From the NCBI GenBank assembly GCA_963796685.1, contig CAWCMR010000009.1, positions 32,001 through 96,000 of the forward strand: a DNA stretch of 64,000 nt. The letters run 5' to 3'. This DNA is from an uncultured delta proteobacterium. Lineage in GTDB: Bacteria; Myxococcota_A; Polyangia; Fen-1088. This document shows, one piece after another, positions 1 through 64,000 of the stretch. Below the pieces are notes generated by a model that had not been told where the DNA came from, did not search any database, and worked only from the letters and a program-made list of their open reading frames with translations. The translations under genes were made by a program, and so were the position numbers. Each line of letters begins with the position of its first letter. The first letter of the stretch is position 1.

Positions 1-548
1 TCATTGCCAGGCTAGCCGCGATCATCCCTCCTCCTCGTCGCCATGTCGTCAGATATTCGGGGGTTATCTCCTCGCACAGCTCTCTCCGCAGCCAGGTCGT
101 CCCCGTCCCCGCCGTGGCGGCACCCGAGGAAAAGGACAAGCCTTCACTGCCGCTCTCGCACTATATTTCTTGGAGCCAGCTCCTCAAAAAGACATTCGAG
201 ATCGACACCGTCTGCCCTCGCTGCAAGAGCCCGCTGCATCTCATCGCCATGATCGAGACCGAGGACACCATCAAGAAGATTCTCAAAGCCATGGGACTGC
301 CTACCGAGGCGCCCAAACTCCGGCCTGCACGACCGCCGCCCTCGCAATCTGGTGGCGAGGGCGGAGACTGGCTGAACTGACGGCACGTCGACCAGGGCGG
401 GTTGGAGTAGACTGCCCTGCGTGCTCGAGAAAGACCCCGTCAGGCCCCAGAAACCCGGTCACGTGCGCCGTACCGACGTGATCGGGGCCAACCTAATGCG
501 GCCCGGCAGGGTTCTCAGACGCTCAAAAACCCCCTTCGAATCGCCTAT
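1..548 (+). mobile_element. IS91/ISCR-family element copy A (3' part of transposase to stop at 380, plus oriIS end)
   Basis: Near-identical to the 3' end of the other copies; ends CCCTTCGAATCGCCTAT then GGCC at 549-552. Confidence 0.9.
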
Positions 549-755
549 GGCCCGGCCGGAGCGCGAGAGATACCCAAATCCTGCCGTCGTGGACGCAACC
601 CAACCGGCCAGGCACGAGGCATGCGTCTTTCGGTGAAGGCCTCGTGCTGGCCTGCAGTCAGGCGGGAGTAGGGATGTGGCTTCCTGACCGGATCGCGGGT
701 ACCCACTTGGGCCGAGGTTCCGGCCGAGCCTGAGAAGAAGGTCGATGGGTCATGC

Positions 756-818
756 GTCCAACGCCTTGGCGTTCAGCGGCGCCGCGCAAGCGGCGTCCGC
801 TGCAACGCCTTGTTCGAC
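756..818 (-). other. attC site (integron cassette recombination site)
   Basis: Minus strand GTCGAAC-AAGGCGTTGCAGCGGACGCCGCTTGCGCGGCGCCGCTGAACGCCAAGGC-GTTGGAC: imperfect palindrome with R''/R' cores just downstream of the 832-1281 stop. Confidence 0.85.
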
Positions 819-831
819 GGCTTCGTCGTCC

Positions 832-1281
832 TCATTCCGGAGGAATCTGCGCGAGGAGTATTTGAGCGTCGTACACAAGATATCCCGGCGGAGCTTGAGC
901 GGCCTCCTGAGCGGTCACCATCGTAATGTCGAGCCGCTGACTGGGCTTGTTTATGGTAGTCACGCCGCCACCGGAGCAGTTTGTGTAGGGCCCGTTCGAG
1001 TAGCAGTTCACTGGCTGTTGGATGTTCATCTGCCTGACACTTTGGTTTTCGCCAGCAACATAGAACGCTTGATATCCGGACGCGAGCGTCAGCTCCGCGG
1101 CTCGGCGGAGAGCAAACGTATGAGCTCGTTCTGGAGACGTGTAGCCGTTCCCGGCAAAACTGACTTGCCATGCCCGCTCGCTGAGACGCAGCTCCGAATA
1201 GCCGCCTGCAATCCCAGACGCGTGGTAGCCAGTGGCACAACCGACCAACGTGCAAACGATGAGAAGGTTTCGCAGCTTCAT
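832..1281 (-). CDS. Integron cassette lipoprotein (CC0125/CC1285-like)
   Basis: Lipobox LVGC; 'VSFAGNGYT..ALRRAAELTL..GY..F' motif; lies between attI-like site and attC. Confidence 0.75.
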   Translation of the reverse strand: MKLRNLLIVCTLVGCATGYHASGIAGGYSELRLSERAWQVSFAGNGYTSPERAHTFALRRAAELTLASGYQAFYVAGENQSVRQMNIQQPVNCYSNGPYTNCSGGGVTTINKPSQRLDITMVTAQEAAQAPPGYLVYDAQILLAQIPPE

Positions 1282-1320
1282 TTGTGCATCGTCTCCGGCT
1301 TTGATCCAATGTGCAAGTCC

Positions 1321-1345
1321 GTCGAACTATCTCTTAGCCCGCGAG
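1321..1345 (-). other. Putative attI site
   Basis: Minus strand GGGCTAAGAGATAG|TTCGAC; the GTTCGAC core is complementary to the cassette's own attC R'' GTCGAAC. Confidence 0.55.
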
Positions 1346-1499
1346 GAATAACTATATCCCAGCTGCAGGCGCGGCGCAATCATCTACCGACTTCACTTCC
1401 AACATTCATGATGCCGCGTACTTAGCCGAACCAGCTGACTTCCTGGCATGGGGCGGTTGTCGGATAAAACCGATTCGTCTCGCAGGCTGGGGATGGCTA

Positions 1500-2576
1500 T
1501 CAGCGGTCCAAGGGGCTCCGCACGCCGCAGCCTCCTCGGTTGAGGACGTGTGTGTAGATCATCGTCGTGCTCACGTCGCGGTGGCCGAGCAGTTCTTGGA
1601 TGGTGCGGATGTCGTAGCCGTCTTCCAGGAGGTGGGTCGCGAAGGAATGACGCAGCGTGTGCGGGCTGACCGGTTTGGTAATGCCTGCGGCGATGGCGGC
1701 CTTGCGGACGGCGCGCTGGATGACGGTTTCGTGAAGGTGGTGGCGGTGTACATCGCCGGTTGCGGGGTCGGTATAGGTGCGCGTGGCGGGAAAGATCCAT
1801 TGCCAATTCCATTCCCGAGGGGCGCTTGGGTACTTTCTGGCCAGTGCCTCGGGCAAGAAGACGGCGCCCGCGCCCAGGGCCAGATCGGCCTCGTGTTGGG
1901 TTTTGACGGAGGCAAGATGGGAACGCAGTGTCTCGATAAGCGCGCTGGGAAGAACGGTTCGGCGGTCTTTCTGGCCTTTGCCACAACGGACGGTGATTTC
2001 GCGCCGGTCGAGGTCGATGTCTTTCACCCGAAGGCGCAGGGCTTCGAGCAAGCGTAGGCCAGCGCCATAGAGGAGTGCACAGACCAACCACACTGGGCCT
2101 TGTAAACGCGCGAGCACATCACGCACCTCCGGTCGGCCAAGCACGACGGGGACCTTCTTGGGTCGTTTGGCGTGAACAAGGTCGCCCAACCATTCCAGCT
2201 CGCGTCCGAGTACCTGTTGATAGAGAAAAAGCAGTGCGGCCAGCGCCTGGTTCTGTGTGGAAGCGCTGACTTTCGCTTCGCTGGCCAGGTTGGAGAGGTA
2301 GGCGCCAACCTCGACACTGCTCATCTCGTCAGGGTGGCGCTTGCTGTGAAATAGGATGAACCGGCGGATCCAGCCGACATAGGCCTTTTCGGTTCGCCTG
2401 CTGTAGTGCCGGGCACGTAGTCCAGCGCGCACTCGGTCAAGCAAACGCGGCGGCCGGGCCGAATCCTGGCCGGCATGTCCGGTTCCTGGCCGCACAAGTG
2501 GGATGATGGTTGCGCCTTGGCTGGAATCTTGGTCGTCAATTCGCATGGACAACCAACATTGCGAAGACCATGCCAT
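1500..2576 (-). CDS. intI: Integron integrase (start codon uncertain, about 2546-2576)
   Basis: [31 protein letters not shown], IntI-specific insert [40 protein letters not shown]. Confidence 0.93.
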
Positions 2577-3160
2577 TGCCGGCTCCCAGCGCCAGCGTGC
2601 GCCAGTTCTCCTCGGAGTTCATGCCGGCGTCGCCCACGAACACGCAACGGCCCAGTCGCCAGCCGCGCAAGTCCTGTTTCACCTTCTCGACCGTGGTTAC
2701 GTCCACGGTGTTTCCCGGGAAGACCCACGACCGCACGGGCAGGCCGTCCCGCGTGACCGCCAGACCCACCACCAACTGTGGAACGTCGCCGCGACCATTC
2801 TTCGAATGTCCGCGTTTTCGCAACGCCTCGTATTTCTGTCGACCTGCCAACTTGTTCCCGAGCCTAGGCGCGCTGTCCTCTTCGTCGATCTCGAAATGCA
2901 GCGACGTCGTGTCATAGAAAATGACGTCTACGTCTGCGTTCATCAAGTCCGCCATGCGGAAGAAAACCTCGCGCTCGACGTGCGCCTTGTGTGCCTCCAG
3001 AAAATCCATCGCCCGGTAAAGGTGCTGCAATTCCAGCTTCTCCTTGTCCGGCAGAAACACTTCTTCGGGCAGCCACTGTTGTCGGCAGTAAAGCTTCGAG
3101 CACGGCTTGCTGGTCCGGTTAGCCACCATCGCAAACAACGCGCGCTCGAACGGCTGCTCA
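2575..3160 (-). pseudogene. IS1634-family transposase internal fragment
   Basis: LYRAMDFL, VIFYDTTS, GHSKNGRGD.PQLVVGL, FPGNTVD, VGDAGM motifs; truncated at both ends. Confidence 0.8.
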
Positions 3161-3226
3161 GGGAGAGCACGGAAGGCGGAGGAGGGCGCGGAGGGCGGAG
3201 AAGCTCGGGAAGGTTTTGCCGACCGT

Positions 3227-4977
3227 GGCCGTGCCTCACCCACACAACGCCCGACACCCGCATCACGCACCTTCCGTGACCTGCTTGCCGAGAACCCTCC
3301 TTCATGGAGGCAGCCGCATGCGCAAAACCTGCGACCGGCTACACCTATGCCCGCCGGGAGCCGGAGAAGACCGCGCTCTTCCAGGTGCTCCAGCAGCACC
3401 TGCTCACCTTCGAGCAAGAGTGGACCGACAAGTCCGACGGCCGCACGCTGCCCAGCTTCGTCACCGACGAGCTACACGACTTTCTAGGGTGCGGAATCTT
3501 GGCGCGAGGCTTCGCACAATTCTTGTGCAAAACCTGCCACGAGCGGTACGTTGTGGCCTGGAGCTGTAAGGGTCGTGGCTTCTGTCCGAGCTGCGGAGGC
3601 AGACGCATGAACGCGGGTGCGCTGACTCTGGTCGATCACGTGCTGCCCGAAGTGCCCATCCGACAATTCGTGCTCACCCTGCCTTTCCCGCTGAGATTTC
3701 CCTTGGCCTTCGACGGGAAATTGCTGGGCCAAGTCCTGCGCATCTTCATCGACACCGTCGCGTCCAACTATCGCAAGCGCCTGGCAGATCGGGGCATCCC
3801 CGACGGCGAGTGCGGCGCCGTCACGGTCATCCAGCGCGCCAACAGCGACCTGCGTCTCTCACCGCATTTTCACGTTCTCCAGCTCGATGGAGCGTACGCC
3901 CCTGGGCCCGACGGCGGTGCGCCCATCTTCCACCCGGCTCCGGAACTTACCCAAGAGGACATCCTTGCCATCGTCGCGCGCGCCAGTAAGCGCATCCTCC
4001 GCTTCCTCCAACGTCGCGGGGTCATCACCCTGGTGACCGCGCCAGGCGACGGCGAGATCACCGTCGTCACCGACGAGACCATCGGCGAGAAGGATCCGCT
4101 CCTGGCTCGCTTGTTGGCCGCCGCCACCGCTGGCGCCTCGCCTGCCGGCCCTGCGCACAAGCGGGCTCCCGTGCGCATCGTGCTCGACCCTGGCGCCACG
4201 CCCGTGGCCAAGGGCAAACTATGCGGCCAGCAAGCAGGCTTCAACCTGCATGCTCAAACCAAAGTCGCCGCCAACGACAAGAAGGGTCGCGAAAACCTGT
4301 GCAAGTACATCTTGCGCCCGCCTCTCGCCAACGACCGCCTCAAGATCCTCGACGACAAAACCGTCAGGCTCGACTTCAAGAAGCCCTGGTCGGATGGCAC
4401 ATCGTCGGTCGACCTTGCGCCGCTCGCCCTCATTGCGAGGCTAGCCGCGATCATCCCTCCTCCTCGTCGCCATGTCGTCAGATATTCGGGGGTTATCTCC
4501 TCGCACAGCTCTCTCCGCAGCCAGGTCGTCCCCGTCCCCGCCGTGGCGGCACCCGAGGAAAAGGACAAGCCTTCACTGCCGCTCTCGCACTATATTTCTT
4601 GGAGCCAGCTCCTCAAAAAGACATTCGAGATCGACACCGTCTGCCCTCGCTGCAAGAGCCCGCTGCATCTCATCGCCATGATCGAGACCGAGGACACCAT
4701 CAAGAAGATTCTCAAAGCCATGGGACTGCCTACCGAGGCGCCCAAACTCCGGCCTGCACGACCGCCGCCCTCGCAATCTGGTGGCGAGGGCGGAGACTGG
4801 CTGAACTGACGGCACGTCGACCAGGGCGGGTTGGAGTAGACTGCCCTGCGTGCTCGAGAAAGACCCCGTCAGGCCCCAGAAACCCGGTCACGTGCGCTGC
4901 GCAGACGTGATCGGGGCCGACCTGACGCGTCCTGGCAGGGTTCTCAGACGCTCAAAAACCCCCTTCGAATCGCCTAT
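3227..4977 (+). mobile_element. IS91/ISCR element copy B (left end at GGCC inferred; right end is oriIS)
   Basis: About 1.75 kb repeated unit; oriIS-like TTCGAATCGCCTAT followed by GGCC; no terminal IRs or target duplication. Confidence 0.88.
3304..4809 (+). CDS. IS91/ISCR rolling-circle (HUH) transposase, 501 aa
   Basis: Zn-binding CxxC..SCKGRGFCPSC, HUH motif PHFH, KYILRPP (single catalytic Tyr, ISCR-like), RYSG, C-terminal CPRC. Confidence 0.93.
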   Translation: MEAAACAKPATGYTYARREPEKTALFQVLQQHLLTFEQEWTDKSDGRTLPSFVTDELHDFLGCGILARGFAQFLCKTCHERYVVAWSCKGRGFCPSCGGRRMNAGALTLVDHVLPEVPIRQFVLTLPFPLRFPLAFDGKLLGQVLRIFIDTVASNYRKRLADRGIPDGECGAVTVIQRANSDLRLSPHFHVLQLDGAYAPGPDGGAPIFHPAPELTQEDILAIVARASKRILRFLQRRGVITLVTAPGDGEITVVTDETIGEKDPLLARLLAAATAGASPAGPAHKRAPVRIVLDPGATPVAKGKLCGQQAGFNLHAQTKVAANDKKGRENLCKYILRPPLANDRLKILDDKTVRLDFKKPWSDGTSSVDLAPLALIARLAAIIPPPRRHVVRYSGVISSHSSLRSQVVPVPAVAAPEEKDKPSLPLSHYISWSQLLKKTFEIDTVCPRCKSPLHLIAMIETEDTIKKILKAMGLPTEAPKLRPARPPPSQSGGEGGDWLN

Positions 4978-5319
4978 GGCCATACGCACAGCTTGCAGCG
5001 ACTCTTCACCATCCTTGAGCCCCGTCTGAAGTTGGTTACCCCTGACGAAGAGATTCCGGAGGATGTTCGATCTTCGGTATTCCAGCTTCACAATATGGAT
5101 CCCACCGGAGAGGTGTTTCGATATCCACGAAGAAGGGGCAAGGATGAGCCAATCTTCAATACGCAGACCTGGTTTGATATCGGTCGGATCGTTGAAAGGC
5201 TCGGACAATCGATTCGGTTCCTCTCCGATGGCATCGGAGGATGGTTGGCCTACGAAATAGGCTCGATGAACGACTACATCTCCTTCCTCGAATCTGAGAG
5301 CTACGACTGGAACGAGTAG
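4978..5319 (+). pseudogene. 5'-truncated HEPN-like protein
   Basis: Frame begins at the GGCC junction: GHTHSL...HNMDPTGEVFRYP, resembling the HEPN C-terminal half. Confidence 0.5.
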
Positions 5320-5448
5320 CCCGGACGTATTCCGCCCACGCAGAGAGAGGGATTCCGCGGGCGTGCATTTCGTAAGCTGTCGTCTTACTGTCGTGGTGTG
5401 ACTGGCCGGACAAAGCGAAGCTCTGAGACAGCAAAGGAGGCTACCCAC

Positions 5449-6126
5449 ATGAACGCTGTCATCGCTTCAAACATCCGCCAGCACCGAGAGACCCTTACAT
5501 GGACCCAAGAGCAGCTGGCACAGGCCGCCAGCATCAGCCCGCGAACTGTTCAGCGCGCCGAGGAAGGCCGAGGCTTGAGCGCAGAGACCCTTCTCGCCAT
5601 CGCAGGGGCGATGAATATCTCTGTCGAGGCGCTTCGGTTCGATTTCGATTCCGCCATGGCAACCTTGCTGGGCGTCCGACTAGAGGAAGTCACCGAGGAA
5701 CTCATCGCGAACAAGCTCGCGGAGGCCCAGGCCAAATACCTGGTCATTCCACTTGCAGTCGTTCGCACGGCGGAGAACCTTCGGCCTCTGTTTACGGCCG
5801 ACGCCATGTGTTTCGAGAGTCGGACCGGGCTACCTACAGCGGAGCCCATCGTCGCCGCACTGGAAACCGATCTCCGCGACTATCTCGATATTGGCTCCGA
5901 TCTGAATCCCGTCCAACGTCACGAGGCCGCGGTGTCTGTCCTAGAGATCGTCGGGCGCCTCAACACCCTTGGCGTCGCGGTATCCCTGGGAATGCGACGC
6001 CAGCGCCTTCGTTTTGGCGAAGGCGCCCCCGCGCTGTGGACAATCGCATACTTCGTGCTGACGCCAGCATCCGAACCATCCCGCTGCGCGCTGGTCGAGA
6101 AGAACGTGTCTTTCCAGCTAGCCTAG
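5449..6126 (+). CDS. XRE-family HTH regulator with C-terminal extension
   Basis: IRQHRETLTWTQEQLAQAASISPRTVQRAEEG; RBS AAGGAGG. Confidence 0.85.
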   Translation: MNAVIASNIRQHRETLTWTQEQLAQAASISPRTVQRAEEGRGLSAETLLAIAGAMNISVEALRFDFDSAMATLLGVRLEEVTEELIANKLAEAQAKYLVIPLAVVRTAENLRPLFTADAMCFESRTGLPTAEPIVAALETDLRDYLDIGSDLNPVQRHEAAVSVLEIVGRLNTLGVAVSLGMRRQRLRFGEGAPALWTIAYFVLTPASEPSRCALVEKNVSFQLA

Positions 6127-6146
6127 TGCCGCGACGCCGGAGCGGC

Positions 6147-6893
6147 CTAGCGACCTCCTGGGAGTGAACGATTGGGACCGAACAGACTCATGCTGGGGAC
6201 GGCGGGCTTAGCTCCTTTGCGCTTCTTACGGGCCGGCGGAACTGACGAAAGCCGTGCTGGTATTGAACTGGTCTGTTCAGGAGTCAATGCAGCCCCCGTC
6301 GACTTCGCTGAGGGCTGCTGTGGGACAGCAGAAGACCGGGGCCTCCGCTTTCCCGTGATGGGCTGCTGTGGCGTGTACTCCGAGTGAAAGGGCGCGTCGA
6401 CCTTGATCTTGGCTTGGCGCAAAGTGGACTTCTTTCGCGAGTGATCTCCGTCGGCGGGATCATCGCCCCAGAAGGAATCATCATGGGTGTAGATCCTCGC
6501 GATTCCGGCCTGAATAATGGCATTGCAGCACGCCAGGCAGGGAAATTTTGTTACGTAAATCGTCGCCCCTTGAAGAGCAATTCCGACGCGAGCGGCGTTG
6601 TGGATTGCATTCTGCTCGGCGTGACAGATTAGGCGAAGCTTCTCGTCCGTGTTTGAGAGGAGTTTCGGGTCGTCGAAGACTTGACGTGCAAATCCGTTGA
6701 ACCCTGTGGAAAGGATTTGCTCGTCTCGAACGATCACAGCACCGACACGGCACTTTGGATCTTTGGACTTACGTCCGGCGGTCAATGCCATCTCCAACCA
6801 ATACTCGTCCCATCTATCAATGTAGGGCGCAACATCCACCGGAAGGACTGTCGTCACAACCTCAGGATTCGTCATAGCTTCACAGTTTGACAC
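6147..6893 (-). CDS. dCMP/deoxycytidylate deaminase-family protein with low-complexity basic tail
   Basis: SKDP..RVGAVIV, STGFNG, HAEQNAI, FPCLACC Zn-deaminase motifs. Confidence 0.9.
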   Translation of the reverse strand: MSNCEAMTNPEVVTTVLPVDVAPYIDRWDEYWLEMALTAGRKSKDPKCRVGAVIVRDEQILSTGFNGFARQVFDDPKLLSNTDEKLRLICHAEQNAIHNAARVGIALQGATIYVTKFPCLACCNAIIQAGIARIYTHDDSFWGDDPADGDHSRKKSTLRQAKIKVDAPFHSEYTPQQPITGKRRPRSSAVPQQPSAKSTGAALTPEQTSSIPARLSSVPPARKKRKGAKPAVPSMSLFGPNRSLPGGR

Positions 6894-6980
6894 GATGCCG
6901 GTTGCGCTGCCAGTCAGTCCAGCTAATAGGAACCTCTATGCCTACATGAGCAACGCGCACCGACACCATCCCCGCAGCCG

Positions 6981-7460
6981 TCACCGCCCACCTTCCCCGC
7001 CACACAGCCGCAGCCATCGCGCCTCAACCATCGCCGTTGTCGCACTCGGGGCGACGTGGGTGTACCGCTCGGTAGACGCGCTATCGCTGTGCCCGAGCAG
7101 CGTCCCGATGACCTTCTGGCCGGCGCCCATGACGGCGTAGCTGCTGCCGGCGGTGTGGCGGGCGCCGTGGCTCGTGATGCGGCGGACGCCGGCCTCTTTC
7201 GCGAGGTCGCGATACCAGCGATTCAAAACCTTGTTCGAGAGCACGCCGCCACGAGGATCCGGGAAGAGAAGCTGGTCCTCGGTCCGCAGCATGAACCGCT
7301 GCAACTCGTCGGCCAGCGCTCGCGGGATGACCTGAAATCTGGTGCGCTTGTTCTTCGGCGTGGACACGATCGTCCTCGCCTGGGAGCGACGAATCCAGAG
7401 CCCTGGTGTTTGAAGATCGAGGTCTACCTTCGTCAACGCCCTCACCTCGCTGAGGCGCAC
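6981..7460 (-). pseudogene. Tyrosine recombinase C-terminal fragment
   Basis: RLSEV, TPKN, HGARH, LLGH, TERYTH; N-terminus missing. Confidence 0.8.
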
Positions 7461-7594
7461 TGCCCGGCATACTGCGCGCTTGGAGAAAATGTCACGCCGA
7501 TGTGGACGATTTCCCGACGGGCCAAGTCCACGATCACGAAGCAGCAACGCACAGAGCTTGATTAAATTGGCTCGATTGACAAGACGGTCAAGTA

Positions 7595-8668
7595 ATGCTA
7601 TTTAGTCAAGCGATGGAAGCGCGGCGTGAGCATGACCGTCTGGCAGGGAAGGTGCCCGACATGCTGGCCGAGCTCCTTGGGGTCGATCACGCCGCACTGG
7701 AAGTGCAGGCCGAACCCGCGTGCGGGGCCGCTCTGGTCGTCACCGCGGGCCCGACCTTCGTCGTCGAGGTGAAGTGGTCCACCAGCGCCGGCGCGCTGGC
7801 CGCGACCGCGGAACAGGCCAAGGAGCATGCTTCCCGCCTTCGTCGCAAAACGGTTGTCCCGCTCGTGGCAGTCCCCTTCATGGGTGAAGTCGGCCGCAAG
7901 ACCTGTGAGGATGCAGGCGTCGCATGGATCGACCTGTCCGGCAACGCGCGTATCATCGCCCCGGGCATCCGCGTGATCGTCGAGGGGAAGCCCAACCGGT
8001 TCAAGACCGCCGGGCGGCCACGGAACCTGTTCGCCCCCAAGAGCTCGCGCATCATCCGCTGGTTGCTGATCAACGCCGGGAAGTACCTCACCCAACGCGA
8101 GATCACCCGCGCCACCGGCCTCGACGAAGGCATGGTCAGTCGTTTGGTCGCGCGACTAACGGCGGACGAGTACCTGATTCGCGACGAGCAGGGCGGCGTA
8201 CGTGCAAAATCGCCTGAGCTCTTGCTGGACGCCTGGCGCGAGGCGGACGAGTTCTCGAAGCACACCGTGCATCGCGGGCATGTCGCAGCTCGCTCGGGAG
8301 ACCTGCTCCTACGCCTTGTCGTCGACACCCTCACCGAGCGCGGACACGAGCACGCGGCCACGGGACTTGCCGCTGCCTGGGCGATGACCCGTTTTGCCTC
8401 GTTCCGCATCACGACTGTCTACCTGCCGACGGATCCATCGCCCGAGCTGATCGAACAGCTCGGCTTCCGAGCGGATGAGCGTGGGGCGAACCTGTGGTTG
8501 GTCGTCCCGAGCGACCCGGGCGTGTTCCAGGGCGCCGTCGACAAGGATGGCATCAGGTGCGTCCATCCCGTCCAGGTTTACGTCGATCTCAAGGCTCACC
8601 CTGAGCGGGCCAGCGAAGCCGCAGAGCGCCTGCGAGCCGAGCTGCTGACCTGGAGGCACGATGGCTGA
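7595..8668 (+). CDS. AbiEi-like (type IV TA antitoxin-type) protein
   Basis: WIDLSGNA, HTH TQREI, LLDAW, C-terminal PVQVYVDL..ERASEAAERL; overlaps the next gene. Confidence 0.75.
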   Translation: MLFSQAMEARREHDRLAGKVPDMLAELLGVDHAALEVQAEPACGAALVVTAGPTFVVEVKWSTSAGALAATAEQAKEHASRLRRKTVVPLVAVPFMGEVGRKTCEDAGVAWIDLSGNARIIAPGIRVIVEGKPNRFKTAGRPRNLFAPKSSRIIRWLLINAGKYLTQREITRATGLDEGMVSRLVARLTADEYLIRDEQGGVRAKSPELLLDAWREADEFSKHTVHRGHVAARSGDLLLRLVVDTLTERGHEHAATGLAAAWAMTRFASFRITTVYLPTDPSPELIEQLGFRADERGANLWLVVPSDPGVFQGAVDKDGIRCVHPVQVYVDLKAHPERASEAAERLRAELLTWRHDG

Positions 8669-9608
8669 CAAACCGAAGCGAGCCTCGGAGTACGGGAGCG
8701 CGCAGGTCGCGCTCGTGCGGTCGACCTGCCTCTACGTCGCGACCAAGCTCGGCGACATGATGGACGATGTCGTGGTCGTCGGCGGGCTCGTCCCGTCTTT
8801 GCTCATCGACCAAGGTGCATTGCCCGAGGGCGTGGCCGCGCATGTCGGCACGATGGATCTCGACGTCGGGCTCAAGCTGGCCCTGCTCGACGAAGGACGC
8901 TATCGCACGCTGACCGAGCGCCTGCGCGACGCCGGCTTCGTGCCCGACCAAACCGACGAGGGACGGCCGGCGCGGCAGCGTTGGCGAGCTGCCAGCCTCG
9001 GCGCGGTGACGGTGGACTTCTTGATCCCGCCGTCTATGCCGAACGACCAGGGCGGCAAGCTCCGCAACATCGAGAAGGACTTCGCTGCCATCATCGCGCC
9101 CGGTTTGAAGCTAGCCTTCCAGGACCGTCGACGCGTCCGCATCGAGGGCAAGACCATCTCCGGCGAGAAGGCAGCACGCGCGGTGTGGGTCTGCGGGCCA
9201 GGGGCTTTCGTGGTGCTCAAAGCGCTCGCCTTTCTTGGTAGAGGCGAGAACAAGGACGCCTACGACCTCTACTACCTGATCCGGAACTTCGGTGCCGGCA
9301 TCGGTGAGGTAGCTGCCTGCCTGCAACCGCTGTTGGCCGACGATGAGGCCAAGAAGGCTGTCCAGATCCTCCGCGACGACTTCCTCCTCCACGACGGCAT
9401 CGGTCCCCGTCGGGTCGCGGAGTTCCTGCAAGGCGAGGCCGACGACGAGATCCAGGCCGACGTGGTCGGCTTCGTACGGGAGTTGCTGAACCGCTGCACC
9501 GCCATCGACTACGTCGAGTCGTTCGGCATGGCCGCCATCGAACGCTACGAGGCCGAGCTGCGATCACGTGACCGTGTACCTCGACGTCAAGGACGGTGTC
9601 GTCCGTGA
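8661..9608 (+). CDS. AbiEii-like nucleotidyltransferase; C-terminus replaced by SufS-derived sequence after 9496
   Basis: VVVGG, HVGTMDLD, LKALA, KDAYDLY; from 9497 identical to the suf passenger. Confidence 0.75.
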   Translation: MADKPKRASEYGSAQVALVRSTCLYVATKLGDMMDDVVVVGGLVPSLLIDQGALPEGVAAHVGTMDLDVGLKLALLDEGRYRTLTERLRDAGFVPDQTDEGRPARQRWRAASLGAVTVDFLIPPSMPNDQGGKLRNIEKDFAAIIAPGLKLAFQDRRRVRIEGKTISGEKAARAVWVCGPGAFVVLKALAFLGRGENKDAYDLYYLIRNFGAGIGEVAACLQPLLADDEAKKAVQILRDDFLLHDGIGPRRVAEFLQGEADDEIQADVVGFVRELLNRCTAIDYVESFGMAAIERYEAELRSRDRVPRRQGRCRP

Positions 9609-9915
9609 CATCAGCTTCCAAGGCGAGGGCTGCGCCATCGCCAGGGCGTCGGCGTCCATGATGACGTCGGTGGTGAAGGGAAAGTCCTTGGCCGACGCCT
9701 CCGAGACCTTCAAGCGCTTCCGCCAGATGATCACCGGCGGCCAGGATCCCTGCTTCGACCTCGAAGACCTGGGCAAGCTCGCCGCGTTCTCCGACGTAAG
9801 CGCGTTCCCCGTGCGGGTCAAGTGCGCAAGCCTCGCCTGGCACACCTTGAACGCGGCCATGCACGAGACCACGACCGAGCCCACCAGCGGCAGCGAGCCC
9901 AGCAAGGAGCCCTAA
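9561..9915 (+). pseudogene. sufU: 5'-truncated SufU (fused to sufS fragment by internal deletion)
   Basis: DHVTVYL..FQGEGCAIARASASMMT..FPVRVKCASLAWH; first NPxCG motif missing. Confidence 0.85.
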
Positions 9916-9917
9916 AA

Positions 9918-10313
9918 GTGACGGCGGCCCCCAATCCCCAGCCCGCACCCGACCCGCCCCCCGACCCGCCATCGGGCTCCACCGCCAACGATGCGGCCAC
10001 CGCCCAGTTGGAGCGCCTGGTGTGGCAGGAGCTGCGCGAGTGCTACGACCCGGAGATCCCCGTCAACATCGTGGAGCTGGGGCTCGTCTACGCCATGAGG
10101 ACCGAGCCCCTGCCCGAGGGCGGCCACCGGGTCGAGGTCCTCATGACCGTGACCTCTACTGCCTGTGGCATGTCCGAGATCCTGCGCAGCGAGGCCGACG
10201 CGCGCATTCGCAAGCTGCCCGGCGTGGCGCAGGTCGAGGTCGCCATCACCTTCGACCCGACCTGGACCCCCGAGCTCATGAGCGACGACGCGCGCATGAT
10301 GCTGAATTTGTGA
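9918..10313 (+). CDS. sufT: SufT/DUF59 Fe-S assembly protein
   Basis: LRECYDPEIPVNIVELGLVY..MT.T...C..FDPTWTPELMS; GTG start after sufU stop. Confidence 0.85.
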   Translation: MTAAPNPQPAPDPPPDPPSGSTANDAATAQLERLVWQELRECYDPEIPVNIVELGLVYAMRTEPLPEGGHRVEVLMTVTSTACGMSEILRSEADARIRKLPGVAQVEVAITFDPTWTPELMSDDARMMLNL

Positions 10314-10382
10314 CTGGAGAGAGCGCAGAGGGCGGAGGAGGGCGCGGAGGGCGGAGAAGCTCGGGAAGGTTTTGCCGACCGT

Positions 10383-12133
10383 GGCCGTGCCTCACCCACA
10401 CAACGCCCGACACCCGCATCACGCACCTTCCGTGACCTGCTTGCCGAGAACCCTCCTTCATGGAGGCAGCCGCATGCGCAAAACCTGCGACCGGCTACAC
10501 CTATGCCCGCCGGGAGCCGGAGAAGACCGCGCTCTTCCAGGTGCTCCAGCAGCACCTGCTCACCTTCGAGCAAGAGTGGACCGACAAGTCCGACGGCCGC
10601 ACGCTGCCCAGCTTCGTCACCGACGAGCTACACGACTTTCTAGGGTGCGGAATCTTGGCGCGAGGCTTCGCACAATTCTTGTGCAAAACCTGCCACGAGC
10701 GGTACGTTGTGGCCTGGAGCTGTAAGGGTCGTGGCTTCTGTCCGAGCTGCGGAGGCAGACGCATGAACGCGGGTGCGCTGACTCTGGTCGATCACGTGCT
10801 GCCCGAAGTGCCCATCCGACAATTCGTGCTCACCCTGCCTTTCCCGCTGAGATTTCCCTTGGCCTTCGACGGGAAATTGCTGGGCCAAGTCCTGCGCATC
10901 TTCATCGACACCGTCGCGTCCAACTATCGCAAGCGCCTGGCAGATCGGGGCATCCCCGACGGCGAGTGCGGCGCCGTCACGGTCATCCAGCGCGCCAACA
11001 GCGACCTGCGTCTCTCACCGCATTTTCACGTTCTCCAGCTCGATGGAGCGTACGCCCCTGGGCCCGACGGCGGTGCGCCCATCTTCCACCCGGCTCCGGA
11101 ACTTACCCAAGAGGACATCCTTGCCATCGTCGCGCGCGCCAGTAAGCGCATCCTCCGCTTCCTCCAACGTCGCGGGGTCATCACCCTGGTGACCGCGCCA
11201 GGCGACGGCGAGATCACCGTCGTCACCGACGAGACCATCGGCGAGAAGGATCCGCTCCTGGCTCGCTTGTTGGCCGCCGCCACCGCTGGCGCCTCGCCTG
11301 CCGGCCCTGCGCACAAGCGGGCTCCCGTGCGCATCGTGCTCGACCCTGGCGCCACGCCCGTGGCCAAGGGCAAACTATGCGGCCAGCAAGCAGGCTTCAA
11401 CCTGCATGCTCAAACCAAAGTCGCCGCCAACGACAAGAAGGGTCGCGAAAACCTGTGCAAGTACATCTTGCGCCCGCCTCTCGCCAACGACCGCCTCAAG
11501 ATCCTCGACGACAAAACCGTCAGGCTCGACTTCAAGAAGCCCTGGTCGGATGGCACATCGTCGGTCGACCTTGCGCCGCTCGCCCTCATTGCGAGGCTAG
11601 CCGCGATCATCCCTCCTCCTCGTCGCCATGTCGTCAGATATTCGGGGGTTATCTCCTCGCACAGCTCTCTCCGCAGCCAGGTCGTCCCCGTCCCCGCCGT
11701 GGCGGCACCCGAGGAAAAGGACAAGCCTTCACTGCCGCTCTCGCACTATATTTCTTGGAGCCAGCTCCTCAAAAAGACATTCGAGATCGACACCGTCTGC
11801 CCTCGCTGCAAGAGCCCGCTGCATCTCATCGCCATGATCGAGACCGAGGACACCATCAAGAAGATTCTCAAAGCCATGGGACTGCCTACCGAGGCGCCCA
11901 AACTCCGGCCTGCACGACCGCCGCCCTCGCAATCTGGTGGCGAGGGCGGAGACTGGCTGAACTGACGGCACGTCGACCAGGGCGGGTTGGAGTAGACTGC
12001 CCTGCGTGCTCGAGAAAGACCCCGTCAGGCCCCAGAAACCCGGTCACGTGCGCTGCGCAGACGTGATCGGGGCCGACCTAACGCGTCATGGCAGGGTTCT
12101 CAGACGCTCAAAAACCCCCTTCGAATCGCCTAT
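10383..12133 (+). mobile_element. IS91/ISCR element copy C
   Basis: Same unit as copy B; GGCC at 12134-12137. Confidence 0.88.
10460..11965 (+). CDS. IS91/ISCR transposase
   Basis: Identical 501-aa translation. Confidence 0.93.
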   Translation: MEAAACAKPATGYTYARREPEKTALFQVLQQHLLTFEQEWTDKSDGRTLPSFVTDELHDFLGCGILARGFAQFLCKTCHERYVVAWSCKGRGFCPSCGGRRMNAGALTLVDHVLPEVPIRQFVLTLPFPLRFPLAFDGKLLGQVLRIFIDTVASNYRKRLADRGIPDGECGAVTVIQRANSDLRLSPHFHVLQLDGAYAPGPDGGAPIFHPAPELTQEDILAIVARASKRILRFLQRRGVITLVTAPGDGEITVVTDETIGEKDPLLARLLAAATAGASPAGPAHKRAPVRIVLDPGATPVAKGKLCGQQAGFNLHAQTKVAANDKKGRENLCKYILRPPLANDRLKILDDKTVRLDFKKPWSDGTSSVDLAPLALIARLAAIIPPPRRHVVRYSGVISSHSSLRSQVVPVPAVAAPEEKDKPSLPLSHYISWSQLLKKTFEIDTVCPRCKSPLHLIAMIETEDTIKKILKAMGLPTEAPKLRPARPPPSQSGGEGGDWLN

Positions 12134-12193
12134 GGCCCATCGAGTGCAACCGCGGGCTGGGAGTAGCCGATCTCAGATCGCTCCACACGCGTT

Positions 12194-13336
12194 GTGATTC
12201 TGTGGCACCATGGACCGGTCGCGGACTTTGCACGGCAAACAGGAGGGCAAGTGGAGAAGAAGAATCTGATCCGAGAGGCCGTTGTCGTATCTCTTGTTGT
12301 GGTCCCATTTTGCGTTATCCCCCTTATCTTCCCAGGGCTCGCCACTCTCCTCGGTGTCATCCTGATTCTTCTCCCAATCCTTGCGCTCACCGGGAAGCTC
12401 AAGAGGTCAGCCGTTAACCTGCTGACACCAGGGCGCCGACCCGGCACTGGTCTTCGCATGCTTGAAATCCTTGTCGGGATCGTGCTCATTGTCGCCGCAG
12501 GCACTGCAAGTACGATCAAGGCTCAACATAAATTAGCCGCCGACCAACAGGCGCAAGCGGAAACAGAGAAGAGGGTGCACGAAGCGAGGGTCTTGAGCCT
12601 CAAGAAGAATATGAGCACGGTTGTTCTAACCTGCCGGGCAAGAATCGACGTCGCCAAGGCGGCGCTTGAAAAGAGCAACTACGCCCAAGCAGAGGAGAAT
12701 CTCGCTCAGGTGTCGGGGTGGATTGATCCATACCTCAGATTGTTGCCAGTGCCGCCCGAGATCGCATCGGTGCGCCAAATCTACGAGAGGCTGGCCGCCG
12801 AGGTGGCGCCGATAACAAAGGCACAGGCCGCCTGGAAGAAAGCGCAGGAAGCGATCACCGATGGCGACGGCTCCCTAAAGGCGCGCAAGTTCGTAGAGGC
12901 GCAAACATTCTTCGTCACGGCACAGGATCTGCTCAAGGGAATTGGCGATCCGTCTGCGAAAACGCTGGGGCTAGACCTCTCGCACACCGCCAGCGCAGTC
13001 GAATCGAAGCTCAAGCTCCTCAAGAGACCCGCGGCAAGGGAAGAAGCCGCGCTCCAAAAGGCACGAATTGAAAGAGAAGCGGTAGCCTACGCCTGTGGCG
13101 AGAAGCCTGAACGCAGCGCTTGGGACGGGGCCATCATTGGACTTGAGAGCGCGCTGAAAGAGAATGCTCACGATCCACGCTCGATCGACGTTTCGGCCTG
13201 TTCGGAGCCGGTCATGTCGGATAAGCGTTGCTGGATATTCCGATGCAAGGTACGTGGCAAGAACGCCTTTGGCGCCTTGATCCTGAAGACGCCGATGTAC
13301 GAAAAGAACCGGTTTGGTTTCAGCGAAATCAATTAG
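12194..13336 (+). CDS. Hypothetical membrane protein (about 3 TM, coiled coil, C-terminal RGKNAFGA domain)
   Basis: Long ORF with hydrophobic N-terminus; the C-terminal motif is typical of mobile-element hypotheticals. Confidence 0.7.
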   Translation: MILWHHGPVADFARQTGGQVEKKNLIREAVVVSLVVVPFCVIPLIFPGLATLLGVILILLPILALTGKLKRSAVNLLTPGRRPGTGLRMLEILVGIVLIVAAGTASTIKAQHKLAADQQAQAETEKRVHEARVLSLKKNMSTVVLTCRARIDVAKAALEKSNYAQAEENLAQVSGWIDPYLRLLPVPPEIASVRQIYERLAAEVAPITKAQAAWKKAQEAITDGDGSLKARKFVEAQTFFVTAQDLLKGIGDPSAKTLGLDLSHTASAVESKLKLLKRPAAREEAALQKARIEREAVAYACGEKPERSAWDGAIIGLESALKENAHDPRSIDVSACSEPVMSDKRCWIFRCKVRGKNAFGALILKTPMYEKNRFGFSEIN

Positions 13337-13401
13337 CGGCCGAGCTTTCTGGAACACCTTGGGTTGACTTCGGCCACGTCACGCCGCGCCTTTTCCGGCC
13401 T

Positions 13402-13739
13402 GCTCCACCGCCAACGATGCGGCCACCGCCCAGTTGGAGCGCCTGGTGTGGCAGGAGCTGCGCGAGTGCTACGACCCGGAGATCCCCGTCAACATCGTGG
13501 AGCTGGGGCTCGTCTACGCCATGAGGACCGAGCCCCTGCCCGAGGGCGGCCACCGGGTCGAGGTCCTCATGACCGTGACCTCTACTGCCTGTGGCATGTC
13601 CGAGATCCTGCGCAGCGAGGCCGACGCGCGCATTCGCAAGCTGCCCGGCGTGGCGCAGGTCGAGGTCGCCATCACCTTCGACCCGACCTGGACCCCCGAG
13701 CTCATGAGCGACGACGCGCGCATGATGCTGAATTTGTGA
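13402..13739 (+). pseudogene. sufT: 5'-trimmed sufT passenger copy (DUF59 domain intact)
   Basis: Identity to 9976-10313 begins abruptly at 13402. Confidence 0.8.
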
Positions 13740-13808
13740 CTGGAGAGAGCGCAGAGGGCGGAGGAGGGCGCGGAGGGCGGAGAAGCTCGGGAAGGTTTTG
13801 CCGACCGT

Positions 13809-15559
13809 GGCCGTGCCTCACCCACACAACGCCCGACACCCGCATCACGCACCTTCCGTGACCTGCTTGCCGAGAACCCTCCTTCATGGAGGCAGCCGCA
13901 TGCGCAAAACCTGCGACCGGCTACACCTATGCCCGCCGGGAGCCGGAGAAGACCGCGCTCTTCCAGGTGCTCCAGCAGCACCTGCTCACCTTCGAGCAAG
14001 AGTGGACCGACAAGTCCGACGGCCGCACGCTGCCCAGCTTCGTCACCGACGAGCTACACGACTTTCTAGGGTGCGGAATCTTGGCGCGAGGCTTCGCACA
14101 ATTCTTGTGCAAAACCTGCCACGAGCGGTACGTTGTGGCCTGGAGCTGTAAGGGTCGTGGCTTCTGTCCGAGCTGCGGAGGCAGACGCATGAACGCGGGT
14201 GCGCTGACTCTGGTCGATCACGTGCTGCCCGAAGTGCCCATCCGACAATTCGTGCTCACCCTGCCTTTCCCGCTGAGATTTCCCTTGGCCTTCGACGGGA
14301 AATTGCTGGGCCAAGTCCTGCGCATCTTCATCGACACCGTCGCGTCCAACTATCGCAAGCGCCTGGCAGATCGGGGCATCCCCGACGGCGAGTGCGGCGC
14401 CGTCACGGTCATCCAGCGCGCCAACAGCGACCTGCGTCTCTCACCGCATTTTCACGTTCTCCAGCTCGATGGAGCGTACGCCCCTGGGCCCGACGGCGGT
14501 GCGCCCATCTTCCACCCGGCTCCGGAACTTACCCAAGAGGACATCCTTGCCATCGTCGCGCGCGCCAGTAAGCGCATCCTCCGCTTCCTCCAACGTCGCG
14601 GGGTCATCACCCTGGTGACCGCGCCAGGCGACGGCGAGATCACCGTCGTCACCGACGAGACCATCGGCGAGAAGGATCCGCTCCTGGCTCGCTTGTTGGC
14701 CGCCGCCACCGCTGGCGCCTCGCCTGCCGGCCCTGCGCACAAGCGGGCTCCCGTGCGCATCGTGCTCGACCCTGGCGCCACGCCCGTGGCCAAGGGCAAA
14801 CTATGCGGCCAGCAAGCAGGCTTCAACCTGCATGCTCAAACCAAAGTCGCCGCCAACGACAAGAAGGGTCGCGAAAACCTGTGCAAGTACATCTTGCGCC
14901 CGCCTCTCGCCAACGACCGCCTCAAGATCCTCGACGACAAAACCGTCAGGCTCGACTTCAAGAAGCCCTGGTCGGATGGCACATCGTCGGTCGACCTTGC
15001 GCCGCTCGCCCTCATTGCGAGGCTAGCCGCGATCATCCCTCCTCCTCGTCGCCATGTCGTCAGATATTCGGGGGTTATCTCCTCGCACAGCTCTCTCCGC
15101 AGCCAGGTCGTCCCCGTCCCCGCCGTGGCGGCACCCGAGGAAAAGGACAAGCCTTCACTGCCGCTCTCGCACTATATTTCTTGGAGCCAGCTCCTCAAAA
15201 AGACATTCGAGATCGACACCGTCTGCCCTCGCTGCAAGAGCCCGCTGCATCTCATCGCCATGATCGAGACCGAGGACACCATCAAGAAGATTCTCAAAGC
15301 CATGGGACTGCCTACCGAGGCGCCCAAACTCCGGCCTGCACGACCGCCGCCCTCGCAATCTGGTGGCGAGGGCGGAGACTGGCTGAACTGACGGCACGTC
15401 GACCAGGGCGGGTTGGAGTAGACTGCCCTGCGTGCTCGAGAAAGACCCCGTCAGGCCCCAGAAACCCGGTCACGTGCGCTGCGCAGACGTGATCGGGGCC
15501 GACCTGACGCGTCCTGGCAGGGTTCTCAGACGCTCAAAAACCCCCTTCGAATCGCCTAT
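13809..15559 (+). mobile_element. IS91/ISCR element copy D
   Basis: Same unit; GGCC at 15560-15563. Confidence 0.88.
13886..15391 (+). CDS. IS91/ISCR transposase
   Basis: Identical 501-aa translation. Confidence 0.93.
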   Translation: MEAAACAKPATGYTYARREPEKTALFQVLQQHLLTFEQEWTDKSDGRTLPSFVTDELHDFLGCGILARGFAQFLCKTCHERYVVAWSCKGRGFCPSCGGRRMNAGALTLVDHVLPEVPIRQFVLTLPFPLRFPLAFDGKLLGQVLRIFIDTVASNYRKRLADRGIPDGECGAVTVIQRANSDLRLSPHFHVLQLDGAYAPGPDGGAPIFHPAPELTQEDILAIVARASKRILRFLQRRGVITLVTAPGDGEITVVTDETIGEKDPLLARLLAAATAGASPAGPAHKRAPVRIVLDPGATPVAKGKLCGQQAGFNLHAQTKVAANDKKGRENLCKYILRPPLANDRLKILDDKTVRLDFKKPWSDGTSSVDLAPLALIARLAAIIPPPRRHVVRYSGVISSHSSLRSQVVPVPAVAAPEEKDKPSLPLSHYISWSQLLKKTFEIDTVCPRCKSPLHLIAMIETEDTIKKILKAMGLPTEAPKLRPARPPPSQSGGEGGDWLN

Positions 15560-15645
15560 GGCCTCCGACGTCGCCGCGCCAGATACGCTACGCGACCATC
15601 TGAAATGAGCTCACGACGCGCTTCCCAACACAGCAAGGAGTCACC

Positions 15646-16284
15646 ATGAAACTAGCCCATCTCACCCTGGCGGCAGGTCTTACTACAGCCATTGGCCTTT
15701 CACTGTCAGCACAAGCCGCGAAGCACTCCCCGGATCCGGGCTATTTTCAGGAGTCTTATGACCAAGAGGCCATGGGACACGATGAGGAAGCCCTCGCGGC
15801 GCTGGACAAGCTCTCGTCCGAGAAGAAAGGTTCCTATGTTGCATTTCTCCGCAAGGGATGGCTGCAATATCGCCTAGGCAAGAACGCCCCAGCCGTCGAG
15901 GCATACACCAAGGCCGTCGCTTTTGTTCCAAAGGCCATCGAACCTCGTCTGGGAATCCTGTTGCCCCTGATAGCCGAGAAACAATGGCCGTCAGCAGAGA
16001 AGCACGCGCGGGACATTTTGAAGCTCGATCCGGAAAACTACCTCGCGACTCTCCGTTTAGCTTTCGTCCTCTACAACCAGAACAAATTCTCCGAATCCCA
16101 AGCCCTTTACAAAAGGCTGGTGGACGCCTATCCCAGCGACACGGAAGCCCGAAGTGGGCTCGGCTGGGCGCTCCTCAAGCAGCGCAAGACCAAGGATGCA
16201 ACCGCTGTCTTCAAAGCCCTGCTCGACTATGCACCCAAGAACACGCTGGGTCAGCAGGGGTTGGCAGCGACAGGCTCAAAATAG
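15646..16284 (+). CDS. Secreted TPR-repeat protein
   Basis: Signal peptide (AQA), TPR patterns (LKLDPENY, ARSGLGWALL), RBS AAGGAG. Confidence 0.85.
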   Translation: MKLAHLTLAAGLTTAIGLSLSAQAAKHSPDPGYFQESYDQEAMGHDEEALAALDKLSSEKKGSYVAFLRKGWLQYRLGKNAPAVEAYTKAVAFVPKAIEPRLGILLPLIAEKQWPSAEKHARDILKLDPENYLATLRLAFVLYNQNKFSESQALYKRLVDAYPSDTEARSGLGWALLKQRKTKDATAVFKALLDYAPKNTLGQQGLAATGSK

Positions 16285-16321
16285 CTGTACGTACTGGCAA
16301 GAAGCTCGGCGACATATCGCT

Positions 16322-16605
16322 CCCGAATGTACGGCGCAAAAGTTCGGACTAAGAAATATACTTTGAGGTGTTCTTGGACTTGCCCTTGCCGTCGGCGGGC
16401 GCGGCGAGCGAGGGAACGACGTCGCTGCGTGAAGTGGCGTGTGACGAGAGCACGCCAGGTCTTGCAGAAAAGGTGGGCGAAGCCTCGGCCCAAGACTCCG
16501 GAGTCCATGTATTTGTGTAGCTCTTCCGTTACGTACTTGGGCAGCGTCCGCCCGCTGGTTTCTTCGGACCACTGCTGCTCGAAGGTCAGCAGATGCTCCT
16601 CAGCG
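16322..16605 (-). pseudogene. Degraded, internally deleted 5' and middle pieces of a second, related IS91/ISCR transposase
   Basis: EHLLTFEQQWSEETSGRTLPKYVTEELH..GRGFAHLFCKT joined to SDVVPSLAAP..YIS*SELLRRTF. Confidence 0.8.
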
Positions 16606-16633
16606 GCTCGCAGAAGTTGCGTGCGGTGGGTTG

Positions 16634-17108
16634 CTAGCTGACGAGCTTCGCGATGAAATCGCCGACCTCGCGCGTGCCCATGCCCATCTTGCCGGCGGAG
16701 AGGCTCTTGATCTTGCCCGAGGCCAGGGCGTCGTGAACGGCCTGGTCGACAGCTTTGGCGATGGCGGGCTCGCCGAGGGTGTCCATCATCATGCCGCCGG
16801 CGCAGATGGTGGCGAGGGGATTGATGATGTTCATGCCGGTGTACTTGGGGGCGCTGCCGCCCATGGGCTCGAACATGGAGACGCCCTCGGGGTTGATATT
16901 GCCGCCGGCAGCGATGCCGAGGCCGCCTTGGATGATGGCGGCGAGGTCGGTGATGATGTCGCCGAAGAGATTCTCGGTGACGATCACGTCGTAGTACTCG
17001 GGCTGCTTGACGAACCACATGGTGCAGGCGTCGACGTGGTTGTAGTCCTGCTTGATCTCCGGGTAGAGCTTGTCGCCGATCTCCTTGTGCACGCGCACCC
17101 ACAAGTCG
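16634..17108 (-). pseudogene. 3' fragment of isocitrate/isopropylmalate dehydrogenase family gene
   Basis: HVDA..YDVIVTENLFGDIITD, MFEPMGGSAPKYTG..INP, MGTREVGD. Confidence 0.85.
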
Positions 17109-17109
17109 C

Positions 17110-17454
17110 TGCCAGAAATGTAAGGCCCCGCTCCGCCTGATCGCACTCATCAAGAGCGAGGACATCGCCAAGAAGATCCTGACCGCGATGCACCTGCCAA
17201 CGGAGATCCCGGAGCTACGCCCAGCGCGCCCGCCGCCCCTGAAGGCGGGTGGCAGCGCTGACTGGCTGAACTGAACACGACCTCTCCGGGGCTGTGATGG
17301 GGTGGACTACGCCTTGTGATTGAGACAGCCTGTTCGGCACCCGAATCGCGCCATCAAACCCGCTCCGTAGGGCACTCCAGGCGCACGCGAGGGTGTGGTG
17401 GCACAGGGCGGCACGGGTTTTCGGACCGGAAATCCCCCCCTTCGATTCGCTTAT
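17110..17454 (+). mobile_element. 3' end and oriIS of the related IS91/ISCR element
   Basis: CQKCKAPLRLIALIKSEDIAKKIL..RPARPPP..DWLN* (stop 17274); ends CCCTTCGATTCGCTTAT then GCAC. Confidence 0.8.
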
Positions 17455-17479
17455 GCACTAACACGCCCGCCGCCACGCT

Positions 17480-17685
17480 GGCCCCGGTCGTAGGCCCCAC
17501 CACCGCTGCGGCCGTCTTTGCCGAGGTTGGTGATGCTCGGTCGTTCCCTTGTGCTCGCGCCTTTCTTAAGGCGATGGGCCTCAATCTCAAAGAGAAGAGC
17601 AGCGGCACCGTGCAGGGCCAGATCAAAATTACCAAGCGCGGCCCATCCCGCGTGCGCCAACTTCTGTGGCTCGCGGTCTTCCGTG
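17480..17685 (+). pseudogene. IS110-family transposase fragment
   Basis: VGPTTAAAVFAEVGD..F..MGLNLKEKSSG..ITKRG..RQLLW. Confidence 0.75.
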
Positions 17686-17849
17686 TACAAAATCAGATCC
17701 TGGTTCTGATTTGACACGTACGCGCCACCAGGCCAGCTCGATCCAAGATTGGAGCTCGACTCGATCTGGTGACCACGTCCTTCCGAGGCGCGCGGCACTT
17801 GGCGCAGGTCGAGATCCGGCGGGCCAACTGAGCGATGTGGCAGCGGCGC

Positions 17850-17980
17850 ATTCCGCGCTTTTGTCGGATGATCTCCGCACGATGTTCATGCACCTCGATC
17901 TTCTGGCGCTGGCCCCAATTCCGCTTGTGCTCGGCCACCACGGTCTGCCCACGCAGAATGCGTATGCGCTGATCGTCGGC
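17850..17980 (-). pseudogene. Possible IS21 IstA C-terminal remnant
   Basis: IRILRGQTVVAEHKRNWGQRQKIEVHEH resembles the IstA C-terminus. Confidence 0.4.
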
Positions 17981-18438
17981 CCCGGCGCTCCTCCCGTACC
18001 GCCCGGCAAGGCTTTGGCGTGGAAATGCCTTGGTTGCGAGCGGCGCTTTCCCTGGACAGCGATAAACTGTGGCCTCTTGATCGGGCGCGGCCGTCGTTCT
18101 GATCTTGATCCTCGCGGCGCTGACCATGTCGTCGCTTGGTGGAAACAGTGGAGCGAGGGATCATGATGCGCTCGGGCAGGTATATGGTGCCAGCCCTGAC
18201 CGTCTGGGCGCGAAGACGGCGGGCATATGCGCAGCGTGTGCATGACGTGGCATCGGGGTCTCTGGCATCGCCAAATCATCACCAGCCATGGCTCATATGG
18301 ACAACAAAAACATAAATGACGTTGCGCACACGTTTGTGCGGAATGCTCGTGCACGCATCTCGTCGCAGACCGTCGTGAATACCTGCACCGCGCTAAACCT
18401 TAGTTGCGCAGGCGTTCAATGGCTGGTACGTTCGTGAT

Positions 18439-19395
18439 ATGAATAGTATGGAGTGCTATGGAAAAAGCCTATCGAAGCGCGCGCCGTTCATTTTATCGTG
18501 GTGCGCATGCCTCTCCTGTTCTTCGCAGGCCCATAGTGTGCAGGGGCCTATCTACGCCAATGTCACAAATGGTTCACTCATCACAAAACAGCTGGCTTCC
18601 GGTACGTACTTCTCCTGTGGTCTCAAGATCGACAGCACCATCGTCTGCTGGGGCGACAACGACGCCGGGCAGTCCACGCCACCTTCAGGAACCTTCTCCA
18701 AGATCGCTTCGGGCAGTGACCATTCCTGCGCGCTTGCCACCGATGGTCAAATCGTCTGCTGGGGAGCGAATGCCGCGGGGCAGCTTTCCGCTCCCGTGGG
18801 AACATTCTCCGACGTGACGGCGGGCAATATGTTTACTTGCGGTCTCCAGCTGGATGGAAGCGCCCTTTGCTGGGGCGACAACACCTTTGGCGAAGCATCG
18901 CCTCCTTCCGGTGTGACCTTTCAGAAAATTACAGCCGGTTTCACCCATGCGTGTGGTCTGCTCGAAGATGGTACCGTCGAATGTTGGGGCAGCAGTGGCT
19001 CCTATTTCGACAACGCTGCGCCCACAGATATATTCTCGATAGTTAGCGCTGGTGGCAACCGCACGTGCGGACTCCATCCCGATGGTACTCTCGGATGCTG
19101 GGGTGACAATCAAGGCATCGACCCCGTTCTTGAGCCTGCTGGGCTCCTCCTGCAAGTCGCAACTGGTGGAAACCATACTTGCTACCTTGAGGCCGCAGGC
19201 TCCGTAATGTGCCTGGGCCAAGGTTGTTACGGAAGCGGATCGTCCGGACAAACGGAACTTCGTTGTACACCGGGGACGGACAAATTCACTCTTGTCAACA
19301 CTGGGAACACGCACTCCTGCGGTGTGCGAAAGGATAGCACCATCGCGTGCTGGTCCGCGTCGTGCAGTACACATGGAGAATGCTCGCCTCCGTAG
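18439..19395 (+). CDS. RCC1/BLIP-II repeat beta-propeller protein
   Basis: Repeated AGxxHxCxLxxDGxxxCWGxN..GQ. Confidence 0.88.
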   Translation: MNSMECYGKSLSKRAPFILSWCACLSCSSQAHSVQGPIYANVTNGSLITKQLASGTYFSCGLKIDSTIVCWGDNDAGQSTPPSGTFSKIASGSDHSCALATDGQIVCWGANAAGQLSAPVGTFSDVTAGNMFTCGLQLDGSALCWGDNTFGEASPPSGVTFQKITAGFTHACGLLEDGTVECWGSSGSYFDNAAPTDIFSIVSAGGNRTCGLHPDGTLGCWGDNQGIDPVLEPAGLLLQVATGGNHTCYLEAAGSVMCLGQGCYGSGSSGQTELRCTPGTDKFTLVNTGNTHSCGVRKDSTIACWSASCSTHGECSPP

Positions 19396-19554
19396 GCTGA
19401 GCCTGGAGGGTTAGCTTGCGAGCTGTGGCAGTTTGCCTCTCCATCCTATTCATCGGCTGTTCCAGAACGCCTCTGGACGTGGCGCAGCCTGTCAGATGCC
19501 TCGTCGGGTCATTATGTCCTGTGGGCGGACTCTGGAAACAGAGATATTGACGCG

Positions 19555-20793
19555 ATGAGTACTGCCGGGGGCGAGTCCGCCGACTTGTCAGATTCGCAGT
19601 CCATTGACCCAGGCATCTCATGCTCGATAGGGAGCGCACAGTACAACGACGGCACTCCCAATCCACAGAATGCCTGCGAGAGCTGCCAGTCCAGCCTAAC
19701 AACCTCCGACTGGTCCCCTATCGCGGTGGTCCCTGGCTGCCTGGCTGCCGGGTGGGCGCATTCCTGTGCATTAATCAAAGGCGGTGTCTGGTGTTGGGGG
19801 GGGAATAACGACGGACAACTAGGCAACGGGACCGAGGATGGCAGCCTCATCCCAATCCAAGTCAACGGGCTAGCCACAGGCGTCAGTGGCATCGCGGCTG
19901 GTTTTGGTCACAGCTGTGCAATCGTCAAAAACAGCATCGAATGTTGGGGTAATAACGGGGTAGGTCAGTTAGGTAATGGCTCCACCAGCAATAGTTCTAC
20001 CCCAGTTCAGGTCAAGGGTATTCCTTCTGGAGCCCAGATACTTGTAGCCGGAGAGAACCACACTTGTACCATTGTCGCCGGACAGGTCTGGTGCTGGGGA
20101 AGCAATGATGCTGCCCAGATTGCCACCACCACCACCACTTATAGTCCGGTACCCATTCTTGTGCCTGGACTCCCACCAGGAGTTCATGGAATTGCGGCCG
20201 GCACATACCACACCTGCGCCCTTGCTGGTGGCGCAGTTTGGTGCTGGGGCGATAACACCTACAATCAGCTCGGCCACTCCTTTCAAACCCTCACTCCCCA
20301 AAGCGCTACTCCTGTCCGGGTGGATGGATTGTTGGACGGCGGTCGAAGCATAGCCGCCACGGAGTGGGGCACTTGTGTGCTTACAACCAATGGAGTTGTC
20401 CAATGCTGGGGCAACTCTTCATTCGGACCTGTGGGCGGCAATGGGGCGCCGAATCTAGCGGCTACAATTGACGGTTTTGGCTCGGATCCAAACTTCATTG
20501 CTGCGCGCATGGAACACGCCTGCGCAATAGTTGGCACCTCAAGGTACATCGCCTGCTGGGGCGATGACGCATACGGAGATCTTGGTGCCCCCTACGCTCA
20601 AGAAGGTTACCAACCCTTTCAAGTCTCAGGAAACCTGACCGGAGTTCGGGCCGTTGCGGTGGGTGACTATCATACTTGCGCGTTGGCGGCTAACGCAGTC
20701 TGGTGCTGGGGACGAAATTTGGACGGGCAACTCGGCAATGGCCTCACCATTGATAGCGCTACTCCGGTTCGATCCCTAGGCCTCACGCCCTGA
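19555..20793 (+). CDS. RCC1 repeat protein (probable lipoprotein start at 19416 is out of frame)
   Basis: Repeated AAGxxHxCA..VWCWGxNxxGQLGNG. Confidence 0.88.
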   Translation: MSTAGGESADLSDSQSIDPGISCSIGSAQYNDGTPNPQNACESCQSSLTTSDWSPIAVVPGCLAAGWAHSCALIKGGVWCWGGNNDGQLGNGTEDGSLIPIQVNGLATGVSGIAAGFGHSCAIVKNSIECWGNNGVGQLGNGSTSNSSTPVQVKGIPSGAQILVAGENHTCTIVAGQVWCWGSNDAAQIATTTTTYSPVPILVPGLPPGVHGIAAGTYHTCALAGGAVWCWGDNTYNQLGHSFQTLTPQSATPVRVDGLLDGGRSIAATEWGTCVLTTNGVVQCWGNSSFGPVGGNGAPNLAATIDGFGSDPNFIAARMEHACAIVGTSRYIACWGDDAYGDLGAPYAQEGYQPFQVSGNLTGVRAVAVGDYHTCALAANAVWCWGRNLDGQLGNGLTIDSATPVRSLGLTP

Positions 20794-21078
20794 CCCATCT
20801 GGCCGAAACCACCAGAGGAACCCCGGCTCTGCCAGGCTCTGCCGTGGAGGCAGCAGCAGTTTGACATTTCCGGGAATCGGATACTCGACAACGCGGTGTC
20901 AGCGAAATGGTCTATCGGTCTATCGACTGAGGAAACCTTGGTGGAGACTCGATTTTGGCAACCTGCATCGTGTTGGAGGTCAAAGCCCCTGGCTCTGCCG
21001 GGGGCTTTGTGTTACTGGGCGGTGGGCCGGCAGATACGGCAACCTCATCGCCCATTTCTCAACTACTGCCAGCGCAAG

Positions 21079-23307
21079 CTATGGAACAAGCCAGTTGTGC
21101 TGGAATGGCGCCAGGTGAAACTCATTCGTAGAATTGACGGTCTCGGCAATGAGCGTTCCAACGATATTGCCGCCAAGGCTCGCGTTAGCGAAGGGAGCCA
21201 ACACGGATCCTTGGAGACCCACTGACGTTGCGTAGAACGAAGTAGCTTCGTACAAATTCCAAAGGAGGCCTGCCTCCCCGTAGTTCGTTATGCCCATGTT
21301 CTGAATCGACACACTCGAACCACTCACGTTGATAATAACAGTGGAACTCGACGGAACATTGATAGTGATCGAGTAAGCATTGACGAAGGCGGACGACGGA
21401 AGGTAGAAGACATTTACCGTTGGATCTATCCCTTTAAGGGTAATGTTGCCGTAGGCAATCGTCGGAGCGGTTCCCGAAAGCTTACCGATTGCCTGAGACA
21501 TTCCACGCAACTGCGTTCTAGCATTCGCAAAATCAATGGGATTGTTTGGGTGGTCGGTGGAAGCATTGTACGTAACGCTCTGGCTAATGCTTTCGCTGCC
21601 ACCATGGTAGATGGCTCCGTGAACAGTTCCTCCAGTCTTGAGCGTTAGATTTCCGCCAGCAACCACGGCAACGGACGACGCTCCCGCCCAGTTCAGGTTG
21701 AACGAGCTGGCGGTTACGTTGCCGCCTCCGGCTACCGGACCTTGCACATCCACGAGACCCGCAATGTCACCGAATGCAAAGACATTGAAGCCATCTGGAT
21801 ATACCGTACCCTCAACGCCTCCGAGGTTAAAGGCCGCGCCCAGTGAGTGCGCGTCAGTGGCAGCATGCGCCCCACAGTAGTAGTATGCAGCTGTCTGCCA
21901 TTGGTGATAGATTGTAAGGTCATAGCCCGTCAGGTAGCTTCCTCCAGGTAGTGCGGTAAAGGCACCTCTGGCAGGCATGGGATTTGAATGCCAGTTTGGG
22001 TCAATTTCGGAACAGGTGGAGGATTTGATCGGTAGACTGGTCTGATTATCCTGCCGATGGTAACAATCGATAAACGATGTCATCCCACCTATGGCGAAAT
22101 CGGCTGGTTTGCACTGGTGATTGTAACTACAGAGGGGCTGGGAGCCCGAACTGCAAGTGAATGAATCCTGCTCGGTGATTGCCGTCGAGACTCCGGTGGT
22201 CCAAGACGGCATTCCCGGCCACGGTTGGCACAGAAAGGCTATGAATGGATAGGAAGGGATGTTCCAGATTCCAACAATTCCTGAGTCGGGCGGGCATGTG
22301 TCGTTCTGGTTCAGGGTGCCGAACTCGATGTTTTCCATCGCCGTCCAGAAAGCATTGTTATACCCCTGCCAGTTATTACTCCAACTCGCTACCGGATCCA
22401 CGACTACGGACGTTAGGTTCCCGGGGCCTTGTTGTTGCAAAACATTGGGCAAGGAATCCTTGAGGACGTGGTACAAGGCCAGTTGGGCCATTTGTACAGC
22501 TTGAGTGGTCGCGTTGGTCCGGAAGAAGACATCGCATATGTTGTTGTCACCCCAACAGTTATTACTGGACGTATCTCCCGAATTAGATGACGCCAGTTTT
22601 ACATATGACCACAATAAGCTATTGCGCGTAGTGTCGGTTGCTGGGGTAAACGGAGAACTTCCGCCATTGGCTAGTGTAATAGCGCCGGCGCCTATCATTT
22701 TATAGTTGAGCTTGAATGCCTGCAATCCCACGCTGTTATAGTCATCTTGCAAGGAAGTAGACCCGGGCAAGGGTAGAATGCCGTATTGCTGACCGCTAAG
22801 ATGGGACTGGAGGTAAATAGGCAACAGGATGTTGTAGGCCATGCCAAGTCCATTGGCATAGCGTGCGCCGTTGCCGCCCTGAATGCTCAGAACCATATTA
22901 TCGAGGGCTTGCTTAGCATTGACGTCGAAAGTTTGCCACTTCGTATGGTCATTGGTCCCGTATGCAACCGCATAGTCGTAGTCGACAATGGCCTGGTTGA
23001 ACTCAAGCAGGGCTGTCTTTATGTCGTTATCCGTGATAATATTGTTGAGCTGGGTTACAGCTGCGTCCACTACTGATTTGACACTTGGGTCTGAACTTTG
23101 AAAGAGGCCAGACGCTTTGTACAGATCATAGGCTGCAGACAGAAAACCCACAACTTCGGCGACGCCCTCAGCCATTGCGAGTGGTTCCACTCCTGTTTGC
23201 GAGCGAGCTGGGCGACTGTGAAGGTAAAACACAGATGCGATTAGTAGAGGAGCTACCCATCGTCCAACTGCAGATCTCTGTCGTATCTTGGTGCCAACAC
23301 ACATCAT
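21079..23307 (-). CDS. Large secreted protein with C-terminal choice-of-anchor A-like domain
   Basis: Signal-like N-terminus; DVQGPVAGGGN, PIDFA, LLWNLYEAT, GSVLAPFA, NEFH. Confidence 0.75.
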   Translation of the reverse strand: MMCVGTKIRQRSAVGRWVAPLLIASVFYLHSRPARSQTGVEPLAMAEGVAEVVGFLSAAYDLYKASGLFQSSDPSVKSVVDAAVTQLNNIITDNDIKTALLEFNQAIVDYDYAVAYGTNDHTKWQTFDVNAKQALDNMVLSIQGGNGARYANGLGMAYNILLPIYLQSHLSGQQYGILPLPGSTSLQDDYNSVGLQAFKLNYKMIGAGAITLANGGSSPFTPATDTTRNSLLWSYVKLASSNSGDTSSNNCWGDNNICDVFFRTNATTQAVQMAQLALYHVLKDSLPNVLQQQGPGNLTSVVVDPVASWSNNWQGYNNAFWTAMENIEFGTLNQNDTCPPDSGIVGIWNIPSYPFIAFLCQPWPGMPSWTTGVSTAITEQDSFTCSSGSQPLCSYNHQCKPADFAIGGMTSFIDCYHRQDNQTSLPIKSSTCSEIDPNWHSNPMPARGAFTALPGGSYLTGYDLTIYHQWQTAAYYYCGAHAATDAHSLGAAFNLGGVEGTVYPDGFNVFAFGDIAGLVDVQGPVAGGGNVTASSFNLNWAGASSVAVVAGGNLTLKTGGTVHGAIYHGGSESISQSVTYNASTDHPNNPIDFANARTQLRGMSQAIGKLSGTAPTIAYGNITLKGIDPTVNVFYLPSSAFVNAYSITINVPSSSTVIINVSGSSVSIQNMGITNYGEAGLLWNLYEATSFYATSVGLQGSVLAPFANASLGGNIVGTLIAETVNSTNEFHLAPFQHNWLVP

Positions 23308-23439
23308 GATATTTTCTCCGGTCTTGTGGTTGCTGCGCGTCAGGCGCAGTGTGGCAATAGTGACGCTGGGCAGTTTTTTGTCAAGTAGGAAATCAGGAGG
23401 CATGGTGCCCGCGAAATCATCGCCAGCGGTCATGCGGCC

Positions 23440-23590
23440 AGATGAGCAGGCGTCGCTACGGGACCCCTCGCGTCTACGAAGATCTCAAGCTGACGGGGAT
23501 CGCGTAGGCCGGAAGCGCGTGGCCAGGCTGATGCGTTAAGAGCGCATCGTGGCGCGGCTTTGCCCAGCAATTCTGAGTTGACGCGATGAT
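23440..23590 (+). pseudogene. IS3-family OrfB remnant
   Basis: RYGTPRV..VGRKRVARLMR motif, frameshifted. Confidence 0.5.
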
Positions 23591-23976
23591 CAGAGGAGAT
23601 AATCGCGGGAATTGTCGGGCTCGCGCTGATTGCCGGGCAAAGCTCCAGGCCGCCCTGCAAGTAGCGTTTGCCGACCCGCGAAACGGTGGTATCCACCAAC
23701 GGCAGTGGCCGTAGAGCGCAGGCTGTGGCCACCATCAAGCAGCAGCAAAACGCGAACAGCAGCAAAACGCGAATCCTACGCCATCGCCGAGGCGACAACC
23801 GCGTCCCGCCCCCGTTGCATCTTCAGCAACTCAGCTCGGTCTCTTGCTCGCAGTTTCAATCCCGTGAACCGAGGCGCAATCTTCATCCTTGACTATAGAT
23901 CCTACCCCGATCCGCGATGCAAGTGTTTTCGTCGCCCGTCGGCGCGATCCGTACGCGGCGGTCAGAGCACTAGGAG

Positions 23977-25092
23977 TTACGGAGTGATGCGGCCAATCTG
24001 ATTCCCGCTACTCTCTGTGAACCAGAGATTGCCATCCGGCCCAACCGTGATGGAGTGAGGTTGGCTGTTTGGGGTTGGGATTGGATATTCCGTGATGCCC
24101 CCTGTAGGCGTAATACAGCCAATCTGGCTGCCGCCTTGCTCCGTAAACCAAAGGTTATTGTCCGGACCAGCCGCGATGCCGTAGGGTTGGCTGTTTGGGG
24201 TTGGGATTGGATATTCCGTGATGCCCCCTGTAGGCGTAATACAGCCAATCTGGTTGCCGCCTTGCTCCGTAAACCAAAGGTTATTGTCCGGACCAGCCGC
24301 GATACGCCATGGAAGTCTATTCGGGGTCCGAATTGAGAATTCGGTAATGCTCCCTGTAGGGGTGACGCGGCCAATCTTGTTGCCATCTCGTTCGGTGAAC
24401 CAAATGTTACCGTCCGGCCCTGCTGTTATTCCATAGGCATCTCCGAGCGGGAGTTGGAACTCGCTTATGGACCCCGTGGTGGTGATGCGGCCGATCTTAT
24501 AGTTGATCTGTTGGGTGAACCAAAGATTACCGTCCTTCCCAGTCGTGATCTCGTAGGGTTCGCAGTTTGCCACTGAAGTCGGGATGCTGAATGCAGCGGT
24601 AAGAATGCCCGCGAGGGTGATGCGGCTGATATTGTTGCCAGCCCATTCAGTAAACCAAAGATTACCTTCAGGCCCGAGTGCGATACCCCAAGGGGCGAGG
24701 CCCGCGATAGGGATTGGGAATTCTGTGATGGTCCCTGTTGTCGTGATGCGGCCGATCTTGTCAGCTTGGAATTCAGTGAACCAGAGATCACTATCAGGTC
24801 CGGTCGTGATGTCTTCGGGCCGGCTATCAAATGAGGGGACTGGGAATTCTGTGACAGTTACCGTGGGCGCGATTCTGCATCCAATTCCATTGGTCCCGCC
24901 TACGCCCAGCGCATCGCCAAAACCCACGACACCGCCTGAGGATACCGAACCGTCGCTACCCGTCTTGCCTCCCGTAGTCGGCGCTCCCGTCCTAAGTGGG
25001 TCTGAACAGCCGACAAGTGTCCACACAAATCCAATGCAAAATGCTTTGGGTGCAGATCTTTGAAACGACACTATTTCTCGAAGATTTTGCAT
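23977..25092 (-). CDS. Vgb (virginiamycin B lyase)-like repeat lipoprotein
   Basis: LVGC lipobox; 42-aa repeats GPDGNLWFTE..KIGRITxxGxITEF. Confidence 0.85.
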   Translation of the reverse strand: MQNLREIVSFQRSAPKAFCIGFVWTLVGCSDPLRTGAPTTGGKTGSDGSVSSGGVVGFGDALGVGGTNGIGCRIAPTVTVTEFPVPSFDSRPEDITTGPDSDLWFTEFQADKIGRITTTGTITEFPIPIAGLAPWGIALGPEGNLWFTEWAGNNISRITLAGILTAAFSIPTSVANCEPYEITTGKDGNLWFTQQINYKIGRITTTGSISEFQLPLGDAYGITAGPDGNIWFTERDGNKIGRVTPTGSITEFSIRTPNRLPWRIAAGPDNNLWFTEQGGNQIGCITPTGGITEYPIPTPNSQPYGIAAGPDNNLWFTEQGGSQIGCITPTGGITEYPIPTPNSQPHSITVGPDGNLWFTESSGNQIGRITP

Positions 25093-26326
25093 GATCGCCC
25101 CCCCGAATGACCACCCTACAGTCCACCTACCCGTTGGGAATAGTGATAGGCCCTCCGAGCATCCGGAGCGTGGCCCGAAATCCTCGAGAAAATCGCTCGG
25201 CTGCCCCATGAAGCGACCTGTAACTATGCGAAATCACTGTCGCGCAGAAGAGCTGCACCCAAATGCTTTGCAGAAGGCTGGATGGTGTACTGGCAATGGT
25301 AGGAATGACGAACGCAACGTCAGCACCTCATATCTGCATCAACCAAGACTGCCGAAGGATAAAGTGTGATGGGACATGGATGTGGATCCGATACCGGGAT
25401 AAGTTCATCGATGGATTTGACATCCGCATCACCTGTCAGTGCCAAATCAACAAGCCGCTTCGTTGTGCAACCGGGAGTACGCGCCGTCCAGGTACCACCG
25501 AATTCTCCGCCCGAGCTGCCTTCAGGAACAGCAGCAAAAACCTGCCAGTGTGAGAGCTACACCGTTGAGTGTTGCGGTTTGAGGCATAACCGCAATCCAG
25601 CATCTGGCAGAAACCGTGGCTTCCTCCTACAACCGACGCCCAGCCACCGCCTCCGCCCCCTCCTGCACTCGACCCAGTACCGCACCCGCTTGCAATTGCA
25701 TCGGACGCTCCGGTTCCATCATTGCTGCCAGGTTCGCCCGTGGCCGCAGCATCCCCCCCGTCTGTTGGCCGAGGCACCCTCAACGAAGCACAAGGCCCGG
25801 ACTGAGCTATTCCATATGCGCTAGAATCCGACAGAGACATCCCGAACGAGTAGGTTACCACCATGCTAGAGATGATACCAACTGTTGGCGGTCGTTCGAA
25901 CACTTTGTGGCAAGCGATCAATCGAGTCTCGCCTCAATGCGGCGTCGAGGTTTAACTTCGGCTCGACAGCATCCTGAGGAAAACGCACGATTTCGCGTCA
26001 CCGCCGAGCAAGGACATAGGGTATGTGTCAAGCACTCTGAACATGCAAAGAACGCAATACCAAGAAGGGTTGGGCCCTCGCCAAGGTGGTCTGCAGCTTC
26101 GCCAGAACCAAGCAGGTCGATCGCGCAGTCATTCGTTGCCTAGACCGCAGCATCCCGCGTTGCTTGGGTTCTCGGACGAGGATACGTGGCGGCCCAGCCA
26201 GCCGTATTCTTGCTCGATTCATTGCCCCACGTCGCCGTGCATGCGCACGAGTTTCTGCCAGAAGCCAGTTTCACGCTTCGGTCAACTGCCCTGCGCTCTG
26301 GCGGATGGACACGTAGACGCGGGGGT

Positions 26327-27886
26327 CAGCCCTTTCAAGGTGTCCTCTTTGACGCCGCATCTGCGAGCAGTCTGGCAGTAGACACATGAGTGTGCTTGGC
26401 AAACCGAGTCCGCTTCGGTACTGGATTCTTCGGGCCACGGGGATGGCTTCGGAATGCCGCTAAATTCACGTGGCCAGCAAGAGCGACCAGAGTTGCCCCG
26501 AGCTGCTGCGGTGTCATGGTTTGGAAGGACTCCCAATGGGGCTCCTCGATCGCGATCATCATGCCTCGGTATTGTGCACCGGACTTCATCCGCGATGTAG
26601 TAGCCAGACACCTCGGCTCGCACGCGCTCATGTCCGTGCTTTGCGCGCAACGCCGCCTTGACAGTTGACAGGATATTGTAAGCGGCCAGCGCGAGACAGA
26701 AAGCGAATAGCGCTGCCTTGGGATAGCCGAGCGTATCGATCTCGCCCGACAGAGTCGCAGCCAACTCCTGGAAAGCCGTCTCGATATTCCAGCGTGTCCG
26801 GTAGAGCGCCGCGATTCGGTTCGCCGGAGCTACCTCTTCCGGCAGGGTCGTGAGGACGTCGACCTCCGACTCGCCATCGCGGGTTGGCGTCTTCAGCTTG
26901 ATCGTGATTCGGCGCACGTGCAACGTCCGACCATCTCGCTCTCCCTCCCACACCAAAACCTCCTGCTCCGAGACGATTCCCCCTTCGATGCGACCGCGCT
27001 TGCGCAGTGGCCCCGCGGGCTCCCACGACAGTCCTGCATGCTGCCGGGTGATGAAGTAGGCGTCTTTGTCCGCAATGCCGAACACCAACCGCGTTGTGCA
27101 GAAGTTGCGGTCATCGAGCCACACATCCCGCGGCCGGACCAAGTTCAAAATGGCCGACGTCAGAGAGCGTTCCTGGGCGTGGCCGTCTTCGCACGGAATC
27201 ACGTTCGTGATCAGCTTGAGCGCCGGATCGAACACCACCAGGCAATGGCCAGGTAGCGGCCCAGCCTTGCTACCATGCAGTACCTTGAGTCGACGCTCAG
27301 TCGCCGCCAGATGGTTTCCGTCCAGAATCCGCAGCCGATATCCCGGCACTGGCGGTTCGAATTGGCCGCCCATCGCCTCGACCACTGGAGCCAGACGTTC
27401 GTGCGTGTGCTCAGTCAGCGCCGCTGCCAACCCCGGCTCGAACCTGTCGAGCTTGTCATAGACCGCGGTCACAGAAACCGAGACATCATCCTTGATCGCC
27501 TGGTAAGCCGCATGAACAGATGGACGGATTCGGAAGACCACCAACGACATCAGGTTGACCAGCGCCGAGAAGAGTAGCTCGCGCACGTACTGCCGTTCGG
27601 CCTTGGCCGCGAACAGCTCGTCCAACGCATCCGGCGAAAGCGCGTTCTCCAGAACGCCGCGTGCCATCACGCTAATGGGGCTCGCCTTGATGAATCGTGC
27701 AAACACCTCTCCCAATAGTTCCGCTTTGCTTCCCAGTGCAGCCTTGTCGTCGGCCATGGCAGTCGCTCCTGCACCGACCACAAAGCCACGGTGCGGGGGA
27801 ATCCTCGTAGGCGGGTGGCCTTCTCGCAAAAAACTTGCACGTTTATTCCCGCCGCATCACCCTGCGAGTGCACCTTGAAAGGGCTG
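26327..27886 (-). mobile_element. IS4-family element with 16-bp perfect IRs and 10-bp target duplication
   Basis: CAGCCCTTTCAAGGTG...CACCTTGAAAGGGCTG; ACGCGGGGGT at 26317-26326 and 27887-27896. Confidence 0.92.
26335..27757 (-). pseudogene. IS4 DDE transposase with a frameshift near 26572
   Basis: ILDGNHL, DDRNF, LYRTRWNIETAF (YREK-like); C-terminus YRGMMIAI continues in another frame. Confidence 0.85.
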
Positions 27887-28123
27887 ACGCGGGGGTCAAT
27901 GCCTATTGAGAATACCACCTGCAATGTGGGACAGGCGGATCGTTCGGAAGGCCTCCAGGAACATGAAGTCGAGCGCGGGGCCTTCCTTCCGCGTGGCAGA
28001 CTTCATGACTGCCGATGTAGACGCAAATGCGTGGAGCGACCACAAGGCGAATCGCCCACTGGCTCGGGTCTGCCACGGATGGTACCTTGTGGCCGACAAG
28101 GCTCATACGACAACGTGCTGTTG

Positions 28124-29065
28124 TCACTGGTACCCATCGAATGACCAGGTCATCGATTGCGCATCGGCGCCTTTGCTTGGAGTGGAAAGATAGGCCCCAC
28201 TCCACAAATTCGCCATGTTCAACAGGTGAAGCGTCCCCGGCCTTGTTCCACCGGCATAGGGATACTGTTGGGAACCGTTAAAGTACCACATCAGAGTCAT
28301 TGTAAACGTGCCGAAATTCGACAAATGATTGCTGCCATAATTTGGCTTCTCAACAATCCATTCCGTTGAGACCCCCAGAAACTGGGTATTCGATGGTCTT
28401 CCCACGGTTGTGGGAACATAGACCTCTCCCCCGCCGGAGGATTGCCACACCCACATTCCGAAAGAGGCATCGCCATTGCTATTGAGTTTTGATGCAAGGA
28501 CTTCAACAGTCATGCCGGGTAGTATTGTGACAGCCAAAACCGATTCTTGATTGGGGACGTACTCAACCCAAGCTCGATAAATTACCAAATTCATTATGCC
28601 AGGTACCCAGAATGAGATTTGCTCTGTGCCTGTTTGCATTAGGTCAACGTAGGTCTGATAGTCGTTTAAATAACCGTCCATTCCCACCCAGAAGGACGTT
28701 GCGTCCACCGCATTTGCCTCCTCACCCATGATCTGAGGTACAGTCCAAGCACCGATCGCATAGTGATTGTAGCCATTGGGGTCGCCCGCGAGGATAGCTC
28801 CGCTCCAATGATCACTAGCGGGATCCCACACGTCTTGTGCTTGCCCCTGTGGCATGAGTGGAGCAGCCACCGTTCCTGGAACGGCTGCGAGATTGGAAGC
28901 ACCAATCTCGTGATTGCGTTCCGGATTTGGAATGGTCTTTGAGGAACCTATGGCAACTGGCACTGAAACTCGCCTTAGCCAATCTCTATATAGTTCTGGG
29001 CTACTGACTGGGTCTGGCCGAAAAGGGTAGCCGTTTTGCATTAGTTGCTCTTGCGTAGGCTCCAA
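28124..29065 (-). CDS. G1 (eqolisin/peptidase A4) glutamic peptidase
   Basis: HWSG, WTVP, WVGMDG, LMQTGT, AWVE, EWIVEKP, LSNFG. Confidence 0.8.
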   Translation of the reverse strand: MEPTQEQLMQNGYPFRPDPVSSPELYRDWLRRVSVPVAIGSSKTIPNPERNHEIGASNLAAVPGTVAAPLMPQGQAQDVWDPASDHWSGAILAGDPNGYNHYAIGAWTVPQIMGEEANAVDATSFWVGMDGYLNDYQTYVDLMQTGTEQISFWVPGIMNLVIYRAWVEYVPNQESVLAVTILPGMTVEVLASKLNSNGDASFGMWVWQSSGGGEVYVPTTVGRPSNTQFLGVSTEWIVEKPNYGSNHLSNFGTFTMTLMWYFNGSQQYPYAGGTRPGTLHLLNMANLWSGAYLSTPSKGADAQSMTWSFDGYQ

Positions 29066-29291
29066 AGGATTACCAGCAAGTGGAGGGCGTACTGGAGCAT
29101 AGGCGGAACAAGCGCCATTTTTCCTTCGCCGAATCGCCTCCCCAAATTGTCTGATATAAGAATGTTACGTAAACTACATTCGCCCCGATGCGCGAGTTCT
29201 CGACCATGCCCGTGGCCAAGTTCCTGAAGTGCGGGGCTGTCATTCACGAGCGGGACGGCGGGCCGCGCCCGCGCTACCGTCTGGAGGTCAC

Positions 29292-29792
29292 ATGAACGAC
29301 GAGGCGCACCTACGAGCCCAGATCCAAAGAGACCGCCCGCTAGGCGGAGGAAGAGTCGACGACAGGCCGGAGGTGGCGAAGCTGCTCGCCGCCGTCAAGG
29401 AGGCTCTCCCCGAGCTGGAGAAGTTGCGCGACAAGTGCGCGGCGCGCGTCGACGAGGACGCTGTTTACCGCTTCTACCACCAGTCGAACAAGCTGTACGG
29501 ACGCTGCCAGATCCACACGGAGGACATCGTCGCCAAGCTGCGATCACTCGCGCCTGATCCGCGCGTTACACTTGACCCGTACTTCGAGGAGATCGTCCGA
29601 GACGGTAAGCAGGAATGGGACAACTCGCACAACGAGGAGTGGACCAAGCACACACGTCCGATCTTGGAGGCGTTCTTTCACGCGCGCTATTTCCTCGACG
29701 TGCTGATCGCCTACGCGCACGAGCTGGACGAGCCCCCTAGCCTCATGGGGTACGGTTGGGCGGCGATCTTGACCCTGTACGGGCTTCGCTAG
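29292..29792 (+). CDS. Hypothetical protein
   Basis: RBS GGAGG; EDAVYRFYHQS..RPILEAFFHARYFL..GWAAILTLYGLR looks like a conserved family. Confidence 0.7.
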   Translation: MNDEAHLRAQIQRDRPLGGGRVDDRPEVAKLLAAVKEALPELEKLRDKCAARVDEDAVYRFYHQSNKLYGRCQIHTEDIVAKLRSLAPDPRVTLDPYFEEIVRDGKQEWDNSHNEEWTKHTRPILEAFFHARYFLDVLIAYAHELDEPPSLMGYGWAAILTLYGLR

Positions 29793-29801
29793 GAGGGCAC
29801 A

Positions 29802-30668
29802 ATGGGCAAGTCGCACAACCTCACCGCCTTCTCCACTGCACCGTCGACCCTGCGCGAGTGCCTCACCCAGGGTCTCGGCCCGTACCGCAGCTTGTCCAGG
29901 CGTGGCGACATGACTGTCCCGCACGCGAGGCACCTGATCGAGACCTACCCCGCTCTCTACAAGCACGCGGACTCTCCTGCCGTCGCCGCTTCGCCAGCGT
30001 TCGCCCGCGACGGGTTCGGGTGTGGTGACGGCTGGTTCGGCATCATCGACCGCCTCTCGACGAAGCTGGCCGAGGATCCGTACCTGGTCGTGGTCCAGGT
30101 CAAGGAGAAGATGGGGGAGTTGCGGGTCTATCTCGATCGCGTCGCCGGCGCGCCGGAGCCCGACCCGGCGCTTGCCGCACGGCTCGGTGCCGCGCGCACC
30201 GCCGCCCGCGAGGCGTCCCTCCGCACCTGCGAGCTCTGCGGCGCGCCTGGCAAGCTGGAGGAGACGAGCCGGCACTGGCTTTTCGTACGCTGCAAATCTT
30301 GTGGCTGGCTTGACGATATGGCGGAAGCGTGTAGACGCCTCGAAGCACTCGTCAAGGGTGCGAAGAAGAGCGCCTTCGTTCGATCCATCGGCCGCGTGGC
30401 GGCGGCCAAATGCCACATCTGCCAGCACCTTGGTGTAGGCGCGAGGCACCAGCCGAGAGAGGTCAGAAGGAGGTTTCCTTCTATCCCCTGGAAGAAGCTG
30501 GACACCTGGCGCTGGATTGACAGCATCGAGCCCGCGGAGCGTGCTCGCGCCAAGGGCAAGATCCGCACGGGCAAGCAGTTCGAGGCCATGATCCTCAAAG
30601 TGCCCCCGGCAGAGCTGTGGCGGTTCATCAAGGACGAAAGCCCCAAGATCGCGGAGGCGCTGCGGTGA
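29802..30668 (+). CDS. Phage-type Zn-ribbon domain fused to a degenerate HepT/DUF86-like domain
   Basis: GDGWFGII..QVKEKMGELRVY..TCELCGAPG; LDDMAEA..FPSIPWKKL..LWRFIKDE. Confidence 0.55.
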   Translation: MGKSHNLTAFSTAPSTLRECLTQGLGPYRSLSRRGDMTVPHARHLIETYPALYKHADSPAVAASPAFARDGFGCGDGWFGIIDRLSTKLAEDPYLVVVQVKEKMGELRVYLDRVAGAPEPDPALAARLGAARTAAREASLRTCELCGAPGKLEETSRHWLFVRCKSCGWLDDMAEACRRLEALVKGAKKSAFVRSIGRVAAAKCHICQHLGVGARHQPREVRRRFPSIPWKKLDTWRWIDSIEPAERARAKGKIRTGKQFEAMILKVPPAELWRFIKDESPKIAEALR

Positions 30669-31750
30669 AAAGCAAGTTTGTTTTTACCGAAAAGAACGGC
30701 ACCTGGTCGGCACACGATTCGAACGTGCCCGGCGTCTATGGCCTCGGGCCGACACGCGAGGCCGCCGAGGCCGACTTGCGCGAGGCTCTGGCCCCGCTTA
30801 CTGAGCACGATGCTCGCCAGGCCGCCGAAGACGCGGAAGACATCCGCCTCGCCGACGAGAGCCGCGCCGAGATACGCGCAGGCGGCGTCATGCTCTCGCA
30901 AACTGACGTGCTCAAACGGTACAGCCTCGCGTCTGTGAAGGTCGGCATCGTGTCCGACATCCACGGCGACATCGTCGCTCTCGACCTTGCACTCGGCCAT
31001 CTTCGCCGCATGGGCTGCGCTCTGATCCTCTGCCCCGGCGACCTGCTCGACATCGAGCCTTTCAGCGAGGAGGTCGTTCTGCGAATCAAGGCCGAGGGCG
31101 TGACCTGCATCCGCGGCAACCACGAGCGCTGGGCGATCGAGCGGCGCCGGCGGCGGCCGGACCTGCGCAAGTTCGGTGCCCCACCCCTGGTCGAGCTGCC
31201 CGACCTGGTCAGTAGCGGCGTCGAGCTGTCGCGTGAGGCCCTGGCCTGGATCGCCGCCCTGCCCTCATCTTGGTCAGCCGACCTGGCGGGCGTGCGCGTT
31301 GCGATGTGGCACGCGCGGCCAGGCTCCGACATGGAGGGGATTCGAGCCGACTCCACCGGGCTAGCTTTGCGGCGACGGTTGCTCGATGATGCACGGGCGG
31401 ATGTCCTGGTGGTCGGGCACACGCACGAGGCCTTTGAGTTGAGAGCGGGCAAACGCCGGATCTTGAACCCCGGCGCATGCTGCTCGAAGACCTACGCTTT
31501 CAAGCAATCGGGTGCTTCGGTGGAGCCTGCGGGCTATCGGCCGGCGACCTTCGGCGTGCTTGAACTGCCGTCGAAAAGATTCACCGTTCTCTGCGCGCTT
31601 GATGGCAGGGAGCTTGGAGATCTGGAAGATATTCGCATTGCCGAGAGTCGCCTGGCCGCCATTGACGCCGGCCTCGTGAAAACTATTCCGCTGGACGAAG
31701 TAATGCGGAAACTTGGAATTGGGCAGTCGAGAAAGACCCGGCGTAGATAA
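30665..31750 (+). CDS. HicB-like N-domain plus calcineurin-like metallophosphoesterase plus antitoxin-like tail
   Basis: VPGVYGLGPTREAAEADLREAL; SDIHG, GDL, RGNHE, GHTH, NPG; EDIRIAESRL..TIPLDEV. Confidence 0.75.
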   Translation: MKSKFVFTEKNGTWSAHDSNVPGVYGLGPTREAAEADLREALAPLTEHDARQAAEDAEDIRLADESRAEIRAGGVMLSQTDVLKRYSLASVKVGIVSDIHGDIVALDLALGHLRRMGCALILCPGDLLDIEPFSEEVVLRIKAEGVTCIRGNHERWAIERRRRRPDLRKFGAPPLVELPDLVSSGVELSREALAWIAALPSSWSADLAGVRVAMWHARPGSDMEGIRADSTGLALRRRLLDDARADVLVVGHTHEAFELRAGKRRILNPGACCSKTYAFKQSGASVEPAGYRPATFGVLELPSKRFTVLCALDGRELGDLEDIRIAESRLAAIDAGLVKTIPLDEVMRKLGIGQSRKTRRR

Positions 31751-31877
31751 CGGAGAATTCCCAAGACGGTGCAAATCACGGTCTATTTCGCCGCCATCAT
31801 CGCGCCTGGTCTCACGTGCGCCTCTTCTATCAATCATCGTCGTGTTCGCGCGGCAACATTCGGACGTGCGTAGCACC

Positions 31878-32132
31878 GGCCACAAGCTCTACGGCCCCAC
31901 CGGCATCGGCGTGCTTTATGGCAAGCAGCGCCTGCTGGAGGCCATGCCGCCCTGGCAGGGCGGTGGCGACATGATCATGTCCGTGACCTTCGAGCGGACC
32001 ACCTACGCGCCGCCGCCGGCCAAATTCGAGGCCGGCACGCCCGACATCAGCGGTGCCATCGCTCTCGCCACCGCCATCGACTACGTCGAGTCGTTCGGCA
32101 TGGCCGCCATCGAACGCTACGAGGCCGAGCTG
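31878..32132 (+). pseudogene. sufS: Internal fragment of cysteine desulfurase SufS
   Basis: GHKLYGPTGIGVLYGK..MPPWQGGGDMI..KFEAGTP; begins at a GGCC. Confidence 0.9.
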
Positions 32133-32487
32133 CGATCACGTGACCGTGTACCTCGACGTCAAGGACGGTGTCGTCCGTGACATCAGCTTCCAAGGCGAGG
32201 GCTGCGCCATCGCCAGGGCGTCGGCGTCCATGATGACGTCGGTGGTGAAGGGAAAGTCCTTGGCCGACGCCTCCGAGACCTTCAAGCGCTTCCGCCAGAT
32301 GATCACCGGCGGCCAGGATCCCTGCTTCGACCTCGAAGACCTGGGCAAGCTCGCCGCGTTCTCCGACGTAAGCGCGTTCCCCGTGCGGGTCAAGTGCGCA
32401 AGCCTCGCCTGGCACACCTTGAACGCGGCCATGCACGAGACCACGACCGAGCCCACCAGCGGCAGCGAGCCCAGCAAGGAGCCCTAA
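32133..32487 (+). pseudogene. sufU: 5'-truncated SufU
   Basis: Same as 9561-9915. Confidence 0.85.
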
Positions 32488-32489
32488 AA

Positions 32490-32885
32490 GTGACGGCGGC
32501 CCCCAATCCCCAGCCCGCACCCGACCCGCCCCCCGACCCGCCATCGGGCTCCACCGCCAACGATGCGGCCACCGCCCAGTTGGAGCGCCTGGTGTGGCAG
32601 GAGCTGCGCGAGTGCTACGACCCGGAGATCCCCGTCAACATCGTGGAGCTGGGGCTCGTCTACGCCATGAGGACCGAGCCCCTGCCCGAGGGCGGCCACC
32701 GGGTCGAGGTCCTCATGACCGTGACCTCTACTGCCTGTGGCATGTCCGAGATCCTGCGCAGCGAGGCCGACGCGCGCATTCGCAAGCTGCCCGGCGTGGC
32801 GCAGGTCGAGGTCGCCATCACCTTCGACCCGACCTGGACCCCCGAGCTCATGAGCGACGACGCGCGCATGATGCTGAATTTGTGA
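32490..32885 (+). CDS. sufT: SufT/DUF59
   Basis: Same as 9918-10313. Confidence 0.85.
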   Translation: MTAAPNPQPAPDPPPDPPSGSTANDAATAQLERLVWQELRECYDPEIPVNIVELGLVYAMRTEPLPEGGHRVEVLMTVTSTACGMSEILRSEADARIRKLPGVAQVEVAITFDPTWTPELMSDDARMMLNL

Positions 32886-34356
32886 TTAGAGAGAGCGTAG
32901 AGGGCGGAGGAGGGCGCGGAGGGCGGAGAAGCTCGGGAAGGTTTTGCCGACCGTGGCCGTGCCTCACCCACACAACGCCCGACACCCGCATCACGCACCT
33001 TCCGTGACCTGCTTGCCGAGAACCCTCCTTCATGGAGGCAGCCGCATGCGCAAAACCTGCGACCGGCTACACCTATGCCCGCCGGGAGCCGGAGAAGACC
33101 GCGCTCTTCCAGGTGCTCCAGCAGCACCTGCTCACCTTCGAGCAAGAGTGGACCGACAAGTCCGACGGCCGCACGCTGCCCAGCTTCGTCACCGACGAGC
33201 TACACGACTTTCTAGGGTGCGGAATCTTGGCGCGAGGCTTCGCACAATTCTTGTGCAAAACCTGCCACGAGCGGTACGTTGTGGCCTGGAGCTGTAAGGG
33301 TCGTGGCTTCTGTCCGAGCTGCGGAGGCAGACGCATGAACGCGGGTGCGCTGACTCTGGTCGATCACGTGCTGCCCGAAGTGCCCATCCGACAATTCGTG
33401 CTCACCCTGCCTTTCCCGCTGAGATTTCCCTTGGCTTTCGACGGGAAATTGCTGGGCCAAGTCCTGCGCATCTTCATCGACACCGTCGCGTCCAACTATC
33501 GCAAGCGCCTGGCAGATCGGGGCATCCCCGACGGCGAGTGCGGCGCCGTCACGGTCATCCAGCGCGCCAACAGCGACCTGCGTCTCTCACCGCATTTTCA
33601 CGTTCTCCAGCTCGATGGAGCGTACGCCCCTGGGCCCGACGGCGGTGCGCCCATCTTCCACCCGGCTCCGGAACTTACCCAAGAGGACATCCTTGCCATC
33701 GTCGCGCGCGCCAGTAAGCGCATCCTCCGCTTCCTCCAACGTCGCGGGGTCATCACCCTGGTGACCGCGCCAGGCGACGGCGAGATCACCGTCGTCACCG
33801 ACGAGACCATCGGCGAGAAGGATCCGCTCCTGGCTCGCTTGTTGGCCGCCGCCACCGCTGGCGCCTCGCCTGCCGGCCCTGCGCACAAGCGGGCTCCCGT
33901 GCGCATCGTGCTCGACCCTGGCGCCACGCCCGTGGCCAAGGGCAAACTATGCGGCCAGCAAGCAGGCTTCAACCTGCATGCTCAAACCAAAGTCGCCGCC
34001 AACGACAAGAAGGGTCGCGAAAACCTGTGCAAGTACATCTTGCGCCCGCCTCTCGCCAATGACCGCCTCAAGATCCTCGACGACAAAACCGTCAGGCTCG
34101 ACTTCAAGAAGCCCTGGTCGGATGGCACATCGTCGGTCGACCTTGCGCCGCTCGCCCTCATTGCGAGGCTAGCCGCGATCATCCCTCCTCCTCGTCGCCA
34201 TGTCGTCAGATATTCGGGGGTTATCTCCTCGCACAGCTCTCTCCGCAGCCAGGTCGTCCCCGTCCCCGCCGTGGCGGCACCCGAGGAAAAGGACAAGCCT
34301 TCACTGCCGCTCTCGCACTATATTTCTTGGAGCCAGCTCCTCAAAAAGACATTCGA

Positions 34357-34646
34357 TCACCCTATCAACTACAGCTCACACCGAGGATCTGACAGGTCCA
34401 GTGCGGGTCACCCACCCGTTCCACCCGAAGTTCGGGCAGGAGCTCGACGTGATTGTTCGCCGGTACAGCTGGGGTGAAGATCGGGTCTTCTACCGCGAGC
34501 CAGCCGGAAACCTAGCGTCGCTGCCCTCTCGCTGGACGAGTGTCCTGCCCGAGGATCTGTTTGTTGTCGTGGCGGCCGGCCGGTCTCGGTTTCGGGTGCG
34601 GGATTTGATCGATCTCACCGCACTGGTGGGGAGGCTTCGCAGGTGA
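34357..34646 (+). CDS. DUF5372/Y4bD-like small protein, 3' part (start codon lies at the far end of the element, 37689)
   Basis: VRVTHPFHP..RRYSWGEDRVFY..SLPSRWT..GRSRFRVRDL; no ATG in this segment. Confidence 0.7.
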
Positions 34647-34865
34647 GAGCGACGCGCGTAGCGGCGGAAGTGTGTAAGGCCATTTTTGCCGTCTGTGTAA
34701 TTGTGATTATGCCGTCCCGTGGTCAGGGTGGCACTTCAAATGGCACGATGAGTGTGCATTTAAGCGTCTGCATCCACTGCCCTGCCTGGCGATTTTGGGT
34801 TGACATCTCTACTTGCAACGGCGTTAATAGAGTTACACTACCTTCCGGTCACCCTGGAGACGCCC

Positions 34866-35333
34866 ATGAGCAAGACCAAACCCTCCGACCCCAAGCTCGC
34901 AGCCCTGCGACAGCATGGCTGCCTCAATCCCCATCCGGACAAGGTCGCCGATCCGATCTTCGCCTCCTCCGACTTCTTCGACCCCCGCGATCTGGTCCAG
35001 GTCAAGTACGAGATGGTGCGGCGTGTGCGCGTGGACGGACAGCCTGTCAGCCACAGCGCGGCCGCGTACGGATTCTCACGTCCCGCGTTCTATCAAGCGC
35101 AAACCGTTCTCGACCGCGGCGGCCTGGCGGCTCTGGTGCCGAGAAAGCCAGGACCGCGACGGTCGCACAAGCTGAGCACGGACGTGATGGAGTTTCTACA
35201 GCGAGAGCGGTCCACGGATTCGTCGCTGCGCCCGCCGGACTTGGCACGCCTGGTTCTGGAGCGTTTCGGCCGCAAGGTTCATCCTCGCAGCGTCGAACGG
35301 GCGCTCACACGACAGGAAAAAAAACGGCGGTGA
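34866..35333 (+). CDS. HTH DNA-binding protein of the recombinase element
   Basis: LNPHP..FFDPRDLVQVKYEMVR..GFSRPAFY..KPGPR..HKL. Confidence 0.8.
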   Translation: MSKTKPSDPKLAALRQHGCLNPHPDKVADPIFASSDFFDPRDLVQVKYEMVRRVRVDGQPVSHSAAAYGFSRPAFYQAQTVLDRGGLAALVPRKPGPRRSHKLSTDVMEFLQRERSTDSSLRPPDLARLVLERFGRKVHPRSVERALTRQEKKRR

Positions 35334-35635
35334 TCGTTTCGCCCGCGGCAACGGGTGGCAGCGACACCGCCATCGCGGAGTACGAAGAGTTGCGCTGTCG
35401 CGTTCTCGCGGGAGCTGGCGCACGCGACTGCGACCTTGGACAGCTGTTTCTTCTCCGCGAAGGGATCGTCGCCTGGATAGCCCACGGAACGACTTCTACG
35501 GCGCCGGCGAATCTCACGGCAGATCGGGACAGTGACGTGACAGCACCGGTCCTTTCCGACGAGATCCACGCCGGCATGGTGCGTGTGTTGGCCAACATGG
35601 CCTTGGCAGTAGGACGAAGGGAGATGACGACATGA
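35330..35635 (+). CDS. Small hypothetical protein of the recombinase element
   Basis: GTGA and ATGA coupling to both neighbours; YEELR..GIVAW. Confidence 0.6.
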   Translation: MIVSPAATGGSDTAIAEYEELRCRVLAGAGARDCDLGQLFLLREGIVAWIAHGTTSTAPANLTADRDSDVTAPVLSDEIHAGMVRVLANMALAVGRREMTT

Positions 35636-37692
35636 GATCCGAAGGACATCAGAAAGTCACCACCAGCCACCTCAAGCGGGATGCCTATCTGTACGTCAGA
35701 CAATCGACAGTCCGGCAGGTCATTGAGAATACCGAGAGCACGCAGCGGCAGTATGCTCTCCGCCAGCGTGCCGTTGCTTTGGGCTGGCCAAACGATCGGG
35801 TCATCGTCATCGACACAGATCTCGGCCAGTCAGGAGCTTCCGCGGTCGACCGCGTGGGTTTCCAGAAGCTCGTGGCCGAGGTCGGGATGGGGCACGCTGG
35901 TATCGTGCTTGGCTTGGAGGTCTCTCGACTGGCGCGCAATTCCACTGACTGGCACCGATTGCTCGAGATCTGCGCACTGACCGACACCTTGATTCTCGAC
36001 GAGGATGGCATCTACGACCCCGCGCACTTCAACGACCGGCTGTTGCTCGGGCTCAAGGGAACGATGAGTGAAGCCGAGTTGCACGTCTTGCGAGCTCGCC
36101 TGCGCGGCGGCATCATCAACAAGGCGCGCCGGGGCGAATTGCATTGTCGCCTACCTGTTGGCTTCGTCTACGACGGTGGCGGGCGCGTCGTCCTTGATCC
36201 GGACAAGCAAGTGCAAGAGAGCGTGCGATTGCTGTTCGCGACTTTCGCACGAACAGGGGCAGCGCATGCCACGCTCAAGTACTTCCGACAAGAGAAGCTG
36301 CTATTCCCCACACGTCTGGGTGCCGGGGCGAGCAAGGGTGAGCTGGCTTGGACGCCGCTCAGCCTGGCACGCACTGCCAGCATCCTGCACAACCCGTGGT
36401 ATGCGGGCGCGTACGCATTCGGTAGAAACCGCTGGCGAAAAAGACCGGACGGAAGCAACTCCTGCCGACGAGAACGCTTACCGCGCGCCGAGTGGCTTGC
36501 TCTGCTTCGGGATGCCCACCCCGCGTACATCTCATGGCAAGAGTACGAGCGCATCGACCAGCGCTTGCAGGCCAGTGCCAAGTCCCTCGGCTGGGAGCGA
36601 GGCCGGGAATCTCCTCGTGAGGGTCCAGCCCTGTTGCAAGGACGCACGATCTGCGGACTCTGCGGCTGCCGAATGGGCGTTCACTACAACACTCGACGCT
36701 CAGGTCAGCTCATTCCCAACTATGTGTGCTCCGGACACGGCCGTCTCCTTGGCGACGGCTCATGCCAGAGCATTCTGGGAACGGAAATCGACGCAGCCGT
36801 CAGCAAGTTGCTGGTCGAGGCCGTGACACCGATGGCGCTCGAAATGACCCTCGCCATCCAGCAGGAGATCGCGGCCCGCCTCGACGAGGCCGATCGGCTG
36901 CGCCACCGCCAAGTCGAGCGAGCCCAGTACGAGGCTGACCACGCCCGCCGTCGCTACATGCAGGTGGATGGCGCCAACCGGTTGGTCGCAGATTCACTGG
37001 AAGCAGAGTGGAACACCAAGCTGCGTGCGCTTTCCAAGGCCCAGGAGGAATACCTGCGCCAGCACGAGGCCGACCGACTCACCGTCGGCAAGGATGAGCG
37101 CCAGCGCATCCTCGCTCTCGTCACGGATTTCCCCGCCGTCTGGCGTGACCCCAATACGCCCCAGCGCGAGCGCAAGCGCATACTGGCGCTTCTGATCGAA
37201 GACATCACCCTGATCAAGCGGCGCGAAATCACCGTGAAGATCCGCTTCCGCGGCGGTGCAACCACTACCTTGACACTGCCTCGTCCACTCACGCCCCAGC
37301 AACTGCGTGCCACACACCCCGAAGTCCGTCAGCAGATCGACGCCCTCCTCGACGAGTACACCAACGCTCAGGTCGCCAACCAACTTAACAAGCAACAGAT
37401 GCGCACCGGCACTGGCGAGTCCTTCAATGCCGTGAGCGTCCAGTGGGTACGCTTCTCGGCCAAGCTCAAGAGTCTCAAGGAACGACTCATCGAAGCTGGC
37501 TGGCTGACAAGTAAGCAGGTCGCTGCCCTGCTCGGCGTCAGCCTTTCGACCGTCAGTAGTTTGCGCAACAAGGGGCGCCTCAAGGGACGTATATGCAGCG
37601 ACAAAGGCGAGTGGCTATACTGGCCATCCGACATCCCCACAAGTCCTTCACCAACACCAACTGTTACATCCACTGCGAGAGGTGCAATATGA
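35632..37692 (+). CDS. Large serine recombinase (resolvase, recombinase, Zn-ribbon, C-terminal HTH)
   Basis: AYLYVRQST, SRLARN, CGLCG..YVC, coiled coil. Confidence 0.92.
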   Translation: MRSEGHQKVTTSHLKRDAYLYVRQSTVRQVIENTESTQRQYALRQRAVALGWPNDRVIVIDTDLGQSGASAVDRVGFQKLVAEVGMGHAGIVLGLEVSRLARNSTDWHRLLEICALTDTLILDEDGIYDPAHFNDRLLLGLKGTMSEAELHVLRARLRGGIINKARRGELHCRLPVGFVYDGGGRVVLDPDKQVQESVRLLFATFARTGAAHATLKYFRQEKLLFPTRLGAGASKGELAWTPLSLARTASILHNPWYAGAYAFGRNRWRKRPDGSNSCRRERLPRAEWLALLRDAHPAYISWQEYERIDQRLQASAKSLGWERGRESPREGPALLQGRTICGLCGCRMGVHYNTRRSGQLIPNYVCSGHGRLLGDGSCQSILGTEIDAAVSKLLVEAVTPMALEMTLAIQQEIAARLDEADRLRHRQVERAQYEADHARRRYMQVDGANRLVADSLEAEWNTKLRALSKAQEEYLRQHEADRLTVGKDERQRILALVTDFPAVWRDPNTPQRERKRILALLIEDITLIKRREITVKIRFRGGATTTLTLPRPLTPQQLRATHPEVRQQIDALLDEYTNAQVANQLNKQQMRTGTGESFNAVSVQWVRFSAKLKSLKERLIEAGWLTSKQVAALLGVSLSTVSSLRNKGRLKGRICSDKGEWLYWPSDIPTSPSPTPTVTSTARGAI

Positions 37693-38056
37693 AAAGCGAT
37701 CCTTCGAGATCGACACCGTCTGCCCTCGCTGCAAGAGCCCGCTGCATCTCATCGCCATGATCGAGACCGAGGACACCATCAAGAAGATTCTCAAAGCCAT
37801 GGGACTGCCTACCGAGGCGCCCAAACTCCGGCCTGCACGACCGCCGCCCTCGCAATCTGGTGGCGAGGGCGGAGACTGGCTGAACTGACGGCACGTCGAC
37901 CAGGGCGGGTTGGAGTAGACTGCCCTGCGTGCTCGAGAAAGACCCCGCCAGGCCCCAGAAACCCGGTCACGTGCGCTGCGCAGACGTGATCGGGGCCGAC
38001 CTAACGCGTCCCGGCAGGGTTCTCAGACGCTCAAAAACCCCCTTCGAATCGCCTAT

Positions 38057-38343
38057 GGCCGCGGCAATACTTCCGGCCTTTGACTGGCGCTGGTGTGCTC
38101 GCATACTCGCGGATTTTGAATGATACGGAGGTCGTAGTGGTCGCCAACCCAAACCAGGGCGCAACGATCACGACCAATGTGGTGGTGGACCTGAGCTTGA
38201 CGCCGCCTGGACGGCGACCGGCCGTACTTTTCAGCAACCTGGGCGTGCTAGGGGCCACGGCTCCCGGCGTGGCATCGTTATCCGCTGGTTGCTCGATCCT
38301 CCCCGTAACGCTCCGGCCGATGGAGGCTCAGGTGCTCGGGTGA
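38057..38343 (+). pseudogene. C-terminal beta-sandwich fragment of an alpha-amylase-like gene
   Basis: GVLAYSRILNDTEVVVVAN..VTLRPMEAQVL; cut at the IS junction. Confidence 0.55.
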
Positions 38344-38344
38344 T

Positions 38345-38782
38345 TTGAACTCTCGTGGTGCGCGTGGCGGCTCCAAGCCCTCGGGCCGCGGAAAACCAGC
38401 GTCCAAGTTTCTCCACGCGGTCGCGTGCGAACAGGGTTTGCCGGTCGCGAACAACCTCGTGGACATCAACAACCTCGTGTCGCTTGTGACCGCGCTGCCA
38501 ATTACCATTTTCGATACCGACAAGCTGGGCACGCCGGCGGTTGTCCGCTTCGATCGCCCCGATGAACGCTGCGTCTTCAATGCGTCGGGCCAGAGCATGG
38601 ACGTGACTGGTATCCCCGTGATCTGCCGTACAGCCACCGACGAACCCGCAGGCAATGCCGTCAAGGATTCGATGCTGGCCAACGTCCGTCCCGAGACCCG
38701 CAACATCCTCGCGGTTGTCTACGGGTCCACCAAGCGCGACGGTGGTCTCCTGGAACGTGCCGCACACGAGCTACTGACGTAG
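38345..38782 (+). pseudogene. B3/4 (PheT-like) domain protein fragment
   Basis: GRGKPAS, NNLVDINNLVSL..PITIFDTDKL; no clear start. Confidence 0.55.
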
Positions 38783-39142
38783 CTCGCCGAGTTCGCCTTC
38801 GCCCAGGACTGCGCGCGGACCACCATTCCGGGCTAGGATCGAACCGTTCCCAAACCGTCCGAAGATCACGGGTTCCAAGTACCCGAAACCATGAGGCCGA
38901 GAGAATGGGAAACTGCGGTCCGGAACCGGTCGTTTCTGGAATTGTCGTGAACCTCGAAGGTCGTGAACAAAGCGTCACCTGCGGATCTGCGATGCCTCAA
39001 GCCAGGCCGCTCTCTCTCCCTCCGCTTGGTGAACGTGCCAGCCTTGAATCGCGAGGCCCTTCGATACGGTTGCACCCGGGCAGAGCCTCTGGATGTCGTT
39101 GGAGCTGTGCCCCAGGCAATGAGGGGCTCCATGAGGAACACC

Positions 39143-40114
39143 CTAGAGCGCCAGGGCGTCCGACTGGTAACCTGTTCCTGGCCGGTTCTTGCCCGACCTC
39201 TTGGCGAGTCGCAAAGACACGACCTTCGCGGGCGCCTGGTCCTTGCGGAGCGATTCGATATCTCGACGCGGAGGCGCCCCGAAGAGCCGACGGTACTCTC
39301 GGCTGAACTGCGTGGGGCTCTCGTAGCCGACCTTGAAGCTCGCCTCGGCCGCATCCAAGGCTTCCCCTAGCATCAGGCGTCTCGCCTCCTGCAAGCGAAG
39401 ACTCTTCTGGTACTGCAGCGGGCTCAGAGCGGTCACTGCCTTGAAGTGGCGATGCAGAGCCGAAGGGCTCATCCCGGCCTGCTTTGCGAGCGATTCGACC
39501 CGAAGTGGCTCCAAGTAGTGCACCTTGAGCCATCTTAAGGCATGGGTAATACGCTGGCCCTGGTCGTTGCCCGAGATGATCTGTCTGAGCCGCTGGCCTT
39601 CCGGACCGATTAGTAGGCGGTAGGTGATTTCCCGTCGGATGAGTGGCGCAAGAACCTGCGCATCCCTTGGATTGTCGAGCAGCGCGACCAGACGGGTCAC
39701 CGAGTCGAGTAGCAGCGGGTCGAGGGTGCTCACGGCAAGCGCACCCGTCGCCAGACCCGGCGGCTGTCGCGGTCCGAGTTGGGCGACCACCTCGCCAACC
39801 TCCAGCGGGTCGAGAACGAGTCTGAGCGCCAAGTAGGGCTTCTCGGCCGTGGCCGCGACGATACGTGCAGTCGCCGGGACGTCCGCAGCGATGAGCAAAT
39901 ACCTCGCGGCATCGTAGCGATACTCCCGATCGCCAAACAAGACTCGTTTGCTGCCTTGGGCAATCACGCACAGAGCAGGCTCATACAGGACGTTCACAGG
40001 CGGCGATGGCTTCGCGTACCGGTAGAGCGTCAGACCGCGTATTTCCGTCGGGTAGTTTCCCTCCGCGAGGGTCTTTCCTTCTATCAGCCTTGCGAGCGTG
40101 AACAGTCGAGTCAT
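39143..40114 (-). CDS. AraC-family regulator (AraC_N plus HTH)
   Basis: YEPALCVIAQGSK, MSPSALHRHFK..SPLQYQKSLRL, YESPTQFSREYRRLFG. Confidence 0.93.
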   Translation of the reverse strand: MTRLFTLARLIEGKTLAEGNYPTEIRGLTLYRYAKPSPPVNVLYEPALCVIAQGSKRVLFGDREYRYDAARYLLIAADVPATARIVAATAEKPYLALRLVLDPLEVGEVVAQLGPRQPPGLATGALAVSTLDPLLLDSVTRLVALLDNPRDAQVLAPLIRREITYRLLIGPEGQRLRQIISGNDQGQRITHALRWLKVHYLEPLRVESLAKQAGMSPSALHRHFKAVTALSPLQYQKSLRLQEARRLMLGEALDAAEASFKVGYESPTQFSREYRRLFGAPPRRDIESLRKDQAPAKVVSLRLAKRSGKNRPGTGYQSDALAL

Positions 40115-40196
40115 GGAAGCCTCACGGCCAGAAGCTTGCAGGATTAGGCAAGAACTGTCCAGGAGCGGGATACCGCCCGTCCAGACCGAGTGCTAG

Positions 40197-41360
<1,164 letters not shown>

Positions 41361-41385
41361 TCGAATCCAGAAGGAGCCACATCCC

Positions 41386-42946
<1,561 letters not shown>

Positions 42947-42950
<4 letters not shown>

Positions 42951-43250
42951 CCACGAAGCCGATCACGAACGTGAGCGCATCCGTGCGTGCGAGACTCCTG
43001 GAACTCTCGCGCAAGAATGGTGAACAGTTCAATTTCCTCCTGACCCGCTACGCCCTTGAACGGCTGTTGTACCGGCTGGGCAGCACGAACCGACAAAGAT
43101 TCGTCCTCAAGGGTGCGATGTTGTTTGCCCTCTGGACCACGACAGCGCGACATCGCCCGACGGTGGACATGGACCTCCTGGGCTACGGTCCCCCGAGTCT
43201 CGACAACATCAGGTCAATCTTTCAGACTGTAGCCTCTCTCGCCACGACCG
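42947..43250 (+). pseudogene. 3'-truncated AbiEii toxin
   Basis: ASVRARL, YALERLLYRL, FVLKGAMLF, RPTVDMDLL; ends at the SDR junction. Confidence 0.8.
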
Positions 43251-43258
43251 GCGCTCCT

Positions 43259-44245
43259 TCAGGACACGGCGCTCAAGGTTGCTGCGGAGGAGAAGTCGAC
43301 GCCGGAGACCTTGACGACGGCCTGCCACGCGGCTTCCTGGCTGGCGCGATCGTAGAGGTGTGGCTGGCGCTGCACCTCAGTTGGGCCTGAGAACTTCCCT
43401 TTCGCCGAGGCGAAGAATTGCCCTGAGACGTCGGTTCCGAACTCCGACGCCTGGAGGTACCGACGGGCCGCGGTCTCCGGCGTCTGATTCATGCCGGGAA
43501 TGAGGTTCACGATTGGGATAAACAGATACTTCAACAACGGGCCAGCGTTTCGCACCACCTTGGTGGCGGTCGCCCCACCGGGCGAGACAGCGTACACGGC
43601 CATGCCGGAGGGGAGCCGGCGCGCCAGCGCCGCGACCCACCAAGCGATAATAAGCTTCGCGTCGGCATACGTATTGTTGGGCACGTACTTCACGTTTGGC
43701 CCGTTGCGAATCAGGGCTTCGATAGCGGCGGTCCGGTCTCCCCGGAAGTATTTGGCCGCGAAGGCTGACACATCGGTGTAGCTGAACATCGGCACGCCCC
43801 CACGGGCAGGTTCCGCGCCGGCGATGACAATCCGCGCGTTGGGGCTCAGCAGGTTGGCGCGGAGCAAACCGATAGTTAGTTGATGATGGCCGATGAGCGG
43901 GGCCTGAGCTTCCTCGATGCCCGCCGCGGTGATCACGCGCTTCTTGCCTGGGACCATCCCTGCATTGAGCAGCAGGAAATCGATCGGCTGACCCCGCTTG
44001 ACAAGCTCGGCAACGGCGGACTGAACGCTGGACGGCGCGTCCAGATCCAACTCCAGCGGCGTAAAAATCACTGTTTTGTTGTCAGCCGCGAGTTGAGCGG
44101 CCGCTTGCTGGGCCCCGGCCAGGCTGCGCCCGGTGACGATGATCTCGTGCCAGCCCTCTCCGGCGAGCAGGCGGGCCGCCGCATGGCCGAGCCCGGAAGT
44201 GGCGCCGGTGACGAAAGCGATCGAATGTTCCATAGGCGTCTCCAT
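43259..44245 (-). CDS. Short-chain dehydrogenase/reductase
   Basis: TGATSGLG, LNAG, YADAK, VSPG. Confidence 0.88.
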   Translation of the reverse strand: METPMEHSIAFVTGATSGLGHAAARLLAGEGWHEIIVTGRSLAGAQQAAAQLAADNKTVIFTPLELDLDAPSSVQSAVAELVKRGQPIDFLLLNAGMVPGKKRVITAAGIEEAQAPLIGHHQLTIGLLRANLLSPNARIVIAGAEPARGGVPMFSYTDVSAFAAKYFRGDRTAAIEALIRNGPNVKYVPNNTYADAKLIIAWWVAALARRLPSGMAVYAVSPGGATATKVVRNAGPLLKYLFIPIVNLIPGMNQTPETAARRYLQASEFGTDVSGQFFASAKGKFSGPTEVQRQPHLYDRASQEAAWQAVVKVSGVDFSSAATLSAVS

Positions 44246-44359
44246 GGTGAAGGGTGAAAGCCGAGTCGTGAGGCCCCGCGAGGCCAGTAACCGGCTTGCT
44301 AATTTAGAACTATTCAGTTATATATTGGTGCGAGAAACTGTCAAGGAGTTTTGAACCAA

Positions 44360-44945
44360 ATGATTCAAAATGCCGCTAGGCCGCGGGGTCGACCACGCAG
44401 CTTCGACGAGACGGAGGCGCTGGAAAAGGCGACTCAGGTGTTCTGGTCGAAAGGCTACGACGGAGTGACGATTGACGATCTCGTCGCCGGGATGGGTGTG
44501 GGACGGCCGAGCCTGTATGCCGTCTTCGGGGACAAGCGTGCGATATTCTTGCGCGCCCTCAAGGCGTATGCAGAGAGGAAGGGCGCATCAGCCGCGAAGG
44601 CACTCCTTTCGCCACAGAGTCTTCGCGACTCGATCGCGAGCTTTCTGAGGTACGCCGTCGAAAGTGCGACCGAGAAAGGGTCCGCTCGGGGCTGCCTTAT
44701 GATGTGCGTCGCGCCGCTGGTGAACGACGCTGAGGTCCGGCAGTTCCTACAGAACGCAGCGGCTGGCGGCGTGGCGCTAGTGGAACGTCGTTTCCGGGAC
44801 GGGATCAGCGCGGGAGAAATCCCATCTGACTTTCCCGTGGCCACGCGCGCAACCCAGGTCACGGATTTAGCGCGTGGGCTGACCATGCGTGCGCAGATAG
44901 GCACGCCACGCAAGACGCTTCTCAAAGAGGCTGAGGAAGCCGCCC
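44360..44945 (+). CDS. TetR-family regulator (stop codon lost; frame runs on into sufT)
   Basis: RGRPRSFD..FWSKGYDG..RPSLYAVFGDK, GCLM. Confidence 0.85.
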
Positions 44946-45018
44946 ACAGAACGACCACGGTCGTGCCCATCGCGTCGGCGGCGCTGTATTGTGGCTGCGT
45001 TTGGGGAGCGAAGCTCAC

Positions 45019-45167
45019 ACCTGGGCAAGCTCGCCGCGTTCTCCGACGTAAGCGCGTTCCCCGTGCGGGTCAAGTGCGCAAGCCTCGCCTGGCACACCTT
45101 GAACGCGGCCATGCACGAGACCACGACCGAGCCCACCAGCGGCAGCGAGCCCAGCAAGGAGCCCTAA
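45019..45167 (+). pseudogene. sufU: sufU 3' fragment
   Basis: Identity to the passenger begins at 45019. Confidence 0.8.
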
Positions 45168-45169
45168 AA

Positions 45170-45565
45170 GTGACGGCGGCCCCCGATCCCCAGCCCGCAC
45201 CCGACCCGCCCCCCGACCCGCCATCGGGCTCCACCGCCAACGATGCGGCCACCGCCCAGTTGGAGCGCCTGGTGTGGCAGGAGCTGCGCGAGTGCTACGA
45301 CCCGGAGATCCCCGTCAACATCGTGGAGCTGGGGCTCGTCTACGCCATGAGGACCGAGCCCCTGCCCGAGGGCGGCCACCGGGTCGAGGTCCTCATGACC
45401 GTGACCTCTACTGCCTGTGGCATGTCCGAGATCCTGCGCAGCGAGGCCGACGCGCGCATTCGCAAGCTGCCCGGCGTGGCGCAGGTCGAGGTCGCCATCA
45501 CCTTCGACCCGACCTGGACCCCCGAGCTCATGAGCGACGACGCGCGCATGATGCTGAATTTGTGA
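45170..45565 (+). CDS. sufT: SufT/DUF59
   Basis: Same as other copies with one N-to-D change. Confidence 0.85.
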   Translation: MTAAPDPQPAPDPPPDPPSGSTANDAATAQLERLVWQELRECYDPEIPVNIVELGLVYAMRTEPLPEGGHRVEVLMTVTSTACGMSEILRSEADARIRKLPGVAQVEVAITFDPTWTPELMSDDARMMLNL

Positions 45566-45634
45566 CTGGAGAGAGCGCAGAGGGCGGAGGAGGGCGCGGA
45601 GGGCGGAGAAGCTCGGGAAGGTTTTGCCGACCGT

Positions 45635-47385
45635 GGCCGTGCCTCACCCACACAACGCCCGACACCCGCATCACGCACCTTCCGTGACCTGCTTGCCGAG
45701 AACCCTCCTTCATGGAGGCAGCCGCATGCGCAAAACCTGCGACCGGCTACACCTATGCCCGCCGGGAGCCGGAGAAGACCGCGCTCTTCCAGGTGCTCCA
45801 GCAGCACCTGCTCACCTTCGAGCAAGAGTGGACCGACAAGTCCGACGGCCGCACGCTGCCCAGCTTCGTCACCGACGAGCTACACGACTTTCTAGGGTGC
45901 GGAATCTTGGCGCGAGGCTTCGCACAATTCTTGTGCAAAACCTGCCACGAGCGGTACGTTGTGGCCTGGAGCTGTAAGGGTCGTGGCTTCTGTCCGAGCT
46001 GCGGAGGCAGACGCATGAACGCGGGTGCGCTGACTCTGGTCGATCACGTGCTGCCCGAAGTGCCCATCCGACAATTCGTGCTCACCCTGCCTTTCCCGCT
46101 GAGATTTCCCTTGGCCTTCGACGGGAAATTGCTGGGCCAAGTCCTGCGCATCTTCATCGACACCGTCGCGTCCAACTATCGCAAGCGCCTGGCAGATCGG
46201 GGCATCCCCGACGGCGAGTGCGGCGCCGTCACGGTCATCCAGCGCGCCAACAGCGACCTGCGTCTCTCACCGCATTTTCACGTTCTCCAGCTCGATGGAG
46301 CGTACGCCCCTGGGCCCGACGGCGGTGCGCCCATCTTCCACCCGGCTCCGGAACTTACCCAAGAGGACATCCTTGCCATCGTCGCGCGCGCCAGTAAGCG
46401 CATCCTCCGCTTCCTCCAACGTCGCGGGGTCATCACCCTGGTGACCGCGCCAGGCGACGGCGAGATCACCGTCGTCACCGACGAGACCATCGGCGAGAAG
46501 GATCCGCTCCTGGCTCGCTTGTTGGCCGCCGCCACCGCTGGCGCCTCGCCTGCCGGCCCTGCGCACAAGCGGGCTCCCGTGCGCATCGTGCTCGACCCTG
46601 GCGCCACGCCCGTGGCCAAGGGCAAACTATGCGGCCAGCAAGCAGGCTTCAACCTGCATGCTCAAACCAAAGTCGCCGCCAACGACAAGAAGGGTCGCGA
46701 AAACCTGTGCAAGTACATCTTGCGCCCGCCTCTCGCCAACGACCGCCTCAAGATCCTCGACGACAAAACCGTCAGGCTCGACTTCAAGAAGCCCTGGACG
46801 GATGGCACCTCGTCGGTCGACCTTGCGCCGCTCGCCCTCATTGCCAGGCTAGCCGCGATCATCCCTCCTCCTCGTCGCCATGTCGTCAGATATTCGGGGG
46901 TTATCTCCTCGCACAGCTCTCTCCGCAGCCAGGTCGTCCCCGTCCCCGCCGTGGCGGCACCCGAGGAAAAGGACAAGCCTTCACTGCCGCTCTCGCACTA
47001 TATTTCTTGGAGCCAGCTCCTCAAAAAGACATTCGAGATCGACACCGTCTGCCCTCGCTGCAAGAGCCCGCTGCATCTCATCGCCATGATCGAGACCGAG
47101 GACACCATCAAGAAGATTCTCAAAGCCATGGGACTGCCTACCGAGGCGCCCAAACTCCGGCCTGCACGACCGCCGCCCTCGCAATCTGGTGGCGAGGGCG
47201 GAGACTGGCTGAACTGACGGCACGTCGACCAGGGCGGGTTGGAGTAGACTGCCCTGCGTGCTCGAGAAAGACCCCGTCAGGCCCCAGAAACCCGGTCACG
47301 TGCGCCGTACCGACGTGATCGGGGCCAACCTAATGCGGCCCGGCAGGGTTCTCAGACGCTCAAAAACCCCCTTCGAATCGCCTAT
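45635..47385 (+). mobile_element. IS91/ISCR element copy F
   Basis: Same unit; 3' allele shared with copy A; GGCC at 47386-47389. Confidence 0.88.
45712..47217 (+). CDS. IS91/ISCR transposase (PWTDG allele)
   Basis: 501 aa, one substitution versus copies B-D. Confidence 0.93.
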   Translation: MEAAACAKPATGYTYARREPEKTALFQVLQQHLLTFEQEWTDKSDGRTLPSFVTDELHDFLGCGILARGFAQFLCKTCHERYVVAWSCKGRGFCPSCGGRRMNAGALTLVDHVLPEVPIRQFVLTLPFPLRFPLAFDGKLLGQVLRIFIDTVASNYRKRLADRGIPDGECGAVTVIQRANSDLRLSPHFHVLQLDGAYAPGPDGGAPIFHPAPELTQEDILAIVARASKRILRFLQRRGVITLVTAPGDGEITVVTDETIGEKDPLLARLLAAATAGASPAGPAHKRAPVRIVLDPGATPVAKGKLCGQQAGFNLHAQTKVAANDKKGRENLCKYILRPPLANDRLKILDDKTVRLDFKKPWTDGTSSVDLAPLALIARLAAIIPPPRRHVVRYSGVISSHSSLRSQVVPVPAVAAPEEKDKPSLPLSHYISWSQLLKKTFEIDTVCPRCKSPLHLIAMIETEDTIKKILKAMGLPTEAPKLRPARPPPSQSGGEGGDWLN

Positions 47386-47475
47386 GGCCTTGTCAACTCA
47401 ACCCGCGTGTCTGCCGGCGTGCCAAGCAGATCCGTCTTCAGCGGCGATGTCGGATCGGGTGTACGATGGCGCGTC

Positions 47476-48498
47476 ATGTCCGCTGACAAACCCGTCCATC
47501 GAGGCTCCCAGTTCGTTCGGCAGTGGCGCCTTTTGCGCACGCTGGAAGGCGCGAAGCGAGGGATGACCGTCGCCCAATTGAAAGAGGCGATCGAAGAAAC
47601 GCAATCCACGCGCACCCTTTACCGCGACCTCGAAGTTTTGCAGCAGGCGGGTTTTCCCCTGACCAACGAAGCCGGGCGCTGGCGACTGCTGGAAACCAGC
47701 GAAGGCGCCTGGGCCATCCCCGTCAGCCCCACCGAAGTCGTGGCGCTGATGATGACCGAGGATCTGCTGGCGCCCGTCGAGGGAAGTTGGCTGGCACAGC
47801 CGCTGACCGAGCTTCGCGCTCGGCTTTCATCATCCCTGACCCCCACCGGCCGTCGCTATTGCGCCGAGCTTCGCAAAGCCAACATCGCAACCCTGTTCGG
47901 CGGTGGCCACTACGGCGAAAAGCGCGCCGAGCTGGAAGCCATCCACGAGGCCATCGAAAAGCAACAGTGCGTGCGCATCGACTACGCCACCCCCGGCAAG
48001 CGCCCAGAATCACGCACGATCGACCCCTACTGTACGTGGTTTGCCGCCGGTCGCGTCTACGTCATCGCCTACTGCCACAAAGCCGAAGACACCCGCACCT
48101 TCGCCGTCCAGCGCATCAAGCACGCGCAAGTCCTGGACGAGACCTTCGATCCGGATCCCACCTTCGATCCCGCCGCCTTCACCCGCAAAGGCTTCGGCGT
48201 GTACCACGGCCCCGTCTACCGCCTGACCATCGACTTTTCGCCCAAGGTCGCCCACCTGATCCGCGAACGCCGCTTCCACGTCAGCCAGCAAGTGACCGAG
48301 GTCGGCAAAGGCGTGCGCCTGAAAATGGAAGCCGCCGGCCTGCCCGAGATCGCCGCGTGGGTGGCGGGGTTTGGCGGAGAGGCCCGGGCGGTGGCACCGA
48401 AGGAATTGGTGGAAGCGGTGAAGGGAATGCACCGGCTAGGGCTGGAGGTTGCCGAGACAGCCAGGGACGTGACCTCGGATGACACGAGGGAGTCGTAG
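47476..48498 (+). CDS. HTH-WYL-WCX transcriptional regulator
   Basis: RTLYRDLEVL..GFP; RTIDPY..YVIAYC..RTFAVQRI; FH.SQ. Confidence 0.9.
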   Translation: MSADKPVHRGSQFVRQWRLLRTLEGAKRGMTVAQLKEAIEETQSTRTLYRDLEVLQQAGFPLTNEAGRWRLLETSEGAWAIPVSPTEVVALMMTEDLLAPVEGSWLAQPLTELRARLSSSLTPTGRRYCAELRKANIATLFGGGHYGEKRAELEAIHEAIEKQQCVRIDYATPGKRPESRTIDPYCTWFAAGRVYVIAYCHKAEDTRTFAVQRIKHAQVLDETFDPDPTFDPAAFTRKGFGVYHGPVYRLTIDFSPKVAHLIRERRFHVSQQVTEVGKGVRLKMEAAGLPEIAAWVAGFGGEARAVAPKELVEAVKGMHRLGLEVAETARDVTSDDTRES

Positions 48499-48517
48499 CT
48501 TGAGGGAAAGAGACCTG

Positions 48518-49513
48518 ATGAAGAAGCGAACGGTCCAAACGAGCACCCGAACCACGGCCATGGCGAATCCTCAGGATGCCCGAAAGGTCCGCGGACGCTC
48601 GCGCGAGGATCAGGCTGCGTTCCCAGTGGCCCCCGTGCGGTCCGAGCTTCCTAAAGACTACGCCGCGGCCCTTGCTGAAATCAAAGACCGCGTTCGGCAA
48701 GAACGCCTGCGTGTCGTTCTGGCCGCGAATTCGGCCATGGTCTTGCTTTACTGGGACATCGGACGGGTGATTCTCGATCGACAGGCACGCGAGGGCTGGG
48801 GAGCGAGAGTCATCGATCGTCTGGCCGAGGATCTGCAAACCGCGTTTCCCGAGATGAAGGGGCTTTCCACGAGAAATCTGCTCTTCATGCGCGCCTTCGC
48901 GGATGCTTACCGGGAAAGGCAGAAAGTGAAACAGCTTGTTTCACAATTGCCTTGGGGACACGTCGTTCGGCTGATTCAACGTATCAAAGACCGAAACGTT
49001 CGCGACTGGTACATCCGTCAAAGCGTCCAAAATGGCTGGAGCCGCAACATCCTGGCCATCCAGATCGACGGTCGCGCTCACGAGCGCCAAGGCAAGGCCG
49101 TCAACAATTTCAAGGACACCCTGCCCCCGGCGGATTCGGATCTGGCCAGCCAAGTATTCAAAGATCCCTACCTCTTCGATTTCCTGGGTACCGCCGACCC
49201 GCGCCGCGAACGCGAAGTCGAGCAAGCGCTGGTCGATCACGTTCAGCATTTCCTGCTGGAGCTGGGCTCGGGCTTCGCCTTCGTCGGCCGCCAAGTGCGC
49301 CACCCGGACGACAAACCCAGCGTGGGCCTGCTGCTGTGCCGTTCGCGCAACAAGCTGGTCGCCGAATACGCCCTGCGCGGCCTGCGAAAGCCCGTCGGCG
49401 TCGCCGAATGGGAGACCAAGATCGTCGCCAGCCTTCCCGCCGATCTGAAAGACGGCTTGCCCACGGTCGAGGAGATCGAGGCAGAGCTGCAGTGGCGAAT
49501 CATTGTCCGGTAA
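48518..49513 (+). CDS. YhcG/DUF1016 protein with in-frame deletion of the PD-(D/E)XK core
   Basis: LLYWDIG, LPWGH, GWSRN, KDPYLFDFL, ELGSGFAFVGRQV joined directly to RHPDDKPSVGLLLC. Confidence 0.8.
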   Translation: MKKRTVQTSTRTTAMANPQDARKVRGRSREDQAAFPVAPVRSELPKDYAAALAEIKDRVRQERLRVVLAANSAMVLLYWDIGRVILDRQAREGWGARVIDRLAEDLQTAFPEMKGLSTRNLLFMRAFADAYRERQKVKQLVSQLPWGHVVRLIQRIKDRNVRDWYIRQSVQNGWSRNILAIQIDGRAHERQGKAVNNFKDTLPPADSDLASQVFKDPYLFDFLGTADPRREREVEQALVDHVQHFLLELGSGFAFVGRQVRHPDDKPSVGLLLCRSRNKLVAEYALRGLRKPVGVAEWETKIVASLPADLKDGLPTVEEIEAELQWRIIVR

Positions 49514-51835
49514 TGACAAAGGGGAGGCGTAGGGTGGCGGAGATGGAGAAGAAAGCAACGATGCCCGCACCAAAGGAACCCGTCGCGCATGCTCCCCGCA
49601 TAGCAGGACGACCATGGCACTTGCTCGCCGCTCACTCGGAGGCCGTTGCTACCCTGGCTGAAGTATTTCTTGGCAGTATCGTTGATAGCCGTTGGGGACG
49701 ACTGGCCGGTTTGTGGCACGACCTTGGAAAAGGCACCCCCGAATGGCAGACCTTCATTCGGGCCGCAGGGGAAGCTGCCCAGGAAGCACACGTCGAAGAG
49801 GCGGGAGAGCGTCGGCGCGGCCCTCCACACAGCGCAACGGGTGCTGTCCACTCGCGCCGAGTCCTGCCAGAAATCAGCTCAGCCCCATTGGCCTTCGCGA
49901 TCGCGCCATCACGGTGGGATTCCAGACAAGGAGCGGTTGCGTGAACGACTCAAGCTGCCCGAAGAGATTGAACGATACGCACGCGCCATCCAGGCCCCTG
50001 TTGACCATCGAAGTGAAGTTGGAACGCCTTCAATTCCGCCATGGATCCTTTCTCCGGTTTCGCCCCGGGCGGGCGCACGCGGTCTGGAACTATTCACCCG
50101 GATCTTGTTCTCAGCCCTGACCGACGCGGATTTCCTGGATACGGAAGCCTACTTTGCGTTGGCCGGCGATGTGGAAGCCACAAACAGAAACGCAGCACGG
50201 GCAGTCCGATGGCCCGAGCTTCGTTCGTACCAGGCGGTGTTGGATGCCTTCCTGTCAGCGAAAAGGGACAGCGCATCTCCTACCCCAGTCAACCGGCTTC
50301 GCTCCGAAGTTCTCGACGCCTGCCGTGCAGCAGGTCCGCATCCGCGAGGTGCCTTTAGTCTCACCGTCCCCACTGGCGGCGGTAAGACGCTGTCCGGACT
50401 GGCCTTCGCGCTTGGCCACGCCCACGCTCACAATCTCAGTCGGGTCATCATCGCGCTGCCCTTCACGAGCATCATCGAGCAGACAAGCGGTGTTCTGCGC
50501 GACGTTTTTGCAGACCTTGGCCCCGATGTGGTTCTCGAACATCACAGCGCGGTTGATTCCGAAAGGGTGACGGCACTGGGGCGTGTCGCAGCAGAAAACT
50601 GGGATGCGCCCTTGATCGTCACCACCCAAGTCCAGCTCTTCGAGAGCCTCTTTGCCAATCGATCGGGAGCCTGCCGCAAGCTGCACAATCTGATCGACTC
50701 GGTACTCGTGCTCGATGAGGTGCAGAGCTTGCCTTCGAACCTCCTGGAGCCAATTCTAGATGTCCTCGATGAACTGGTCCGGCACTACGGCGTCACCGTA
50801 TTGCTGATGACGGCCACGCAGCCCGCGCTTCATCGCCGCCCGATTGGTGCACGCGAGTTTCCTGGATTGACCACGGCACCACGAGAGATCATTCCCGAGG
50901 GGCTCGCGTCTAGACTCTGGGATGGGCTCCGCCGGGTCGAGGTCCATTGGCCGACCACCTGGAACGCCGACGCAAGCAAGGAGCCGGGTTCATTCTGGTC
51001 AGAGCTTGCCTCCAAGTTGGCCGAGAACCCGCAAGCTCTCGCGATTACCCACTTGAAGAAGGATGCTCAGGCACTATGGCAGGCGCTCTCCCGTTTGGAC
51101 CCGGCAGCCTTTCACTTGAGCGCGGCCATGTGTCCCGCGCATCGATCCAAGGTTCTGGCCGAGGTGAAAGACCGCCTGAAGGCAGGAGAGGGTTGTCTCC
51201 TGGTTTCGACTCAGGTCGTTGAGGCGGGTGTGGACATAGACTTTCCCGTCGTGTTTCGCGCGATGGCCGGCCTGGAATCGCTTGCACAAAGCGCTGGTCG
51301 GTGCAACCGCGAGGGCATTCGTCCGAAGGGAGATTTCTTCATCTACGAGGCACCCACTTCGCCGCCGAAGTCTCTTCGACTGCACAAAGATGTTGCCCAG
51401 ACAATGCTGGATGCCGCCCCCGACTTGGACATTTTCGAGCCAGCTACATTTCGAAACTACTTCAGCCGACTCTACGCGCACAAGGAACTGGACCTGCCCG
51501 GGGTGCAACCGATGAGGGCTGCCCTCAACTTTCAGGAAACAGCGGCTGCATTCAAGATGATCGAGCAGGCCACTACTACTGTATTCGTTCCATTTGACGA
51601 TCGCGCCGCATCCGCCTTGAAAGCTTTACGCTTCGCCGGCCCTTCGCGTGATCGGCTTCGTCTCCTGCAACGATATGGCGTCTCGGTCTACGCAAACCAG
51701 TTCAAGAGCCTGCAGGCCGAGGGCGCAATCGAAGAACTACACCCTGGTCTGTGGTCTCTTTGTTCCGACCTCAACTACGACAAGAACCTTGGTCTCCGCA
51801 CCAGCGCGGACGCCTCTGTGGCCCTCATCTTCTGA
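49513..51835 (+). pseudogene. cas3: Cas3 HD nuclease-helicase, frameshift near 49905
   Basis: H..WHDLGK..HS in one frame; HHGG, DADFLD, PTGGGKT, DEVQ, TAT, QSAGRCNR in the next. Confidence 0.88.
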
Positions 51836-51845
51836 GGAGAAACGC

Positions 51846-52487
51846 ATGCCTGAACGATCTCCAATCTTCCAAGTACGTGCACACGGTCCCATGGCCTGCT
51901 TCACTCGACCCGAGTTGAAGGTTGAGCGGGTCAGCTATGAAGTGATGACCCCCTCAGCAGCGAGGGGCATCCTCGAAGCGATTCTTTGGAAGCCTGCGAT
52001 TCGCTGGTGCATCGACCGTATCCACGTGCTGAACCCGATCAAGTTTGGTCAGCTCCGGCGGAACGAAGTAAATGGTCGGCTTTCCGAACGTGGCAATCAT
52101 GCCGCCTACTTTGCTGACGAAGACCGTGCCCAACGAAACACCCTGTTTCTGGCCGACGTCGATTACATTATCGCCGCCCACTTCGAAATGACGACCAAAG
52201 CGGGGCCAGAGGATAACCTGACCAAGTTCGTGGAGATGTTCCAGCGGCGCCTAGACAAAGGGCAACGCTTCCATCAGCCATATCTAGGTTGTCGCGAGTT
52301 CGAGGCCATCGTTGAACCAGCGCCGGATCCTCTGCCAAACCCACACGAGAGTCTGAAGGGCCTACGACCGCTCGGCCTCATCTTGCACGACATCGAGTTC
52401 GGCCCGGAGAACAAGGCCCGATTCTTCGAAGCACGTCTTGAGGATGGCGTGATGGATGTTCCCCCCTTTCAAGAGGTGCCGGCATGA
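51846..52487 (+). CDS. cas5c: Type I-C Cas5
   Basis: ACFTRPELKVERVSY..TPSAARGI, RRNEV, QPYLGCREF. Confidence 0.95.
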   Translation: MPERSPIFQVRAHGPMACFTRPELKVERVSYEVMTPSAARGILEAILWKPAIRWCIDRIHVLNPIKFGQLRRNEVNGRLSERGNHAAYFADEDRAQRNTLFLADVDYIIAAHFEMTTKAGPEDNLTKFVEMFQRRLDKGQRFHQPYLGCREFEAIVEPAPDPLPNPHESLKGLRPLGLILHDIEFGPENKARFFEARLEDGVMDVPPFQEVPA

Positions 52488-54295
52488 TCCTGAAGGCGCT
52501 ATATGACCTGGCGCGGGCAGAAAACCCGGACGACGACCTCGACTTCCAGCAAGAGCCCATCCGTTTCGTGCTTGTCCTCAGCACGGGAGGAAAGACCGGA
52601 AGAATCCTGGATAGGGGCGAACGTGTACAAGTCCGCCCTGGGTCAAATAAGACGATCTTGCGAGTGGCCCCCATGAGTATTCCCCGCCAAGAGAAGGTGA
52701 CCTCAGGAAACGATCCGCAGTTTCTCGTCAACATAGCGGAGTACCTCTTTGGGATCGATCTATCCGCCAAGAGGGAAGCTGCAAAACTCAATACACGGTT
52801 CGAGAACTTCGCGAACCAAATCGACACCCTGGCAGTTGGCGTGGCGAATGATCGCACCGCCGTCGCTGCCATTGAGGCGATCCGAGGCTTTCTAGCGTTG
52901 CCCGCTGCTGCCCGCCGAGCGGTTCTCGATGGACTGATCGGCCAAGCGCCGGCAGGCGCAGAACGTGACCGAATGAAGACTGACCTGGCGGGGGCGAAGT
53001 TCGCGATCCAGTACGAACCGACGGCGCCAAGCCTGGTTCACGACCTTGAGGCCGTGCGAGTGTATTGGGCCGCGCTTCGGAAACCGAGTGCAACGGCCCA
53101 AACGGTCCGTTGTCTCGTGACGGGTAACTTTGGTGTGGCAGCGTTGAAGCACCCTCGAATCAAAGGCGTTCCTAACGGCAACACGAGCGACGCGGCCTTG
53201 GTGAGCTTCAACGATCCTGCCGTTTGGTCCCATGGGTGGGAACGGCATGCCAATGCACATATTAGCCGAGACGCGGCCGAGTCGTGCGGAAACGCCTTGA
53301 ACTGGCTACTGCAGACCAAGAACCGTCGCCGACTCAATCTCAGCAAAGGCACGGCCGCTTTGTTCTGGGCCAAGGATGGCCAGGACCCCGGCTTCCTCCT
53401 CGGCCTGGGAGACGATCCCGAGTCCGTACGGGCGATGCTTGAGGCGCCACAGACGGCTCGCCGTCCGGCAATCGATGAGCCTGACGACTTCTTCACTGCG
53501 GTTGTCTCTGGTGCGAAGGCGCGAACCACCTTGCGGTCCTTCGTGCAAACCAGCACCCGTGCCATGCACACCAACGTTCTCGCCTACCTGTCCTCTATCG
53601 AGATCGAGCGACCGGATCGGCGCGGTGCTCGTGGCTTGTACCCGATGCGGACACTACTCGAAAGCCTCTGTCAGAAAGGCCGCGATGGCACCGATGTGCC
53701 ACCAGGCCTGGCCGTAGGGCTGTACCTGAGTGCAATCAACGGCTCGTACCCACCATCTGCGATCCTTCAGGCCGCAGTTCGCCGGAACAAAGCTGAGGCG
53801 AACTGGGATCCAAAATCTGACAGCCAGCGGGACAAGTGGTCTCGTTTCGCTGCCCGATGCGGTCTCATCCGGCTGCACCTGATCCACAACACCCACTGCA
53901 AGGAGGAATACACCGTGTCGCTCAACCCAAACAATCAACAGCCTGCCTACCTCCTTGGCCGCATGCTTGCCATCCTGGACGTAATCCAGCGAGACGTGAG
54001 CCCGAGGATCAACACAACCATCGTCGATCGGTTCTACGGATCAGCCAGTAGCACCCCCGTCGCCGTCTTCCCGACGCTTATCCGCTTGAACCGGCACCAC
54101 CTCGCAAAGCTGAGGAAGGAGAAGGCGTGGCTTGCCAATCGGCGTGAACAACTTCTGCAGGAGGCCGCCAATGGACTTCCAATCATGCCTAGAACCCTGA
54201 ATCTTGAGGGGCAAGGTCTCTTTGCCCTCGGATTCTTCCATCAACGCCAAGCCCTCTTTCCACAGAAGGATGGCGGCACACAGATCACCAACTGA
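52484..54295 (+). CDS. cas8c: Type I-C Cas8c/Csd1
   Basis: CLVTG..HPRIKGV, LVSFN, AYLLGRMLA, RFYGSASSTP, FALGFFHQ. Confidence 0.92.
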   Translation: MILKALYDLARAENPDDDLDFQQEPIRFVLVLSTGGKTGRILDRGERVQVRPGSNKTILRVAPMSIPRQEKVTSGNDPQFLVNIAEYLFGIDLSAKREAAKLNTRFENFANQIDTLAVGVANDRTAVAAIEAIRGFLALPAAARRAVLDGLIGQAPAGAERDRMKTDLAGAKFAIQYEPTAPSLVHDLEAVRVYWAALRKPSATAQTVRCLVTGNFGVAALKHPRIKGVPNGNTSDAALVSFNDPAVWSHGWERHANAHISRDAAESCGNALNWLLQTKNRRRLNLSKGTAALFWAKDGQDPGFLLGLGDDPESVRAMLEAPQTARRPAIDEPDDFFTAVVSGAKARTTLRSFVQTSTRAMHTNVLAYLSSIEIERPDRRGARGLYPMRTLLESLCQKGRDGTDVPPGLAVGLYLSAINGSYPPSAILQAAVRRNKAEANWDPKSDSQRDKWSRFAARCGLIRLHLIHNTHCKEEYTVSLNPNNQQPAYLLGRMLAILDVIQRDVSPRINTTIVDRFYGSASSTPVAVFPTLIRLNRHHLAKLRKEKAWLANRREQLLQEAANGLPIMPRTLNLEGQGLFALGFFHQRQALFPQKDGGTQITN

Positions 54296-54319
54296 AACTG
54301 AACAAGAGAGGCAAACCCC

Positions 54320-55435
54320 ATGGCACTTTCACACCGCTACGACTTCCTTCTGCTCTTTGATGTCCAGGATGGCAACCCCAACGGAGACCCGGATGCCGGA
54401 AATCTGCCGCGCATCGACCCAGAGACCGGGCACGGCCTAGTTACTGACGTGTGCATAAAGCGCAAGATCCGCAACTTCGTCCTTCTGTCGAAGACCGAGC
54501 CAGGATTCGATATCTACGTGAAGGAAAAGGCAGTTCTCGGACGAGCTCATGTCCAAGCGTTTGAGGAACTCAAGATCGCTCTCGGCGAGGAGGGCCGGCA
54601 ACCAGTGCCGCCGGATCTTGTCGAGTTGCTCGCCAGCTTCGACCTACCTGACGGGCTATCTGTCGCCGAGGAAGATGATGGCCAGATCTTGGTGGTAGCC
54701 GCAGATGCCGATCCCAAGGAGATCAAGGCCGCGCTCAAAGAAGGTGAGGCACCGGCCAAAGTGAAGGCCTTCATAGAGGCTATTCTCAAGAAGGCGAAGC
54801 CACGTAAGCCAACGGGTGATGAGAGCGACAAGGGACGCAGGTTCATGTGCGATCGGTACTTCGACGTCAGGACATTCGGCGCCGTGATGTCGCTTAAGTC
54901 GGCTCCGAACTGCGGGCAGGTTCGCGGCCCGGTGCAGCTCACTTTCAGTCGGTCTGTCGATCCGATCGTGCAACTTGAGCACAGCATCACGCGGATGGCG
55001 GTGGCCACAGAGAAGGAGGCAGAGGCACAGAGTGGAGACAACCGCACGATGGGCCGGAAGGCGACAGTGCCGTATGGCCTCTACGTTTGCCGAGGATTCG
55101 TGAGTCCATCCTTCGCACAGGACTTCGTCGAGAAAGGTGGAGACCTCAAGGGCGGTACCGGCTTCGGCGAAGCCGATCTCTCGTTGGTCTGGGAAGCGCT
55201 AGAGAAGATGTTCGAAAACGACCGCTCGGCGGCGCGCGGCCTGATGAGCACACGGAAGCTCTTCATCTTCCAGCACGAGTCTCCGCTTGGGAATGCGCGC
55301 GCTGCCGACCTCTTCGACCGCGTCACCATCAAGCGCAAGGAAGGCGTCGAAGCGCCACGAGCGTTCACGGACTACGTTGTGCAGGTGAACGAGAAGGATC
55401 TTCCAACGGGCGTCACGCTGCAAACGCGCGTATAG
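54320..55435 (+). CDS. cas7c: Type I-C Cas7/Csd2
   Basis: GNPNGDPDAGNLPRID, TDVCIKRKIR, DVRTFGAVM, GQVRGPVQ, TMGRK. Confidence 0.95.
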   Translation: MALSHRYDFLLLFDVQDGNPNGDPDAGNLPRIDPETGHGLVTDVCIKRKIRNFVLLSKTEPGFDIYVKEKAVLGRAHVQAFEELKIALGEEGRQPVPPDLVELLASFDLPDGLSVAEEDDGQILVVAADADPKEIKAALKEGEAPAKVKAFIEAILKKAKPRKPTGDESDKGRRFMCDRYFDVRTFGAVMSLKSAPNCGQVRGPVQLTFSRSVDPIVQLEHSITRMAVATEKEAEAQSGDNRTMGRKATVPYGLYVCRGFVSPSFAQDFVEKGGDLKGGTGFGEADLSLVWEALEKMFENDRSAARGLMSTRKLFIFQHESPLGNARAADLFDRVTIKRKEGVEAPRAFTDYVVQVNEKDLPTGVTLQTRV

Positions 55436-55450
55436 AAGGCCGCATCGACC

Positions 55451-56074
55451 TTGGACGACGACGAACGCCTGGTCTCGATCTCCGCGCTCGAGCATTGGAG
55501 CTTCTGCCGGCGCCAGTGTGGACTGATCCACCTTGAGGGGCTTTGGGCGGAGAATGTCCTCACCGCCAAGGGGAAGGAAATGCACGAGCAGGTGGATCTG
55601 CCCGGACTCGAACAGCGGCCGGGAATGAAGAAGTCACGGGCGCTGGCGCTAAAGTGCGACCGGCTGGGTCTGGCCGGCAAGGCGGACATGGTGGTGTTCT
55701 TCTCCGATCCGGCCTATCCACCACCGGGGCGGCCCTTTCCGGTCGAGTACAAACGCAGCGTGCGCAACAACTTCCGCCACGCCGAGCTGCAGATGTGCGC
55801 GCAGGCGCTGTGCCTTGAGGAGATGCTGAAGGTTGCCGTCCCGGCCGGTGCGCTGTATTTCGGCGCGTCCCGGCGACGACGCGAGGTGCAGTTCGATGCG
55901 TGCCTTCGCGGTGAGACCGAATCGGCCATTGCCGCCATCGCAGCCATGCTGCAAATTGGGCGAACACCTGAGCCAGAGCCGGGCAAGAAGTGCGAGCGCT
56001 GCAGCTTGCGAACACTTTGTATGCCGTCCCTGCCCACGCGCGGGCGGCTCTTGGCCTATATGCGCGAGCTGTGA
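55451..56074 (+). CDS. cas4: Cas4
   Basis: ISALEH..CRRQ, PVEYK, QMCAQALCLEEM, CERCS...C. Confidence 0.93.
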   Translation: MDDDERLVSISALEHWSFCRRQCGLIHLEGLWAENVLTAKGKEMHEQVDLPGLEQRPGMKKSRALALKCDRLGLAGKADMVVFFSDPAYPPPGRPFPVEYKRSVRNNFRHAELQMCAQALCLEEMLKVAVPAGALYFGASRRRREVQFDACLRGETESAIAAIAAMLQIGRTPEPEPGKKCERCSLRTLCMPSLPTRGRLLAYMREL

Positions 56075-56076
56075 AC

Positions 56077-57102
56077 ATGGCTGTCCTGCACAACACGCTG
56101 TACGTGACGACCGCGGACACGGCCTTGCTGAAGGAAGGCGAAACGGTCACGGTTCGGGTCGCACGCGAGCAAAGGCTGCGCGTTCCCGTGCACCACCTGG
56201 AATCCATCGTCTGCCTGGGACATGTCTACGTCAGCCCAGAATTGATGTACCTGTGCCTCGAACGTGGGGTCGGGATTTCGTTCCTTACCGAACATGGGCG
56301 CTTTCGTGGGCGAGTCGAGGGCACAAACCAAAGCGGCGCTCTCTTGCGGTTGAACCAGACGCAATGCCATCTGGATGTGGGGCGCAGCCTGGCAATCGCG
56401 AAGAGCATCGTTCAAGGCAAGATCGCTAACCAACGTCACGTCCTGCAAAGGGCTGCTCGGGAAGCGGAAGGCAATGCGGCCGTGCGCCTGAGCGATGCCG
56501 CGCGGGCGCTGCGGATGAGCGACCCGCAACGGATGGAGACCCACGACCAGGTACGCGGCAGCGAAGGCGAGGCAGCGGCTCGATACTTCGAGGTCTTTGG
56601 CGACCTGGTCAGGCAGCAGAGCGACGATTTTCGCTGGACCTCACGCCAGCGCCGACCACCACGCGATCCGCTGAATTGCTTGCTTTCGTTCGCGTACGCC
56701 TTGCTGATGAACGACTGCTTGTCCGCGCTTCAGGCCAATGGTCTGGACCCAGCGCTCGGGTTCCTGCACGCGTTCCGGCCAGGGCGGCCGGGCCTGGCGC
56801 TCGACTTGATGGAGCACTTGCGCCCCCTGGTGGCCGATCGGCTGGTGTTGTCCCTGGTCAACAATCAACAGCTTCGGGCGGGCGACTTCCGGCACACCGA
56901 AAGCGGTGCCGTCGAATTGACCGACGAGGCGCGCAAGCTGGTCATCAAGACGCACCAAGAACGGAAGGCGACGAGCATCGTCCATCCTTTGCTTGGCGAC
57001 GAGATTGAATGGGGCTTGGTTCCGCACGTCGAGGCGCGCCTGCTCGCGCGAACGCTTCGTGGGGACCTCGACACATTTCCTCCTTTTCATCCGGCTGGTT
57101 GA
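56077..57102 (+). CDS. cas1: Cas1 (I-C)
   Basis: NTLYVTT, EGEAAARYF, RRPPRDPLNCLLSF, GFLH, LALDLME. Confidence 0.95.
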   Translation: MAVLHNTLYVTTADTALLKEGETVTVRVAREQRLRVPVHHLESIVCLGHVYVSPELMYLCLERGVGISFLTEHGRFRGRVEGTNQSGALLRLNQTQCHLDVGRSLAIAKSIVQGKIANQRHVLQRAAREAEGNAAVRLSDAARALRMSDPQRMETHDQVRGSEGEAAARYFEVFGDLVRQQSDDFRWTSRQRRPPRDPLNCLLSFAYALLMNDCLSALQANGLDPALGFLHAFRPGRPGLALDLMEHLRPLVADRLVLSLVNNQQLRAGDFRHTESGAVELTDEARKLVIKTHQERKATSIVHPLLGDEIEWGLVPHVEARLLARTLRGDLDTFPPFHPAG

Positions 57103-57111
57103 GATAGGGTC

Positions 57112-57402
57112 ATGGTCGTTCTGGTCACCTACGATGTTTCCACCGAAAGCAGAGAGGGCCGTCGCCGCCTTCGTCGCATCGCCAAAGCATGCGAGAGCTA
57201 TGGGCAACGCGTGCAGTTCTCGGTTTTCGAGTGCAAACTGCCTGACGAGCTATGGGTCAAATTGCGAGGAGAGCTTCTTCGCCTCTTCAACCCGGACGAA
57301 GACAGCCTGCGCTTCTATTTCCTGGGGCAAGACGACCTGGCGCGCGCCGAACACCACGGAATCAAGCCGAGCATCGACTTCGAGGGCTCGCTTATCGTCT
57401 AG
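57112..57402 (+). CDS. cas2: Cas2
   Basis: VTYDVST, YGQRVQFSVFEC, DSLRFY. Confidence 0.96.
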   Translation: MVVLVTYDVSTESREGRRRLRRIAKACESYGQRVQFSVFECKLPDELWVKLRGELLRLFNPDEDSLRFYFLGQDDLARAEHHGIKPSIDFEGSLIV

Positions 57403-57585
57403 GGCGCGCGAAGGTAGAGTGGACATGGAATCGCCGATCGGTTCGCGCCTGTCAGATAGCTCTATGAAAACCGAAGAGTACAACCATGGCGCCGCCCGCG
57501 ACGGCGGCGCAATTGACTGTGGCGTATATCCCTCGCGCCATACCCTTCGCAGATGCGCGAAATTCGTAGTATTTTTGGAGGGTGC
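57403..57585 (+). promoter_or_regulatory. CRISPR leader
   Basis: Non-coding stretch between cas2 and the first repeat. Confidence 0.7.
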
Positions 57586-59966
57586 GTCGCGCGGTCCTTC
57601 GGGGCCGCGCGTGGATTGAAACTCCCAAATGTCACGAATGGCGCAGAGCTTGTGCGGGTCGCGCGGTCCTTCGGGGCCGCGCGTGGATTGAAACCCGAAG
57701 CTCCCGCAGTTCCGCGCGCAGCTCGTGGGTCGCGCGGTCCTTCGGGGCCGCGCGTGGATTGAAACCTCGCATGGGGCGAGTTCGGGTGGGCAGTCCTGGT
57801 CGCGCGGTCCTTCGGGGCCGCGCGTGGATTGAAACTTCACGAATCGGATCGCCGTCGCTGCACATTCGACGTCGCGCGGTCCTTCGGGGCCGCGCGTGGA
57901 TTGAAACCTCTTGGCTCGCTCGGCCGCCTCCTCGCGTGTGGGCGTCGCGCGGTCCTTCGGGGCCGCGCGTGGATTGAAACTCATGGCGTGCGCTCCAGCT
58001 CGCGCAGCCTGGCCTGTCGCGCGGTCCTTCGGGGCCGCGCGTGGATTGAAACCTGCGACCGTGTAAGGCGTGGTGTTGAGGACCAGTCGCGCGGTCCTTC
58101 GGGGCCGCGCGTGGATTGAAACATCGCCTCCGTCCCGTCGGGGAGCATCGCACAGCGTCGCGCGGTCCTTCGGGGCCGCGCGTGGATTGAAACCAGGCGG
58201 GATGGGGCGAATGGGACGACTCCGCAAGTCGCGCGGTCCTTCGGGGCCGCGCGTGGATTGAAACGCGTCCGTGGAGATCTGCTAAACGTGGATCCCGTCG
58301 CGCGGTCCTTCGGGGCCGCGCGTGGATTGAAACGAGAGCGCTGGAGACATCACCCATCCATGCGAAGTCGCGCGGTCCTTCGGGGCCGCGCGTGGATTGA
58401 AACATCCGCGCCGTCGCTCGCTGAATCTCCGAGACGGTCGCGCGGTCCTTCGGGGCCGCGCGTGGATTGAAACCGGAGCCTCCCGTCACGTGGCGGTCGC
58501 TGCGGAGTCGCGCGGTCCTTCGGGGCCGCGCGTGGATTGAAACCGCTAATGATCAAGGCTGCTGCCGACGGCGCAGGGTCGCGCGGTCCTTCGGGGCCGC
58601 GCGTGGATTGAAACACGAATGATGTGCGCCGGCCCCATGTCCACAAGGCCGTCGCGCGGTCCTTCGGGGCCGCGCGTGGATTGAAACAAGATCCACGATG
58701 GCAGCGCAAACGCCTTGAAATGTCGCGCGGTCCTTCGGGGCCGCGCGTGGATTGAAACCTTTGGAACGACATCGTCATCATTGAGTGTCAGGGTCGCGCG
58801 GTCCTTCGGGGCCGCGCGTGGATTGAAACCTTATCAGCAGCCAGGCACTATTTCTGGGCCAACGGTCGCGCGGTCCTTCGGGGCCGCGCGTGGATTGAAA
58901 CGCCGATTTGAGCGAGTTTTCCTTCCACTCCAGTGTCGCGCGGTCCTTCGGGGCCGCGCGTGGATTGAAACTTCGCCCGCAAGGCCGGCCCAGTAGCGTT
59001 CTGCGTCGCGCGGTCCTTCGGGGCCGCGCGTGGATTGAAACTTTCTGCTGGCGTGGTTTCTGCGCGCTTGCCTGAGTCGCGCGGTCCTTCGGGGCCGCGC
59101 GTGGATTGAAACCACCGCCCGAGTCGCGCACGCACCGGGCACCCAGGTCGCGCGGTCCTTCGGGGCCGCGCGTGGATTGAAACGTCGGCTTGGCTTCGCT
59201 GTTGATGACTCGGGCAATGTCGCGCGGTCCTTCGGGGCCGCGCGTGGATTGAAACAATTACCTGCCCTTCCGTCCCTTCGGCCGGTGCCGGTCGCGCGGT
59301 CCTTCGGGGCCGCGCGTGGATTGAAACTTTGGGCAGGAGCCCACGCCGGCATCGTTGAAGGTCGCGCGGTCCTTCGGGGCCGCGCGTGGATTGAAACCAG
59401 TACGGGGGCGGTTCGTTCGCCTCAAACATTCGTCGCGCGGTCCTTCGGGGCCGCGCGTGGATTGAAACTCCGCCCACCTGGTGCAGCTCCAGGCCGAAGC
59501 CAGTCGCGCGGTCCTTCGGGGCCGCGCGTGGATTGAAACCTGCTGAAAATGATACATAGCAGTGAGTGTTGAGAGTCGCGCGGTCCTTCGGGGCCGCGCG
59601 TGGATTGAAACGATTGCGTCGATGTTGGCAGCCGCTTGCAGATGGTCGCGCGGTCCTTCGGGGCCGCGCGTGGATTGAAACAAGTACAAGCCAGGGATCG
59701 GCGAGGATGCCGACGTCGCGCGGTCCTTCGGGGCCGCGCGTGGATTGAAACCGCGTGAACCTCGACACCGCGGGTTTGAGACGCCGTCGCGCGGTCCTTC
59801 GGGGCCGCGCGTGGATTGAAACTCTTGCTCGGCGAGGTCGCGCTCGGACAATCCCCCCGTCGCGCGGTCCTTCGGGGCCGCGCGTGGATTGAAACTCTAG
59901 TGGGCTGTTGACTGCAACTGCTACTCTCAGTCGCGCGGTCCTTCGGGGCCGCGCGTGGATTGAAAC
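57586..59966 (+). CRISPR. Type I-C CRISPR array, part 1 (about 34 repeats)
   Basis: 37-bp repeat GTCGCGCGGTCCTTCGGGGCCGCGCGTGGATTGAAAC; spacers about 32-36 bp. Confidence 0.98.
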
Positions 59967-60081
59967 TCATCCATGTGTTGCCACGCAAACAGGCTGATGG
60001 GTTTGCGGTTCAGATAGCAGATGGGCATCACGGAAGTGACAGGGTGGCTGTCACGTCGGTGATGCCCATCATCGGGTCGGC

Positions 60082-60306
60082 TCAGAAGCAGTCGTCGTGA
60101 GGGCCGTCGGGGACAGATTCCCAGACGGCGTCAGGGGGCCTGGGGGTTTCGATTCCGCGTGCAGCCTGGAGGTCGGCCATGGCATCGCCGTGTGCACGCC
60201 AGATGGCGGCGATGACCCGCTCGAACACATCGACGAGGATCAGGGCGCAAGATGTGTCGATGGGCGGCAGGTGGATCTGAGCGTGCGGTGGCGGCGGGCG
60301 CCTCAT
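60082..60306 (-). CDS. Small transposon accessory protein
   Basis: ATGA-coupled to the ATPase; ends ...DDCF. Confidence 0.55.
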   Translation of the reverse strand: MRRPPPPHAQIHLPPIDTSCALILVDVFERVIAAIWRAHGDAMADLQAARGIETPRPPDAVWESVPDGPHDDCF

Positions 60307-61118
60307 GCTGCCTCCCTGGGTTCGGTATCGACGACACGGGTGATGGCATCGCGCTCGACGAGTTTTCGCTTTCTGCGGGCGGCGTCGCGAAGGGCGGCGG
60401 TGGCGAGCCGGTCGAGGTCGCGCAAAGATCCTGCGGCGGCTTCGTGGAGCATGGCCAGGGCGTCAGCCGTGACAAGCTCGCGGTCGCAGCCTGATTGCTT
60501 GAGTCTGGAGCGAATGTAGTCGGCGGTGTCGTCCGGGGTCAGGGGCGTGACGTTGAGCCGCGTGTAAATGCGCGAGTACAAGGATCGATTGCGACGGAGG
60601 ACAAGCCTGTCGGAAAGCTCTGGCAGGCCGACGAGGACGAGGGACAGGAGCGCCCTGCTGTCCCACTGGTAGTTCAGCAAAATGTGTAGGTGGTCCAGCA
60701 TGTCCTGATGGAGCAGGTGCGCCTCGTCGAGGAGGAAGACCGGATGAACACGCTCGCGGCCAAGATCTTCGACGTGGGAGGAGACGGCGAAAAAGAGAGC
60801 CGCTGCGGCGGCGGAAGGCGCGAGCCCCAAGGCGAGGCAAAGCTGGCGATAAAAATCGCGGCGTCCGAGGGTGGCGTTGTGGCAGTAGGTGAGTCGGAAA
60901 CCAGTTTGCGGCAGCCTGTGGCGCAGGGCACGCAGAACGCAGGTTTTACCGGCGCCGGGATCGCCGGTGAGGACGATGGAAGCACGCTCGTGGAGGGCTT
61001 CGCACAGCTCGTGTACCAGGGCCTCCTTGGAAGGCGGCATCCACAGATCGACGTCTGCTATTTCCTTGGAGAATGGGGCGCGTTCGAGGGCGAAGTGGCC
61101 GAGATAGGCGGGCGTCAT
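60303..61118 (-). CDS. ExeA/TnsC/IstB-like AAA+ ATPase
   Basis: Walker A GDPGAGKT, Walker B LLDEAH, LVLVG. Confidence 0.9.
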   Translation of the reverse strand: MTPAYLGHFALERAPFSKEIADVDLWMPPSKEALVHELCEALHERASIVLTGDPGAGKTCVLRALRHRLPQTGFRLTYCHNATLGRRDFYRQLCLALGLAPSAAAAALFFAVSSHVEDLGRERVHPVFLLDEAHLLHQDMLDHLHILLNYQWDSRALLSLVLVGLPELSDRLVLRRNRSLYSRIYTRLNVTPLTPDDTADYIRSRLKQSGCDRELVTADALAMLHEAAAGSLRDLDRLATAALRDAARRKRKLVERDAITRVVDTEPREAA

Positions 61119-62479
61119 CGGTCACCTCCTTGTGGCGAAGGGTTTCGTCCGACAGCTCGGTCGAGCAGCACGGAAGGCGGATCGAAGGGCACCGGTCGCG
61201 AGGCTTTTGTCGCATGTCCCCCGCCACGATTTGGACGTTTTCGCTGGGCGTTCTTGCCAGGGTCGACGGGATGCAGAGGCAACGCCTTTCCCTCGTGCTC
61301 GACCCACGGAGCTTCGCTCATGTCGACGAGGCAACGGGCCACCATGACCAGGCGCCCTGCGAGAAAGCCCTGATCGAGCTCCCAGTCCGTACCCTCCAGT
61401 GGCAGCGTGGTGTCTCGGCGGACGCGGCGGCGCACGCGCACGGTGAGCGCCTCGCGCAGCTTGCGCTCGTCGAAGCGATCGGTGGGACGCTCGGCTGCCT
61501 CGTACACGCGCGCGGGCGAGCGGCCAAGCAGCGAAGCGTGCGGCGCCTTGTGGTAGTGCTCGTCGAGGAAGGCCCACAGCCGCACGTTGATGTCGTGTAG
61601 CGACGATACCTGGCCGAGAAAGTCGATACACCCCTGGCGCAGGGTGCGCCAGAAGCGCTCCATCTTTCCACGCGCCTGCGGGTCGTAGGGACGCGCGTGC
61701 AACAGGGAGACGCCCATGCGCGCGCAAGCCGTGGACAAGATGTCGCCGCGATAGGTACTGCCATTGTCGAGGTACAAGGCATCCGGTGGCCCATGTCTGC
61801 GCAGGGCACGCACAAACATCCCCAGCATGTCCACCTCGCGCTCGGTGTGGTGCGCTTCCAGCGCGATGATGAAGCGGGAGGCATCGTCGAGCAGTCCGTG
61901 AATTCGCACCGGCATGTTTTTACCGCCGACCGAAATCGCCGGGCCATAACAGACATCGCCGTGCCAGAGCGCCCCAGGCCGCTCTGCTTCCCATCGCAGC
62001 CTGGTCTTCGGCCCCTTGCCATCGCGCATGGGAATGCGGTCCAGCCCCTCGTCGGCGAAAAGTCGCCGCACCGTCGAGGCCGACACCGCGTCCTTGCTCA
62101 ATCGCCCGTCGACGGTCAGGGTGCGAAGGATCAAAGGCACCGAAGCCGAGGGATGCTCACGCCGGATGTCGCACAGAAGCGTGCGCTGCTCCGCTGTCAG
62201 CTCCTGCGCGCGTCCACTGTCGCTGCGGGGCTCGGGGCGCAGGGCATCTAGGCTTCCGGCCTTGTAGGCGTAATACCAGCGCTCCAGCGTCGGAACCGAG
62301 AATCTGCGCGTGCTGTCCGCTCCCGGCGGCCGGTAGCGCTCGGCGGCCAGATCTTTCAGCGTCGCCGCCAACTCTCCGTGGTCGAGATCTCGTCGGGTGA
62401 GTGCGCCGACGATTTCGCTGCGGAAGATGGCTACCTCCTCGGCATGGTCCTTGGGCTTCAGGCTTTGTAGGTCGGTCAT
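61115..62479 (-). CDS. Mu/IS481-like DDE transposase (rve core)
   Basis: LWHGD, LDDASR, YLDNGS, GKMERFWRT, YH..PH.SL. Confidence 0.9.
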   Translation of the reverse strand: MTDLQSLKPKDHAEEVAIFRSEIVGALTRRDLDHGELAATLKDLAAERYRPPGADSTRRFSVPTLERWYYAYKAGSLDALRPEPRSDSGRAQELTAEQRTLLCDIRREHPSASVPLILRTLTVDGRLSKDAVSASTVRRLFADEGLDRIPMRDGKGPKTRLRWEAERPGALWHGDVCYGPAISVGGKNMPVRIHGLLDDASRFIIALEAHHTEREVDMLGMFVRALRRHGPPDALYLDNGSTYRGDILSTACARMGVSLLHARPYDPQARGKMERFWRTLRQGCIDFLGQVSSLHDINVRLWAFLDEHYHKAPHASLLGRSPARVYEAAERPTDRFDERKLREALTVRVRRRVRRDTTLPLEGTDWELDQGFLAGRLVMVARCLVDMSEAPWVEHEGKALPLHPVDPGKNAQRKRPNRGGGHATKASRPVPFDPPSVLLDRAVGRNPSPQGGDR

Positions 62480-62596
62480 GGTGTCCCTTCTGCAACCGCG
62501 GTGTGCGATGCACGTAAAGCCATGCTTCATTCCGGCCGTGCCTGGCAGGGATCTTCGCGGGTGGGCGAAGTCCCAGCGACGGAAAAAGTCTGATGG

Positions 62597-63229
62597 TCAT
62601 CGCATAGCGAGCGCCGATCCTTGGAAAGCCCGCGTTGTCACAGACGCCTCGCCCGAAGGCGGCGGCCCGAGTGAAGCCAGTCCCAGCGCCGCCCGCTCAG
62701 CCGCCTGCCGTGCGGTGAAATCCGAAGGCGAGGCACGCAGTCCGGACAGCAGCGTGCCCGCACGAATGGCCCGAATCCACCGTCGCAACGTGGCCCAGCC
62801 GGTGATGGCGGTCTGGCCGATGATCGTCCGCGGGCTCGTCTGTCGCCGCACTTCCGCAACAGACAATTTCTGCACCCCGAACAAGGCCAACGCCCACCCG
62901 ACCGCAGACGATGTGTAAAGCCGCCCAGGAATCGTCTCGCAAGGAACCACGGTGAGCACGGCGCCACACTGGCAAAGAAAGCGACGGACGAGCAGCAAGA
63001 CCATCTTGGGCACTTGCCCTGGTCCTGGCGGTCCCAAGAACTGTCTCTCGCGCAGCCCATGCCCGATGATCCCAAGCCTCGCTCCCGGCGGACAGCCAGC
63101 TCGTCCACATACAGGGCAGGTACTCGGTCTCAGCATGTCCACACCCGGCATTGCCACCAACCACAGCTTGACCCCGACCTTGCCGTGCACGATTGTCTGA
63201 AGCGCTCCGTTCCTTTCGTTTCCTTTCAC
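62597..63229 (-). CDS. Zn-ribbon/HTH transposon accessory protein (DUF6431-like)
   Basis: CPVC..GHG..R..RRFLCQC..TVVP, TLRRW; start uncertain. Confidence 0.65.
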   Translation of the reverse strand: MKGNERNGALQTIVHGKVGVKLWLVAMPGVDMLRPSTCPVCGRAGCPPGARLGIIGHGLRERQFLGPPGPGQVPKMVLLLVRRFLCQCGAVLTVVPCETIPGRLYTSSAVGWALALFGVQKLSVAEVRRQTSPRTIIGQTAITGWATLRRWIRAIRAGTLLSGLRASPSDFTARQAAERAALGLASLGPPPSGEASVTTRAFQGSALAMR

Positions 63230-63491
63230 GTCGGGTGCGGAGCACGACCAGGCAGGGCGGTGGATACGCCCTCCTGGTCACCTACATAGCTGCGGCCAGC
63301 GACATGCCGATGCTCCTCCTTTCCATGCCGCCACTACCCTGATTCCCTGCCCGTGGCCATGGCCATCTCCACGCCGGGAATGATGGCGATTGTCCAAGCC
63401 ATGCCATCACCGATACCGCGCGATCTCCCGCCGCTCAGCACCACTCACACCGCCTCGGAACACATGCCATCGGCCTCGACGAAGAAGCACT

Positions 63492-64000
63492 GTCGCGCGG
63501 TCCTTCGGGGCCGCGCGTGGATTGAAACAGTTCCTTGGCGAATACCTGGCTCCCCACACGCTGTCGCGCGGTCCTTCGGGGCCGCGCGTGGATTGAAACT
63601 TCTTCGGCGCGACCGACCAAGACACGTCCGCCAAGTCGCGCGGTCCTTCGGGGCCGCGCGTGGATTGAAACGGCTTCATTCGCGGCGGGCAGTGGGTGCC
63701 AGCGTGGTCGCGCGGTCCTTCGGGGCCGCGCGTGGATTGAAACTGCTGGACACCGTTCCCAGCGCACACGTTCTGCGTCGCGCGGTCCTTCGGGGCCGCG
63801 CGTGGATTGAAACCAGGTGACCGGCGGCTCTTGGGTGAGTACCGGAAGTCGCGCGGTCCTTCGGGGCCGCGCGTGGATTGAAACTTGGGCTCCGGGATGG
63901 CCGTGTGCTCGCCGGTGTCGTCGCGCGGTCCTTCGGGGCCGCGCGTGGATTGAAACTGTTGAGACCCCGCGTTGGTCGACCAGTCGACCCAGGTCGCGCG
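63492..64000 (+). CRISPR. CRISPR array, part 2 (7 full repeats plus a partial one; runs off the window)
   Basis: Same 37-bp repeat. Confidence 0.97.

Follow-up and report, generated by a model that had tools for sequence, protein, structure and literature searches.

The window, a 64,000-nt stretch corresponding to C9:32,001–96,000 (C9 being contig CAWCMR010000009.1), carries part of a co-oriented array of insertion sequence copies, each with a constant oriIS-type end followed by GGCC, and this array reaches past the window. The host is an uncultured soil bacterium, the relatives of which carry Myxococcota-type MAG labels. Judging by its sequence, the repeat is a distant member of the IS91/ISCR-type HUH rolling-circle insertion sequences. 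We favor, at a rough probability of 55%, an origin of the array by one-ended rolling-circle spread, in which GGCC moves together with the element, unspecific sealing closes the far end and the copies later recombine with one another.

Self-BLAST and direct reading place the right ends of six copies in the window at positions 548, 4977, 12133, 15559, 38056 and 47385, where ...CTTCGAATCGCCTAT (terminal letters CGCCTAT) is followed by GGCC in 6/6 cases, exactly as an earlier note on this DNA had reported. That note had proposed mapping all genome copies and tabulating the four nucleotides after CGCCTAT; the whole assembly contains 13 such ends, seven of them outside the window, and all lie on the + strand of C9 between 3,765 and 130,898 (~127 kb), confirming the common orientation in 13/13 copies. 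GGCC adjoins the fixed end in all 13, against a background rate of 0.0088 per position (C9:1–131000), which excludes chance. The DNA beyond GGCC is different at each copy, and the 13 junction pairs printed out contain no direct repeats around any copy, in agreement with the claimed lack of target-site duplications. The copies share a 1,755-bp core and are 99.2–100% identical; an ORF of 501 aa is intact in 11 of the 13. The same traits are found in a second array on contigs C5/C4 and in relatives G001 and G004. Two degenerate fragments of IS91-family transposases were additionally detected by tblastn at 16458–16628 (−; C9:48458–48628) and 17110–17271 (+; C9:49110–49271).

The 501-aa protein matches PF04986 (Y2_Tnp; 78 bits) and PF14319 (N-terminal zinc-binding domain; 56.8 bits), both above cutoff, and its best-scoring NCBIfam family is ISCR_clade_Ia (291 bits, residues 7–489). 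These profile matches bear out the IS91/ISCR identity proposed earlier; as 291 bits lies far under the model cutoff of 925, the protein is probably a distant relative of ISCR, and the transpos_IS91 model gives 88.6 bits (cutoff 125). An HFH motif occupies residues 188–190. A pair of catalytic tyrosines is expected in IS91/ISCR transposases; no YxxxY occurs in a scan of the 501-aa protein alone. Terminal inverted repeats were sought among 31 inverted repeats, none of which forms a terminal arm pair. The oriIS side folds into two hairpins in the minimum-energy structure, with z-scores of only −0.15 and −1.21.

The left ends, on which the earlier note did not comment, are ragged. Across 12 units, left extents form a nested series of 1755, 1756, 1815, 2158, 2367, 2523, 2637, 2835, 2982, 2982, ≥5522 and ≥5522 bp; the 1755/1756 end is common to two independent copies and is thus taken as the true terminus. 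Copy 1 (1–548 (+); GGCC at 549–552) is the right-hand 548 bp of a unit that consists of the 1,755-bp core (C9:30794–32548). Passenger DNA that stood upstream of a parent copy, from 60 to at least 3,767 bp long, precedes the core in 10/12 units and comprises a sufS fragment and sufT, with three more genes in copy 5. Copy 2 (3163–4977 (+), 1,815 bp; tnpA 3304–4809; GGCC 4978–4981) has 60 bp of upstream DNA before its core, which starts at 3223. In copy 3 (9497–12133 (+), 2,637 bp; tnpA 10460–11965; GGCC 12134–12137) a sufS 3′ fragment and sufT/DUF59 (9822–10313) lead to a core at 10379, copy 4 (13402–15559 (+), 2,158 bp; tnpA 13886–15391; GGCC 15560–15563) retains a partial sufT before a core at 13805, and copy 6 (45019–47385 (+), 2,367 bp; tnpA 45712–47217; GGCC 47386–47389) possesses a sufS piece, sufT and a core from 45631. 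This raggedness reflects terIS read-through, or one-ended transposition, and the demonstrable cargo is therefore upstream (left) of the transposase gene. The 11 left ends have no common tetranucleotide, inside or outside the unit, in donor or recipient context. GC is the last dinucleotide in six of the 11 left flanks (TTCGC closes three of these), a preference that fits poorly with purely unspecific sealing.

Copy 5 (29184–38056 (+)) represents a unit of at least 5,522 bp with its true start at 29184. Its transduced genes encode an unknown protein (29229–29792), a weak Lar-like match (29802–30668) and a metallophosphatase (30617–31750); they are followed by a 5′-truncated sufS from ~31724, sufT (32394–32885) and the core. 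The tnpA gene, beginning at 33032, is split by a 3,346-bp insertion (34357–37702 (+)) with TTCGA at both sides, containing a 330-aa ORF (34643–35635) and a 686-aa large serine recombinase (35632–37692). The unit duplicates C9:3765–9286 at 99.87% identity. Since relative G001 is syntenic with C9:3535–6239, crossing the duplication boundary at 3765, C9:3765–9286 is the parental sequence and copy 5 its transduced product; both flanks of copy 5 are unrelated DNA with no resident copy. The earlier note had regarded the DNA after GGCC as captured cargo, yet the evidence on the cargo side, namely the nested left ends and this 5.5-kb duplicate, lies upstream of tnpA, and transduction is demonstrable there only. 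The copies fall into two SNP lineages, each with its own nested series of left ends, and copy 5 is a hybrid, its left part having the 'a' haplotype and its right end the H2 haplotype, which shows that copies have recombined with one another.

Four right joints could be compared with the same DNA elsewhere, two of them through orthologues at 85–89% identity. In 4/4 comparisons the right-hand DNA begins elsewhere no more than 2 nt away from the base that follows the tetranucleotide, and it is preceded there by TGCG, TCCA, ACGA or ACCC, versus GGCC or GGTC at the element (GGNC in 0/4). These contexts lend no support to the proposal that the cargo supplied GGCC as a target or closure site. The natural continuations of left flanks read CGGT, GAAT or CGCC, not GGNC, in 3/3 left joints, and no true empty site was found at the joints; the claimed discontinuity of flanks was confirmed wherever a comparison could be made (copies 2, 3 and 5). 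A travelling GGCC, as suggested by the four comparisons, would contradict the target-derived tetranucleotide of IS91. Related elements with near-identical ends have GGTC, GGCC, GGAC or GGGC, which may also reflect a variable target. At the left joint of copy 6, a 75-bp filler (44944–45018 (+)) separates this copy from the end of a TetR gene; its sequence lies inside an 888-aa ORF of relative G002:C25 (98.7% identical).

The kinds of genes listed in the earlier note are present: an integron integrase, pairs of AbiE genes, reductases, secreted repeat proteins and a CRISPR-Cas system of type I-C. The IntI-type tyrosine recombinase (1500–2576 (−); TIGR02249, 473 bits, cutoff 265) lies 0.6 kb from copy 2 with attC-like repeats nearby, and the expected attI/cassette place beside it is taken by copy 2 and an IS1634-like fragment; IntI belongs to a neighbouring integron, not to the IS array. 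This fragment (2554–3156 (−)), the left flank of copy 2, is an internal part (residues 144–344 of 604) of an IS1634/IS4-like DDE transposase, cut at both ends, the rest of which is absent from the whole assembly. On its left, copy 3 is flanked by an AbiEi/AbiEii pair (7595–9496 (+)), in which AbiEii is truncated two codons short of the stop in a relative. In soil-metagenome contigs it continues into other DNA (CGGTAGATGAG...), and this natural continuation was not found anywhere in the assembly. The presumed amylase tail gained support from a frame open across the joint, a Malt_amylase_C match (E 5e-4) and 56% identity to the C-terminal end of a relative's 614-aa ORF, while the ORF at 745–1425, previously called a HEPN fragment, has no Pfam or NCBIfam match.

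The right flank of copy 6 (47407–57402 (+)) encodes a WYL regulator, a DUF1016/YhcG nuclease and type I-C cas genes in the order cas3, cas5, cas8c/Csd1, cas7, cas4, cas1, cas2. Similarity to the WYL regulator of relatives begins ~66 nt past the GGCC, and two genomes have an IS end immediately before this WYL-cas module, with differing joints. The CRISPR array (57586–64000 (+); 37-nt repeat ending GTGGATTGAAAC) is interrupted at 59967–63489 by an element with an rve transposase (61115–62530 (−)) and an AAA_22 ATPase (60303–61118 (−)); it continues to C9:100538, and the next IS unit begins 6 nt after its last repeat. Besides this rve/AAA_22 element and the serine-recombinase element, the island holds an IS110 fragment and a DDE_Tnp_1 gene. 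CRISPR-Cas, AbiE, the reductases and the other large genes after GGCC share a mobile-element sink with the copies as their neighbours and are not demonstrated captures. Nor is an integron-like archive demonstrated: the modules share only the IS end and GGCC on one side, and their left joints, inspected for an attC-like boundary, have no shared sequence.

We hypothesize a recent, local spread of an ISCR/IS91-type element in a variable island. An exact end opposite a ragged one with upstream DNA in 10/12 units gives the direction of copying, which starts at the exact end and proceeds back across tnpA to a weak terminator that is usually overrun. GGCC would move along with the element instead of coming from the landing site, and the ragged end may be closed by unspecific host repair or template switching, as the lack of a motif and the 75-bp filler suggest. 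Recombination among near-identical direct copies could swap or delete flanks and so leave each copy with sides that do not correspond. Strand-specific integration, inter-copy recombination or both may lie behind the shared orientation; GC skew on the C9 + strand is negative in 20/22 bins, which is consistent with insertion into the lagging-strand template. No circle, empty site or transposition event was observed for this array.

Clustering and 13/13 co-orientation are more directly explained by the model of the earlier note, in which circles of the IS plus adjacent DNA, products of one-ended rolling-circle events, join a resident copy by homologous recombination, one module each time. For complex class 1 integrons, circle integration of this kind has been suggested in the case of ISCR1. 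It would account for 13 co-oriented copies in one 127-kb stretch and for mismatched flanks at copies 2, 3 and 5, and it agrees with the inter-copy recombination evident in copy 5 and with the IS ends that precede the WYL-cas module, at different joints, in both genomes that have them. Circles of IS plus adjacent DNA are moreover documented for IS801 and IS91 in the available text of PMC6354349 and PMC5737581. We nevertheless hold this origin unlikely, since a cargo-owned GGCC would be expected at the closure, where GGNC is missing in 4/4 other contexts, the module donors are absent from the assembly except for pieces of 568, 783 and 1,694 bp, and the only proven transduction (copy 5) carries left-side DNA and is flanked by unrelated sequence, not by a resident copy; no circles were seen, either. 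Less probable still are independent jumps of an IS91-type element into GGCC targets of a dispensable island, later blurred by deletions and other elements. The abundance of other elements and gene fragments here would suit such jumps, as would the tetranucleotide targets without duplications described for the IS91 family (PMC13181058, available text), but neither left (3/3) nor right flanks (4/4) have GGNC in their other context, the AbiEii continuation is missing from the whole assembly and all 13 copies are co-oriented; on sequence grounds, simple independent insertions are disfavoured.

A false co-oriented array could also arise if the assembler crossed a 1.8–3 kb repeat between loci or strains, which preserves orientation and would yield unmatched flanks and hybrid copies. 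Linkage of the modules is based on one assembly, a 26-contig bin (88.6% complete, 6.5% contamination), similar arrays in relatives likewise come from MAGs, and among short-read contigs from four soil runs none spanned an IS. Against this, the copies differ in left extent and private SNPs and one bears an insertion, which rules out collapsed repeats; none of the partners expected for the flanks occurs anywhere in the assembly, and another genome has, inside a 1.87-Mb contig, an array much like this one that also includes an interrupted copy, all of which makes an artefact very improbable. Finally, the transposase of this ISCR-like lineage may make a single exact joint, cutting directly outside the ...CCTAT-GGNC terminus and fusing it to arbitrary DNA. 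Host repair would close the far end, and the nick would also break replication forks, seeding filler such as the 75-bp piece and fragment copies that begin right at the nick, such as the 783-bp and 259-bp paralogues, and causing landing-site deletion; each jump would thereby rearrange DNA as well. Arrays of co-oriented copies would in that case be growth rings of a bacterial Helitron-like shuffler gathering defence and accessory modules. Taken jointly, these propositions form a reading that we entertain only tentatively.

The array is an already-known kind of gene mobilisation in an unusually clear form. ISCR elements are blamed for the assembly of resistance regions, and this array has recorded, in a natural setting, many recent events of a single ISCR-like element, offering graded terminator overruns, a parent–offspring pair with three genes and joints readable base by base. 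Should it be confirmed that the tetranucleotide moves along with the element and that sealing of the far end is unspecific, the IS91 target model now accepted would be inapplicable to this ISCR-like branch, and the element would be a handy model for gene shuffling by rolling-circle elements. Failing that, the array is a clear, if ordinary, example of one-ended transposition within an island rich in mobile elements.

The element resembles IS91, IS801 and IS1294: its transposase is of the HUH type and has an N-terminal zinc domain, inverted repeats and target duplication are lacking, a constant oriIS end 3′ of tnpA is followed by a tetranucleotide, and overrun that carries upstream DNA is frequent. 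According to the available text of PMC13181058, termination in the IS91 family fails in 1–14% of events, mobilising adjacent DNA, only bottom-strand circles insert, and the tetranucleotide derives from the target; here overrun is seen in 10/12 units, the tetranucleotide is missing from the other context of the flanks (4/4 comparisons), and the protein, at 88.6 bits, falls short of the curated IS91 cutoff of 125. IS801 is described as moving >40 kb by one-ended transposition, with ends at GAAC or CAAG (PMC6354349, available text), unlike the ragged ends here, which are not at target-like tetranucleotides; random termination has been discussed for IS91 elements (PMC5737581, same limitation).

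For ISCR, the source text available presents rolling-circle movement of neighbouring genes as no more than presumed. Shared with ISCR and complex class 1 integrons are the best match to clade Ia, a poorly defined terminator side, repeated copies with differing adjacent genes and an integron integrase 0.6 kb from copy 2; the uncultured soil host, with no resistance-gene context seen, 13 copies in one array and the lack of the flanking duplicated conserved segments that would indicate circle integration set the present case apart. The IS91-flanked catabolic clusters of Sphingobium herbicidovorans MH, as far as described in the available text of PMC5737581, also reside in an environmental host, with IS91 copies punctuating modules and with one-ended transposition and an IS91-borne circle proposed or observed; few plasmid copies and tandem duplication of the same module there contrast with 13 co-oriented copies, unrelated neighbours and graded left ends here. 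Helitrons (PMC4778049, available text) likewise use an HUH enzyme, bypass one end, capture gene fragments and leave fragment patchworks beside the element, but their protein architecture and eukaryotic domain of life differ, making the resemblance functional only. With an integron, to which the earlier note had likened the array as an ordered store of acquired modules, it has in common a nearby IntI gene and attC-like repeats; the IS-bounded modules differ in having no shared left recombination site or dedicated site-specific integrase, and capture by the IS is demonstrated here for upstream DNA only.

The assembly (7.31 Mb, 26 contigs) bears out, in stronger form than first stated, the earlier note's observation of six direct copies of one repeat. 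Self-comparison and direct reading place their right ends (the exact ends downstream of the transposase gene) precisely at 548, 4977, 12133, 15559, 38056 and 47385, and each closes with ...CTTCGAATCGCCTAT, then GGCC. Tabulating the four nucleotides after the end throughout the whole assembly gave 13 ends, all on the + strand of the same contig (C9) between contig positions 3,765 and 130,898, and all followed by GGCC (13/13). This is not chance, since GGCC occurs at only 0.0088 per position in that stretch. The copies are 99.2–100% identical; the 501-aa ORF is intact in 11 of 13, and the other two are an interrupted copy and a stump of 129 bp. Target duplications had been called absent, and reading the junctions of the C9 copies revealed no flanking direct repeats. 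A literature search, which was not exhaustive, found neither arrays of more than 10 co-oriented IS91/ISCR copies nor IS91/ISCR elements in Myxococcota.

The repeat is a distant ISCR/IS91-type rolling-circle element, as follows from its profile matches, its HFH motif and the lack of terminal inverted repeats. In a profile search the 501-aa protein matches Y2_Tnp (PF04986) and Zn_Tnp_IS91 (PF14319), each over its cutoff, and the HFH motif lies at residues 188–190. Its best curated match is the NCBIfam model "ISCR element clade Ia" (full-length alignment, 291 bits, under the curated cutoff); the IS91 equivalog scores 88.6 bits, also under its curated cutoff. Hairpins predicted near the ends fold no better than shuffled sequence. 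Related IS copies occur genus-wide, and parts of the stretch are present in soil and peat metagenome runs.

The right end is common to all units (the IS core plus any upstream passenger DNA), and the left extent varies. With the longest copy as reference, the left extents are 1755, 1756, 1815, 2158, 2367, 2523, 2637, 2835, 2982, 2982, at least 5522 and at least 5522 bp. The true core terminus is placed at 1755/1756 because two independent copies stop there. The extra DNA on the left is always one sequence, cut at differing points. It carries a 5′-truncated sufS-like gene (Aminotran_5 profile positions 198–285 of 371) and a complete sufT/DUF59 gene; the two longest units add three more genes, for an unknown protein (187 aa), a weakly Lar-like protein (288 aa) and a metallophosphatase (377 aa). 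Copy 5, one of these two, starts at 29184 and not near 32 kb. Synteny of the relative G001 with C9:3535–6239 extends past the duplication boundary at 3765; the copy at C9:3765–9286 is therefore parental, and copy 5 is its transduced product. Such nested left extents are the hallmark of one-ended transposition by terminator read-through, which the available portions of PMC13181058 and PMC6354349 describe for IS91, IS1294 and IS801; random termination is discussed for environmental IS91 elements in the accessible part of PMC5737581. The demonstrable cargo, attested by the nested left ends and the parent–offspring pair, therefore lies upstream of the transposase gene and not past GGCC, where the earlier note had placed it.

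Thirty-one variable columns divide 12 units into two haplotypes. H1 comprises units a, b, i and k, which lie on C9 outside the window, together with copies 6 and 1; H2 comprises copies 3, 4 and 2, the outside units m and j, and the right end of copy 5. Unit lengths form a separate nested series within each haplotype. Copy 5 is a recombinant, because its left 5.2 kb are of the "a" type (99.87% identical) and its right end is H2. Copies in this array exchange parts, and flanks with them.

For right joints the comparison covered every case in which the right-hand DNA is also present in another context, four in all: copy j on C9 against its 99.4% paralogue on contig C5, a copy on G004:C8 against a 99.6% paralogue on G004:C23, a copy on G004:C14 against an 85% orthologue on contig C6 of the assembly under study, and window copy 4 against an 89% orthologue in G010:C27 (G004 and G010 are relatives). 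In all four, homology begins at, or no more than 2 nt from, the first base past the tetranucleotide, and at the tetranucleotide position the other contexts read TGCG, TCCA, ACGA or ACCC, none of them GGNC. The tetranucleotide in the relatives' copies is GGTC, GGCC, GGAC or GGGC. Since the right-hand DNA lacks GGNC in its other contexts, the simplest reading is that the moving unit itself ends with GGNC; with four cases the evidence is thin, and we hold this with moderate confidence. The compared joints do not bear out GGCC as a putative target site.

Two pairs of paralogous fragments, of 783 bp (C9:114006–114788 and C5:137846–138628) and 259 bp (L045:11701–11959 and L055:7800–8058, loci in relatives), start exactly at the first base past an IS end plus tetranucleotide. 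They are recent (99.4–99.6% identical), and their starts may mark the nick position. At three G004 loci (L029, L032 and L034) some IS ends are followed by short tandem terminus remnants, each with its own GGTC.

Read at the nucleotide level, the joints on the left do not resemble target joints of the IS91 type. On the left of copy 3, an AbiEii gene is cut 2 codons short of the stop seen in a relative. Rather than comparison with that 77%-identical relative, it was a loose end in metagenome contigs that settled the matter: in two soil runs the AbiEii DNA continues, at loose ends at 9497, as CGGTAGATGAG..., a continuation that is absent from the whole assembly and unlike the right flank of copy 3. 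On the left of copy 6, a TetR gene ends at 44943, whereas its copies in four other contexts read on with GAATTGG, AAATTGG or GACTTGG. The 75-bp piece between TetR and the copy 6 unit is part of an 888-aa ORF of the relative G002, where its natural continuation is CGCCGT. The natural continuation is thus GGNC at none of these three left joints (AbiEii, TetR and the 75-bp piece), and the 11 left ends share no common tetranucleotide, in donor or recipient. The left flanks of the 11 C9 units end in GC in 6 of 11 cases, as TTCGC three times and as TGC three times; this preference is not repeated in 4 copies of G001.

The left flank of copy 2 is a minus-strand internal fragment (residues 144–344 of 604) from an IS1634-like transposase, the other parts of which are absent from the whole assembly, and the head of the amylase whose tail follows copy 5 was not found on the far side of that unit. 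The flanks at copies 2, 3 and 5 therefore do not match, in agreement with the earlier view that no target continues across any copy. No locus joining a left to a right flank came up when the flanks of copies 1–6, together with those of three copies outside the window, were searched against 12 genomes of the genus and as many as 30 relatives. Window 12134–13401 has a match in 0/12 genus genomes, and the right flank of C9:103527 matches only one of the 12, weakly. Flanks of the relatives' IS copies (loci L010–L012, L016, L017 and L068), compared by BLAST with their own genomes, gave no empty site either. In-silico excision of the 13 copies left several frames open across the joints, none backed by homology; such frames are expected by chance in 62% G+C DNA, and a 252+113-aa frame at copy 2 is false, because the gene actually present there runs on the minus strand. 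The metagenome contigs of four soil runs included none that crosses an IS and no joint that leaves one out; window 12284–13401 had no cover and the joint 9496/9497 was not seen. These are absences only and were not counted as evidence, and depth ratios were not taken as copy numbers.

What the C9 array shows is a transposase gene of the rolling-circle type, units with an exact end opposite a ragged one, upstream DNA carried in nested lengths, a parent–offspring pair, recombination between copies and flanks that do not match at copies 2, 3 and 5. We propose that copying would begin at the exact end and, in most events (10/12 units), run past a weak terminator; the tetranucleotide would travel with the element, the far end would be sealed unspecifically, and later recombination of direct copies would delete and swap flanks. 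The shared orientation fits strand-specific integration, because IS91 inserts bottom-strand circles (according to the consulted portion of PMC13181058) and the GC skew of the C9 + strand is negative in 20 of 22 bins. It is accounted for at least as well by the earlier proposal, according to which circles of IS plus adjacent DNA, closed at GGCC, may have been serially added by recombination into resident copies. However, that proposal predicts a cargo-borne GGCC at each joint, serving as the closure site, and none was found (0/4 compared joints). The array may also be an artefact of assembly, but the copies differ from one another, the expected partner flanks are absent, and a similar array lies within a 1.87-Mb contig of G001. 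The earlier interpretation holds in part: this is an IS91/ISCR array that mobilises genes, but its proven captures lie upstream of the transposase gene rather than after GGCC. An "integron-like archive" could be hypothesized.

The window is a patchwork, a sink of mobile elements. It contains an integron integrase whose cassette side is filled by fragments and copy 2, two AbiE pairs, RCC1-repeat proteins, a 784-aa adhesin-like protein, a Vgb-lyase-family propeller, a peptidase A4, an AraC regulator with two aldo-keto reductases, an SDR+TetR module, several other transposable elements and a defence block (WYL regulator, complete type I-C cas operon and a CRISPR array whose repeats are 37 nt long). 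Many modules have sharp boundaries common to their copies in other genomes, regardless of the IS, and nothing shows that the IS imported them. The WYL module, for instance, has its start (47455) in five other contexts. In the window (47386–57694) an IS end is followed by GGCC and, 64 nt further on, by the WYL-cas block; on G004:C8 (locus L045), in a second species, the joint is different, with GGTC and 26 nt between an IS end and a homologous block of WYL, DUF1016, cas and CRISPR. A minus-strand gene pair at 59967–63489, coding for a 471-aa rve-type transposase and a 271-aa AAA_22 ATPase, divides the CRISPR array in two. The two-gene SDR+TetR module (43250–44944) has a 96% paralogue on contig C8 and is found at 92% identity in three other genomes; the left boundary is common to all, and only in the window does the module break off at the TetR stop.

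An 88-bp piece (7457–7544) at the start of a truncated integrase gene is 90–95% conserved in several genomes and a metagenome contig; a tRNA was considered and rejected (ARAGORN, 0 tRNA genes in the window), and Rfam gave 0 matches at threshold. A 568-bp segment (760–1327), encoding a small lipoprotein-like ORF on the minus strand, is 100% identical to C8:661283–661850 and opens at an attC-like inverse core. Repeats of 70–90 nt that are attC-like recur on many contigs and in relatives, and the genome therefore appears to hold several integron cassette arrays. Inside an IS transposase gene lies a 3,346-bp element (34357–37702) with a 330-aa ORF and a 686-aa large serine recombinase, flanked by TTCGA on either side and present once per genome. 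It recurs in G001 (L021, G001:C7:91945–95290) at the identical site with 99.3% identity, the host IS copies being only about 81% identical. By this comparison it looks like a site-specific element targeting this IS that recently moved between species.

Similar arrays exist elsewhere. A second one in the same assembly, on the + strand at C5:5.5–43 kb and C4:9.4–11.2 kb, consists of a sister IS91-type element with a 71% identical transposase; its passenger sufS′-sufT is 92–94% identical to that of C9, and the left extents again differ. In this array the passenger is less diverged than the transposase, and several copies are internally deleted. G001:C7 carries four + strand copies within 55 kb with ragged left ends, and G004 has several local same-strand IS clusters. 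The C9 element appears to depart from the IS91 family at both ends. In the IS91 paradigm, as presented in the available part of PMC13181058, the tetranucleotide belongs to the target, whereas here it is read as element-borne; and one-ended events of IS801 are described in PMC6354349 as ending at GAAC or CAAG, unlike the 11 left ends of the C9 units, which have no tetranucleotide in common.

What the first reader, a model, noticed from the sequence alone, without database searches (positions are those of the whole stretch)
34352..37707. Serine-recombinase element with a gene split across its att site, reconstituted only in the excised circle
Seen: the left-end DUF5372-like ORF (34357-34646) has no ATG. 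The right end carries GAGGTG and an ATG at 37689 that overlaps the recombinase stop (ATGA), reading ATG AAA AGC GAT CCT TCG A. Joining the ends through the shared TTCGA core gives in-frame MKSDPS-ITLSTTAHTEDLTGPVRVTHPFHP..., translationally coupled to the recombinase. Inference: a state-sensing switch in which a directionality, integration or replication cofactor is made only from the circular intermediate. Excision would also restore the host IS transposase.
Basis: partly seen in the sequence, partly recalled or inferred. Interest (0 to 1): 0.83.

Follow-up and report, generated by a model that had tools for sequence, protein, structure and literature searches.

The report
Recombinase helper gene split by integration
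A 3.35-kb jumping element keeps the start signal of one of its genes at its right end and the body of that gene at its left end, so the gene is whole only when the two ends are joined (excised circle or tandem copy), and this layout is kept in relatives across many bacterial phyla.

Summary
Window 34352-37707 is a 3351-bp element: DUF5372 gene, HTH gene, small ORF, large serine recombinase (LSR). It sits in an IS91-family transposase gene, and 11 identical empty sites lie on the same contig.

Joining its ends gives an in-frame ORF that starts at ATG 37689, behind GAGGTG. The same holds in relatives from many phyla:
- Of 38 unique end pairs with a TT core, 37 give an open, in-frame junction ORF.
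- The start codon is ATG or GTG at a fixed place in 39 of 39 unique right arms.
- Linker lengths differ only by multiples of three in 79 of 80 measurable left ends.
- 32 of 62 unique left ends have no internal start at all.

Three metagenome contigs carry the joined form (LSR directly followed by a full DUF5372 ORF). A complex model puts DUF5372 at the base of the LSR's coiled-coil, where recombination directionality factors (RDFs) bind (score 0.78, best control 0.00).

No circle of this copy was seen, because only contigs could be laid. Whether the factor favours integration or excision is untested.

Closest known: archaeal SSV-type split integrases and mycobacteriophage integration-dependent immunity. 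I rate it a new variant of a known kind.

The parts
33032..34351 (+). 5' part of the interrupted host gene, an IS91-family transposase
   Evidence: Pfam Y2_Tnp and Zn_Tnp_IS91. 12 near-identical copies on contig C9, of which only this one is interrupted.
34352..34386 (+). attL: core TT 34352-53, then the left arm of the element's attP with the recombinase-site motif ACTACAG at 34368-74
   Evidence: The boundary is fixed by sister insertions and empty sites. The arm motif is mirrored in the right arm, 14 nt from TT on each side.
34356..34646 (+). Body of the DUF5372 gene (3' 'exon' of the split gene). The Pfam domain is 34407-34640. An in-frame GTG at 34401 is a possible but unconserved internal start.
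   Evidence: Pfam PF17342 E 2.2e-24. Frame and starts across the family.
34800..34805 (+). TTGACA, the -35-like hexamer of the presumed operon promoter. It lies downstream of the DUF5372 body and upstream of the HTH gene.
   Evidence: TTGACN stands at a similar place in 40 of 62 unique intergenic regions, most followed 15-17 nt later by CATAAT/TATAAT. In the window the -10-like hexamer is weak, and the tool's own scan did not list the site.
34866..35333 (+). HTH gene (155 aa)
   Evidence: Pfam HTH_28/HTH_32/HTH_29. NCBIfam shows likeness to the N-terminal parts of IS481/IS630 transposases, below cut-off. Present in all clades.
35330..35635 (+). Small ORF3 (101 aa). Its GTG overlaps the HTH stop (GTGA), and its stop overlaps the recombinase start.
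   Evidence: Sequence. No family match. An ORF of about 90-105 aa stands at this place in relatives.
35632..37692 (+). Large serine recombinase (686 aa). Left intact by integration.
   Evidence: Pfam Resolvase, Recombinase, Zn_ribbon_recom and HTH_17. R23/Q24/S25 are invariant in 18 relatives. The AF2 model shows long paired helices 384-443 and 450-484.
37679..37704 (+). 5' 'exon' of the split gene: Shine-Dalgarno-like GAGGTG (37679-84), then ATG 37689 plus four codons up to the core TT (37703-04). It overlaps the right arm of attP (motif GTGCAAT, 37682-88). In the integrated state this start opens only a 23-codon ORF that runs into the flank, to 37760.
   Evidence: GAGG is conserved in the right arm only, and RTG follows the core motif in 39 of 39 unique arms.
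37705..37888 (+). 3' part of the interrupted IS91-family transposase gene
   Evidence: Continuous with the 5' part in 11 empty copies and in a contig of run X1.

Best explanation
The element is a small, cargo-free, site-specific mobile element driven by a large serine recombinase (LSR). It inserts at a TT core in a conserved stretch of an IS91-family transposase gene. Sister clades use rve-type and ISL3-type transposase genes.

Its attP site lies inside its own fourth gene:
- The ribosome-binding site, the start codon and five codons sit in the right arm, at or just past the end of the recombinase gene.
- The rest of the gene, a 17-codon linker plus the DUF5372 domain, begins in the left arm.

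In the integrated state the internal promoter drives HTH-ORF3-LSR. The DUF5372 body lies upstream of that promoter, with no conserved start.

When the ends are joined (excised circle, or the junction of a tandem pair), DUF5372 becomes the last gene of the operon and is translated. The protein then binds the recombinase at the base of its coiled-coil, where DBD2 (the zinc-ribbon domain) meets the coil. That is the place where recombination directionality factors (RDFs) act. So the recombinase's preferred reaction depends on which state the element is in.

Shown:
- the anatomy;
- its conservation across the family;
- the existence of joined forms in assemblies.

Modelled: the binding.

Inferred: the direction. 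A factor made only after excision makes sense if it favours integration (attP x attB) or blocks re-excision, which is the reverse of classical RDF polarity. I give that about 0.4, given that the rest is right.
For: Anatomy:
-.

Boundaries and site specificity:
- 11 empty sites in the own genome.
- Five copies in same-genus genome G001 at 97-98% identity, and an 80%-identical copy in G010, all at the same place in IS91-like genes.

Family:
- 487 of 596 candidate stretches in genome contigs encode a relative. 79 distinct loci from many phyla were kept.
- 1166 clusters at 50% identity have E <= 0.001.

Frame:
- Distance from TT to the invariant R codon, over 81 loci: 51 nt in 66, 48 in 1, 54 in 5, 57 in 7, 52 in 1 (L055), 46 in 1 (L052, cut by the contig start).
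- 55 loci have both ends, giving 42 unique junctions. 38 of these have TT at both ends, and 37 of the 38 are in frame and open through the whole gene.
- The N-terminal extension is free of stops in 38/38 in frame 0. The controls are 2/38 (frame 1) and 10/38 (frame 2).

Start codon:
- The search was anchored only on an 8-nt core motif near the LSR stop. The next three bases are ATG in 29 and GTG in 10 of 39 unique arms, with TT 14 nt further on in 39/39.
- GAGG upstream is 0.92-1.00 conserved in the right arm. The mirrored left-arm positions are 0.41-0.62.
- The motif is read in different frames by the LSR gene, or lies outside it. Recombinase coding therefore does not explain its conservation.

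No alternative start:
- 32 of 62 unique left ends have no in-frame ATG/GTG/TTG.
- Flank frames often hold stops just outside the element.

Promoter:
- A TTGACN hexamer lies between DUF5372 and HTH in 40 of 62 unique regions.

Joined forms:
- L113, L115 and L116 have an LSR 3' end followed at once by junction ORFs of 119, 102 and 103 aa. These match Pfam DUF5372 at E 6e-27, 3e-26 and 3e-19, starting at residue 23-26.
- Protein P0085 (102 aa) starts MKHAPS....

Binding:
- Complex prediction of LSR 315-600 with DUF5372 says the model supports binding; it does not show it.
- Score 0.78, best of 3 controls 0.00. The mark was reached by 58 of 80 solved complexes and 2 of 110 mismatched pairs. These counts hold only roughly, because my own alignments were used.
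- The runs agree in at least 95% of contacts, and the partner's pLDDT is at least 81.
- Interface on the LSR: 340-345, 397-416, 483-521, 526, 536-544. That is the zinc ribbon and the foot of the two long helices in the AF2 model.
- Passages of PMC12286644 say that verified RDFs are predicted to bind the DBD2-coiled-coil junction.
- DUF5372 has no solved relative by sequence and no significant fold match. A pass from memory is therefore unlikely.
Against: - This copy has an in-frame GTG (34401) two codons before the domain, with AGG-containing sequence upstream. Gene callers use that GTG in many relatives, so some translation from the integrated state cannot be excluded here.
- Part of the frame conservation comes by construction. 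The distance from the start codon to the left-arm motif is fixed by the symmetric att site. Only the linker beyond it tests coding, and its length variants (48, 54, 57 nt) stand for perhaps four to six independent events.
- The extension is poorly conserved as protein, and it is outside the modelled interface.
- One locus, L055, is out of frame.
- The three joined contigs are short. They may be tandem copies or assembly paths rather than circles.
- Among the 150 best cluster representatives, only one has the exact junction N-terminus.
- No observation of a circle exists for this copy.
- Only 1 of 12 near-identical target copies in this genome is occupied, so there is no sign of recent spread here.
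- With classical RDF polarity, a circle-only factor would hinder re-integration. The direction I propose is therefore unorthodox and untested.
- The binding is a model, not a measurement.
Confidence: 0.6

Rival explanations
1. Same split gene, classical polarity. DUF5372 is an ordinary RDF that stimulates attL x attR and blocks attP x attB. Because it is made only from joined ends, a first rare excision (or a tandem copy) would supply RDF in trans to other integrated copies and hold circles free. The result would be bursts of excision rather than a return to the chromosome.
For: The modelled interface is the one that known RDFs use. Genomes with several copies exist: 5 places in G001, 3 in G004.
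Against: A circle with no replication gene that blocks its own re-integration would be lost. A single-copy element such as this one could then never start excision, unless the internal GTG leaks. No tool here can tell polarity.
Confidence: 0.2
2. DUF5372 is an ordinary gene of the integrated element, translated from an internal start (GTG 34401 here). The open frame across the joined ends is a by-product of the att-site sequence and of high G+C content.
For: GTG stands before the invariant R in 19 of 62 unique left ends. Gene callers predict 81-88-aa proteins from such starts. The RefSeq annotation of pNGR234a lists an 87-aa 'DUF5372 family protein'. Frame 2 of the extension is also free of stops in 10 of 38.
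Against: 32 of 62 unique left ends have no ATG/GTG/TTG at all, including the 80%-identical relative L022, where the codon is GTT. The Val codon varies synonymously, so GTG is not selected. Linker indels are all 3n apart from one locus. GAGG and RTG are conserved in the right arm only. The gene body lies upstream of the conserved promoter-like site.
Confidence: 0.12
3. The conserved GAGGTG...RTG and the left-arm motif are only recombinase or HTH-protein binding sites. DUF5372 is a decaying or rarely used passenger, and the junction ORF has no role.
For: The core TGCAGT motif is mirrored in both arms and is clearly an att feature. Further symmetric positions stand at -26 and -33/-34.
Against: DUF5372 is intact and under clear purifying selection across phyla: 18 invariant columns in 30 sequences, 421 clusters at E <= 1e-10. 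It always sits at the extreme left end in the same orientation. The right-arm-only conservation is exactly what a ribosome-binding site and start codon need.
Confidence: 0.05

Closest known systems
SSV-type ('suicidal') tyrosine integrases of archaeal viruses and plasmids (SSV1, pTN3, pT26-2)
   Same: The recombination site lies inside a gene of the element itself. Integration breaks that gene, and only the circular form carries it whole. The review notes that this acts like directionality control (PMC8371274, passages read).
   Different: There the split gene is the integrase itself, a tyrosine recombinase, and the review calls the arrangement exclusive to archaea. Here the recombinase is a serine enzyme and stays intact (stop 37690-92 lies before the core TT 37703-04). 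The split gene is a small partner protein, and the hosts are bacteria of many phyla.
Integration-dependent immunity of mycobacteriophage BPs and relatives
   Same: attP lies within a regulatory gene, so the integrated and free forms encode different products. The state of the DNA sets the regulatory state (PMC4557955, abstract read).
   Different: There the 3' end of a repressor gene is exchanged. Both states make a protein: a stable 103-aa form and a tagged, degraded 136-aa form. Here the 5' end, with ribosome-binding site and start, is removed, so the integrated state should make none. The element is a 3.35-kb IS-like unit, not a phage, and the protein is modelled to bind the recombinase, not an operator.
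LSR recombination directionality factors (phiC31 gp3, Bxb1 gp47, SPbeta SprB)
   Same: A small partner, unrelated in fold to the other RDFs, is modelled at the DBD2/coiled-coil junction of its recombinase. PMC12286644 reports this site for verified RDFs (passages read).
   Different: I found no report of an RDF gene cut by attP. Classical RDFs are made in the integrated state to trigger excision. This one should be made only after the ends are joined.
Circle-junction promoters of insertion sequences and Tn4451 tnpX
   Same: Joining the ends of an excised element creates an expression signal that the integrated element lacks.
   Different: In those cases a promoter is assembled from -35 and -10 halves, and it drives the transposase. 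Here a coding sequence is assembled, and it encodes a partner of the recombinase.
Gene-intervening LSR elements of spore formers (SPbeta in spsM, gin in gerE)
   Same: An LSR element sits inside a host gene, and precise excision restores that gene (PMC4191935 and PMC5595907; only the starts of the abstracts in the search listing were seen).
   Different: Those restore a host developmental gene, at a set time. Here the interrupted genes are transposase genes of other insertion sequences, and the point of interest is the element's own split gene.

Membership tests
Large serine recombinase (serine integrase) elements | N-terminal resolvase catalytic domain with the catalytic serine | tested here: met
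   Pfam Resolvase E 3.9e-18, residues 18-169. R23, Q24 and S25 are invariant in 18 relatives.
Large serine recombinase (serine integrase) elements | Recombinase domain (DBD1) plus zinc-ribbon domain (DBD2) with an inserted coiled-coil | tested here: met
   Pfam Recombinase E 1.1e-13 and Zn_ribbon_recom E 2.3e-07. The AF2 model has long paired helices 384-443 and 450-484 after the ribbon strands.
Large serine recombinase (serine integrase) elements | Conservative site-specific insertion at a 2-bp core, with imperfect inverted repeats in attP and no target duplication | tested here: met
   TT is shared by both ends in 74 of 81 left ends and in 39 of 39 unique right arms. TGCAGT motifs are mirrored 14 nt either side. 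Empty sites differ from occupied ones by exactly the element.
Large serine recombinase (serine integrase) elements | Catalysis of attP x attB and attL x attR recombination | not testable with these tools
   Needs recombination assays.
Pfam DUF5372 (PF17342) | Match over the curated cut-off | tested here: met
   85.7 bits against a cut-off of 25, profile positions 1-78 of 78.
Recombination directionality factor of an LSR | Binds the cognate recombinase at the DBD2/coiled-coil junction | tested here: inconclusive
   Model only. Score 0.78, best of 3 controls 0.00. The mark was reached by 58 of 80 solved complexes and 2 of 110 mismatched pairs (roughly, since my own alignments were used). The runs agree in at least 95% of contacts, and partner pLDDT is at least 81. 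The interface fits the site.
Recombination directionality factor of an LSR | Stimulates attL x attR and inhibits attP x attB | not testable with these tools
   Expression only from joined ends argues against the classical direction. That is an inference.
Insertion-sequence-like element | Several copies with identical ends at different places, and no genes beyond those for movement | tested here: met
   Five copies in G001. The four genes stand in the same order, in 3.3-3.4 kb, in most relatives.
SSV-type suicidal integrase system | attP inside the integrase gene, so that integration splits the integrase | tested here: not met
   The recombinase ORF ends at 37692 and the core TT is at 37703-04. 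The ORF is intact in the integrated copy.
Integration-dependent immunity | attP inside a phage repressor gene, giving a shorter active repressor on integration | tested here: not met
   No phage genes are present. The split removes the 5' end, and the protein has no repressor-family match.

The most novel reading that the evidence does not exclude
A phylum-spanning family of bacterial serine-recombinase elements encodes a reversed directionality factor: an integration factor. Its gene exists as an expressible unit only after excision. The DNA topology itself then sets which reaction the recombinase runs: excision when the factor is absent, integration when it is present. The elements are also specialised parasites of other mobile elements. 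Each clade inserts into a conserved stretch of a different transposase family (IS91, rve-type, ISL3).
Probability: 0.3. Interest if true: 0.9.

Novelty: new variant of a known kind. Interest (0 to 1): 0.8.

Why it matters
- It gives DUF5372 a concrete, testable role as a partner of a serine recombinase. It also shows that database entries for this family probably carry wrong start codons.
- It would be the first bacterial, serine-recombinase case of an att site placed inside an element's own gene so that integration switches the gene off. So far this logic is described for archaeal split integrases and for a mycobacteriophage repressor.
- If the factor favours integration, the textbook rule would be reversed: recombinase alone integrates, recombinase plus RDF excises.
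- The family offers many natural recombinase/partner pairs with att sites defined to the base. That is of practical interest for genome engineering and for DNA-state recorders.
- These elements insert into transposase genes of other insertion sequences and restore them on excision. This is a layer of conflict between mobile elements that has hardly been described.
- Copies in cultured strains make all of this testable at the bench: Sinorhizobium meliloti 2011 pSymA, S. fredii NGR234, Rhodococcus jostii RHA1, Paraburkholderia nodosa.

Tried and rejected
Circle junction in reads. The look-up of sequencing runs gave 20 runs, all kept as Logan contigs. I laid four of them (X1, X2, X3 and the RNA run X9) on 34100-37950. 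No joint that goes back from 37704 to 34352 was listed. Contigs drop rare forms, so this says nothing about absence. The RNA run holds contigs of a roughly 94%-identical relative over 34364-35469. That does not show transcription, nor a start.

attP pattern scans. Searches used a pattern with one N too many. This was my error: the pattern matched 0 of 37 in-silico junctions, so both scans are void. The corrected pattern matched 20 of 37. It found 6 metagenome contigs and 0 viral contigs. Three of the six (L114, L117, L118) are ordinary attR ends in IS91 genes whose attB half resembles attP. They are not junctions.

Junctions in genome contigs. None of the left ends checked (those with at least 30 bases of upstream sequence in the locus) had a right-arm motif directly upstream.

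Fold search of the DUF5372 model. There was no match at E <= 0.001. The best hits were SH3-like/KOW barrels of ribosomal protein eS4, PsaE and SH3b. I took no function from this. A profile search of solved structures gave only chance-level hits, E about 0.5.

Promoter and terminator scan. Nothing useful came up on the + strand. The TTGACA at 34800 was found by my own script. Its -10 in the window is weak.

Fusion to the host gene, rejected. The IS91 frame runs into the element in another frame and stops at 34477. In other clades the element lies on the opposite strand to the target gene.

P0014, P0070, P0072 and P0161 have N-termini that might be variant junction forms. Without their DNA I could not tell, and I do not count them.

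Literature. 'DUF5372' gave 0 papers. Searches gave no description of this element family or of an RDF gene cut by attP. The library lacks most subscription journals. Supplements were closed, so the lists of predicted RDFs in the supplements of PMC12286644 could hold such proteins and I could not see them.

Full report
WHAT IS THERE

Window 34352-37707 is a discrete 3351-bp insertion in an IS91-family transposase gene (Pfam Y2_Tnp and Zn_Tnp_IS91).

- The own genome holds one copy of the element.
- On the same contig it holds 12 near-identical copies of the IS, all on the + strand within about 131 kb. Eleven are uninterrupted. Their left and right flanks abut with a 5-base overlap.
- A contig of DNA run X1 skips exactly 3351 bases, 34351->37703.

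The element has four genes, all on the + strand:
- the DUF5372 frame, 34356-34646 (PF17342, E 2.2e-24; the domain starts at residue 18 of that frame);
- an HTH protein, 34866-35333;
- a 101-aa ORF, 35330-35635;
- a 686-aa large serine recombinase (LSR), 35632-37692, with Resolvase, Recombinase, Zn-ribbon and C-terminal HTH_17 domains.

The last three overlap by GTGA/ATGA.

ATG 37689 overlaps the recombinase stop and follows GAGGTG. Joined through the core, it reads in frame into the DUF5372 body.

BOUNDARIES AND SITE

Same-genus genomes hold close copies: five in G001 at 97-98% identity, others in G004. G010 holds an 80%-identical copy.

All sit at the same place in IS91-like genes of differing sequence (...KxxF | xIDxxCPxC). 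In the diverged cases only TT(C) is shared between the two ends. I infer that the crossover dinucleotide is TT.

Each arm carries a TGCAGT-type motif 14 nt from TT, in mirror symmetry. That is the look of a serine-integrase attP.

THE FAMILY

A scan of one genome per species found 596 candidate stretches. Of these, 487 encode a relative, and 79 distinct loci were kept. They come from Myxococcota-type MAGs, Acidobacteriota, Actinomycetota, Planctomycetota, Paraburkholderia and others.

An exhaustive profile-free search found 1166 clusters at 50% identity with E <= 0.001, and 421 with E <= 1e-10.

In PLSDB, 136 plasmid records match, mostly Sinorhizobium and Rhizobium. They include pSymA of S. 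meliloti 2011 and pNGR234a, where RefSeq lists 'DUF5372 family protein', 'helix-turn-helix domain-containing protein' and 'transposase' in that order.

Gene order and size (3.3-3.4 kb, a few up to 3.9 kb) are kept throughout.

IS THE GENE REALLY SPLIT?

Five tests, all on the 81 loci (the window, L022, L034-L112).

1. Frame. The distance from TT to the invariant R codon of RVTHPFHP is:
   - 51 nt in 66 loci;
   - 48 in 1;
   - 54 in 5;
   - 57 in 7;
   - 52 in 1 (L055);
   - 46 in 1 (L052, whose left end is cut by the contig start).

   So 79 of the 80 measurable left ends differ only by multiples of three.

2. Junction ORF. 55 loci have both ends, giving 42 unique junctions.
   - 38 of these have TT at both ends.
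   - 37 of the 38 are in frame and open through the whole gene.
   - The extension is free of stops in 38/38 in frame 0. The controls are 2/38 in frame 1 and 10/38 in frame 2.
   - L044 uses TA at both ends and is also in frame.
   - Three further rows of that call (L052, L090, L110) have wrongly detected ends. I set them aside.

3. Start codon. My first search pattern contained the start codon, so I repeated the search anchored only on the 8-nt core motif near the recombinase stop. 61 loci have a recombinase frame of at least 400 aa.
   - In 16 of them, no core motif with at most one mismatch was found. By eye, several of these still show RTG at the same place.
   - The rest give 39 unique arms. 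ATG follows in 29 and GTG in 10, with TT 14 nt further on in 39 of 39.

4. Signal beyond the att symmetry. GAGG at -24..-21 is 0.97/0.97/1.00/0.92 conserved in the right arm. The mirrored left-arm positions are 0.59/0.41/0.62/0.51. The RTG-AA that follows has no mirror image (n=37). The recombinase gene reads this motif in different ways among 38 unique junctions:
   - in one frame (stop overlapping RTGA) in 19;
   - in another frame (stop 8 nt later) in 13;
   - ending 11-41 nt before it in 4;
   - not determined in 2.

   Recombinase coding therefore does not explain the conservation.

5. No other start.
   - 32 of 62 unique left ends have no in-frame ATG/GTG/TTG between the left end and the domain.
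   - The codon before R is GTG 19, TTC 16, GTC 13, GTT 6, TTT 6, GTA 1, ATC 1.
   - The frame in the flanks often holds a stop just outside the element.
   - The host gene is in another frame here, and on the other strand in other clades.

In addition, a TTGACN hexamer lies between DUF5372 and the HTH gene in 40 of 62 unique regions, mostly followed by CATAAT. In the integrated state the DUF5372 body therefore lies upstream of the likely operon promoter.

DO JOINED FORMS EXIST?

A corrected attP pattern matched 20 of 37 in-silico junctions. It found six contigs among the JGI metagenome records.
- Three are ordinary attR ends in IS91 genes.
- In three (L113, L115, L116) an LSR 3' end is followed at once by a junction ORF of 119, 102 and 103 aa. 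The Pfam DUF5372 domain starts at residue 23-26.

One cluster representative, P0085 (102 aa), starts MKHAPS....

These show that the joined DNA occurs. They do not tell circles from tandem copies. For this copy no junction was seen. Only contigs could be laid (see Tried and rejected).

WHAT DOES THE PROTEIN DO?

The AF2 model (mean pLDDT 82.7) is a small five-stranded barrel with two C-terminal helices. It has no significant fold match and no solved relative.

A complex model of LSR 315-600 with DUF5372 supports binding; it does not show it.
- Score 0.78, best of 3 controls 0.00.
- The mark was reached by 58 of 80 solved complexes and 2 of 110 mismatched pairs. These counts hold only roughly, since my own alignments were used.
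- The runs agree in at least 95% of contacts, and partner pLDDT is at least 81.
- On the recombinase the contacts are 340-345, 397-416, 483-521, 526 and 536-544.

In the AF2 model of the whole recombinase, these contacts are the zinc-ribbon strands and the foot of the two long helices, 384-443 and 450-484. That is the DBD2/coiled-coil junction.

Passages of PMC12286644 state that verified RDFs, though unrelated in fold, are all predicted to bind there.

The N-terminal extension is not in the interface, and it varies freely as protein. It seems to serve only as a carrier of the start signals.

HOW IT MOST LIKELY WORKS

Shown:
- the att site lies inside the gene;
- the layout is conserved;
- the recombinase stays intact.

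Modelled: DUF5372 binds the recombinase at the RDF site.

Inferred: the factor is made only when the ends are joined, so the recombinase meets it only in the excised (or tandem) state. For a circle without a replication gene, the useful effect would be to favour attP x attB or to block re-excision. That is the reverse of classical polarity. I hold this at about 0.4, given that the rest is right. The classical reading is kept as a rival.

For this copy, leaky initiation at GTG 34401 cannot be excluded.

COMPARISON AND NOVELTY

Placing an att site inside an element's own gene is known from two systems:
- archaeal SSV-type integrases, where the integrase is split; the review calls these exclusive to archaea (PMC8371274, passages);
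- mycobacteriophage BPs, where the 3' end of the repressor is exchanged (PMC4557955, abstract).

Assembling an expression signal at a circle junction is known for IS junction promoters (recalled, not read).

Here a serine-recombinase element in bacteria splits off the 5' end of a recombinase-partner gene. I found no description of this in the searches. The verdict is a new variant of a known kind.

TARGETS

Pfam on flanking frames shows that other clades lie, on the opposite strand, in other transposase genes:
- at the end of rve integrase-core domains (L075, L082, L099, L074);
- in ISL3 transposases (L064, L083).

Two of the ten frames gave only weak HTH matches or a weak Phage_integrase match, and one gave nothing. 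The family thus appears to specialise on transposase genes of other insertion sequences.

Noticed in passing
Own contig C9:7481-131000 (window 143-46980 holds six of them): Twelve near-identical IS91-family copies, all in the same orientation within about 131 kb. Only one is occupied by the element. Such a dense one-way array is unusual. It could reflect rolling-circle spread or an assembly effect.
   Followed up: partly
L056, L059, L064, L074, L075, L082, L083, L084, L099 flanks: Sister clades of the element are inserted in transposase genes of other families, on the opposite strand. Some sit at the very end of the rve core domain, others in DDE_Tnp_ISL3 genes. The family seems to parasitise other insertion sequences.
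   Followed up: partly
att arms of 37 unique elements; window 34378-34386 and 37669-37678: Beyond the TGCAGT motif, both arms share conserved positions at -26 and -33/-34 from the core. These may be a further binding site, perhaps for the recombinase's C-terminal HTH_17 domain or for the HTH protein.
   Followed up: no
window 37501-37620 (LSR residues 624-663): The recombinase carries a C-terminal HTH_17/excisionase-like DNA-binding domain (Pfam E 2e-07; TIGR01764 'excise', weak). This is not part of the standard serine-integrase layout.
   Followed up: no
L055 (Terriglobia MAG): The only locus whose junction is out of frame (52 nt instead of 51). It may be a decayed copy or a single-base assembly error.
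   Followed up: no
L044 (also L045, L047 left ends): A subclade uses TA instead of TT as the shared core, at both ends where both are seen. The junction is still in frame.
   Followed up: no
L120 (S. meliloti 2011 pSymA) 4443-7760; L112: In the rhizobial copy the right arm reads GTG ATG ... before TT, so either of two adjacent in-frame codons could start the junction ORF. L112 shows CTG ATG at the same place.
   Followed up: partly
L119 (pNGR234a) 5406-5672: RefSeq names the small ORF3 homologue 'transposase'. The window's ORF3 matches no Pfam, NCBIfam or PHROG family.
   Followed up: no
window 37689-37760: In the integrated state the conserved start codon opens a 23-codon ORF that runs into the host transposase gene in another frame. 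It is presumably a meaningless peptide made whenever the operon is read.
   Followed up: no
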